DNA from: Trichoplax sp. H2
Lineage: Eukaryota
Length of the DNA stretch: 64,000 nucleotides
Direction of reading: 5' to 3'
Assembly (NCBI GenBank): GCA_003344405.1
Contig: NOWV01000156.1
Coordinates: forward strand, 62,001 to 126,000
The notes below the pieces were generated by a model. The model searched no databases, was not told the DNA's origin, and saw only the letters and a list, made by a program, of their open reading frames with translations. Both the position numbers and the translations under genes were made by a program. Within the stretch, counting starts at the first letter, position 1. Each line of letters opens with the position of its first letter. Positions 1 through 64,000 of this stretch are shown here, piece by piece.

Positions 1-3000
1 GCTCAAGGAAATGATTAAAATTTACGGTGTGTCTATTTTAATTATCTCCATAGTTTAATTTCATTTTTTCAGTACTGTATATGGATCAATTTATATATAA
101 TACTTTCTTACTTTTAGGCTAGAGTAATTGCTAGCATGATCTATTTCATTTTGTTTCTCTACGGTACTAATTAAAAGCTGCTAGCAGACGTTTTGCTACA
201 GTACATGATTAAGAATAACTTTCATAGCCAGATATATATTCTTTGTCTCGAAAAAATTATTCGAATTTATATGGTTTGCATATTATTTTAAGTGTTAGCT
301 ACCTAAATTCATGCGATTTCCAATAGTTCTTACAACAGACAATAATTTCCGAAGACCAAGACTTTCACGTAATTCCTAGAAAGTAATCAAAGTTTCAATA
401 TGAAATAAACAATTTTATTGCTTAATTTCTTCGCTTTTGAAATTATTGCACTATCATAATCTTTTTGTCTGTAAGTCTAAGTATACTGCAAACCTTGCAC
501 ACACTCTGGCAAAGTTTCAACATTTCCTTAATCATCGTTAAGTTGTCATCAAAGCTTGTAGCATAACATATATAAGCAAGCCGCTCGTTGAGAAATGGAA
601 TTTCAGACAATTTCATGATAAATCTGCATAATAAAATAGGGAATTATTAGCACCTAAAATTTTCTAAACGGTGAATTATAATTCCGGTATTAATAAATAT
701 TTATTGTGACAATAACTGGTTGTACAGTATAATTAGTAAATAAAGACAGCCATCTCCGTGGATGATATTAATATACACGCATCGCTATTAGAAGTTTATA
801 TTAGTATGTTGATATTTCTTTTACTCTTCTGGTTCATCTAGCGGTTGTTGCGGCGATTTTTTCATATGTTGTTTAATTTTATTGATTTCTTCTAATGTTG
901 GACGCTGAAGTAGACAAATATTGATAAAATATACCATAAAGTATTGCTGTTTGCTTACGATTCTCTAACTTACCAATCGGTATAGTGTCTGATACAGATC
1001 TTCGGGTAAAATGTTAATGTTGAGATTCAAAATCGCTGTTCACAGCAGAAAATGATCATTATATCAAAATGATGGTAGTTGAAACGGTTTGACCTTAAGA
1101 TTTAGCATATGTGAAAAATTTCAGAATTTAAAATGTACAAGTTCACTATATCATAGAGAAACACATTTGATGTTTGATTATCTTAAAGAGTGCCGGATTA
1201 CAACATCCTGGTATGATAAGATTTATTACCAGTTACGGTATATCTTGACGAGAATTTTAGGAATAAAGGCTTAATAGGTGACATGAAATTCGGGATTGCT
1301 TGTAAGATTTGTAGCTACATTAACGGAATATAGTAGACTGTAGGTACTTTATAAGCTTACAATTGAATATCTACACTCTATCGAAATAATTGAATAATAC
1401 CGGCATCTGTTAACTCACTCACATTCGTTCAGATGATTATGATTAAGATTTTACTTTTAAATGTATCATAGGGGTAAAAGAGAGGCTTTAATTTCGGAAT
1501 AGCATTCACCTTAACACCACACTGCATGTCTCTTACAGAGCTTAAACTTCTATCAACACCTCTAGATCTAAGTGACTAGAATGTAATTAGATTACCTCTA
1601 TTAAATACCTTGCCTAATTTCAGCGAGACTATAGCGTAATGTCTTCATAAATATTCCGATAGATTGCGATCTTTTATGGTCAAGATACTTTGCTCTTGAC
1701 TAAACAGATCAATAAAATGATAATTCCGATATAATTTTATAAAAGATAGATAATTTAATAAAACTTGATTAGCAGCTAATAAAGGCAATTTTACAGCTTG
1801 AAATTATTTATATTTCTCGACTAGGTCCATTAAGTCCATTATTATTTTATTATACATCTTACATAAGAAATGAAACTTTTAGTAGATTGAACCTATCTAT
1901 TTCTGACCGGTTTTATAGGTTGTCGATTTATCTTTCTGGTTTTACTTAAAGGTTTAGTCCGTGATGGGAATAGAATACACAATTCTGTATCATCTACTGT
2001 AATTTCAGGTAAAATTTGCCATACAGTTCGGTCAGTTCTAAAATCATAAATAATGAAATAAAGTAATTTCAAGAATTAGTTAGTACATCTTATTACAAGA
2101 ACTTACCAGATACCATTTTGCAATAGTATTGACCTACTGAGAACTTAGACTTGGGCACGGAATTCTAATTTTTTTCCAAAATATTGGTTTCAGTGTTATA
2201 GGTTGAGGAACTGTAAGAGATGGAGATGAAAAAATATGTACTGTAAGAAGTCAAATCGACTTTATTAGCCAGAACTACGTAAATTAGTTTCTATGCATAC
2301 TCGTATATCCACAAATGTATCAGCTATGTGAGAAAAACTCGTACTAATATAATTCCTCCTGAGATGGCGTTCATCTTAGTAGGAATTTTTAACTACTACA
2401 GCTAGCATAGTGCTTACAATTACCCTGTGTACAGCGTTGATGTTGCTGCGATAAGTCTCCAGCAGGCCTTGAATGCATTCCAATTTGTGGTAATGGAGGT
2501 GGAGGAATAGTTAATCCAGCTGAGGGATATTTGAGAACCGGTTACGGAAATTACTTGTAGCGAAGGATATTGAGGTTGAATTTTATTTTGCTCAAGGTTA
2601 CCGATACCTGATACTTTTGATAAGGATTTGTGTTGTTGTGGCTGTAGTGGTGGAGGTGGAGGAGGTGGTGGCTGAGGAGGTAGTGGTGGAGGCGGAGGTG
2701 GAGGAGGTAGTGGTGGAGGCGGAGGTGGAGGAGGTGGTGGCTGAGGAGGTAGTGATGGAGGTTGGAAGGTATCTGGCGACGATATAATTTTAAGATCATC
2801 TTTCTCTATCGCTTCTCAGAAATTGGTTTACAGAGAGAAGCATTTAAACAATGAGTCTCTTGAAAATCAGACACAGGAGTATGGGCTCACTGAAGAAAAT
2901 TATGCCTTGTAAAATAGATGCTTACTCTCGTTCGGATATAGATTTATGTTAGACGAGGTGGTATCAGGTGGCAATGGAGGAGGTATAGGTATTTCTGCCG

Positions 3001-4433
3001 TAATATTTTATTCACAAAGGTGTTAATTGGTATCAATTTTGTGAACATAGCTAAAAGAAGAAAGGGGCTCCATCTCTAATGTATAGGACAGCATATAGAA
3101 TCTGATCTCACCTTTTGATCTAGTTGAAAACTCAATGATAGTATCGGGATTGGGCAATTCTTCGTTATCATAGAGCGTTTTGTTATTTGCCAATTTTCGA
3201 AATGAGGGTGAATTAGAAATTGTCTTCTGGCTGAATTGTTTGTTTCGAGTTCCTAATGATGACGGATTAGTCGTTGTAATGACACTATCGATGTTGTTAG
3301 CTGATATTATGGGAGGTAAGCTGATCGATTGCATAGTGTCTTTTTGGGTTTGTTGAGCTACACAAGATACGAGATGACGGACTAAGTGTAAGTTGTATCC
3401 ATTTAAATTACAATATGAAAAGCTATCGATTATATTATTATAAGGGTACCAGAAGATGGATTACCGCTAGTCAACGGCCGCCCGACTGTCATTAATGATG
3501 TTTTAATATCCGAATTTTGATTGGAGCCAAGGTCTTAATGTACGTATTGAAAGATGATCATATTATAAATGGAAATAAAAAATTAGTCAAGTAAAGGTGA
3601 ATTTTCGATGACATACTACTGTATAATCTGCTAAGATAATGGATTGATAGAATTATATACCCTCAGATAATTTAGTATCATTATGGAATAATAGCCTTTC
3701 GGTATTGCTACTCATTGCAACATCCTTAAAAGGAAGTTTCGATTCACAAGTTTGAGTATCTGTTTTACTCTCGTCGACTGAAACCTTTTCATGATTACTT
3801 TTCCTCATCTGTAAGAGAAATAATTTAGGAATCCTCTCTATTTTTGATGTAACCTGAGATATTTATTTTATTTTACAATTCAGGAAATTATGGTAATGAA
3901 ATTATTTTGTCTCCTAAATTGTCTGTAGTTTAACTCAATATAAACCTTGTGTTTAGCACAATCTTATTTACCTTATAATTTAGTCCATCACTTAACTGAT
4001 TCGACCTTGAACGTAAACATCTGGGCAATGTATGATAACTGCGAATGGCGTGGCTTTCGAGATCGTTATGATTCAGTCCTAAAGGATAATTTTCATTTTC
4101 GTAAGATGAAATTAAAGGTGATAAGCTTTTACAAGAGTGGATTCTATTTTCATGACCTGATGATGGTGCTTCGTCTTCACGTTTTGATGTCGACTGATTA
4201 TCAATTTGACCATAGTTTTCGTGATGTTTTTCTGGTTGAACGTGGATCTGAATGGTGATATGAATAGATCCGCCAACGTTGTTGTGATGCCGCGTAAAGT
4301 TTGTAGTCGTAAAGATAGGAGGATTGCCATCGTGGCTGTCCTGCAAATTAGAATCATTATTGGCCATTCGACTATCCTGATTGCATGCGGTAGCATTGGA
4401 GCAGATTATAGAAGCAGCGTCATTTGTATTCAC
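1..4433 (-). CDS. FMN: Formin, FMN/Cappuccino subfamily (low-complexity N-terminus, FH1 polyproline, FH2). Multi-exon; the 3' end runs off the window.
   Basis: Spliced minus-strand exons translate to FH2 hallmarks: TLKPIFWKKIRI (~2130-2210), RTVWQILPE (~1910-2035), AKYLDHKRSQSIGIFMKTL (~1609-1700; compare FMN LLDGKRSQAVGILI), RPTLEEINKIKQH..PLDEPE (~826-904), FIMKLSEIPFLNERL (~495-622) and LRKLLSVVRTIGNRMN (~303-375). A polyproline FH1 lies at ~2643-2770. Upstream exons ~3972-4433 and ~3662-3808 join in phase. The start is uncertain (first ATG in that frame at 4367). Confidence 0.9.
2643..2770 (-). repeat. CCN-rich tract encoding the formin FH1 polyproline domain
   Basis: The + strand reads (GGA/GGT/GGC)n. 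The minus frame reads PPSLPPQPPPPPPPPPPLPPPPPPPP. Confidence 0.9.
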
Positions 4434-5828
4434 AATGATATGAGATTGAAACTGTTTTGATTATTGAAAAGTTGGTAAAAGGTGGTCGCAATTTGCTCAA
4501 ATTTGATAAGTTAGTGATGCTTAAATATTGAAATTTGTTTCTGCTATCCAATCAATTTAGCTTACAGTATATAGTTTCTCAATTTCCAAGATAAGGCAGT
4601 ATATACTGATAAGGATTTATCATTAATTAATTATAGATCTCATTGAATAACGACTGCAAAGGTGTAAATAACTTCAAGGTGTCAGTGATTTCATCATCAA
4701 TTTGGCTAGTACTATGTTGACGGAGATTATTTGCGATATCCGCTTTAAGGCGAAGATCACCGTGTACATGACTTCAATTATATGACTTTGCGGCCGGTAA
4801 ATTTTTGCTATCTGAAAGTGTTCCAATGCAGCCTAATCCACTTATTGTCGATTAGCTTTTATTCATGAGTATCACAACATAATGTTTTGCAAGTTTCAGT
4901 TGCTCAAGTATTATCATCAGGTTACTGGATTTATGTTTCTAAAATCTTGGATACTATTTGCTAGAGTCTACCCAATTAAAATATATTTACGCTCATTGTA
5001 GAAATTGTGCAGTAATATAGCAGTATCTGCGAAGATGATTTGCAATGTAAATTAGACTAATCGATAGTACAAGCGAATCCCCGTCAAAAGTATCAAGTTA
5101 ATCCTAGTATAACTGCTACGCGTCTACTACGATCGAATTTGATAACTATGCGTAATATTAAAGATGATTATAGTATACGATAAAGTTTAATCTATTGCAT
5201 CCTAGATTATAAATGATAGCTAAAATGATCTGAGATGTTATGTGTATTGTTCTATCATTCTGGATCGAATCCGCTGTTGATACGAAAAGACAACTTATGG
5301 TATCATGGCAAAATAGGGACTTGCTATAGCAATTGGCGCATCAATGAGAACTGTCTTCCCATATACTGGCAGCTTCAGTACATCCTATGCAGCTTTAGAG
5401 ATATGGACGTCTTTAATCTTCTGTATGATTTATTATCATGTAGAAGGAAATAGTGCAATACTGTCCATAATCTTGGGCATTACTTCGCTATTGTTACGTA
5501 TGGGCACAACATACGAATTCCCATTAGAAAGCTCGAGCCTGAATCACTAATCCACAATGTTAAAGAGGGATTGTAAGTACTCCTCCTTATCTATACTATA
5601 TATATATTTCACTTGGATATACTCTAACGAGCTGAAAATACAGTAGTCGACTGTGAACTATCAAATGCAAATGGATGACATTCATGGTCCGCATTTTAGT
5701 GAATCGGTTAGCAGTTCAATCCGCACCATTATGCATCAGTGCTCCATTATACCTGTCGATGGTTTGGTAGTTGAAACAATTGGATTGTATAGTCAAGCCG
5801 AAACCTACGGTGGCCCAGAACGGCCACA

Positions 5829-6010
5829 ACAGCAAGAGTAAAATGAAGACCCATCATGGTCAGTAATGAACGGCGACCTTGGTGTCAGTAAATACGGCTC
5901 CTGCGACAGCAATTGTAAAATGAAGCCCATCGCGGTAAGTAATGGACCGCGACCCTTGCTGCAAGTAATGCGCTACCGCGACAGCAAATAATTGGCGGCA
6001 AGTAATGGCA
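5829..6010. repeat. Degenerate tandem repeat, ~75-77 bp period, about 2.5 copies
   Basis: ACAGCAA anchors at 5829, 5906 and 5981. Copies 1 and 2 share GTAAAATGAAG(A)CCCATC..GGT.AGTAATG.AC..CGACC.TT. Confidence 0.7.
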
Positions 6011-6390
6011 AAGACAATTGCAAAGTGCTGAGGCAGCAAGTCAATATGAATTACAATGATGATTTAGTGGTGGAATCTTATTAAAGTCGAGACAGAACGT
6101 GGTTGTTAGATCCCTCCCTCCTTCATCTTATCGTATTCCGCTGGAACCTGGATTGACTGGAAGTTACATCACAACGGTGGCGAGACATATTTCCTACCTG
6201 TATAACCTAGCAGGATGGAAGATAACGGGTTAACGATAAGATCGAATTACTAGATACGGAATGCATAATATACTCTTTCTGTGGTAAGATATAGTGTTTA
6301 AATTTATAGCGATTGCACTCATTTCGGGTTCGAAAATCATCCATTTTATCGGGTTCGGGTAGCGTTTTCAGCCCATGGCAGAACCCTTGG

Positions 6391-6610
6391 TGTACAGTGT
6401 ACAGTACATTCCAGTATCAGTGTACTGTACTGTACGTACCGTACTACGTACTGTACAGTACTGTACTGTATAGCACTACTTTACAGTACGGTACTATGGA
6501 CTGTGTACTGTATGTACTGTACTGTACTGTACAGTGCATGTTGCGTACAGTACAGTACTAGGGACTTGTCATTGATAAATCATACTCTACTGTACTGTAC
6601 TGTACAGTAC
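6391..6610. repeat. TACAG/CTGTA pentamer-family low-complexity array (GTAC-palindrome rich)
   Basis: Dense TGTAC/AGTAC/TACTG units in both orientations, in the formin-stonin divergent interval. Confidence 0.9.
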
Positions 6611-6775
6611 CTTAAAAATGGTCAAATTTCAAAATTGTAATAAAGAGAGACTACGATTTTGAAATTTGACCATTTTTTGGGTGTGATTTATCATTGAGAA
6701 GCCCCTGACTCTCTTTATGGCGATCTTGAAATTTGACCATATTTGGGGCATGATTTATCATTGAGAAGTCGCTGA
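6559..6775. repeat. Foldback cluster of a ~67-bp unit: one inverted copy and two direct copies
   Basis: Perfect 22-bp inverted repeat AAAAATGGTCAAATTTCAAAAT (6614-6635) / ATTTTGAAATTTGACCATTTTT (6656-6677). Direct copies start at ~6654 and ~6721 (CGAT.TTGAAATTTGACCAT.TTT.GGG..TGATTTATCATTGAGAAG). Confidence 0.85.
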
Positions 6776-7086
6776 TAGTAGAGTACAAATAAAATGTGAT
6801 GGTGATGGATAGACTTTTATTACGGTACCGCTGTACTCTGCAGTCATTTTGCAACGTCTAGTACAGTACAGTACCACGTAAGGCTGTCATAAGCATTGTT
6901 ACAGTGTTCATTTTATATTTATAAAGGTTGTTACTTTTAGAGTAAGGCAAATACTGAAATAACAAATTGATATCAAATTGTTGAATAGAGCAACTTTACA
7001 AAATGATATTTTACCCAACAGAAATGAATGATTGATAGAGACATTATACGGTTAGAGATCACCAGAAAATCTCCTTCTTGTGGTCG

Positions 7087-7305
7087 ATACTGTACAGTGT
7101 ACAGTACGTGAACATTGTATTGTACAGTACTATAGCCGAGTGCAATGCACACTCCCCCGCGACGAGTGACGTACAGTACTGTACAGTACAGTATCGCCAT
7201 TCCAAACGCTGTACTGTACTGTGCAGTACACGTACAGTACAGTACTGTACAGTACAAGAAAATTGCCTAGAGTACTGTACATCGTACAACTGTACTGTAC
7301 TGTAA
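7087..7305. repeat. Second TACAG/CTGTA pentamer-family array
   Basis: Same composition as 6391-6610. Both contain TGTACAGTGTACAGTAC at their left end (6391 and 7091). Confidence 0.9.
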
Positions 7306-8760
7306 ACGCTAGGCAAATCTGACGTGATACGTTAACGGTCGGCCTGCTGTCTAGCGTAATCATTTCAAAAAGTTTCATGTTATTTTTAAGACTTTTTGGA
7401 GTGTTGTGATAGCTTAACATTTTCAGCGTAAAGAATTACACAACAACTGGATAGTCTTGTTTCTACTTTGTAGTCGTCAAACCAACACTTATACAGTACA
7501 AAACAGTAACAGTGTAGGCGCTGCTGAGTGACGAAACGTAACATTATCCTCTTTGAGAGAGTAGAGCACTTTACAGTATAAACTCGTGATATTCCACATC
7601 ACCAAGGAACAATGATTGACTTCACTGCCTGAAAATGAACCGGTAAGAAATTCACCCAAAATCAAGCCTTGACTGCTGCTGTACTTGGCAAAGTAACAAA
7701 TTGAATTCACCAATTTTTTTCTTAGCCATTTTTTAACTTCTCGACCACCATAGAGAGATACGATAGAAATAATTTACTGTTCTTGTGCAACTGGATTTTA
7801 TGTCTACAATACTGGATGCGTCCATGTTCTAGCACGCACGTCGCGTTAACGTGATTGACGGTAAGGTCGAGTCATTCGCTTGATGCGTCATGTAATCGAA
7901 TCATCCGACATTGGCGTCATCTCTCCTCGATCATGCCTTGTCCTTGCTACAAAAAAATGGCTGCCACTTTGATCCAAGACTACTGTATATATCCATCTCT
8001 AGTGGATGAAATAGGTCGTCCATTTTAATTTTGTCTTTGAAAATAGCTGTCTACCACTTTGTCCTACGTTCATGACCATGAAGCCGACGTGTAGTATGCG
8101 ATCGGTATTACCAAAGTAAATTTTTTTCAACAAAGATTGAAATTTTACAAAGGCAATCTCTGTTGTTTCTACATCATCCAGCTAGCCAACGATGGCGACT
8201 TTATTAGGCGTTTATAAGGAACCTACATCAGATTTGTAGTTAGTTCAAGGATGGTTTCAAATGAGAAAAATTAGGGTCAGTGTTGTAGTCCTATTGTACG
8301 GTACAATGATGGCTAAAAGTTGGCCTGAAATCATGAACGACATCTGCAAACACTGGATAGGCTTAATCCTGCCTAAGTAGAGTTGATCATCGATAGAAAT
8401 CATCAATTGAGATCGATAACCTTTTGATCAGAACCTGATCAAAATGAGATGCTTTAAAGTGTTTTAAATACAAAAGCAATTGATGTTGAAACATGTTCAT
8501 TTGAGACCTTGTTCTCAACCTATTCTACTTTAACTATTTATAGGGCAAGCCTGTGAGGTCATTCTCCATTTCAAAGTCACTTTGGGCCACTAGGAAGACC
8601 ACTTGATCTGAATTGTACTCCTCAGCGGCCATCAAGGCTACTAACGCTAGCGATAGAGACGAGTGCTACCCATACGTTCTGTGGTCCAAACCTTACTAAA
8701 AGCAAATTATAAAGCAATTGATAATTAATCAGTATTTGACAAAAATCGAGAAATTGAATT

Positions 8761-11700
8761 ATGGCCGATGATCAAGCCAATGCAAATGTCCACCCTATCC
8801 AAGAAGGGATACCCGGAGACAAAGACGGTAAGCTTTCAATATTCAATACTATTAAATCGTATTTAGTCCAAATGGATGAATGACAGGAATGGATGCGAAT
8901 CAGTACTGCTGCTAAAGCGAGACGATAACATCTGACAATTTGGGCATTTCAACATCTTCTGTAAAGTGTAATAGTAATTTTGGACGATGGTAGAAGGGTT
9001 TTAATTCACCTAGATTTAGTTGTTTATGCGTTGACTCATGTACATACTGTAAATGTTAAGTATCCTTGTAAAAAAAATAGAAATGCCACTATTAGAACGT
9101 AGAATCTGAATCGATCTATTCCTGTCAACAGCCATCTTAACTTGATGACAAACTAAACAGTAGTACTGTACCGCGTATTACTTATGCTATTTTAGTTTTC
9201 GTGCAACGCTTAGATTAATCGATTTCAAATATCAATTTTTCTTGTTATTTTTCTCCGAACGTTACAGTACATGATCACTTTAACCAATTTGTTGTATCCA
9301 ACCATTGAGGTCTATTTTCAATAGCTTCATTATTGACTTCCTTCTTATAAGGTAGTACTTTTTATTCACAAAGCGATCGCTTCTAAACAAAGATGTCTTA
9401 TACCCCCAAAATTCAATTATATCATCTATGATAGCTTTAGATTCGATCACATCGCGTCGCTATCATTCTAGGTGCGAGAGTAAATAGACGAATTTATTTT
9501 ATGTTATCATTGAAAAAACTGTATCATGGCCAACTGTTATAAAATAATTAGACAAGGGGGGGGGGGGGTTAGTTACTGCAAACAGCAATAGTCGGCTTTT
9601 CCTTCACAACACTATTGATAATATTGATCACTATTTGCCCTAGCTTGTTGCACTAATATTGAAACGATAATCATTTTATCGGAAGGTTTTTAATTGATTA
9701 ATGTATCTCCACAATCGTGATTTCATTCGACCATTTTGATCTTAACCTTCCATTTCCCTCTATCATAGTAAACACCTAATCTTGAGTCAGCAATCGTTGG
9801 AAGTTAGTGTTGTACAACATTTTGAATGAATAAGAGTACAACTGTCGCTTTTACGCTCTTATCAATCATTAGTGAATCACTATGTACGAGTAAATCGTTG
9901 TTGTTGTGAATGAATCAAAAGGAAGAAAAATGACTTTATCCAACTACATCGTAGCTGCAGCAGTAAGTGAAAGTTATTGATTATATTATGCAGTATTATA
10001 ATCTCATCATACAGTATAATAAATACTTGGTAGCTTGTAGTAGCAGAGATTACTCAAAAAAAAGTAGACCTTGTAGTAGCCACTAATGTATAATTTAAAG
10101 AATAATGCCTTTACCAAGTAATTGTTGTAAACTTTCTCTTTTAATACCTATTGACAATAGTTACGTATATTTTCACAGTGAATTTTAAAAAAGTAGAAAA
10201 ACTGCTATTATTAATTCTAGTTTGATTAGTACACGATCAGCTATTATGTTAAGTTGTTTTCGAAAAGCAATGGCGTAAATGGTATTTAGTTTGTTGACAG
10301 TTGGTATAAGTAGTCATGTAACATTATAGAAGTAGCAATATTATTAGCCTGAAGGAATGTCGATATCAATCTCAATGTACATCAGTGTACTGTATTATTT
10401 CGTTGCTGTTGCACTGTCATTAAATGATCACTGTGGATTAATTGATCAGTACAGCATCGACTATAAGATGGATGTCTGCTGGAATTTGAAGTGTAACAAG
10501 GATCTACGTATTGTATTCTGCAATATGCAGTGCTGTACTATGTATATGTACTAATGTACAGCATATCTGCTACACGGTCTTTTTTACCCGATAATTCTAC
10601 TAGCTTTTTTTTTCTTGAATGATTATAATGAAGGCACCACTAAACTAGAAATAATGTGATCGGTACTTTCATTAAGATTACATAACAGCTGCTCTGTACG
10701 TGCGCGGTAATATCAGTAATGTTACAAACTACTATCGTGTTCAAGCATAAAAATAAAATGGGTAATGCTATGAAATTATTTTTTCATTGGTTCTTTCTTA
10801 ATAATGCGTACGTGTATACCTTTCTATTTGATCATGATATTTTTATTTGCTCATTTAATACGGGAATTAAACAACAAAATACTGTACAAACTATCTTTTA
10901 TGGCTATTGTAACTATTGTAATGTATAATATATTTACGGTTATCCGTATTGCTTTTCAGGTATCTGTTGTGGTTTGTCAATAGTGCTATCGAATTTAGTG
11001 ATGATAAAAGTACAAGTATAAATTAATTGTTTAGCAGTAATTTCTAGGTAGCAAGCGTACATATGCGTACTTTTTTAAAATTGTAAAAGATACAGCGTAT
11101 GTATAATTTGTAGAGAATATGATAACTTATCAAGTTCTCTAGACTGACAAAAACAAAAAGATATTTCTTAATAACCCTTAAGTTACTTTTTAATCTCAAG
11201 ATACATATATAAATATAGATCAGTTACATTCGTTGATCCTCACCTAAACAATGAAATTGCCTTATTAGCAGGGTTGATGTGGGTTGATATATTACAGACA
11301 ACACATATACTCATCTAGTGCTTTATACATCGCCATTAATGGTCATATTGGATGATAAAAATAATTGGTAAAATTTATGCTGTCAATGCCTAGAAGTTCG
11401 GCGGCTAGAATTATAGACATTTACGCGTATACTAAGCAGTATGTCATCTTTCACATTATCCAACTTGTGCAATGCCCTACACAACGTATAATACTTGTAT
11501 CACTCACTATCACTACCGTTATATCAACCAGACATGTTAATATCAATAGGAATTATGCAGCCTGGTTTAATTATGTTGCAATTGTTGAACAACTAAAAAA
11601 GATTAAATTAATAAAAATTATTATTAAAGTATCCATTTTGCTGTCGCTAAAATTTTTAAGCTTCAATATTTGGAATCAATGGCTTCATTTTGAAGGTATT

Positions 11701-14700
11701 ACGTTTTGACTTACCTGCTCTTACTGTTTTCAGATCAATCGAACGTAACAGAAAATCAAAGTGTTGATAACTTTGGTATTCCTTGGGATAATGCCGCTGA
11801 ATTATCAAAGTATGATTATTTTATTGAATTGGTTCGCGGATAACTGACAGAGTATTTATCTGCAAGACAATACTTATAAAAATTAATGTTGCGTGTCCAG
11901 TATATTAGCGAAAGTTTATATCCTTAAAACATTCAAAATAACGTGCCTAATTAATATCTTAAACTAGTGTAACTACAAGCTCCAACAGCCTGAAATTTAT
12001 TTCTAATCTCCTTGCAGGAAACTTGAAATTTTGGAAGGCAATGACAATAATAATCTCTATGACACCAATGCTAACACAAATACGATAATGAATAGCCAAG
12101 ATCATAAAGAATTAACCACTGGTGGACAGAAGAACGATATCAACCTGAAAACTCGGCAAGATGAAAATTTAGTAAAATCTAACGATGTAGCAGCATTTAC
12201 AGAAGGTACTGAAGTTTCCTATTCCGGAGTTATGGAGAATACGAATAATATAGTCCATGATGTAGACAAAGAGATAACAGACGTTACTGGACAGGAAATA
12301 ATAGATATAGGTAGGAAAAATTCTGTTTGTTAGAAGTTATTAGTATTTGATAATAAAATACTTCGTTGTTAGAATATTATATTGATACAATCAATATTCA
12401 TTTTCACTAGCTGATATAGATAAGAAACTGGAAAGTAACTTGACTGTTGAAGATGGTGAAGAAGAACGTCCTCAATTTTCTGATACAGAAAATAAATCAT
12501 TGTTTGCAAGCAAACCCGATTGGGAACCAAGTCGATTAATTGATGAAAATTCTAGCACAGTAAGTTCTAGTGACACTAGCCAGCAAGCTAGTAATCTAAA
12601 CCACGTCACAACACCAAGTGACAGCTCAAGTTCAAGATATATCGATAGTCCTGCCACTTTAGCTAAGACTGCAGTGTCACCTATTAATATTAGACCAAGT
12701 ACATCAAGCGTGTCATCAACATCATCAGTCTTTTCCGGACCAAATAAGCCTCAAAGTATTGATGACAAAGGTGCGAAAAGTGACAGCGTTGAAAAATCTA
12801 ATTTTACTCCTTTCGGGACAGCAAATACGGAGAAGATAACAACTAGCGAAGAGACTAATCCTCCTGCTAGCACCAAGGATGACTTTATGATATCTTACAA
12901 TGCAAGTACTGAACCACATGCTTCTTCTAGATGGGAACAATTTACTAATATGCTAGCGAATAAGATGGAAAGTGAATCTTTAGTTTCTGGCAGAATTACT
13001 AATGAAAGAAAATCAGATGTACAGACTTTTAATAAAAATTGGGTGACCTTTGATGATGATGATACATCGGGAGCTTCAGTAATTGCATCCCGAACGGGTT
13101 TGAATCGCAGAAATACTACAGTAGGTGTTTCAACGCCTTCAACAATATTTAAAAATCCTTTTTCTCCCGCTGAAAAGCCGACTGCTATTACATCAACCAA
13201 TCCTTTTTCAGCAAATAAAGTCAGATCTAATACTTTGGATCCACAGCGTGAAAGTAATTTTCGAAGACATAGTGCGAATCCTTTTTCATTTTCCGATAGT
13301 ACAGTCATTGAAGAGCCTAGTAATGTCTCACTCGCTGTCGTAACGAGTAGTGCGAGTCAAGATAATGCTACCTTTTTTGCGGACTTTACTACTGTTACAG
13401 CCCATATCAATTCTAATACAGCGACTGCCATGGCTATTACTGTAAATGAAAGCAATTCTACAGATACTACTAGTAAAAACAAGGCTGCTACGCCTGTCGA
13501 TAAGAATCTGGTAGATAATCCATTGGCAAAACCCGAAAACGCCTATAATAGCAATGTTGCTCTCGCTTCACGTCCAGTCAATGATGACATCACGACGGAT
13601 ACTGAGGACGAGATAGGAGACAACGAATGCGAAGTTGTTCCATTTTACGAATCGTCCTTGAAACGTTTCTACATGTTATTGCGTGTCCCTGAAAAGAAAA
13701 GAAAAGTAAGAAGCAGAAGATGGAAAAAGGTTATTGTTGGCTTAGAAGGGCCGAAAGTTAAACTATATGACATTGGGGTTGCATCTCCATATACAGAAGT
13801 ATCGTTGCAAGGTTGCTGTTGCCTTACCAAACCAAAATTTGGTAGACATGAACGTGGCTTAGTCCATGTTGTTAAGCTTAGGCTGATTAGCTACAAGGAA
13901 ATACGTCGGATATCTGGCAAGTTTGAAAAAGTTTTACGTAAGACTACAATATTCAAGTTTGGCGCTACTTCTTACGCAACACTAATAGAATTTATGCAGA
14001 CTGTCCAAAGTACTTTATTTCAAATGCCAGAGTACCGTTCGGTAGGTATCACTTATCAAAAGGAGAAAATGACTATAGATGTGTTAGATGAGTGTAGAAT
14101 TTGGCTATCAACTGATGGCAACCCATTTTATAGTAGTACAACGGTACGTATTACTGCTTTGGCTTTTGTCTCTGGTATGACGCCTTGTACTATAGAATTA
14201 AATGATAAAAAAGCTATGAAAAAATTAAGTCACGATGAAAGCGGAACCGGAAAATCTATTGCTGCCATGTCAAAAGATGAATTAGCTAATTTAACATCAA
14301 TTCGTAGCAACAAAAGTTGGATCCGTTTAAAAAATTGTCAATTTCATTGTTGCGTCGATAGGAAAACTTATTTCAAAAATGCTATCATCGAATTCAAGCC
14401 TGTCGATGGAAGCGAATTTCAGTTGATGCGTTTTGAAATACCCCAGTCTAGACCGTTTGAAGCGAGGTATCCTCCAGTTGGTACCAAAACTGCAGACATT
14501 ACTTCCGTACTGCCAATAATTGCTACCGTTGAATTACAAAATGATGACCATCACGTACAAGTTACTGCTTCCATCAAGCTACCAGAAAATACGAATCCAT
14601 TGTCCAGCACCAGGAAGAATGTTCGATTGGTTATACCAATACCACCAGATTGGAGACCGTTATTTAGTGATCAAAAAGCTGTAGTTAAAGGAAGGCAAGT

Positions 14701-15163
14701 TCAGCCACTTAAGGTTATAACAAATAGGAATTCAACTATTTCACATAATTTAGGAAGAAATGTAAAAACTGTTGTTGCCATTAATGGGGGTAGCGTTAAG
14801 CATAGGGCAGAATTTGGTGGGTTAGTCTGGGATATTGGCACAATTTCTTTAACACAAAGTAAATCACCAACAAAATATAAGCTGGTATGCCAAACATCGT
14901 TGCTACCATCAATGGAATTACCTAACGATTATGGTGATCCACCGCGAGCCCTACTTGAATTTAGTATTCCGTATTCATACGCATCTGGAATTATCGTTAG
15001 ATCTGTTAAAATTGGACAGAAGCAGCTACTGGAGAATTGTATATCGTACACTTCCCATTATAGTTATTTTATTGATATGCAAACAAATCATTATTCAATC
15101 GACGGTGATAATGTTCCACCGTTTACGAAGCGCACCATCGATCATGGCTGTGTGCAACAATAA
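8761..15163 (+). CDS. STON: Stonin (stoned-B/STON1/STON2 family) endocytic adaptor. Proposed exons 8761-8827, 11734-11809, 12018-12310, 12411-15163.
   Basis: The exons join in phase with GT-AG sites (MADDQANANVHPIQEGIPGDKD|DQSNVTENQ...). The Ser/Thr-rich N-terminus has WEQF and WVTFDDD motifs and three NPF motifs. A stonin-homology region (MLLRVPEKKRKVRSRRWKKV) is followed by a mu-homology domain (LAFVSGMTPCTIELND, WIRLKNCQFHCCVD, IEFKPVDGSEFQLMRF, YASGIIVRSV). Confidence 0.92.
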
Positions 15164-17069
15164 TGTCTCTAAAGTACAATACTATCTAAATTAATTCATG
15201 ACGACTTGTGATTTTTTTGGTATGTAAAGGAATACATGATCTGAAGGCATAGACTGACTTTCTGCATGGCTTCTGAATTTTTTTTAACTTTCAAATAAAT
15301 ATGAACCAACAATACTTTTTAATTAATTATTACCTGTATATAGTAATGTATGAATATATAACTGCCATAAATTACCGTATGACTATAACTTAGAAAGTGT
15401 AAAGTTAATTAAAGATATGACTGGACCATTATCCAATAACTATTTTGCATTAGATACGGTTACGCAGTATTTAATTAGTGCCTCGTGATAATTCTAAATA
15501 GAAAGTGAAATTTTTACCACTCTTATAAGCTATCAACTGCATTTTTAGGCCTCTCTTAAATCATTGCTTTAGTATACGTGTTTAGATTTAGTTACAGAAA
15601 ATTCTCGAGCAAAAGTGTAATCATTTCTCTGCTGTATGTCTATATGGTATAGTACTGTACCTCCTGACTATTTTTTACCTAGCAGTATTACCTCTTTAGC
15701 CTATCTTACTAATAGGATAATTGTGTTTTAATCGTGTGTAGAGGAATAATGGTTTAATTCATAGATATTATTTGTCACATTTATAATCTTATGTCTATCA
15801 TTAAGTCAAGTGCTGTATTACAGTACCTTGACAAAGTTACATAGATAATGTATTATATCATACTGAGATATTTTTAATCAAAGTTATCATTTTACATCGT
15901 TTGCAACAAATGAGTTTTTCGATACGATAAATATCTAAAGCAATATTACCTTTTTAACATATAACACATTTCAAAAACGGAACGGATGCAGTATTTATAA
16001 AATTATGAAATTTGAAATTGATGCTACCTGATTGTGCAAGTTTTCTTTTAGAGAATGTACTTATTGCTTGTTTTTGTATTAAATGAAAGTTTAGCCTCGA
16101 TTAGAGTATTAACACGATTGACATTCCGGTCTATTAAAGGCTGTGGTTTGATGTCTATTTTCTGTAAATCTATTCTTACGCACTGATTTTAAGGCGTAAT
16201 GATTTGTTGTTTGGTGGACAATTATGGCAGATTGCAATGAGTAATTTCGGTATTTTACAAGCTTTTGTTATGCTACATCATTGTATTAAGGAAAATAATA
16301 TTCGCTATTAGAAATTATGATTAGGTTGTCATTTTCTGAGATTGTTTGTCATAGCTTTACAGTGTTATGCACAATAGCAAGCCCCAATATGCGTAATCTA
16401 CAAATGCAGTCAAGCAATAACTGTTGCTACCGATGCATCCTTTAAATTTTATAAAATTATTGGACACTTATGCTGAACGAATGTCACCATACTACCTTAT
16501 TACGTGAAATTGGAATATACGCACGTCATTATTGTAGCTGTCTATTTAGCTATATCCAATATGAAGTTGTTTACGCACTGAATGTTTGTTAGCCTTATTG
16601 ATAAAAGCAGCTGTACACTCAGCTGCTTCCATACGCATACTAGTACCGTATCAGGTTAATCAAAATAATTTCTAATTTCATGCATAAATGGTATTAAACC
16701 ATTCAGTTTTGATGACGTTAGATGGATTAGAGAATTAATTTAGCTCCGTAATTATCCAATTAATATGCCAGTTTTATATCTTATCGTTAAAATGGTTACA
16801 TGTATTTGAGTTATAATTATTAATCCATTAAGCGCAAATTTATGAACTGGTAGTGCTTAGGCGTATTATAATTTTGATAAATTACCCTAATAACAAATTT
16901 AAATTACCTTCTTAAAAAGAAAGAAATCTTCTTAGTTTATCTACCGCTGTATTAATAACGTACTTAACATTACCCATATTTTTAATCGTAGTTTTTAATA
17001 ACGAAAATTGCATTTAATCTTTTCATCTTAAATGTACAGTATTTGATAACCCGGATAACATTTAATAGT

Positions 17070-20000
17070 TCATTTAATCATCGCATTAGTAACCGGCTTA
17101 ATGATACCGTATTCTTTGTCAAAACTTTGGCAGATAAACAGCGATTGATCAGAATTACCATTTAATCTCCAAATCTTAATATATGGTGACTGAATGACCT
17201 GGACTAGCTTTAGTGTTAATTTATTATAAAAATAAATTTTACATGTCAGCTTTTCGATGACCACCAAAAATTGATATGGCCATAAATTTTCAATATAATT
17301 AATATCAGCTTTAAATACAGCTGTAGCATCTCGGTAGCCCTTCATTAGAATTCGACCATTAAGAGTGAACATCTAAAATGTGAATAAGAAAGATACACTA
17401 TCAGAGAATTGAATTACTGATCATTAGTTAATTTTATGTTTAGTTAATACTTATATCTACAGAATGATCAACTAGACATTGAAGTATTCATAATGGACCG
17501 TTATGTCTTCTTCTTTGACTAGAAGATAGCATTCTTTATTTCCCTGGCAATAATTAATCTAAAGATAATCCATTTGATAAATTAAACTTCTGACGACAAT
17601 TTAATCATTACTATTCAAAAAATAGAAAATTTTAATTATCATGAATAATGGAATTAAAAGTTGTCACTACTTACAAAGCTATCGGTATCACTTTGCCCAA
17701 AAGTATCAATCATGGAATCCTTTTTCCATGCTGATGTAACGATATTTAGATCGCTGGTCATTTCATTAATAGGAAGGGATATTTTGCAGGCTATTCCATC
17801 ATTTTTGTCATATTGATACGGTTTCATTAATTGTATGTCAGTTAAAGCCTGACCGATTTTATAATGCTACATTTTTGGAAAGCAAGTACATCATGAAAAA
17901 TAAGAGGAGAAACGTTAAGGAAGTACGCTGTCATAGCATAGCTCTAATAGTAGCTCCAATTCATATAACAATTATACAAAGTGCATTCATTACCTTGATG
18001 ATACTTTGACTGTTGTTTAATGATATTTGATGAGTAACAAGATTACCATCATCAAAATGGAGAATATTCAAATCTCGATAAAATTCACTTTCGGTATCTC
18101 TGTAGACTTTTAGATCGCAGGTATGGTAATTTATTTTCATAATTATGATTTGTTGACAATCATTTAGATACTGAGTGTGTATGCATATATCCATGAATAA
18201 AGAAAAAGCAAGCTGTTACTTTGGTTAGTATTGCAAAGACGTTCTCGAATATATTTTTGACGTCTATAATGATATTTCTATTTATATGAACCTTATCAAT
18301 GAAATGAATTTTAAGCCAATTTAATGAACTTAGCAGGTATCGAATCATTTATAAACGGTCAATTTGATAGAATGTATCTCAGACTCGTTACGGTATAAAT
18401 AATGACGACTGATTACGATTAATCAAGTTTACCACAACTCCCTAATCAAATATTGAGAATAAATTAAAGCATAATTAAATGTATTTACCCTAGCTTGAAG
18501 TATAAAAATCAAACTTTTATCGAATTTTCTGAATCTCGACTTTACTATCCATATATTATGAGGCTTTTCAGGTAAAATATATTTGATTTCTTGCATCCGT
18601 TTCATTGCGTAAAAGATTCCGTAGAGCAACTGTAAGATAGAATGATATTCAAATTCACTAATAGATAATCTGCAAATTTATACTCGTATATTAACAGTCT
18701 TTCTACTAACACTTACAAATGATTGCTACCGATTAAATGGCATTATCATTTTGTTAAATTATATTCATATCTTCATTACTAGCACGATAGAATGAGCTTG
18801 TCCAATTTTTACTACTCTAATTATGTCAAATTAATTTGATTAAACGCTAAATTTATAATTTCTGAACGCTATGTAAATTAAATATTAAACTGCTCTAATG
18901 TTGTGACGTTGATCAAATTATCATCTAGATGATATCTCCAGGATACCAGGAACAATAAGTCACAAATGCAAGTAAAATAGGGATGATAGTCGTACCGCAC
19001 ATTTTCTAATTACCTTGCTGAAGATAATATGCCAGTGATCTGTTGGACAATCTTTTATGCAATCGTTACAATCACATTCGTATATTTGTACTAGGATAAC
19101 TGCCTCCATATCATCATGTAGGATACATTGCTTGTAATTTTGTTTTAATTTATATTCCGAAATTAGCTTAAAATTCTCTCCTCGATAGATCTATTAGTAT
19201 ATAAATATATATACATACACATATAAACAGAATATACAAGTTAAATTCATCCACAATTGAGCATTTTACCGAATAACAGCTACGCGTATTTTGAAAGCTC
19301 ACCCTTAATTTGGAATTTTTATACCGTTTGTTTATTACCAATTGGACTGCATGGGGAATATTATTTATAAATGCATGATTAGAATAAGCTATCAATTCCT
19401 CATTGTAATTTAGCTTTTGCTGATCTTGGATCAATGTTGCGGATGATATAGGCTGCCAGCTTAGATCTTTTGCTATTACAAAAATGAGTGAATATAATAA
19501 GATAATCGAATCGCAGTGGGATTAAGGGTAATTAAGACATTAACAATTAAATCTAATACCTTGCAAATCATAACGATATAATCTAGAAGGTGGTATTGGA
19601 TCATAAATGAATAGATGATAACTATCAGGTATAAACATTAAATCCCGATAATATTGTATACAATCAATGGATGTAAAGGCGCTAAAATTCCGAGAGGCTA
19701 ATTTAAACACCTAAAATAAGCAAGAACAGAACATCAATTGGATACGTATAATAGCCGATTTACGAATCTGATCTCTTACAAAGGCATAATACTTGTAGTA
19801 GAATAAACTAACCTTTAATTGTTCACCTTGGGTGTGCACAGCAATAAATTGATGATCATCAGATGTTACAATATCATTAATACTTTTATCACATAGGTAG
19901 ATTGGTTGAAAAGAACGAGCAAATTCTTTGACAAAATCATGTCTGCCATTAGTAATATTATGTAAGGCTATGTAACCCAAAATGTGTTGATAAGCAGCGA

Positions 20001-23000
20001 CTATTGCGATACCATTTTTATCAATCAATTTTATACAGGCCAAACCAAAACCATACTTTAATTTAAGATCACTGCTAGGTAAATATTTACCATCACGTTG
20101 CTGAATATATATAGGCATAATATATGATGACTGAAATTGCAGATTTTCCGCATCACGTATCTATAAAAAGTCCATTTTCAATGTTACTGGAAAGTTAACT
20201 AAAATTAAAAACTATAGCAAATTGTAATTCCTTACATCAACCAGGCACTCATTAACCCACATTCTTTCTTCACCTTTCGACCTTCTATTATCATAATATT
20301 TTCCGTACCATATGAGAATTTTACAACTACTTTCAATAAATTGGCATGTATTAATACTCTCCGAACTGGTTATTGTTTTACATATCTGGCAGATGCTATC
20401 TCCTGTAACCATCCAAATCTGAAAAAAATGACAGATTTCGATAATCAGGCTATTCATACCTACTGATAAAACCTATGTTTATTTAGATTAAATGATTTAA
20501 GTGCACGTATGACGTACTATCATTTACGATATCAGATGGTTGTATCTTAGACCTAATTATACTAAAATGATCTCATTGTGAATTTTCTTAAAGATATAGT
20601 TGTTATATGCATAAAATATAGAAATGTCAGCTATTGCGTAAGCTTTGCTATAAAGAATGACACAATCATTAAGTTTTAAATATTAAAATATTTAGTGACA
20701 TTTACCAGCACAGTAAGCACCCTTTTACGGGTACACGAAGTAAATAATACTCACTAGAAAAATAAAACAATACGTATGGAATATGAAACTATTAAAATAT
20801 TTACTTTCGGACACTTCAATCACTTGAAATGTTCTTGATATTATTACTGTATTTGTACATTGACACTATAACTCTATTTTAATGTGGTACTACTATTATA
20901 TTAAACAAATAATGAGCTGAGGATAGATTTTCTAAATTATTTTATTGCTTCTAAAGATATATAAGGCCATTAAACGATTCTGTATAGTTTGAATTTATTA
21001 TAGATCACTAGATGCGTAACAATACTTGAGTTATTTGCTTTATTTAACTTCGAAAGTAGCCTAAATTTCTAATTTAGGTTATCAAATGCATGACTTACAT
21101 TGACATTTTTCCGATTAGATACAGTCATCAGAATATATCGATCTTCCGCTAATACTGGGCAAAATTCTAGAAAACTGCCCTCGATGGTTGAACTTTTCGA
21201 ACCATCCTTGGAGGTAAAATTGAGCTGCTGCCCTGTATCAATACTATATACCACCCAATTCATGACAAAAGTCTACAATAAATGAGAATAAATTATTTAA
21301 CAATGTAGAAATAATACGATATGGCAAAATTTTACGTATTCAAAATCGATATTACAGGAATTTCTCGCTTAATATTAGAAGATTAACATAATTGAATAAC
21401 TGACAGATTTAAAAGCGCAGGTCTATACATTAGCGGAATAAGGTTGAAATATCACCAGAGAAATTATGAGTGTTCTAATCATTAAGAAATAATTATAAAA
21501 ATCTTTAATCATGACTTACATCCTCATCCTTTTTCATGGAATATGCAATAATTTTTCCATCAGGAGAAATACGTATTTTTGCAATAAGTTTATTAGGTAA
21601 TGGTAAGTTAAATATAGTCTTTGAGGTTTCATAATCAACGATCTGTCACGAAGAATATATGTAAGGTATAACTTATTTAAATTATTTCTAATCCTTTTGA
21701 AGTATTAAAAAAGGAACTTCATTTATAATGACGCATCAAATTATTTACTGAGTTGTAAATTATATCATAATCTATTTTCAGTATAATTTTCTAATGTGCA
21801 GTATGCACCTGATCTTGTTATCAATAATGTATTGATTATGCTCGGGCTACAGGTAGGTCAGAAAACTCGAATAAAATTTAAATTATAGAAGCCACTGGTT
21901 AGTATTTAAAACAAACTCATCTTATGATTGCATTGAGTTATTATTATTCTTATCTACACGCCACTAGCCCGGACTAGCATGATATTAAAGGACTTTATTA
22001 CCGTAATACAACATTCGTGCGTCTTATTCAGATCATTATAGATGATGTTTAATTTTCCATATTTAAGGCTTGAGCATCTTGGTACAACTTCATTTAAAGT
22101 TGTACACAGAGTCTTTGATGCCATCCATGCGCTATACTTGACTTTATTTTGCGGATACCTAAATTATTCAATCAATTATGAAGCACATTTATTTGCAACT
22201 ATTTAATAGATGATAAAGTGGAGATGTACTGTATATATATATATACATATATATATATACATTTATAAATTATAGATAGAATAGCTTAATTTTAAACTGT
22301 TGCAGAAAAATTACGTTGTTATCATCCAGTAACGACTAATTCCACGAATGGTATTTTCACATGCTAGTTGAAGTGCTCTAGATATAATCCAACTCTTGCT
22401 TTCATTAGTATTTAACAGAAATTGAATAAAATCCATTGTTTCCATATCTGCATAAGATTCATATTGGCGTAATGAAGTTAGAAGTTCTTGATATTGTAGA
22501 GAATTCTATGAGATATGATAAATCGATGCATTAGCGTAGGAATATTCTATAGATATGTAGAATATTTTCATTGCTAAATTTTTCATGAATTATACGCTTA
22601 AAAGCATATGAGCTCGTAAAAAGAAATTGATTAGATAAAATTAAAACTCTGAAAATCTGTATCATAAATTTAGAATTATATGTTAGGAATTTATGAAGGG
22701 ATTCCTCACCTCCTTTTGCTTGTCTAAATATTTGATATAATCTTCTAAATCTAGCTGTAAATTAAACAAAGTCTTGAAAATTTTAAATTTAGACGTCATC
22801 CAGTTAAAATCAGCCATTAGCGTTCGAAGTAATACATCAGCATGTGCTTGAATGGCATGATAAACTAGATTTTGATAGAAGTAACCATCATTTGGATAGG
22901 TGCCCCATTGACCTTGGCAATGATAAAAATAGTGTTGCACTAATGTTTGATTCATATTTTCCCAGTAAACTTTGTTTGATAGCTGAGGATCATGCGATTG

Positions 23001-26000
23001 TTGAAGATAATCAACCATTAAATCATGCAAGATGCAGTAACTAATAGAATGAAAAGCGAGGCAAGTTAATAATGGAATATTTAATGACTGCTATTGTAAA
23101 AAGTGCTTAAACTTCTGTCACGAAGTGACTTTTGGCATCTAATTCTTTAACAATTTATCTTATTTTCGTTAGATGATTTTACTTTGATATTTGTTGAGTT
23201 TACCGTTGTCTAAGACGTTGTGTATTCTTTGTAAATAAATGCATAGTTTTATAATATTATCTATGAATTGAAAATTAATATTTATGTCGATTTACTATAA
23301 ACTTCCTGACTTTTCAATAAAGTTTAGGTTTAGTTTTGTATAAAGAGAAATTAGTAGCGTTACAAGTAATATAATTTAATTCTTCCTCCTGAGGATGATG
23401 TCGGGAAGAAATAACCCAACAATTGGCTCATTATGTTGTATTTCTAGTTTTACTTTAATTTGTCATGTTAAAAATTTAGATTTGTACCGTGGGGAAAAAT
23501 CTGATAGTAGACTAACAGTATTAGATTTCTTGTAGTAGATTTAAATTTCGTCGTTGTTACAAATTTAGATTTTGCAACATTTATATTATTCATTGATTTA
23601 TCAAATAGTAGATTAGACGATACAAAAAGTAATACTGTCAATATTAATTTCCTTTACGTACCGTATGCAAGCAAAACAGTAAACATTTTTGATTAATAAA
23701 TTAATTAGCAGCCTGTAAATTTCTATATTAAATGTAGGAATTAGCTATGGCTGTTGCTAGGTCTCAATAGATTTTCACTTAATGCTGAAATTTTTTGATT
23801 TATAAACACGAAAAGCCTGTAAAACTAGATAGCGCTCGTAAATCAGATCAATAGATGTTCCTATATACTTGTCTACTAGAAGCCAAGTAAATTATTTATG
23901 ATTCAAGGTTTGTACTTTATCCTTGGATATAATATCATCAAATTTAATAGTTGATAAATTGATTAGGTTAAATAATTATGATATAAACTTAGGGCTTAAG
24001 ATCCTCGCATGTATTATGATAATAATCATGATGACAAGCAGCAAGCGTAGAAATTACTGTAAAGTTTCCATGGTGTAAGTACACAAAAATGGAATTTTAT
24101 CAATTAAATACTGAAGCGAATTACACTTGAATGTTTAAGATCAAATGATATTTTCCGTGCAAGCAACTTTGTTAATTCTTTTGTCTTACCCATTGGTCTC
24201 AATAAATCGTAGTAGACTTTTATTACGGAATTCTTGCAATAGAGATATTGTACTACATTCATTCTGCTTCCACAGCGACATGATCGAACCGATAGGAATT
24301 TTAACCTTCTTAAAAACTCCAAGGAGAAGAAAACACTGTTTTTTTTTACCCTCCAATTCCTTGATACTTAAGGAAAACGTTCCAAATAAATTGAAATCAT
24401 AGTTAGCTGGTAAGTCACCGATCTCTTTTTTTTCAATCACTTTGATAACACTTTCCCATTGCTTATCGGTTTGTAAATGTAAGCCACCTATTAATGCTAT
24501 GGCTAATGGAAGTCCACCGCAACTCTCGATAGCTAAAGCAATATTTCGGTTATTATACAGAGACTGGAGATCTTGAATGTTTCTATTTTTTGCTAGGACT
24601 TTTATTGCCTCTTCATAAGTAAATCGATCCTAAATTCAAATGAGACGAAGATAAACATACCTTAGTTTAGTCATGGCCCCATTTAGAAATTTCTGCATAG
24701 GTACTTAAAAATTCTTCTGCATTCTAAATCAAGAATACTATGGCTATAGCATTCATTTAAGGCTAACGATAATTTAAATGATTAGAGTATTCTAAGCTAC
24801 TTATAACTTCTTTAATTTTTTTATCACATTTCTACAATATTTTTCTACTAGTTTCAGATTAGGTATAACTAGAAGTAAAGATTCTTTATAATGGTAGGAT
24901 ATATATTTTATTTTTAGATAATCAAAGCAATTTATCGGTTCTAATTTATATTGCATTAATGCTATAGCAAATTCTCGTACAAAAAAACATTGAAAACAAC
25001 ATTTAATTTCACGAATAATAGCTACAGCTATGTATAAATTCCCCTACATACCGAAGCTGAAATACATTTGTAGTGAAGTTTATTTTCGGGATGCAAAAAA
25101 CGCGAAGTTGCAATAGATTTCGAAGCAAATCTTAAATAATTGTAATGGCTCTTTTGCCAAATATCGTCAAATATAAATAGAATGTTATTTTTGTCTTGAT
25201 TTTCTATGAGAGATAACAGTATAGGAAATGACTATGATTAAATGAAGCACCGATAGGCTAGATATTCAGTAAACAAATTCAAGAGAATATGCTAAAATTG
25301 CGTTCGATAATTATAATTGGAATCTAGAGAATGGGATTATTTAAATTAATAAAACCTTCGAAATATTGCTTAGCATAGGCATCGATTTCTTCTAAATTTT
25401 GAGGTGGTTCTTTCCAAGTAACTCCAATCTTAATGCATAAACTCTTTAGTATAGTAAACAGCTTATCCTTTCCAATATCACCTAATTTTCAAAAGCCATA
25501 ATATTGTTAAATTTGATCTATCGTCGGTAAAAGCGTAATTTTCTAATCATTGGCTGCTTTCAATGATAAGCTTTTTTGTAACAAATTAGGGTAGCAAAAC
25601 ATTTGAGTAGGCCCGAATTGCAACCTGAACTTATCGCTTATTCGTACATATTACTCTCTAATTTCGTCTCCGCCTAGGTAACTTATTTAAATTATATACA
25701 AGTTTATAGCTAAATATAAAGCTTTGTGTCGGTTAATTAAAGATCAATTTATTTTAAAAATTAGCAATTAACTAATCTTACAGTACATTTAATGCCGCCA
25801 AATGCTATCATCAACAAGCCACGAAAGCAACCAATTTACGCTTACGTATATTATTTTATTATTATAGGATATTTAATGTAGTTCAAAAGCAATTTCAGTT
25901 AGAAAACATATTAATAAAAGTAATCTTCTTTATCTCATTTATGTAATTATGAACTGATTACCTAGAGTAGAATATTCGATCCATTTAAAGATTAATGTCG

Positions 26001-28740
26001 ATTATTAAATTAGTAAAAAACTTAATGTATATCTGCTATAGAACATCTTTCAAGGTTAAAAATGCAAGATCTTCCAGGAAATTATTTTAAACTTATTTCT
26101 GCTGTAAAGAATTTGATGTAGGTGAAGGTTAATGTCTACCAGCTAGAGTATTAACCAGATCAATTTCTATCTGCTGTGAAGCATTTAATATAATTAAGAG
26201 TACTATTTGAGCGTTAATTTTTCATTTTTATCGTATTTAACTTGATTCTAATCCGATTTACGGTGTCGATAGTTAAAGATCAATATCGAATAAGAACTTA
26301 CTAAGAAATCTAATTTTGTGCTTAAATCTTGCTAATTGAAATAGATCCTTATTTGTTACTCGCTTTCACTGTGAAAACTTAAAAGCAAATTTTTTATGTC
26401 ATAATCGATTAAGAAAATGATTTATAAAACTAGAATTGGCATCGGTCTAGCAGCTAAGTGGGCATCAATGACGATCCTAATTTGCAGTACAGTTCATTTA
26501 ATTACCTAGTTTAGCCCAGTAGACACCATGAGATTGAAAATATCCTTGTTCAAACACCATCCTGACAGACTGGCATACAGCAATTGTTTTGCCACAGCCA
26601 GCCATCCCATGTATTAGAAGATGACCTTGCGAATTATCGATATCCTTTAAATGGCTACAAATTTTATCAACAAAAGTTTGGCGTATTATATAGTGACTTT
26701 CGGGAGTTGGAGGAAGATCTCGTAGCAAATAGGCTAACAAGGAAAAAACAGGATTGTTAGGATATGAGGAATATTAAAGCTATATCTTTCTTAACATTGT
26801 AGAATAAGAGGCTAAATGATGCACTTTCTACAATTATTCCGTAAATTTTACAAATCAAAAAATCATTCAACTGTATTAATGTACGGTATGTTAAAATCCT
26901 AAATATAAATTGATTCCTTCCATGCAAAAAGGCGTGCTTTCTTTCGGTTAATTATTATATTAATCCTAGACATTTGATTGCAATTTTGAATTATTTCTAG
27001 ATTATACGTTGATTAGTACGATAGTAGAAATCATAGGCGTTTTCTCGCCTCTTCATGGTAGGTATAGAGAATGTAGCACGGCTTTATAACCTTTCTACCC
27101 TTGCACTTGTATTCATAAAATAGGCTGCTCCTAATTATAAATTCGATATCAAAAATTAATGAAATAAACACCTGAATTAGTCGGCTTTCCTTTCTCATTC
27201 TCATCTTCTATTTAAAATAAACGAAAATATAGGATAAGTTAGTATTGAATTCCTATAACTAAAAGTAATACTTCCGATAGGTGTATCCGATTAATCAATA
27301 CACACGCACATCAAAAGAATTGAAATTCGAATAAATTGGATACCCCAAAATGGTGGACAAGCTTACAGTACTTTATCTATCAACATATTGATTGCTATTG
27401 AAACATTTAGTCTAGAATTGCGTAAGGCTAATCGATTGATTTATTCTCAATCTGTTTAAGCTTCTATTATCCTATTTTAATGGAGTTCTATTTTACTGTA
27501 ATTTTATGCAGTTTTAATGCATTGATATTATAGAGACATATCATCAAGTTAGGCGATAGAATTAGCTACTAGTAGCAGTCTTATCCAAATTGCATTTACA
27601 AACATATTAAAAATGTCTCAATGCACGAGAAATTTTAGCTCACCAACGCGTATTTTATAATTTCTACAGTAAATTATCCTACTATTCCAGTTACACATTA
27701 ATCAATACTAGATTTACATATTCGTATAAATCGGTTTTTTCCTTCAATAAATTGAAACTTACTCATCTTTCCTGGAACTTCTAATAATTCTACTGCATAA
27801 TATTCTGGTTAATGTAGCACTATCTATAGTCAAATTTGGGTTAGTACACTCATAATCAGGAATATCGTAATCATGCATAGCACTTAACCTTCTCTTTTCT
27901 TTTCTACAAAATTGAAACTTGCTCGTCTATTCTGAAATGTATCAGTAAGCAACCCTCTATACGACTATAAAATTGTAGTGTTGTTTTGGGTGAAAACCAT
28001 GCACTACTATTTATTGATTTCTAAGCTACTACAAATTCATTTCCACCTTCAAAAGTAAATTCTACTCGGTTGGTCTACAACGTATAAATACTCTACAGTT
28101 AAGAAATTATAGCATCATTCCAGTTCAATTTTTGCAAACACTGTTATTACATAACAGTGTTTGTAATTTTTCTCTTTCAGCAGAATAAATTTCATTCAGC
28201 TATTCTGCTAATATCCTTCACTAATAGCAACCTGTAGCATTACTCTAATGAGATTTTATGAAGCATAACAATAGTGCATCGTTGGATATTCTATTTCTAC
28301 AAAAATAAATTTACTCCATCATTCGATCATTACAGTATCACATACGCTGTTACTAGCAACTTTGAACATTTTTCAGGTCGAATTGTTGAGAAAATAGTTG
28401 TTGTAGTCATCACGGAGCTACAACATATTTTACCTGCTCTACGTCGCAATTCTGCTTCATTTTGCAATGCTTCACCAAATTCTTGTACTGTTATAGCTCC
28501 ATGTTCTTGCAAAGTATCACAGAGGTGAAAGAAATCTTGATCGGCTCGAAACTTGAGGATTTTAATAAAGTTATAAATCATTTCTTTATTGGTTCGAAAT
28601 GAATTTAATTCATCGACTTCTTCATTCGATAGGACTTGTCTAGCTCTTAAATCAATCAAAAACTGTTGTAATGGGATATCAGTAATCATTTTAGGATAAT
28701 TTCTCTCAATCACGGTCTCTATGTAGTGACTGAGCCCCAT
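17070..28740 (-). CDS. APAF1-like STAND NTPase: N-terminal CARD, NB-ARC, helical domain and a highly divergent WD40-like C-terminal repeat region. Multi-exon.
   Basis: CARD-like exon 28434-28740 (LIDLRARQVLSNEEVDEL...FIKILKFR...FFHLCDTL). Walker A IHGMAGCGKT (~26585-26617), Walker B ILFIFDDIW (~25158-25185), GxP motif CGGLPLAIALIG (~24490-24522), MHD-equivalent ILHDL (~23030) and helical-domain DGYFYQNLVYH. The C-terminal exons are beta-rich (e.g. IAKIRISPDGKIIAI, SINDIVTSDDHQFIAV). The exons linking the CARD to NB-ARC were not fully resolved. Confidence 0.88.
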
Positions 28741-31160
28741 TTTGTAGCTGGTATATCACTATAATCTCCACTTTGGTCAAGAATATAAATAAGAAAGGCA
28801 GTCAAAAATCTGCAATCTAGAGCAAATTGAGAACTACGTTGGGTAAGTTTAATCCATTTTTAGGCTACTCATATTTAATTATGATATCTACTTGTTCCAC
28901 AATAGCATTCGGTCAAATTTTTCGTCTTGCTTGTTATAGCATAACAAACATTGACATCTTTTTTATTGGTATAGTCAACTAGTAAGGCTATCTTATTCCA
29001 TAGCATGTCAAAGATTGGCCATATTATCGATCCATCTTGAATAATAAATCTCCTCAATGACTACGCCTATCTATCGTTAAGCTTGAAGGAAAACCCAAAC
29101 CATATGATTTTATATATCTGTTCATCATCGTTGAGATTGCTTAATATATTGTAGTATAGAGGATAGTTGTATCGGTCAGTACTTGTCTCATTGTTTATAT
29201 AGTAAGTAGGTTATTTAATCACATGATAGAAGCCCTAGAGCCATTAAGACTGCGTGCATAATACAACTTAATTAAGGAAACTAATATGATTACTCTTGAT
29301 AGAGTTACTTTAAATTAATTTAGAATCAGATGATGACAATTAAATTATTTGCATCTACTTTTTGCCTTGGTTATTATTGTCACTTTTGATTATTTATAGT
29401 AACAGGTAGACCTGCCGTCCAAATAAATGACCAGAAAAAATATCCCTCCCTATGCCAGTACGATACTTATTTAATGTAATGATTTCAACTTATTACAGAA
29501 GTTCAATGTTCAAGTTAAAACCCATACATTACCATTAATGAATGAATTGATTATAAATTATATTAAACATTCTAGCACCATTTTTCTACAGTAGTTACAC
29601 GTGCAGTATTTGTCAATCTGATGTTGACGTATGGGTAGAGTTTCGAGAATAAAAGAGCAGATTCTCTTGTGTAGTAAATCCTACATGCGTCCTGTCGACG
29701 ATAGTAATTGATGTTATAGCCATATTTTAACTCTGTAGAAGTAATTCCTGTACCATACTGTGTAATGCTGTAATAGCTTATAATGATTAAGATGTATTCT
29801 GTCAAACAGTCCATTTAATTTAATAATTAGATCTTAATAGATTAGAATCGTAGTCACCTTTATGGTTTCTATTTACAGCTAGCGGAAAGATTATATTATT
29901 TTAATCAACTAATTTGATTCAACTTCATCACTTTGCATTTGAAGGCTATAACAAATGCTTTAGGTTTCAGGCAATCGATTCTGTAGGTGCTTCATTTTGG
30001 CTTATAGCAATCTCGCAATAATCCAAAATGATGTAACATTGGTAGCTTGTTTTCTTAAGTTGAGCACTGTCTAAACTTATCTTGCATCAGGTAAACCCTG
30101 AAGAGATGAAAGATTGTGGTGATATCGAATACCCTGTAAGAATCGATATTGCTATAATATAAAAGTCCTTATGTGAAGGGTATGTACATGAGGGAAATAT
30201 TTAGCCATTTCATGTTGCGTATTCATTATTGATCCTTGCTTAAAGACAAGGTATTTAATAGTCACAATTGCAAATGCCAGTATATCTCTTTATAAACTAG
30301 ATCATGTCAGACATAAGTAATGGAATGTGATTATACGCTTGTATCATATCCATCCAATAATTTCATATGTATGATAGAGATTAACAACTAACTTGTTCAC
30401 TATACTTTATTAGTATATGATTTCGTACACAGAAATGTTAATACACCTGGTAATATGAGTATAAATATTTAATAATCCAATGTAAAAATTGTGCCATGTG
30501 TTATCGTTTTCATTCACAGGGCTGCTTATAGGGTTGTCAACAAGATAATATCCAAATTGTTACATATTCAAAATTTAGCGTTGAAAGAAATCGTTATAAA
30601 GATATTTGAACAATAGGTTGTACACTATAAAAGACATAAAGCTGCTTCAACTCTTTTCAAAATTTCGGAGATTCGCTAAGGAATAATTTTTTAAAAAGCA
30701 ACTGCATTATGCCTCATAAAATAAAGGCGACCATTTTAATACAACTACAGCATAATTGCTATATTAGCCTGACGTAGCTAAAGTAGATGGTTTACAGATG
30801 CAATTTAGTAAAAGCTTGGGTTTAATCTGTACTCGCAGACTATAAATCGATAACATCATTTATAAGGAATTGGTACAATATATCACATTTTACCTACACA
30901 TTGGTAGAAATTAGTGATGCTATTCATTTAAATAGATCTGAGCTACATTATAATTATGATTAAGCAATATACAATGGATGTTCACTAACTCCCGATCATT
31001 TATAAATTTGACCATTATGATCGTTGAAAAATGATGGACAAGTTCCAACATTAATGGAGGCTATTTGTGTAGATATTGTGCCACAGCATTCATTGCCAGG
31101 CCTTAGCAACTAATAAGCAATGTTCTATCAATTTGAGTGTAGAAGTCGCTATGTGATCCT

Positions 31161-32379
31161 TCAGAATTTAAAATAAGCAGCTAATCGTGCCATGATCGAT
31201 TGTGGCTGCTGCTGTTGTGTTAAAGGATCCGATAGCGCTGGTATTTCTTGTTCGTCATGGTTAAGGACTATAGCACTGTCTTTGTTACTATTATTCTCCT
31301 CTTCTTCCCTTAGTATTCTCTCAGCACGCCGACGGGCGATAGTCGGTTTCATAGCTAGAAAGATAGCTGCTCCAGTTATATTTACGAGGACCCTGATCGC
31401 AAATTCAAAACAATACCTATTAATTGATAGTGAGTTGTAGCTAAATAATTGCATATGCACATTATATTCCATTAGATATCTTGATGTAGATAGTCACAAA
31501 GACTAAGAGTACATATTGTGTGGGCTGATTACTTCCATTTTCTATTGGGTATTATTTCGCTAGTAATCCTATGCGAGAATATTATCTTGCGTATCAATGC
31601 TGTAGTTAAAGTCAGCATATAGATAGCCAAGGAAAATTAGAACTACCGTATGTTGACGATTGCCATTATGGACAACAGAACATAACAGAATCTGAGGTAC
31701 GGGGTTATCACTAACCTTGATATACTATGAGTGATGAATAACCTTATTAAGGTTTGCGCGTGTATGCAATCGCTGTAATGTGCAGTGGTGTAATCATAGT
31801 ATAACTAATTGAATAGATGTTCATGTCTATGCGTATCTTGATACATACTGTAATTAACACGTAGTGCTACCTGCATATTAAGATGCATCAATGTAGTCGA
31901 ACATGGTATTATGTAGATTAATATGTATTTAGAGATAGCATGTACAGCATAAGATGTATGTTTTATATTGTATGGAGAGGAATTGGATGCAATAAGTGTA
32001 ATAGAACCCTGATGCTTCACTAGTTCAATAAAGTTGTGCTCGTCTATAGTATAACACTATTCCTTTGCAGTTAATTTATCCTAGGGGTGAAATTAAAAAT
32101 GCATCAACTACGATATATGAATTGTGCTTCCAATCAATTGTCATCCGGCAGCTCAGTAGAGTGGACTACTGTAAGAATATCGTGCGCGATTGTATACTGT
32201 ATAGGCAAGTAAGCTCATGAATGGATCCTGCATAAAAGCTAGCATAACACTGTCTATAATCGAGGTACAAATGCATGGCCTTACCAAATACCAGTGGTAA
32301 AAACTATGTATCTTATTCGTTTACGTAACGCTGGTGATAATTCAGAGGTTGCCTTGCGTTTATTCCCTTTATTGGCCAT
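31161..32379 (-). CDS. Small uncharacterised, probably membrane-anchored protein of ~140 aa (3-4 exons)
   Basis: The ATG exon MANKGNKRKATSELSPALRKRIRYIVFTTGI ends at a GTAAGG donor (~32284). Exon ~31647-31692 (FCYVLLSIMAIVNIR) splices in phase to the last exon YCFEFAIRVLVNITGAAIFLAMKPT...YFKF*. A 31-nt linker exon (~31743-31773) restores the frame. No family recognised. Confidence 0.55.
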
Positions 32380-32979
32380 AACTTGAAGATTTCAGTCTAA
32401 CAATCAATTCTACAACGACGCGTATGTCACATCCGTCGACCAAGATTTCAGTCTTGTACTGCGAGGCTTTTCATCTATAATGTCTACTCCAGTAACCGAG
32501 TATTATACATGTACAAATTAGGAAGAAGTTTGACAATGATGTTATCCTCTATAAGTAGATCAATTTCTATTTTAGAACGATCACGAATTAGCATGACAAA
32601 GAGTGAAGATACAAGGTTATATAGAAAGTGCCCAAAGTACATTGCCTTACTGCTAAGGCATGGACGACCGACTGCAAATTGTTGGAAATTTGGAGTAGTC
32701 AGTCCATCATCGCTAGGGAATAATACAGCTGTATTGTACATATACCACTGTTGTAAAATTGCCTTACAAGCAACGTAGACGATTCAAGTTTATCCTCTTG
32801 CCTATCTGACAAACTTACTTATTTGTTATGGCTTCTTGGAGGTGTTGATTCAATTGGAGAGTTTAGTTTAGTCTATGCAAGCAATGGCCATCCATTCCAT
32901 CCATTCAATGTGGAGCGTGCACCATCTCTTCCACTGCTCTTGCGTGCTTCAATTACTCCTATCCCGACCGGGTGTGTGG

Positions 32980-33720
32980 TGTTACAGTACAGCCCAGTTG
33001 AGTACAGTACAAAATACTGTGTATTACAGTACACTGTAATGATGAGTTGACTGCACCATGGCCAAGCATAGCAGATTTCATTACGCTGTACTGTACACTG
33101 TACAGTAAACGTGCTGACATACTGTACAGTATACCAAATTTCAGAAGCAAGTTGCAAAACACTGCAATACGGTAGATGACACTTTCACCAGTAGAGTAGA
33201 AATTAAGTAGAATGATCAGAAAGAGGATTAAAAGCCTGCTTAATGCCCATGTTGGTGACCCATTTTACTCACTCGCTGGATGGTTCTTTTTTTACTGCAG
33301 GTCGTGCCATTGGAGGGTCTGTGCCGTACAGTGTACAGTACAGGACTGGACGTACTAATACTGTAATCGCCAGGCAAAGTACTGTAATCGCACGTGGAGT
33401 GAGAACCCTTGCAACTGAGTCTAGTGCCCAATGTTAGCCAATGTCAACAGTATATTACTATACGGTACATACTGTACCGCTGTATCTGCAAGTCAAGCGA
33501 GTCTTTCACACGTCGAATCAGCCACATACAGGTACTGTACTCACTGAGTGTACTGTACTGTACTCTAGAGTCTAGTACAGTACTATACACTGTACTGAAC
33601 GTACTGTACACTGTAGTCAGTGTACTGTCACAGTCGGGGGAAAACGACCATACTGTTCGCCCTATCGTCCACCAATACTGTGCCTACCCTACTCTACGGC
33701 ACTCAGTGTACTGTACGGAG
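32980..33720. repeat. TACAG/CTGTA pentamer-family arrays (sub-blocks ~32980-33132 and ~33325-33717)
   Basis: Same motif family as at 6.4-7.3 kb. Contains GTACAGTGTACAGTAC at 33326 and its reverse complement at 33088. Confidence 0.88.
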
Positions 33721-33968
33721 GTTGAACCATCTGCGACTGACCGTAGTGCAGTTGAATTAACCTTGATTGAAGTCGGGCATTGAAGCCAAAAAGAGGAGAA
33801 AAAGAGCTACAGTTGGCAGCTTGGCGTTGGAGAGATTTACCAGCATAAAATCCTCTTTCCTTTTCTACTCATTGACTTATTTTAAGCACTATCAAGAAAG
33901 AATTCTTGCATTGCTGATAGTTATTGCCGCTTATCTTCTTGTTGGTACTTTATATTCATCGGTGCAAA

Positions 33969-36900
33969 ATGTGGAGAGTGTCTACTCGCTTCCTTATGCA
34001 GCGGCCTGTTGTCTTCAACGCTCGCAACCAGGCTGTCAGTCATTCACTGGTCAAGAATTTCCTCAGTAAACCACAAATTGCCCCCATTGGGGCTAGTCGA
34101 TGGCTATCCATCAGCCGAATTGCATGCAATACACATGCTGAAACAGCCCAAACTGCTGATCCAACCAAGAAAAAAGAAACTGCCACGTTTAGCTATGAAT
34201 TTTTAGATTTTGATAACTTTTTAACAGTCAAAGACGACCAGAAAGATCCCTCAACGACTACCTCACGACGTCCACCTCGACGTCCAAGAGCTCGTCCGAT
34301 ACCACGCATGGGTGAAATTTATTCCAAGGAAATTCTCCTACTCGACTTTCGAAGAATATGCGATTTAGGTAAGGATAAAATCGAAACACAAAGTAATCAC
34401 TCTAGCATAGCAATTCACCAATACTCTACTCTTCATGGCCATCATCATTTTAACATTGATTCATAGCTGCCAGTCGTTAGCTTGCTCCTTTTGCATACTA
34501 CGACCCTTGCAAAATGTTCTCTCTGAAATCGAGTGCAGTTCAATGAATTACGAATAAATGTTTGCCTAATGATGGATAATTGATAAATCATCATGCAATG
34601 CAATACGATACTTGTATAGAAGGGATAGACAAACCACTAAATGGATAATACCATAGTTGAATATTATTTGGGGTATATACCAACCAATGCGATTGGCTAA
34701 AACAGACTTGACGAAGGCAATACTGCAGTATGACTGATTGACGATGACACAAATAGCAACGATATGCATTCTTGACTGTAGGCCTAAAGTAAGTAGATAT
34801 CGTTTTGAGAGCTCACCAACGATGCTACTATTAGAATTATGGATAGATGTTATAGAACAGGAGTGCAGTATTGACTACTTAAATTTCATTGTAATGGACT
34901 GTAGTGGTCTTTGTAGCATGAACATCAATGTAAAAGACCAATTTGATTGTTGAAAAAATACAAACTGCTCAGTAAATGATCGTGATGCGAATGCAAATAT
35001 CATATCGAATTCACCTCTACCTTACGAATCGCACACAATCTACAATAATCGCTAGATAGGAGTAATACAGTATACTACTACAAATCTTGGCGACCTACTG
35101 TCCAGTAACTGTTTTGCAAAGCTTGAACAATTGCAAAGTTGCACTTAGCCACATGCTTGTACAGTACTATGATGACGGGTAAATCAGTGACTATTAGGAT
35201 GCAAGTTCTTCATCTTATGCGGCAAATACGTATACGTCAGAAATAGCGACAAGACCATAGTGTTACGATGGATCATGGAATGATTGAAGAAAATTACTAT
35301 GCAATATCGTACAAATACAATGTTGAATAGTTATAAAATAGATATCATACAATGGAAATAATAGATTGATATTTGCTTATTTATTGTATTTGTAGAGTTT
35401 ATATCTCATAGTCTTGGCTGTGATATTATTCGCAATTGTGGCGAACGCTTGCGTGATGTTAAACCTGAACAACGTATCGAGTTAGTGCATCAATTTTGGG
35501 CAAAATTGGCTTCTAGAGGTACGTGAGCTAGAAATATTGTTTGCATGAACGATCATAAAATTCAATCGGCTATAGTGTATGACAGGCAAATCAACGCACA
35601 TAACAAGTTACTGCAGTAAGAGAGTAGTTGGAGTTACTTTCTTACTTTTGCCTGTTAAGTATTAACAACATTTTTATCACCTTTCCAACTTACACTTATA
35701 CTCACCAAAAGGTAAAAAAGATGAATCAGATGTAGTATTATATTATATTATATTTTATATGCTTGATAAAATTTTGTAAATGGGTTAAAATAAGTCAGCT
35801 TTCTTACAACAAATTTAACTTTTTATTATCTGTTTTCGATCTGTCTTTAGTGTAATTTGTTCGCATGTATATATACTATCAACTCTAGAGAAATCATCCA
35901 GTTTGCTTCGACAATGTTAACTGTCTATTTCGTTTGAGAACAGTTTCATCTTGCTTACCCTTATTCATAATAAACTTATCATTAATTTCAATCGATATTG
36001 ATTTTAGATTATAGATTCAACGTTAATCATTACAATGAATTATTAACGGTCTACAATTTTTGCGAACACACTTTTTCACCTATCGAATTTCTGTCTTCCA
36101 TGAGAGCTAAAAATGTTTCTCCTGATAAGGTTTATTTTAGATCATTTTTGTTAATTGAATGAGCTAGAAGTATTTCAGTTATATTTGAATAATACTCGAT
36201 AATTTCTCCAAATTGGATTGTAATCGTTAAATGATGTTACGCAGACGACTTACATCAATATATTACAAGCATATGGTATTCAAGGTGACATTAAGGCTGC
36301 CAGGTTAGTAGATTGATTACTACTTCGTACCACGTAATAGATGGTATAGCGATTCTTAAATATGATAGTACTACTGGTTGAACACTTAAACTTAAACCAT
36401 ATCGCATTTGATGGACAGACTAATGTTTTAATATCGTAATGTTATCTAGTACTATCTTGGATTATATGAAAAATGAAGATATGTCAATATCAGAATCGGT
36501 CTATGCTGCCTTAATAACTGGGCATGCCAGAGCTGAGTAATACACTATGATTCAATGATTGTTAGTCCGAGACGACTTTTTCACCTCAAATGGAATAATC
36601 TTACCAAATTTTTATTATGCGTCTATTTCATATATTTAGCGATCTGGATAATTCATACGCAACGTTTGATTTGATGAGGTTGGGATAAAACACATCGTGT
36701 ATGACTTGCTATTTTGTTCACTGTTGAAACTCTTATATACGGTAGTAAATTTTTAGGACAAGATTTTGTAATATTCTCTCTCCATTTTTAATGTTATATG
36801 TATAGACAGAACAACATAATGCCAAGCCAAATTAGTTATACGGCTTTAGTTAACGCTGTCGCTGAACGAGGAAATTGGCTATCGCTAGAAAAGGTATTAC

Positions 36901-39900
36901 TTTTGCAAATTTCTAATAGTTAGTTGATACTTACGCCCGTATCATATCTTCTTACTCTATTGATACTAGGTATTTCAGATGATGCAAAAGGATCACATTT
37001 TGCCTGATCGTCATACTTATAGCTCTGTAATCAAAGCTCTTTCAAGAACTAAGAAAAGTTTTCTCATTCCTAATGTAAGCAACAAATTATAACAGTAACA
37101 ACGCCACAATAGGCGTAACTGACTTGTGAAATACTGGAAGAGCATTTATTTCACATCATAATATCATTCCTTTAATCCTTATTCATGATAGGTATTGGAT
37201 AGTATTGAAGGCAAAATATCTCTTTTTCAAGGTGGGTTAAAATTTTCGTTATTAGGTCAAATCCAAAAGTCACAAAAATTACATAAAATTTCTTCTTCTG
37301 ACCTTGTATAGCTTTACGTGGCACGATGATCGACCTATGCTTTGAGGGAGATTTTCAGGGTGCCCTATTTATATTGAAGGACATCGTTCATATTAATCCA
37401 AGCAATCGGGACGATAATATCAACATGACACTCCGTTCTCTCCTTCGGGCTGTTGCTAGAATGGAAACTGTAAGAACCATACGACCATAAGACGACATTC
37501 ATTACATACAACGAATAATATTGATGTTGGTTGTTCCACTGTTTTAATGGTATCATTTAGGAAACAAAAGATAAACTCAATTTTATAGGGGACATTGAGC
37601 ATGAGAAATTAATCGATCACTATGTATGGTATGATTTTCTTGATGTTCTTCATGATAACAGAAACACAGGTAATTTATAATATTGAACTTTTAAACATTT
37701 ATAAGCTTAATTATTAATACACCAGATTAGCATCTTGCTAACTCTGTAACTGATACAATGATCTCTAGACCTAGCTGTTGACTGCATCCGCGAAATGGCC
37801 CAGAGGGTAAATTTCAATGATAGTTCTATCATTGCAGTTCCTTTTCGACGATACTACAGAAATTATGAGCGCTTTGTGTTTAAATGAAAATTTTTATCGA
37901 GGCTTAACCAACAAATTTGTACGCCTGTTTTTAGAAAATTCCAGTGCGATCTCATTTCGTATATCCTATGTTTATCCAGTACCGTCAAAAGGGAGATATT
38001 GAAGGTAAAATGAGAGAACGTAATTTTTGTATCACCAGCAATACCTATTATGGTTAACTGTATGAAATTTCTTGTTGACAATTTTTAGGAGCCGTTAATT
38101 TGCTCCATCTCATGGATTCTTGTAAGATATTGGGGAATAAAATAACGTAAGTATATTGCTTTTGCTGGAAATGATGCTTGTTGCTATAGGTTATGTCATC
38201 CTAAGATCGGAAAAAGATCGTTTATTTCTATATCAATTACTCTATGTATATAGGTATTCGATATTTATGTCTTGCTTTGGACAGAATAGAACTCTTAATG
38301 ATATTGTATCAGCAATTGAGGTAATCTTAGCTTTATTTATAAACTTTTAATACAACTGATTTGTTGTATATTGTCAGTCTATAGAATGTAAGGTTTTTCA
38401 TAGATAATTTGTTTTATTTACTGTTTTCTTAATAGAGTCACAATATCAAAGTATCTCTTAGCCTGATTAATGCTATCGCAACTCACCTAAAAAGTATTGA
38501 TGATTCTAAAATTATCGGTAAGCATGAGGATAATTACGATGACAGATTTGATACATTGGTATTATACTTTTATCTCATAGCTTTACGTAATGCTTATTAT
38601 TAAAAATCAAGCAGTGTTTTAAATTTTCTTACTTTTGTTATTACATAACTTTAGTTGAAAAATTATTGCCTAGAATGGTGCCAGAAGTTCTTGAAAAGCA
38701 ATCAGCAACTATACTTTCACTATTAAAGTAACCTATATGCCAATAATACTACAAGACCGTATTTTTTAGATTATTTGTTTGATCTATGATTTTTGTTCGT
38801 TCTAAATAGACTCTTTAACGCTGAAGGATGTTTAAACGTAAGCAATCGTTTAGATAGATTGATACATTAATTTGATAGTATATAGTAAAGATATGCTGTT
38901 TTGAATGGTCGTATAATTCGTAGTACATCAAGATGGTGAACTCCAGAGAGGATTTGAATTCGAAAAGTAAGAATATCATAGGATGACTTTTTTTTGCTCA
39001 CAATAATATGTAAGGCGATAAAATTTATTTAACCTCACCGATATTATAGTTTATAGTATCATTGAAGAGTTAGTATCGAATTTCGTTAACACTGAGCAAA
39101 CCTCAGAAGCTGAAGAATTGGTTGAATCGCTATTAAAAGAGGTAGATTGATAGCTCATAGAATATACTTTAATGGCTTTTGACAGCAGTAAGACTTAGGA
39201 CTAAATATAATTTTTAAATTGTTTTATTAGGGTTTGGGAAAACATGTCACTTCCATTGTTCACACCAGAGTACTTAGTGGATTATGCCGTAAAATGAACG
39301 AAGCTGCTTTTTTTAGGGTAACTATGTTTACTTCACTTTTAGTACTAACGGGATTAGTGTCATCCGCAAAATTGGCCATAAAACATTAAATTTTTAGATA
39401 AAATATGTAGATGACTACTATTTCATTAATTTTGCATTTCCGTTCTTTATAGTACGGCAGGATAATGAGAGATCATAAGCTATCACTCGATAAATATCAG
39501 TACAGAGTTGTCTTGAAGGTAGAGTGAACAGTAACTTGTAATTATTGAGATTTTTTTCACATTCTACAATCGCTACTACGTGTGTATGCTAACATTGCGT
39601 TTTTCTGATGGTCAGATGCTCGCAAAACTTGGTAAAGTAGATTTAGCGCAGAAGTGCTTTGATGAGTTAAAGGTTAGACTTTGTGGCATGTCTTTGGCTG
39701 TAATGTAACGTAATATACGGTTCAGTTAATATGCTTATAATTAATTGGTATGCTTTTTACAGGCTCAAGATGGTTTAACGAGTCTAAGCTATTCTCACTT
39801 AATATTCGCATATCATGGGTCAAAGGTAAAATGAAATCCTCAGGTGCGATTTTGTACATAACTTTCAGATCGATAATTTTCTTAATTTTTGTTATTAGAA

Positions 39901-41611
39901 TTTCGACCAGATTTTAAGAATTTATGATGAAATGGTAGAGAAGTCTGTAAGGTTAGTAGTAAATGTTCAGTATTTTGTATTGCATCTAGAAGTATATTTT
40001 TTGTAATGTTGGAATTTACACTAAATTTAGACCGATTTCTGCGGCTATTCATATGATAATTACGGCCCTACAACGGGCTGGGCGTGGAGACGAAGCAGCA
40101 GCATTGCAGTAAGTAAATTGGAGAAGGTACAATTAAGCTGATATTATGATAAACTAGAAGTAAATACAACTATGGAAATTCAATTCATAGATCTATTGAA
40201 AGTGAAAGTAAAGATATTATGACAATGAATGTGTATGTTGAAGCTGCGGCGTCACAGATGAATATTGAAGGTAAAATTTTTATAGTCCGTTACAAGTAAC
40301 AATTGTACTTGAATCGAATCGGGTATAAAGGGTACAGATTGAGGATAAAAATTAATTGACATAATATCTACGTTAACAGCTGCTTTGGAAAAATTAGCTG
40401 AGGTTAAAGCCGCAGGGAACACTCCTTTACCATTTGCTTATACATCTTTGTTGAAAGCCTACAGAAATCGAGGTGAAGCACAATATACAAATTTGCTTCT
40501 GCAAATTTATTATCCTTCAATGTTAAATTTCTGAACTGGAAATGCAATGAAGTAAAGCAATTATCAATATTTGATAATAGGTGATTGTGAAAATGCTTAT
40601 AAGTTGTACTTGGAAATGAAAGACTTACAAGTAGAAATACCAAAGATATGTTTCGTTATTTTGATTGGATTATTCGCTGAAAGGTGCATTAATATAATAA
40701 TAAATAACATGATATTACTAAATCCGTTATGTAATATTTGTAATGCTATTACTACACTTTGCAGTCGAAACCTTGATCGAGCAAAAGAGATTCTTGACTG
40801 TGCTTTGGCTGAAAACAAAGTACCATATGTTAGGTCTTTCGAGCAGATGATAACGTTAGCTATTTCTAAAAATGATCAAGATACTGCTAATGCATGTAAG
40901 TGACGATCACTACTGCTCAATTTAATTCGTATATTACAAGTTCTTAAGTTCTAACATTGTGCTATTTGTAGTTGTTAAGGATATGCGGAGAATTTTTGAT
41001 ATCGATTATAATGAAATGCAAGAAATATTGTTAGCTTCCAATTTAGCTGCAAACCAAGTGGCAGTTGCTGATAATTATTACAAGGTTAATAGGACTAAGC
41101 AATGATAGTTATATAATCGCTTATCGTTGATATCATAAATGATTATGTGAGTATTAAGTATGATAAAATATTTTTAATTCTCTATCTGTATTAGTATTTG
41201 AAGGGCGAAAATTCCAGTCGTTTAATCACTCGATTTAAAGCGATAGCTAAAACTTGTGTGAGAACCAATAACTTAGAAATATTACAAACGCTTCAAGAGT
41301 TTACTAAACGTCATCATGTTCCTTTGGATCAATCCTATCTTAACGAAGGGCTACTCCTTGTTTATAGTATGATATTTTGCTAAATATTGCTTTATCCAAT
41401 TTTTATCTGTAATGCAAACGATAAGTAGCAGATGTTGATTAAAGTTCTAATTTTCTTTTCTTGATAAGGCAATAAAAATGATGTTAACCAAGGAATCGAA
41501 TTATACAAGAACATGAAGAATTCCAATGCAGTGGTTTCTGAAAGATTCACTACACTACTACATTCGCTGTTACAAAGAAATGATATGGATATTTCTGAAG
41601 TTGTAGACTAG
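33969..41611 (+). CDS. LRPPRC: Leucine-rich PPR-motif-containing mitochondrial RNA-binding protein (LRPPRC ortholog), about 30 short exons
   Basis: The Arg/Ser-rich N-terminus lacks acidic residues, like a mitochondrial presequence (MWRVSTRFLMQRPVVFNARN). Exons give IIRNCGERLRDVKPEQRIELVHQFW, FNVNHYNELLTVY..FSPIEFLSSMRAKNVSPDK, TYINILQAYGIQGDIKAA and SESVYAALITGHARA, which match the LRPPRC N-terminal PPRs. Stop TAG at 41609-41611. Confidence 0.92.
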
Positions 41612-43442
41612 TCATGAAAAACGACATCGTTTGCACTTGTTATCCAAGTTATTCCAATAATTAATTTAACATCAATCTAAAATTGTTTCATATCATAGCC
41701 TTATTGGCGATAAAAATCATGATATTATAAACAATGAATTTTATATCAAATATTTGGCGAAAAAATTGATATGGATATCGTATTAGAGCTGCAATTGCTT
41801 TAGGATTGAATACCACAAAATAACATTTGTTCTATAATTGCTTGTTGGTGCGACAAGCATAGAATCAGCCACTTATGATGTACTAGCTCAGTTATATTAT
41901 AATTATTAGCGATATTACATATGAATAGGTTGTAAAGGAATGGAAGCCTGAATTGCTGCTAATTAATTTTTCTTAATCTTAGATTATTAGATTCTTATTT
42001 TAAGCAAATTTTAGATCGCTTCATTTACCAATAATAGCAGTAATTTTATTGTATGATATCTGCATTTATTCAGCATGTTAAATACTTAGATACCTATATT
42101 AAAGATTATATTAAATTCTTAATCGGAGATTACTGTACTGTGCACGGTACAGCATCAATTTGATGTATAACTGTTGAATGAGTATTACTGACTATTCTGG
42201 TGATGATGTTAGATGCTCGTATATTAGCTGTTAGTCCTTAGTGTGCTAGCGTGCCACAACATTGAATATCTTCTCATTTCGTGCATATTCTACGTAAAAG
42301 CTGTTGCCAGTAGCACTTGGCTAAGAATACCTATCGCTGAATGGGCATTAACTATTCAAATTACTGATATATTATAATAATTGAAATGTATCAAGATTGG
42401 GTTAAAGAACTGTACAGTCGCTATTGAAGCTAGATAGTAACTCGAAATTGATTTCACAGTCGGAATATTATGAGAAATGCAGTATCCCTCCAAGAACTAC
42501 CGTTATTGTGGTTGGCTGTGGCATTATTTGCCGTAGTAATCCACATCGAAACCTGTTGTAACTTGTGCTAATTATAGCGATATGTATGTCACATTAGAGA
42601 TTTGCTTAATTTTAATAACTCAAATTTCCAAGAATCGAAGAAGATTCTAAACCCATTCATTACCAAGCCTAGGATGATCATGATTTTATCCTAACTGAAT
42701 TCGCTATGACAGGCGTGCTAAGTGTTGCCAAGGTATAATTATATTATCGACAGTATGGTGATAAACTCTTTGGGCTTTATTTTATATGTGATCATATACA
42801 ACATAAATGGATTGAGGTGTGCCAAAATGTAAACAAGGTAACAACACAGTATTATGGTATGTCAATTACATACAAATACACAACTTCGTATAAACATTTT
42901 ACAACTGCAGAGCAGTATATTGATTAATTATCAATACTTCAAAGAATAGGCAAGAAATAGTATTAGTGACCGTATTATTGAAATTATATGATTACGATCA
43001 CAGTTTTAAAAATTAAGTCCATTTTTTAAACTCAAAATTCTTATAACGTAGCTCTTCAGTAATGCATCATTCCTGATTTGGTTTCATAAGGTGCGGTAAC
43101 ACTAGAAAGCCAAATGGCATAAGGCGATATTAAATGATCGTATCATCACAGTTATAATCTACGGCTGACATTTTCTTCGTAAGCTGTTTTGAATTATATT
43201 ACGATTTTTAACGGATATTTCGTAGTTACAATCATTAAAAACTTTTTAATCGAATAATTGATTAACTAGACTTATGTCTACATTTTTTTTACCCAACAAT
43301 GGGAAAAATCAAATGACAAAGTAAAAGTACTTATAGTAATAATAGTTTAACACGTAGACATCCCTTATCCATACTCATGTCTTGCTTTAAAAGTATCGCT
43401 TGGATTTTCAAATTCTTAAGATATAGCATCTAATAGCTCAAT

Positions 43443-44937
43443 AACTTTTCTTTTTAGCGCAAAGCACTGAGTAAAAACAATGCACTCTTTTTTTAGACTG
43501 TACATGATATCAATAATAGAATAGAAAAGATGTGGTTAGCTGAGCTAGGTAACAATTAATTTTTTATAAACTAACAGAATTTACAAGTTTTAAAAGTTGA
43601 TTCCACTTTATACAATGACTCCTATGAGATTATCAAATAGTTAAAAACGCTAAAGTTACCTGCACTGCTAATAATTTCGTATCCGTCTTCAATCTTTACC
43701 GAATGGCGTTGGCTATCAGTTGAAGTCTCAGGTACAGGCATCCTTCCAACAAATCCTGCACGCCTAGTGAAAATAGATGACAACAGTTGATTTAAAGCAA
43801 TACAGCTTGTTATCGTCGAGTAAATTCTTTTCAGTGTAGACTATATGTTAATGATATACGATGAAGTAAATCTATTCATACAATCTGGTCAAAGTACTGA
43901 CGAGTGTCAACTGTTATTGTCGTATCAACGAAATCATATTAATACTTTTTTAAATCTGTGGTAAAATGTAACTAGTTGGTATATGTAAATTTTGACTTAC
44001 ATTGGTCTTCTTGCACTTTTGTGGCGACGATGTGTATTTACTTTTGTGGGAGTTAAGTTACCAATTTGTTGGCCCAAGCGTAAAAACGCTGGTTCTGCAT
44101 TCTCATTGTTAAACATAGAAGGAACTGCAATTCCAAATATGTAAGANNNNNNNNNNNNNNNNNNNNAACTTTTCTTTTTAGCGCAAAGCACTGAGTAAAA
44201 TCAATGCACTCTTTTTTTAGACTGTACATGATATCAATAATAGAATAGAAAAGATGTGGTTAGCTGAGCTAGGTAACAATTAATTTTTTATAAACTAACA
44301 GATTTTATAAGTTCTAAAAGTTGATTCCACTTTATACAATGACTCCTATGAGATTATCAAATAGTTAAAAACGCTAAAGTTACCTGCACTGCTAATAATT
44401 TCGTATCCGTCTTCAATCTTTACCGAATGGCGTTGGCTATCAGTTGAAGTCTCAGGTACAGGCATCCTTCCAACAAATCCTGCACGCCTAGTGAAAATAG
44501 ATGACAACAGTTGATTTAAAGCAATACAGCTTGTTATCGTCGAGTAAATTCTTTTCAGTGTAGACTATATCTTCCGGAGGCGTGCAAATATTGTAAATCA
44601 ACTCTATCCATGTATCAATTCGATTAGGTATCACAATTGTTAATGATACACGATGAGGTAAATCTATTCATACAATCTGGTCAAAGTACTGACGAGTGTC
44701 AACTGTTATTGTCGTATCAACGAAATCATATTAATACTTTATTAAATCTGTGGTAAAATGTAACTAGTTGGTATATGTAAATTTTGACTTACATTGGTCT
44801 TCTTGCACTTTTGTGGCGACGATGTGTATTTACTTTTGTGGGAGTTAAGTTACCAATTTGTTGGCCCAAGCGTAAAAACGCTGGTTCTGCATTCTCATTG
44901 TTAAACATAGAAGGAACTGCAATTCCAAATATGTAAG
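43443..44937. repeat. Near-identical direct duplication (43443-44146 vs 44167-44937) on either side of a 20-N gap; probable allelic assembly artefact
   Basis: Both copies abut the gap (44147-44166). They differ by a few SNPs and a 68-bp indel (44571-44638). They duplicate the last RhoGAP exons. Confidence 0.9.
44147..44166. other. Assembly gap (20 N)
   Basis: Run of n characters. Confidence 1.
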
Positions 44938-47610
44938 ATATTAATCTATAGATATACTACAATAATTGTAAGGAATTCCATTATAATTACTATTATGATT
45001 AAAATAATATCGACATTATAATATATTATCTAGTACATAAAACCAAGCATGCCTTTGAACAGTAACTAACGTTGCTGTATCTGCGGAAATTTGGACGAAC
45101 GACCACGCAGCTTTGACGTCATCGATACATAAGGACTGTGTATACGTTGCATGACTGAAGCAGCACGCCTACAATAATAGCAATGATTCCAAATAGTATG
45201 AAATCAGAGTTCATATATGAAAAGCTTAAAAATCAGTTGGCTCCAATCAGCCACAGTAAAATTTAGAGATATAAGCATAATGCAGCACAAACTTTTTCGT
45301 TGCTTTCATCATGTTGCTGTTATCATGTTTTCTTTTTAATCCTTGAGCTGAATCCAACAATGGAGAGGAACATGCTTCGGAATTGAAACTAACTACAGGG
45401 CCAACGACCGAATTGGTAGCATTATCGTCCTTTAAGGCCTTTAGAAAGTCTGGTGATATAGCCTGTCTCGATTTAGCTTTAGTAGTAATTATCAAGTGTA
45501 AGTCAATCTTGATTTGAAAAGGCTTAGGAAATATCTTCGTACTGTAGTAATTATTTCTATTATCCTTTATTGACGCTAAAACTGCACAGTCAACTAAGTT
45601 GTAATAGCTGAATTATTAGTAACTAGTCCATACGGTAGGTCAAGTTTTGTTCCGTAGTCTTACATTTTTTGTTATGAGGATCAATACCAGCCCTGCATAG
45701 ACGAGCATTCGATGATCGAGTTCTTAAACGACGTTTGCTCTTCTTTTGATCTATGATAAATTTTAGTAATACACATATGTAAGCATTAAAGAGCGTTGAT
45801 TTTGAATCAAATAAATGATATATTCCGACTGACGCTCTATTTAGTGAATACTGTATTATTTGCAATTTATTAAGCAGTCGTATGAAGGCAGTTGTCTAGT
45901 AAGTACTAACAATAGCATAATACTTACTACTAAATTTATTCATTGCAAATTTGTCATCATTGGGCAACAAAGTGAATTTATCTTTAAGTTGTTGGATATC
46001 TTCCAGTACGTCAGATGGTATAAAGCCAATTTTATCGGCATTATCGATTAAAGTTTTTATGATGGTTGTTTGTAATGATAGTAAATCGCTATTATCATCA
46101 TTATTGCTGACGTCAGGCATTAAACTTGGCGTTAAAACTAGTGCTAAGTTATTACTATCCATTTGATTTTGATCGGATTGAGTAGCAACATCTTTCAGAA
46201 ATTTCATAATATAATGCAAAACGTTTAAGTTATCCCGTGGAAATAACAAGCACAGTAATAATATTGTCATTTGATGCAGACGACTTGCTTTCATTGAAGC
46301 ACATTGTAAAAGTGCTTCATGAAATTCGTGAGGCATTACAGGAAAGGACAAGGAACGTAGAAATTGCTTCCATAACGTAGCAATATCATGCACATTAGCA
46401 TCTTCACTCCAATCCTGGTTAACTTTACCGATTTGTGCCTAGTACGTTGTTGTAGTATTTTGAAGCATAATTTAATTTTACGAAGAGATTACGAATTGAA
46501 TTAAACATCGCTTTTAGCTATTTACCAGTAGTATTTTTTGTCGTGAACGTGATCCAGATTTTCTGAACAGGCCTTCTGTGTGAAGATGTCTTCGTAGAAA
46601 TTCACTTGTTTGATGTAAAAAGCTGTTGGGAAACATTGCAGTATAGAATTGATTAGATTGATTCGATTAAAGTTGCATATATCAGCGTCTAATTATTTAA
46701 ACAGAAATTGTTAGAAACTAATATTATAAATTAGCTACAATCGTGTTATTATGCTACACTGGTAGTTTATTTAACTGCTGATATGATTTCCTGATATGCA
46801 ACAGTTGCATTAACTAATTTGATAATGTAGTGAATTCTAGTGACATGATAGGTGAGGTATTGGTCCCACTTTCTAGAGAGATGTACGTAATACAACATGT
46901 AGAGCGTTAGAATAACTAAGACAGACAGATGATTTTGACGGTCATTAGTACATGTATATCTATATCTCGTTAACTTTATAAAGTACTAACAAATTTTTGG
47001 AGGTCTATTCGTGTTAACTATATAAAGCATACGACACGTAAAGGAATAATGAAAACTGCGATTGTTGTAGGAGTAGCATTTGATTGCGTCATTCTATGCA
47101 TTAAAGTAGTTGCCGATAATTAATTCTTTATTTCTAAAATGCTGCAGTTACTTACGTTGGAATGGCATAGTGTTCCGTTTGATTATCTTGCTTGTATGGG
47201 ACCAATGTTGCTGGCAATCCTAAAACTGAAGCAGGGTTGTCTTGGCTATGATTCTACAATAATAAACGATACGCGAATCATGACAAATGCTTAGCAGTCA
47301 AAATAGACTATACAATCACTTCTTGCTGTTTTTAAATACACTGTATCAAGGTTAATAAGATAGAGTAATAGGGGTTGTCCGTTTATAGAAGCTTTCATTT
47401 GTAGGTCATGGACTTTAGATAGAAATCTGACTAACATGGCTACATCGTGTTCAGTTGGTGTACTTTATGCTACTTACGAGTAGGTTATCTTGCCACTTTA
47501 TCCTACTTATAATTCTAACTATTAACCTTGAAGCAATCGAATAGGATTGATCGATAACTATTTCTATTGTTTGACAGCTCCTTTGATGGAAGTATGGCAG
47601 GGATGCGCAT
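44217..47610 (-). CDS. ARHGAP11A: Rho GTPase-activating protein, ARHGAP11A-like. Multi-exon; both ends approximate.
   Basis: Exons read SVLGLPATLVPY...YAIPT|FLHQTSEFLRRHLHTEGLFRKSGS (arginine finger intact), HDIATLWKQFLRSL, NQMDSNNLALVLTPSL and LQTTIIKTLIDNADKIGFIPSDVLE. The HTEGLFRKSGS, MDSxNLA and TLIDxAxxIGxxP pattern is ARHGAP11A-like. A basic low-complexity C-tail follows. Confidence 0.85.
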
Positions 47611-49565
47611 CTACCGATAGTGTGGTATAGGCTTGTTATGTTGGTAGATTGTAAAATCTAGAAAGCTTCTTCTATTGCTTAAGGAATGGGATCAAGATAG
47701 CAATGTATCTGTCTGTATGTTAACTGTCTTTCTTGGCGATCATTGTTACAGAGGATTTACATCCGTTACATGCAAAGCATAGCAGGATCGACTATAAAAT
47801 ACGGCACAGCCTGTTTGGATGGCTCTGACAAGCTAATACAACGCTTTCAAAGTGTTTGTACTAATTCACTTACCCTATTAGCTTGGATTACACCATCGGG
47901 TACTTTAATTCGACGGCTACACAATAATTGACGTATGACGATGTAAGCATGATCTCGATTATCCATACTAAATATTAGTGATGCCATGGTTCAGGTTGAT
48001 GATTTTCAATAGGTACTTGTAGGTGACTAACGTGCAATGTCTTGATCTTGGAGAAAGTGTAAGTTGATGTGTGCTTTTAAGCTTGTCTTCCACTCTCTAT
48101 TCTATCAGGTTACTGTAATAATAATGAATCTTTTAGCTTGAATCAATCTTCTATCTTATACCAGTCGTTGCCAATGCAAATCTAGTCTCAGTCTTTGTAA
48201 TGTAATGTTGGTCAAGGTTGTTGCTTTGTAGAAGGCTTTCAAGTCTCTGTGATCCCACTTGGTCACACAATCCGCTTGTCGTCGTCGTCGACAACAGTGT
48301 TACTCGATGAAGTATTTTTCTCCACCGACAACGATAAAATTACCTCGTAGTCTACCTGCCCCCAAAAAACATATTACAATAATTTATTTGTCTGGTTATT
48401 TGTAGTTAGGTTAAAGCTATGCATTGAAAATCAAGTTGAAAGGACGCCATGGACAACGAGCCCAAGGCATGATTGCCATGGCTGTATGCGTTGCTTTGGT
48501 TGGCCAAAGAGAACCGAGCATAACCAAGCTCATTTTTGAACCTTACCTGCTTTCTTTTTTAGCCAATCGACGACTACAACACACCAGGCTAGGTAAATTA
48601 CTTGCAAAAATCAATCTAAAACTGGATTGCTTTCCCTTATTAGGCTAAATTGGCAACCAATGTAAGAAAATCAAAGGGATTCAAAGAGAGAGAGAAAAAA
48701 AAATTGTGTAAAATTTCACTGGCTGGCAATGACTCTGTCTGCAGCTTGCTGAACCGTTCACCAGTGAAAATCCTTATGGAGCGCTGCAGAGGTTGTTTAC
48801 AATTTAGACTCTTTGCAGTCCATGGTCGAAGACAAAGCGATGGTGTGTAGCACTGTAGCTTGACTCAGTCGTTGTTGACGCGTACTGTCCAATTGACCTG
48901 ACAGAAAAACGTTTGCAAACGTTGACACTCGAGTCCGACTTTAAACTGCCGCTTGCAAATTCAAATAGTGTGACGTCACAATAGGTTGTTCACCACTCAG
49001 TGAATGAAGTTGGACCTGCGCACAACCATCATTGGGACTGGATGACAAGCAGCGGCTTGACGTCAACTCCAGTAAACATCCAAGTAGAATAAAGCTGTTG
49101 TAAAGCATTTCGCACAACATGGCGAAAGAGTGAATTCAAGTCAACTAAAATCAAGTCCAAAATGATGCACTCTACTGTCAACCATTGCCGTGGCCAACTA
49201 TTACAGTATACTGTACAGTTTTAGTGATAGCCTATCGTAGAATGAGGAGAAAAAAGAGTCAGTCAGTCAGTCTCGGTACTCTTTTGAAGTGAACGCCCGT
49301 TAAAGTAATTTACTTGCCTTGAACGGGGACGAACACTACAGTAAGTACATTAAAGAATCAACAATAGTACAAAGAGAGGGGCAGGAAAGGATTCTTCATC
49401 ATAGTAAAAATGTGCAGCCGAATATTTGACTGGTCATTTTAACTGTATTGCATGTCAAGAAAGACTGAAAAAATGATAGTGCCAAGCGTAGACTAGTAGA
49501 GGTATCTACAACTCTATGATAACTAAGAGAGAATTTGTCTTTGGCCTCGACATTCCAGTACTGTG

Positions 49566-49629
49566 CAGGGTGTCCGGAAAGTCTGGACACATCTTATTTA
49601 GTTCTGTATGACAGATGCGTCCAAACTTT
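49566..49629. mobile_element. Possible Tc1/mariner-type TIR relic (tiny MITE-like foldback)
   Basis: CAGGGTGTCCGGAAAGTCTGGACACATC resembles mariner-type termini. AAAGTCTGGACACATC (49578-49593) pairs 14/16 with GATGCGTCCAAACTTT (49614-49629). The right end is truncated and there is no TA target site. Confidence 0.4.
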
Positions 49630-50245
49630 ATTTCTAAATTTTGTATGCAGTAAGATCATGTTCTGGAGATTTTAATATCGCAAACAGCAATATTCTGAGA
49701 CGTTCCTAGGTCTCTATATTTCAACGTCTACTAGAGACTGAGAGTATAGTACAGTAATGTATTGAAAGTAACAGTATTTTGCAGTCAACAGCCACTTGTA
49801 GTCACTCTCTTTCTTGTCAATATTGCTTAGCCATCCTTGAATTTGGTATGATTCATAAGCAATTGAACGCATGAAAACGTTCTCCGTCGTCAGATGGAAT
49901 TGCAAACACAGAAAGGCACCTACAGCCACAATCAAAGCTCTCACTTGAGTCTCTTGGCTGTGCCATCTGACAATTTGCCCATCTGCTGCAAAAATCCAAC
50001 TCGGTATTTACGATGACATTCAGTGGAAAGCACCAGCGCGTATGGAGTTGAGCAGCTCATTTTGAGCAACAACCGTGGACGACCATAGTGTACCCATTGC
50101 AGATGTACAAAACACTTGAAATGACCAGCAACATACGCCATTCTCAGTACTATATCATTGCATATAGAAACCAACAACAATCACTGTCTCTCGCTGCATC
50201 TTTGTATACTGTCAGGTCTAATACGGTGTTTGTATGACATAGACA

Positions 50246-50815
50246 AGTTCAGTTTAGTTTAGTTTAGTTTAGTATAGTTTAGTTTAGTTTAGTATAGTTT
50301 AGTTTAGTTTAGTTTAGTATAGTTTAGTTTAGTTTAGTATAGTTTAGTTTAGTTTAGTTTAGTATAGTTTAGTTCAGTTCAGTTTAGTTCAGTATAGTTT
50401 AGTATAGTTTAGTTTAGTGCAGTTTAGTTCAGTTCAGTTTAGTTTAGTTTAGTTCAGTTTAGTTCAGTTCAGTGCAGTTTAGTTTAGTTTAGTTCAGTTT
50501 AGTTCAGTTCAGTGCAGTTTAGTTTAGTCTAGTTTAGTTTAGTTTAGTCTAGTTTAGTTTAGTTTAGTTTAGTTTAGTTCAGTTCAGTTTAGTTCAGTTT
50601 AGTGTAGTTCAGTTCAGTTCAGTTTAGTTCAGTTCAGTGCAGTTCAGTGCAGTGTAGTTCAGTTCCGTGCAGTTCAGTTCCGTGCAGTTCAGTTCAGTTC
50701 AGTGTAGTTCAGTTCAGTTCAGTGTAGTTCAGTTCAGTGTAGTTCAGTTCAGTACAGTGCAGTTCAGTGCAGTGCAGTTCAGTTCAGTTCAGTTCAGTTC
50801 AGTACTGTACAGTGC
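50246..50815. repeat. Pentanucleotide satellite, ~114 in-phase AGTNY units (AGTTT/AGTAT/AGTTC/AGTGC/AGTGT/AGTAC)
   Basis: The 5-bp phase is unbroken over 570 bp. Confidence 0.97.
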
Positions 50816-50894
50816 GATATGGATCAGCGCGGACCAGTCCAGTGCGGTACGGTTCAGAGCGGTTCGATCTGGATGGTGTTGATATGGTTGGCAC

Positions 50895-51090
50895 TACTGT
50901 CAGCTCTAATACTGTGTTTGTATGACCTAGACAAGTTCAGTTTAGTTTAGTTCAGTACAGTGCGATCTGGACCAGCGCGGACCAGTGCAGTTCGGCACGG
51001 GACAGTACGGTTTGGCGCGGTTCAGTGCAGCGCGGTAAGGTTCGGTACCGTTCAATACGGTCCAGTAGAGTACCGTACGGTACAGTATAG
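50895..51090. repeat. Second, short copy of the head + pentamer array + degenerate tail unit that begins at 50207
   Basis: TACTGTCAG.TCTAATAC.GTGTTTGTATGAC.TAGACAAGTTCAGTTTAGTTTAG occurs at 50207 and 50895. Both tails share GTACAGTGCGAT.TGGA.CAGCGCGGACCAGT.CAGT.CGG.ACGG. Confidence 0.88.
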
Positions 51091-51141
51091 GACGGCTCTC
51101 TACGTGACTCTAATCAGTTGATTGGGAGTAGCTTTGACAAC

Positions 51142-52305
51142 ATGGCGTCGCTAATTTGGAAGATTGCAAGCAAATTTTCAACGCCTATCAAGACTTTACC
51201 TAGGCTAACATTACCGATGCAATATCGTTGCTTAAATATCAATGTTATTCTCTGCAATGAATTTAGCGATGATATCTTCATCAACAATGTACTAGAAAAG
51301 ACAGGATTACAGCTGAAAAAATCGGTGGCCAAGAAATTACTCGCCAGCGGTAGTCGAGAATGGAGTTTGGACTACACTTGTGATAGCATACAATGTTTAC
51401 AATCGTTCGGTTTCCAGACCGCAGGGCTCAATAAAATATTTACCGTGTGGCCATTTATTGTAGGCATGGAGAAAAAACTATTAATTGAAAGAATTGAATT
51501 TTGGGGTAAGGAATATCTGGATATGGATTGGGTCCATAGTACAGCTGTTAAATTTCCACGCTTGTTAGCTTATGATGTGAAAAGCAATATCCTTCCCAAG
51601 ATCCATTATTTACATCACTTCTTTAAGAATGATGCTGCTGTCAAGCAAATTATTCGTAAATATCCCTACTTTTTAATCTCACGTAAAGGTACTATTGAAG
51701 AACGCATTAATTGTATCGCTGAAATTGGTATGAATCCTGCAACAGTATTGACATTGATTAAACGCCAACCTCGTCTTCTCTATGCGACTAGTAGTGGTTT
51801 CAGCTTTAAAATCGTTTGGCTGGAAAGGTTAGGTTTCGATCGTAGTGAAATTGTTAACCTATTACTACGTTATCCCTCCATCTTTGTCACCAATATCAAT
51901 AAATTAGAGGAAAAAGTACATTGGCTAGTTGAAGTAGGTTATGGTGGTGGTAGCCCACGTCGAATTATTTGGATCAATCCTCCATGCCTTGGTTATACTG
52001 TCGAGTCGATGAAAATCAAATTTGCCCTCTTACGTGATCATCTCAAGATCGATCTGGAACAAATTCATAACTGTCCATCTGCATTAGGCTACTCCACTAA
52101 ACGCTTATACAATAGAATAGCCTATCTTAAACATCTTCGCTTATGGGAAGGACCATATCAGCCTTCATTGGGCTCTTTTATAACTAAAAATGATCAAGAT
52201 TTTTGCAATTTAGTCGCTAAACGTCCTTACCAGCATTACATGAACTTTGTTGATTCGTTACCAGCTGATGAATTGACCGAAAAATTGTCAAATACATCCA
52301 TTTAG
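51142..52305 (+). CDS. Mitochondrial transcription termination factor (mTERF) family protein, single exon, 387 aa
   Basis: ATG in an AACATGG context and a basic amphipathic presequence. Repeated mTERF units: AVKFPRLLAYDVKSNILPKIHYL, IIRKYPYFL, LIKRQPRLL, LLLRYPSIF, IHNCPSALGYSTKRLYNRIAYL. The C-terminal ITKNDQDFC resembles the MTERF3/4 ends. Paralog not assigned. Confidence 0.93.
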   Translation: MASLIWKIASKFSTPIKTLPRLTLPMQYRCLNINVILCNEFSDDIFINNVLEKTGLQLKKSVAKKLLASGSREWSLDYTCDSIQCLQSFGFQTAGLNKIFTVWPFIVGMEKKLLIERIEFWGKEYLDMDWVHSTAVKFPRLLAYDVKSNILPKIHYLHHFFKNDAAVKQIIRKYPYFLISRKGTIEERINCIAEIGMNPATVLTLIKRQPRLLYATSSGFSFKIVWLERLGFDRSEIVNLLLRYPSIFVTNINKLEEKVHWLVEVGYGGGSPRRIIWINPPCLGYTVESMKIKFALLRDHLKIDLEQIHNCPSALGYSTKRLYNRIAYLKHLRLWEGPYQPSLGSFITKNDQDFCNLVAKRPYQHYMNFVDSLPADELTEKLSNTSI

Positions 52306-54191
52306 CTTACTAACTGCAATCATGATATTCTAAATGTCCTGATGATAATCATTGTACTCTACTGCATTCTATATGACATGAGACATGGTCGCTTTTGTGA
52401 TATAACATGTAGCCTAGCTCTCATCAAGTCATTACATGCTACAGAATATATTGATAATGAATGAATTAATAGAATCCTAGTTTTCTTACTGTACATACTC
52501 GCTATGATATATAATTTGAAATGATACAGAATAGAGCATGTACTGGTTGTACTCGATGTCCTCGTACTTTACTACTGTATAGACCTTGTTATCAACATAG
52601 AAATGTAAACATTATTACTACCTTCAAAGGAAGCCAAGTAAAATTCTTATTACTATTATCGTTACTGCAGCTTGAAGGGAGTTATTACAATTACAAGTAT
52701 AACATCCGAAAAAAAGATTCAACCCATGCTAAATGTAGTAAATTTGCTATGATATAGAGAATCATCTCTTTGGAAAATGAATAGGACAGAATGATAGTTT
52801 CCATGTTCATTTTCTTACTTTCTTCTTGTTCAGTACGATCAATTAACCAACTATCCATTTGCTAGTCTACCTTGTCTGGCGCATACGCATCAACATGACC
52901 TGCATTCCTATCATACAAGACCGTAGTAGTTGCATGATGGTTTTCATTATGTTATCAATAAAATCACAATATAAATAATTATTTCACATCATTTTTATTG
53001 TCATTTTTTCTCGCTAGTGCAAATAATATATGCGGCAATAGTTATTATCTATATCAACGATCGCAACATCATTTGAAAAAGTTTTAATTCTAAATAAAGC
53101 AATTCCTTATTGTGGAGTATCTTATAGCCTCCATTAGAATTTATCATATTAGCAAGCAACATGGATTCGTTACATTATTGCAAAAGAAAATAATCCTGTT
53201 TGACTAAGGAAACGTAATAACTATTATTACACCATAAAGCTAAAAAATATGAATTCGATCATTTCTACGGTAACATTATAGTGAAAGCAGATACAGCCTT
53301 TTCAAAGCTATTTATAAATAAACAGCCGTCCTATATCAATACGTACGTCGTCACATGTACTATAAGCAAAAGTTATGATGGTTACTATATCATTTCTGCA
53401 TGTAATCATTAATCAATCCATTACTGTAAATTACATATTCGTATGTAGATATATATATATATATATATGCAAATAGTGAAAGCAAATGCAGCACCAATAT
53501 ATTATACGTGTATTGCTTCTATTTGCACCACATTCCTTGTATAGTCATAAAATGAAAAGACATATAATTTCTTTTACAAGACAAAATGGTCTCCATTAAA
53601 AAGAGAATATCCAAAAAGCAAGCTATGACTCCATGATGATAACATCATTAATCATACTAACAAATCCATGATAGACAAAATACATCCATACTAACATCTT
53701 CAACCAATTGTGAGTGATAGCAAATGACAGCCTAGTATTTTAAATCTGCTCTCTAAATATGTTTCAGCAATATTGATCAGCTTTCTTTCAAGTATTATAA
53801 TATCAAATTCTGTGTTGCAATGAAATAAAGCGCAACTTCAAAGGCATTACACAGGATCAGATTTTCTCTTTTTAAAATAAAATGGGCAAAATCACATAAC
53901 TATTAATCTCAAGTCCTTAAGATAATTGAAGCAAATGAAAGATTTAGCAATGAAAAAATATCTTTTTGTACAAGTAAAAATATTATTTTGTTCTGTAACA
54001 AACCGTCACTTCTTGCAAAGACTTATTTAGATGAATACAGCAAGCCCCACTGAAGTAAGGTAAATACTTATCTAGCTCTGGTAAAACAATTTCATAAACA
54101 TAATTTATAATTTACAAATAAGTCGCATCGAAAATCCTAGCGAACGCTAAGTGGCGATGAGATATTCTTCAATAATGCGTTTCTTCATTTA

Positions 54192-57100
54192 TTAAACAAC
54201 AGCAGACGAGTTTGTACCCGCAGCTTCAGTTAACTGCCCAGCGCGAGATTTTGCAGATAGCAGATCAAGTTCAAATGTTTCTTCAAAATAATCGTGCAGC
54301 TCTTCATTATCTAAAATGGTAGCGTATATTTGATCGAATGTTACATTCCAAGCACTGGGCGGATCAATATGCCCACCACGCTTCGCCGATCCAGAAGCAT
54401 TTTCGTCTCTCCTATCATTACCAGTTTCAGATTCCATCTCAACATCTGTATCCACTTTACTAGATAAATCTAACGTTGAACCAAATTTCTTTTTGTTTCC
54501 AACATCTAAAATAAGTGCACCACATTTCGCAACAGCTGGGCAGAGTTTGTGTTCATTGCTCGTTTCATGAAATAATCCAAACATGGTTTTCCATAGCTGA
54601 ATAAATTGAGCCTACCAAGTACAATGCACGAAAAAGAACGAAATCTTAGTACAGGATTAATTGAACTGAAAAATAATTCGCATAATATACAGTACATTGT
54701 ACGGTTACTAGTTCGTAGGCAATCAAGGTACCTGACTCATTAGAGGCAATTTTCGCTCTTGTTCGTATTGCCTCTTTTTCTTATATTTCAAGAAATAAGA
54801 TAAATTTTGAGATAATTGAGAAGATGAGTCTGCTGATTGTTTGAAATTAGCGCCACTGTCAGTACTTGTTTTATCGTCTTTACAACTTTCGTTTTCACTA
54901 TCGTCTCCATCGTATTCTTCTATTGGAGTTACTTTTTCTGTAGAAGTGTTATTAATTTCAATTCCATCTTCAGATAATACAGGTTGCACATGCATCCTGT
55001 ATAGGAAAGATAATTTCTCTTTGATAGTTCCACGACATATAACACCGAGTCCCCAAGCAAAATCTCTGAATGTAATCATACCACGTTTGTCGTCGTCTAA
55101 AACCTACATTGATATTGCAAAATGTTATCAGGTCACATAGATTGACATCAATTACACTTGCATGTATCTTAGTAATTGAGACAAGACCTTAAAAATTCGA
55201 TTAGCGACTACTTCATCCCTATCACCAGTACCATTTTGAAGATTATTAGTCCATGGTGACAGACAAAAATATAACGCTTTAAACTGTTCCTTATCAATAG
55301 TGTGCTCATTCCTTTCGTATGTATGACCTTTTGATGTTTCTTTCTTGTCTTTACTGATAGCAGAACCCCAGTAAGCGTTCTGTAAATGTCCTTCCTACAA
55401 TTATTCACCCAGTCATTCAATTATAAGCTTGAATGAAAGTATAGCGCCAAAATCAAACATAAAAAATTACCTTAAATAAAGCATACATGTCTTCTAATTC
55501 GTGGTTTTCAAATAAAGTATCAGCAGCAACGCTTCGAACAACATTTTTCTTTGCGTTATCTTCAAGTTTCTAAAGGAATATATTTGTGTCAATGATTACA
55601 TCAATTGTAACCTACATTTCTCAAAATTGATTATTTATTTTATTTTTACCTGTACAACTTTTAAGCGAAGAGAATTACGTAAACGATTTATTTTTAAATC
55701 AGAGATATTACCAAATTTTTCGTATGAATCTCGAATAAGATCTGATACTTCTACCGTCTAACACATTGATGATAGGTTACAGATTTAGTCAAAGTTAAAA
55801 TTGAAATGGAAACAAATTAATTATTTACAATCAAGAGGAAAATTACCTTGCGGTGCTCTAAATATCCTTTGGCCGAGGCCGAATGTTTCTTAGTTACAGT
55901 CATAATACTATCGCGGTTGGTTACACTATCTAAATACTGGCTCAATATTGTCATTGCTTCTCCATCATCAAATACTGACATCAACTCCATTTTATTAGCA
56001 TCCAAAACGGCTAAAGCAATTTGAAAGATAACCTAATGTATATTGAGAATGATACATGTATAATTAGATATAGAAACAATCTATTGTGCTAACCATCATA
56101 AATATAATAGAATTTATGAAATATTTTTTTTACAAACCTTAGCGCCATCGTAAAAAAAGCAATCAATTATTCTTACCGCACTACTAAAAGGCATGACACT
56201 ATACAAATAAAATTAATGTCAATTTCATCGTAAACTCTCTGCTTGTGTAAAATTATCATACTACTTTTTAGCGCTTTATAAACCAACCTGACAAAAATTG
56301 TTAGAAACCAAGATAAACTAATCATATCTAAGATGCCTAGTTTTTTTAAATGTTCATAAATGTCCGGTAAATACACGCGAGTAAGCTCTTCAAATACAGC
56401 TAAAGGAGTGATGAGAAAGTGGTCAAAACTATTTCGTACAGAATTCAAAGACGGTTACATAAATATTTATTGCAGTAGGCAAAACAGGTTATACGTACCC
56501 TGGTCAACTAAAGCTCCAACGACACGTGTATTATAGTAATCAGGGAGTAAGCGTTCACAGATAGCAACCATAAGCCAGAATGATTCTTCTTCTTTGGCAT
56601 ATAACAGCAGAACGGAAGCAACAATGTTCATGGCTTGGCAGTAACCTTGTTTAGGTGAAAAAAAGAAGGTATACACTGATTGATATGATATTTTATTGGG
56701 GCGAATAATTATAAGCTACACACCTATTGTGGGATTTCTCCATGCATAAGCAGTTAATACGCGTCGGAGTGCAGCAATACCGACATCCGATTGAAAGGCT
56801 GGATGTTCCGGAAGGGATCTTTAGAAATAAGTAATAAAAGTGCATCTTTTAGTTGATATACCTTACGCGTAAATTATAGACTTGAAAAAATAATTATGTT
56901 CTATTTGAGAATATTTGATTTATAGGTTTAATTGATTGCTAATCGATCACAATACACTTGATAGCAAATACGAATCTATAGTCGATAACTGCACTACCTA
57001 TGTAAATCTCGTTCTATCTCTTCAGTGGCAATTGTCGCCTTTCCAGCGCATTCATCGACAATTTTCTTATAATAATTGGGATGAATGGCGTGCTGTTGTG

Positions 57101-60100
57101 TTATAGAAAATTACTGACGTTAATATCTAATACTATATATATACACAAATATAAAAACGTTCCTTAATCTTGAGAACCTACTTCATTGATTGCACCGGAA
57201 AACAGTAACCATATCTCTGATCGTAAAGAATCTGGGATGCCCTTCGTAATAAGTTCTCTAGTTTTAGAAGTTCTGTACATGCAAACTCCTCTGTAATGGT
57301 ACGAATGATAGAAAAAGGGATCTTAAATATCTAAAGCAGCTCAACTATTACTATCTGTTCTCCATTTTACTAACCGGCCATACTCTGCGAAGTGAAGCAT
57401 CCAAACATGTTCCTTCATAGACTCCTTGACGGGCGGGGCTGAGTAACCTGTTGTAAATACTTTTGCTAAAGGGTCGGCATAAGTTCCCGCATTTTTGCTC
57501 ATAGTTTTAGGACTATCTTCTGGTTGTGTGAACGTAATTGGTGTTTTGATATCATCGCTACCATCCTCATCGTTGATAATATCAGCCTCTTCTAGCTTAT
57601 CATCGCTGTCAATCCTTGATAACTTAACATTGTCATCATTTTTTCGGAAACGCACACTCATTACGTCTAACGGACCATCTTCCTTGACTTTTTCGCTCGT
57701 TGTTAAGTGCATGTTAGCGATGGTATTTTCTAAATCACCTATCGTTTTACGATCTCCAGGAATTCTATTTTACACCAAAAAATATCTGCTTTAAGTATGT
57801 CTATTTTGTTCGTCAAATTTTAGTAAGTTTAGTGATCGCATAGAAAGTACTGTAAAAGGGTTTACTGACGTGGTTGTGGATGGAATACGGGCCAAAAAGT
57901 CCGATATCCTCCCAGTTATTAAGCTTCTATCTTTTAGCATTCCAAATAAAAAGGACATCTACCATGCAAAATTAATTTAAGCAAGAAATTACATGGCTAT
58001 CAGTTATAATACAGGTACAATAATTGACTTTTACCTTGCTCTTTGTCGTAATATGTAAGGCACTAGGAGCAACCGACTGGCCGTCTACTTTCTCAACCAC
58101 AGTTATTTCTCTCATCGGTATTACAATTTTACAAAAATCAGGATTTTGCTATAATAAATAATAGGTCATAATATTGATTCATGTAAGATATATCAATAGA
58201 AGCATTTATCGTATGACTGACATCCTACGCAATAACTTACTTTGGTAATATAGCAAAGATAGTTTAAAGAACAATGTAGTGTTCCCCAAATATTCGTTTT
58301 TAAATAAGGAAGCCAAGCTGTACAGTCAGCAACACCATCTAACATCTCATCTGATGGAAGAGTAAAGGTATGCCTGAAATAGATGGTATTGCCATAAGTT
58401 TATCACGTGTCATGTTTCTATCGCAATGTATTATACATTCTATCTATCTAAATCATAGTTATTAACCTATAGTGTTCAGATCTAGCACGAACATCCAATT
58501 CTCTCATTAATGTTGATGCCTTCTTTCTGCCATAAGACAAAGCGTTCAAGCTACTGTTTTGCCATTAAAAAAGTCATCCAATGGTATTAGTAAAATTAAG
58601 TCGATCAACAGCTCTAAGCTACTGTATCATGAATTGATCTTATTACAGCTGCATTCAAAATATTAACATTGCTCACTTTAGAGTTTTATCTTCACTATCA
58701 TCAGTAGATAGAAGCCTATAAAAAGAAGATTGTTTATCAATCTAACCTTGATACGGTCTAGCGATATAAATCTAATTGTGAATTAACAATTTTACTATGA
58801 AAGTATCCAATACTATAAACGAATCACAGAATACCTACTTTTTCATAGCTAAATTAGCTAGTTGTTCCATTAAGCGTAACGTTTCATTGGGATGCAGCAA
58901 AAAAGAAAAATAGCACTAACAAAACATAAGGATATCGGTTACATTCTATACAATACTCAACTAATCAAGTATTCACTCTGGTGCTTTACTACATCCATTA
59001 TTATGTAGGTCACCATTCCTAACTAGCTAAATTAATTTAAATGATCGTACCACTTTGTCTCTCGTTACTACTTTTACAGAATCGCGTAGAACCATATTGT
59101 TGTTCTTGGTTATTTTCTAGAATCATAAATTGCAAATTAATAGGAATTAATTGTGATATTCACTTCAATTTGAAAAAATAGCTGCAAGCTTTCCATACCA
59201 CCACATCGGTCCATCTAATAACAACTCTAGCTTCTTTACCCATTAGAAATGAATAAAAACTAAGATGATTAATTGATAAATAAAGCCACCCTTGGCGGGG
59301 AACTTTTCCTTTCCAGTAGCTACATGAGTAATCTGATTTCGATACGTAATCAATCACGATATGGAATAAGACAAGAAATGAAAGAAATATTGTATATACA
59401 TTAGCATGATAACAGTGAGGTAAGAATTAGTTATCATTTTATTTGTAGATATGATATCGACCGCGAAGTACTCAATGCTTTAATCAATACATCGACCAAC
59501 ATCTTGATCAAAAATTATCTACCAATTATAATTACTAGATAGTAAAGTAAAAATTTTCAAATGATTTAACTTACAATTAACGAGCTTTTCTCCTTCAGGC
59601 ATACCAAACAATTTCCTAAATCTAATTACAGCAGCTCTAAATTTTACACTTTCAGAATCTGTAGCAGATAAAGAATTAGCCATTGATTACTAAAATGGAG
59701 ATGTCAGTTTACAATAGCGATTCTGTAATCGCCTAAATACACGTATACCGAAGTAAAGGAATTTAACATAGTATTTCAGCCATTAATAATCGATGTTTTA
59801 CAAATAAATAGTCTATCAATGAGAAGTGATTGTCGGCAAAAATAATATCTAATATCTGAATTAAATGAACTCTTAAAGGTATAAATTTATTATGAATATT
59901 ATCGTATTGTACTGACAACTGAAAAAAATGATTCTTATCCTGTAGCGTAACCATGTTAAATTGTAACCACAGTTATTGATTTTACGTAGATATACTTACC
60001 CTCAGCAGAAGATTCGGTTGGATCAGCTTCATTCGCAATTAGACTTTCTATTTTAGCGCAGGTAAATTCTCTAGCATCATCGCCGTTATCGAAGGTTTCT

Positions 60101-60660
60101 GTACGATAAGAATACAATCAGATCGACCGATCACAAGATTATGATTAAGATATATTGCAAATGATGGAAACTATCCAAAATGAGCGTAGTAAGCGAGTAT
60201 CATGGCGACTCCAATAAATAAGAACAGCAAGGAAAGGAAGAGTAAACTAGCACGATGGCTAGTAAGAAATAGCTTATTATCACTTTCAATAAGGATATCA
60301 AGGATGAAAAGTTCAGTAGCGTTAAAGTAGTTTAATATCAAGATATTCCTTCTCGCTTTTATGATCCGACATATTTTTATTATTACTCGTAGGAAATACT
60401 GTGGTGCTAAGAAGATTTCTAGCATATGCGTCCAATCGTCTCATCCTATCGGTAACAGATTCAATGGTTCGCTACATAGCGGTACATTTTTAAAATGTAT
60501 TAAACATTGAAATTTTTAAGAGAATGGCGTCCAGAATAAAAATGGTTTCATCAGATTGATATTTAATCCAATCAGTAATTACCTAAAGTTGGAAGTAAAT
60601 TTTCTTCCAGCCACAGCCAATGCTCCATAATTTCTTCACGAGTTAATCCAGCAGCAATAA
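54192..60660 (-). CDS. TBC1D9: TBC1D9/TBC1D8-family Rab-GAP (two GRAM domains, TBC domain, EF-hand). Multi-exon; 5' exons not found in the window.
   Basis: Exons read [103 protein letters not shown] (arginine finger), [15 protein letters not shown] (glutamine finger, TBC1D9-like) and EF-hand [13 protein letters not shown]. Stop at 54192. Confidence 0.93.
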
Positions 60661-62460
60661 CTATTAAGTCAAGCAAAGTAGAACACAATTAGTCTGATTA
60701 AGCGAACAAGAGCCATCATCATACCTGTAATAGCCTAAATTACATTACAACGGATAAGAGATTGCAAATTTATAGGCTTACAGGATGACAACAATAGCAT
60801 CCCCAAAATAAGATCAACGTGTTTTCCATTAATTTAATTAATAAAGTATTTGGAAAATAAAAGCTTTCTATCCTAATCGATTGTACTTTGCTGCTATTCT
60901 TTAGGTCAATAATTGATAGAATTACAGTCATTCATTATTGATATTTGAATGGCTATCGAGTCAACAACTATTTTCTTCTACTGTTGCTCTAGTTTGAAAG
61001 GATATTTTACATGCAGTATAGTAGATATTTTTCACTTTTACTGGAATTTTTGTATCCATATACTGTATCGATAGCAAATGAATAACTATGCGGTTCTCGA
61101 TGCAACGATAATCATTTTTTCCCTTCCTAGTGGAAATCGCTGACATGAGCTGAAAATGACCGAGGACAATTTGTTGAAGTTCAGAAAATTCCTTAGTAGA
61201 CGATTACAGTTTAGTATTTTATCGTTAGCGCTAAAGATCGCTAAGCCTTGTCGTAGAATAAGATGGTATCATCGCAGATCTCTTGTCTATTAGTAATAGC
61301 ATTCAATGAACGACTTGGCGACAATTAGAATAGTCTATGTGCATCATTAATCCATTTAGTAGAATGGCGTCATCGCATAGCAATCATTTGTAGCTCTTGA
61401 GGACTTTTCTTCCTCTATCCTAAGATTTCACTCCTATTCTGAATAACACTCGTGTATTATTTGAATCAATCCATCATGGTTGTTGATGATTTTCTTCATC
61501 AATTAGAAATACTACTAATCTATTGGCATTATTTCTCACCTTGCATGCAAGAATGTCATTCTATATTCTATCGTCGATCACTATATCAATCATAGTCAAT
61601 TTGTACATGTAGACAGGTGCACAGTCAATATTATTGACCAAATTATTGGATATTCTGGTAATTAAGATTGAATGAAAGTCAATACCATTGCAAATAGAGA
61701 ATACAATCAATTGGATGCTAAACTGAATGGAGACTGATGATAATTACAGCATATAGATAGAATCAGTCCCATTAATGATGTACTCTTCAATGGATCGATT
61801 TTTTCCAGCAAGTGATGATGTTAGTCAAGAAATGAGTTGATGTTACTGATCGATACTGGAATAGTTGTGGGATCTTTGGAAGCGGTGTCGTCTTTTCAAG
61901 GCATTTCAAGAACTTACTCGTCTTGGAGGATAGGATGCAGTGCTTTACTGAGAGCGAAAATGTCCCTCTTTCCTCCGACAAAATAGGGATACAACGATAA
62001 CAATATCCTATGTATCTACTATTCATGGATATTATTGAAATCGATTCTATTGTGGCCTTTTAAGTAAATAAATACAAGCAAAATAATGAATAGAGAGAGT
62101 AGAGTAAAAGAATTACAAATGAGATCAAAGAAGGGAATAATCAAGTTTCTATCTTTTGAGATATTGGATAGACTGTTGATTGAGAGTAGATTCAAGGTGG
62201 TCATACTTTGATCCAAGGGAAATGGGTTGCCATGCGCTAATGTAGACTACTGTAGGTTGTATTCGATCTATTCGTTTTAGACTTATCCTTGGCCTCGACC
62301 AAAGTGTCTTCAATGGGATATAGAGTAGTAAAAGGAAATGGATTGGACTTGTAGCAGGGTGTTGATTTTCACTTGAAAGTTACTGTCAAGGTTGATTTAG
62401 GAATCTTCCATGTTTGTTATTTGTTCAAGCTGATTTCGCAATTTGCCATAGTGGAAATAT

Positions 62461-63508
62461 TGGAGGATAGGAGAATATTCATTCTTATCAAGATCCTCGA
62501 CCAAACATGATGTGGATCGCAACGACGACAGTATTGGGAAAAGTAGTCCATCATGTCCATGATAATAATACTACTAAATGTAGACATTTGTTTGATATCA
62601 ACATCGCCTAGGGTTACTTGATAGGGAATCTACAGTAAGTCGTTGGAGGATAGGGAAAGATTCATTTTTGTCCACATCTTGGACCAAATAGGATGGAGAC
62701 AGTATTGGGAAAAGTAGTCCATCATGTCCATGACAAAAATACTACTAAATGTAGACATTTGTTTGATATCAACATCGCCTAGGATTACTTGATAGGGAAT
62801 GTACTTTTTTAGATACAGCAAAGCCGATGTATCTACAGTAAGTCGTTGGAGGATAGGGAAAGATCCATTTTTGACATTTGTTTGATATCAACATCGCCTA
62901 GGGTTACTCGATAGGGAATGTACTTTTTTAGATACAGCAAAGCCGATGTATCTACAGTAAGTCGTTGGAGGATAGGGAAAGATCCATTTTTGACATTTGT
63001 TTGATATCAACATCGCCTAGGGTTACTCGATAGGGAATGTACTTTTTTAGATACAGCAAAGCCGATGTATCTACAGTAAGTCGTTGGAGGATAGGGAAAG
63101 ATCCATTTTTGTCCACATCTTGGACCAAATAGGATAGAGACAGTATTGGGAAAAGTGGTCCATCATATCCATGACAAAAATACTACTAAATGTAGACATT
63201 AGTTTGATATCAACATCGCCTAGGGTTACTTGATAGGGAATCTACTTTTTTAGATACAGCAAAGCCGATGTATCTACAGTAAGTTGTTGGAGGATAGGGA
63301 AAGATCCATTTTTGTCAACATCTTGGACCAAATAGGATAGAGACAGTATTGGGAAAAGTAGTCCATCATGTCCATGACAACAATACTAAATGCAGACATT
63401 CGTCTAATATATCCATAACATCAGGTTTCCTAGCCGATGCTTTGAGGATAGGAGAGTATCCATTGCTGTCAAGATTAGAGACCAAACATGATGTGGATAG
63501 CAAGGACT
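62461..63508. repeat. Modular tandem repeat: 203-bp master unit with 171- and 119-bp deletion variants, flanked by older diverged copies
   Basis: The anchor GACATT(T/A)GTTTGATATCAACATCGCCTAGG lies at 62583, 62754, 62873, 62992 and 63195, with a degenerate copy at 63395. Spacings are 171, 119, 119, 203 and 200. Confidence 0.95.
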
Positions 63509-64000
63509 AGCGGCAAAAAAGAGTGCATGCAATTTATGACAACAAGGTTGCATGCCAGCAGGCTAATCGATGAAAAAGGAAAATGGCGAAGAACAACATG
63601 AATGCAAGTCGTCGTTGTCTTGCGTATGGACATATTCCACTGGACAATATGTTCGCCCAGCCTTTTGAACTTGGAAGCAGACAATTTTAATCAAGTGATT
63701 GTCTGCTATTCATGGATTATAGCAGAAATGCAATACTTGCCAATGTCAATAGTAAGGTAGCCGAGTAGAAGACATAGTACTTCCATTGCGATCTGACAAT
63801 GGTCCTTTCTCAGGAGTATTGGTTGCTACCATGCTTGGATAATATGATCTTGTCCATGGCCGATATGGATCTATTGCACTTTGATATTGATTTCCTCCGT
63901 ATTCAATGGAGTAATTAGTGGATATTATTGACAGTTTGCTATCGTGGGAAAATGGACAACATGCATGTTGGATGTTGGCTAGAATAGTTCATCCATGCTA

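Follow-up and report, generated by a model that had tools for sequence, protein, structure and literature searches.

Genes and pentamer arrays of the window

The window, meaning the whole 64,000-nucleotide stretch that was analysed, is Trichoplax DNA, and its genes (ab initio models) and repeat features are as follows:

1..5854, minus strand: formin-like gene with a poly-proline exon and weak FH2 matches below the Pfam cut-off; it extends left past the window
6391..7305, no strand: array 1, mixed-orientation ACAGT-type tracts of TA-CAG-TA / TA-CTG-TA modules in the formin-like / stonin-like interval
6559..6774, no strand: low-copy, degenerate miniature inverted-repeat element that has inserted into array 1, with ends (C/T)AGGG...CCCTG
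8761..15163, plus strand: stonin-like gene with an adaptor medium-subunit domain (the range is the modelled coding span)
17070..28998, minus strand: CARD/NB-ARC (APAF1-like) gene with a spliced RNA contig up to 28998 and a tandem promoter
30463..31666, minus strand: small gene without a Pfam match; an RNA contig ends at 30463 and the 5' end is not fixed
32980..33720, no strand: array 2, looser tracts of ACAGT type in mixed orientation, flanked by the small minus-strand gene and the PPR gene
33790..42060, plus strand: PPR-repeat (LRPPRC-like) gene covered by a single spliced RNA contig
42761..47987, minus strand: RhoGAP gene, from an RNA contig end to the modelled start codon
50246..50803, plus strand: array 3a, a single-strand, locus-specific (AGTTT/AGTTC)n expansion that is not of the genome-wide ACAGT array type
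50804..51090, no strand: array 3b, a short tail of degenerate GTAC/ACGG-type pentamers directly upstream of the mTERF gene
51142..52305, plus strand: mTERF gene, 98% identical to Trichoplax adhaerens protein TRIADDRAFT_51541
54192..64000, minus strand: TBC/GRAM (TBC1D9-like) gene, whose start codon lies ~2.3 kb outside the window

At all three array sites the nearest coding exons lie on the minus strand to the left and on the plus strand to the right. For the PPR gene the spliced RNA contig starts at 33790, 70 bp past array 2; 1.45 kb separate array 1 from the first coding exon of the stonin-like gene, and the RhoGAP start is 2.26 kb from array 3 (a model start, not a mapped transcription start). 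Just outside the window, beyond the TBC/GRAM start codon, there is a dense array followed by a divergent MINDY gene; the apparent 5' end of the TBC gene inside the window had been taken as an array-less promoter, which is wrong, as the true start is outside and adjoins that array.

The preliminary description reported dense mixed-strand TACAG/CTGTA arrays at the sites of arrays 1 and 2, and they are real: array 1 holds 54 GTAC and 28 GTAC[AT]GTAC (14 in each orientation), and array 2 holds 28 and 9, respectively. The window as a whole contains 41 copies of GTAC[AT]GTAC, compared with a mean of 0.42 and a maximum of 2 in 50 dinucleotide-preserving simulations. Thirty-eight of them are inside the three divergent intervals, and the other three are at 9163, 15652 and 35159. 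The three convergent intervals of the window contain 1, 0 and 0 copies and the region upstream of the APAF1-like gene contains none, so the earlier statement that these places carry only isolated copies also stands.

Assignment of all three arrays to one family was wrong for most of array 3. Array 3a is a 111.6-copy one-strand microsatellite that grades from left to right from AGTTT (45 units) through AGTTC (39 units) and AGTGC to AGTAC; it has no ACAGT unit and only one GTAC. Six consecutive AGTTY units match 13 times in the 94.9 Mb genome, always at this locus. The entire 50246-51090 interval has one GTAC[AT]GTAC and two GTAC[CG]GTAC, and it overlaps a 58-bp local duplication with copy one at 50207-50264 and copy two at 50895-50952 within array 3b. 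Most of array 3 would have grown by ordinary slippage at this one locus. What remains, arrays 1 and 2 plus the tail of array 3, belongs to the (ACAGT)n promoter repeat already known from Trichoplax.

The repeat word, its turnover and its possible origins

The sighting itself is thus not new, since both the repeat and its promoter bias were published for Trichoplax adhaerens by Wang et al. 2010 (PMC2871265): of its ACAGT repeats, 54% lie no more than 1 kb and 85% no more than 5 kb upstream of a gene, translation genes are enriched, and (ACAGT)n was proposed as a possible factor-binding site. Our arrays share with that repeat the pentamer, the genus, the upstream position and the translation-gene enrichment. 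The main text of that paper counts perfect runs, without a null, a gene orientation test or a mixed-strand test; an orientation test, strand mixing and haplotype turnover are what is added here. The Chimaera Hi-C model (PMC12817080) also picked out ACAGT repeats de novo as predictive of how the T. adhaerens genome folds; in the part of that paper available to us, they are a model prediction only. Among the literature matches listed, these two were the only relevant ones for Trichoplax with ACAGT, none made an orientation test or a footprint claim for placozoan repeats, and Trichoplax with TACAGTAC gave no matches.

The repeat is a chain of 7-bp self-complementary TAC[A/T]GTA words that overlap at 5-bp steps without strand preference. 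An exact 19-mer of it occurs genome-wide 1304 times forward and 1300 times reverse (2604 in all, overlaps counted; control 0), and relative to 99 predicted start codons there is no sense/antisense bias. The central base of the word is A 395, T 409, G 23 and C 19 times, a preference for the symmetric A/T form over the product of a transition. ARAGORN, run with the bacterial code, found no tRNA genes in array regions (56 of the 80 stretches outside the window).

Array copy number shifts in 5-bp steps between inferred haplotypes. A gap-flanked second copy of array 1 at G000:C193:53586-54138, probably the other haplotype, differs from the first mainly by indels of 5, 17 and 57 bp inside the tracts, and in eight duplicate pairs 18 of 36 indels are multiples of 5. 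Of eight clean 5-bp indels, four are anchored at TA and are not copies of the adjoining unit (these are unpolarised, with no outgroup), and 32 of 44 arrays have inverted arms that match perfectly over 14 bp and lie 80 bp or more from each other.

The arrays could be a neutral by-product, that is, functionless scars in open promoter DNA such as stacked Tc1/mariner footprints or repair/template-switch products; we consider this a possible but rather unlikely reading. In the footprint model TA becomes TA-CAG-TA or TA-CTG-TA, and the arrays carry, in both orientations, the 7-mers TACAGTA and TACTGTA, which are the canonical pair of footprints left by Sleeping Beauty (10.1101/659086, in its accessible part). 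Within arrays TA-[CAG|CTG]-TA is enriched 31x, TA-[CAGTG|CACTG]-TA 83x and TA-[CAGTC|GACTG]-TA 13x, adjacent modules differ in orientation in 244 cases and agree in 326, and the TA-anchored, non-duplicating indels fit as well. Those indels could equally be deletions across the 4-bp GTAC microhomology, however, and the Sleeping Beauty minor footprint TA-CA-TA is not enriched (0.8x). Unlike the footprints described in the available part of 10.1101/659086, the Trichoplax words occur in stacks, by the thousand; among the best-scoring candidates in the genome no transposon with matching TA-CAG ends was found. Nor was a writer found: a DDE_3 search gave two loci without convincing terminal repeats, and a Transposase_1 search gave none, but its control was also silent, which makes it uninformative. 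The inverted-repeat element in array 1, the 16-nt end motif of which has 17 matches at about nine loci, often has TA-CAG before its ends; it was rejected as a TA-duplicating mariner that writes footprints, because the target duplication at its best copy (L103) is 7 bp long and not TA.

It is also conceivable, though in our judgement improbable, that stacked Tc1-type excision scars build the housekeeping promoters of Trichoplax and have come to serve promoter hubs as a multivalent docking code in which orientation does not matter, with a domesticated transposase as its possible reader. The named candidate for such a protein is a 358 aa DDE_3-like ORF without terminal repeats (locus L121). If this were true, many placozoan loop-anchor "Mutator terminal repeats" would be self-complementary arrays mis-called by a structure-based finder.

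Mutator (MuDR) elements have long terminal repeats and make target duplications of 9-11 bp. The placozoan work on promoter-promoter loop hubs tied to a transposon motif, which the preliminary description mentioned, does exist (PMC12221973, Kim et al. 2025, cited here from its accessible part). It reports Mutator insertions in GP1 promoters of four placozoans with the loop-anchor motif in the terminal repeats, and by extension our arrays might be decayed Mutator terminal inverted repeats inserted at active promoters, which we regard as quite improbable. We saw no Mutator body at the arrays compared; BLAST to a few array loci found no shared non-repeat body and matched only pentamer tracts or the small non-Mutator element. 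In the accessible part of PMC12221973 the repeats are annotated by EDTA alone, and a structure-based finder could call the inverted arms of our arrays terminal repeats. Four of its six supplements contain no Mutator or GTAC-motif text. PMC12817080, in the part available, ties the transposon to a repeated ACGG, which is a minor variant here (28 exact 19-mers vs 2604 for the ACAGT type). Because that paper describes the loop-hub motif as ACGG and treats ACAGT apart from it, identity of the motif with our arrays is not established. Two of four loci had hinted that the ACGG variant forms a tier close to transcription starts, and this was not supported (median ATG distance 1192 vs 1077 bp, p=0.69).

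Promoter position, gene orientation and gene class

Orientation was examined on 856 kb of sequence, with genes predicted by a self-trained finder, and the interval counts exclude the window. Divergent intervals carried arrays in 25 of 37 cases, tandem ones in 13 of 32 and convergent ones in none of 37 (the array at G000:C193:53.6-54.1 kb was excluded as array 1 wrongly placed a second time, taking the divergent count from 26 to 25). Of the TAC[AT]GTA words, 32% lie within 1 kb upstream of a predicted ATG, compared with 7.8% of a control 7-mer, and repeat hits number 2 in 182 kb of exons and 97 in 282 kb of introns. The promoter link that was proposed from the window holds beyond it, both in the array-free convergent intervals and in the fourth divergent pair (TBC/MINDY).

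The stronger earlier claim, that the arrays specifically mark promoter pairs in divergent (bidirectional) arrangement, did not survive and now seems very improbable, in spite of the two-fold symmetry of the motif, the array at that fourth pair and a word density of 3.8 hits/kb in divergent vs 1.2 in tandem intervals. A model with one chance per promoter predicts arrays in 65% of divergent intervals, and 68% is seen (p=0.86), although divergent intervals are still array-richer than tandem ones (p=0.03). Twelve of the 37 divergent intervals have no array, and 9 of 17 tandem intervals of at most 3.5 kb have one. Six array-bearing tandem intervals are flanked by different Pfam families (importin->SWIRM, DEAD->CHCH, Pecanex->MRP-S23, ACOX->MORN, IBN_N->RING and TPR->Vts1), and a Pfam search with 41 opposite-strand ORFs from seven intervals of this kind gave no match, which is weak evidence. 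Tandem intervals may contain missed antisense or non-coding genes, and this was counted against the per-promoter explanation. Arrays mark 5' ends, with one chance per promoter regardless of the direction of the neighbour, and head-to-head pairs look special because they have two promoters per interval.

The suggested link to housekeeping genes was upheld in that broadly used genes are favoured: arrays accompany 29 of 36 core-machinery genes vs 1 of 12 receptor, channel and regulator genes, with 11 unclassed genes set aside, where we assigned the labels after seeing the data, not blind, and paired genes share arrays. Seven of the 36 core-machinery genes have fewer than three copies in the 3 kb upstream (PheRS 0, GIY-YIG 0, BRE 0, ACOX 1, DEAD 1, and the RhoGAP and mTERF genes of the window 1 each). 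The split between gene classes resembles that of the GP1 promoters of PMC12221973, which, in the part of that paper available, belong to housekeeping genes (about one third of genes) and are absent from cell-type genes.

A possible chromatin role for the arrays

Our preferred explanation, to which we give a probability of roughly 0.6, is that this is the known ACAGT promoter repeat, distributed per promoter, subject to turnover and kept there by a chromatin function. Turnover of the arrays would come from slippage and from microhomology deletion at the GTAC cores, together with fold-back switching. They would persist at active promoters because many two-fold symmetric sites keep the chromatin open or insulated, and the sites may dock a putative factor that clusters such promoters. 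The chromatin role is plausible because repeated ACAGT and ACGG emerged from the Trichoplax 3D-folding model of PMC12817080 (accessible part). The strong variation of arrays between inferred haplotypes fits weak constraint, which is a point against a functional explanation.

The repeat gives a sharper handle on how housekeeping promoters are marked and brought together in an animal that lacks CTCF, a task for which the accessible part of PMC12221973 names no placozoan factor. Since the arrays form inverted arms by themselves, the published Mutator link deserves to be re-checked. A mark that is carried per promoter, and not per divergent pair, leads to narrower tests, and the natural haplotypes that differ in array size make allele-specific tests possible in an animal with few genetic tools.

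Repeat arrays and genes of the window

The preliminary description, made by a model from the sequence only, held that one 5-bp repeat family forms dense arrays in all three divergent promoter intervals and in no other intergenic region. The tracts in question, scored here by the word GTAC[AT]GTAC (the ACAGT repeat is a pentamer array with chained TAC[AT]GTA words), are as follows:

6391-7305, mixed strand: array 1, dense tract between the formin-like and stonin-like genes, 28 GTAC[AT]GTAC
6559-6774, 216 bp: inverted-repeat element inside array 1, of a low-copy degenerate family with (C/T)AGGG...CCCTG ends
32980-33720, mixed strand: array 2, dense tract between a small gene and the PPR gene, 9 GTAC[AT]GTAC
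50246-50803, one strand: array 3a, 111.6 copies of AGTTT/AGTTC with a single GTAC
50804-51090: array 3b, the only family-like part of array 3 (RhoGAP/mTERF interval), partly of the ACGG form

The window contains 41 copies of the word (simulated mean 0.42, maximum 2 in 50 simulations), 38 of them inside the three divergent intervals; the three convergent intervals have 1, 0 and 0 and the region upstream of the APAF1-like (CARD/NB-ARC) gene has 0, in agreement with the isolated copies described there. Arrays 1 and 2 are dense as claimed, but array 3 is mostly a different repeat, and the single family extends over arrays 1, 2 and 50804-51090 but not over 50246-50803, whose AGTTT/AGTTC expansion is unique in the genome: all 13 matches to six consecutive AGTTY units in the 94.9 Mb assembly lie at this locus. 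Array 3a is a local slippage expansion flanked by two copies of a 58-bp duplication, and because its units grade rightward towards AGTGC and AGTAC it may have been derived from an AGTAC unit. The original observation is partly confirmed and its interpretation partly supported.

The gene layout is backed by Pfam matches (adaptor medium-subunit for the stonin-like gene, CARD plus NB-ARC, RhoGAP, mTERF, TBC plus GRAM, and weakly FH2 and PPR), and the mTERF product shares 98% identity with a protein of Trichoplax adhaerens, which places the DNA in that placozoan genus. The gene names stonin, APAF1, LRPPRC and TBC1D9, some of them taken over from the preliminary description, are presumptive. RNA contigs, which cannot prove a start, put the 5' end of the PPR gene 70 bp beyond array 2 (33790) and that of the CARD/NB-ARC gene at 28998, with no array. 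The TBC gene starts 2.3 kb outside the window, beside a dense array and with a MINDY gene pointing the other way, a fourth marked divergent pair in favor of the preliminary description.

Several other repeats lie in or near these genes. Just upstream of the TBC gene start a 7-bp relative of the ACAGT repeat (GACTGTA type) is expanded in tandem duplications (stretch L018:2490-3500, G000:C193:128.5-129.5 kb) and creates a 296-aa ORF that deceived the gene finder and matched SlyX spuriously. A TBC gene intron (62417-63400) carries 119-bp and 203-bp tandem repeats that are up to 99% alike. Within the RhoGAP gene, ~724 bp that include two exons are present twice around the N gap at 44147 (43443-44938), probably an assembly duplicate and not an exon duplication. 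Two copies of a 77-bp direct repeat (5829-5987) overlap the first exon modelled for the formin-like gene, and 31900-31941 and 42587-42628 are short segments of a small dispersed repeat common to many other genomic places.

Fine structure, turnover and neighbouring elements

In GTAC-N-GTAC, N is A 395 times, T 409, G 23 and C 19. Perfect 14-bp inverted arms are present in 32 of 44 arrays. Neighbouring modules have the same orientation 326 times and switch it 244 times, which sets the arrays apart from plain slippage tracts like array 3a. The half-turn (5 bp) spacing of the units is a fact of the sequence and might affect binders or nucleosomes. The arrays also turn over. Eight near-identical pairs that flank assembly gaps, array 1 among them, and that we infer to be haplotypes, show 73 substitutions and 36 indels over 3196 aligned bases; 18 of the 36 indels are multiples of 5, and in four of the eight clean 5-bp indels the extra unit is not a copy of its neighbour. 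This pattern fits stacked Tc1-type footprints (letters from the accessible part of 10.1101/659086) and, equally, deletions across GTAC microhomology; genome searches found no writer element for such footprints. The arrays could be neutral scars in open DNA, which we consider rather unlikely. A Mutator origin seems very improbable: the terminal repeats in Kim et al. 2025 (PMC12221973) were, in the text available, annotated as Mutator by EDTA, and a program that looks for terminal repeats might be misled by the inverted arms within arrays.

The stretch 6306-6856 has a 553-bp copy between gaps 15 kb away (G000:C193:53586-54138, stretch L002), which probably represents the other haplotype. Several more arrays are too large in the assembly, where two copies stand in tandem around N gaps; array loci therefore often break the assembly.

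The element at 6559-6774 belongs to a family of about nine loci (including stretches L103, L106, L109 and L118), with a 7-bp target duplication in L103, the best copy, and a near-match in L106; by the rules for the superfamilies, it is presumably closer to P or hAT than to mariner or Mutator. Several copies adjoin ACAGT arrays, as do three of the four isolated end-like motifs in 856 kb. Elsewhere, L121:895-1971 is an intact 358-aa ORF that matches DDE_3 and has no convincing terminal repeats; its first catalytic acid seems by eye to be replaced, and for this reason its predicted product is possibly a domesticated transposase-derived DNA binder. Beside an ACGG-type tract, L099:1-490 and 1010-1480 contain ~120-155 bp tandem units with apparent partial tRNA 3' halves.

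Gene orientation and gene class

Array position was measured in 856 kb (792 kb plus the window, which is G000:C193:62001-126000) from contigs C193 (1-176000), C2 (80001-360000, picked after its array places were known) and C519 (1-400000, blind), in which a self-trained gene finder gave 116 models. Twelve of the 15 RNA joints examined (of 49) are exact model introns, and 45 of 97 longest exons have a Pfam match on the predicted strand, one of them spurious (five of 102, already scanned, were left out). With an array defined as at least 3 GTAC[AT]GTAC in 500 bp, arrays are present in 27/40 divergent, 12/33 tandem and 0/40 convergent intervals (all 113), or 24/35, 10/26 and 2/35 with only models scoring at least 40. 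The final counts, which exclude the window and in which one misplaced array 1 copy was dropped, one start corrected and one merged model split, are 25/37, 13/32 and 0/37 (divergent versus tandem, p=0.03; tandem versus convergent, p=9e-6). The expected density difference between divergent and convergent intervals is thus borne out, but restriction to divergent intervals is not: a per-promoter model at the tandem rate of 0.41 predicts 65% of divergent intervals against 68% observed (p=0.86), and a divergent-specific code is, a shade below a Mutator origin, highly improbable. Pfam families differ between the two sides of six tandem arrays, five of which have no assembly gap. In seven tandem intervals, 41 ORFs on the opposite strand gave no Pfam match, weak evidence with 72 of 85 listed references tested. 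Exons contain 2 GTAC[AT]GTAC in 182 kb, and at 99 predicted start codons the signal is spread broadly across the upstream 0-3 kb and favours neither strand.

Gene orientation itself alternates above random in the 856 kb (40 divergent, 40 convergent and 33 tandem intervals; about half tandem expected), an excess to which merged tandem models may contribute.

The proposed link to housekeeping genes is upheld: at least 3 copies lie in the 3 kb upstream of 29/36 core-machinery genes (by Pfam family) versus 1/12 receptor, channel, secreted or regulator genes, in classes assigned after the data were seen and with paired genes sharing arrays. Six of the 11 unclassed genes are also positive.

Published repeats and a possible role

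The ACAGT repeat and its promoter bias are already known: in the available text of Wang et al. (2010, PMC2871265) ACAGT makes up 78% of 7233 pentanucleotide repeats in Trichoplax, 54% of the ACAGT repeats are no more than 1 kb upstream of a gene and 85% no more than 5 kb, and translation and protein-modification genes are enriched. Our additions are modest, namely the gene-orientation test, of which our literature search found no earlier instance, and the unique AGTTY tract. Kim et al. describe, in the part accessible, promoter hubs and a loop-anchor motif at housekeeping (GP1) genes; the motif is given in figures only, with no motif text in four supplements, and its identity with the ACAGT arrays is left a candidate. 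The accessible portion of the Chimaera paper (PMC12817080) reports both ACGG and ACAGT as repeating motifs of T. adhaerens and equates ACGG with the transposon motif; exact 19-mer matches in the 94.9 Mb assembly number 2604 for ACAGT versus 28 for ACGGT.

Slippage, microhomology deletion and fold-back would turn the arrays over, and they would persist because numerous symmetric TAC[AT]GTA sites make chromatin open or insulated; the same sites may dock a clustering factor. The arrays' position, symmetry and turnover are observed; such a function we infer from the available parts of the two chromatin papers (PMC12221973, PMC12817080). With a probability of roughly 0.6, then, the ACAGT arrays of Trichoplax tag the promoters of broadly used genes one at a time and whatever the orientation, are turned over, and are kept for a chromatin or docking role.
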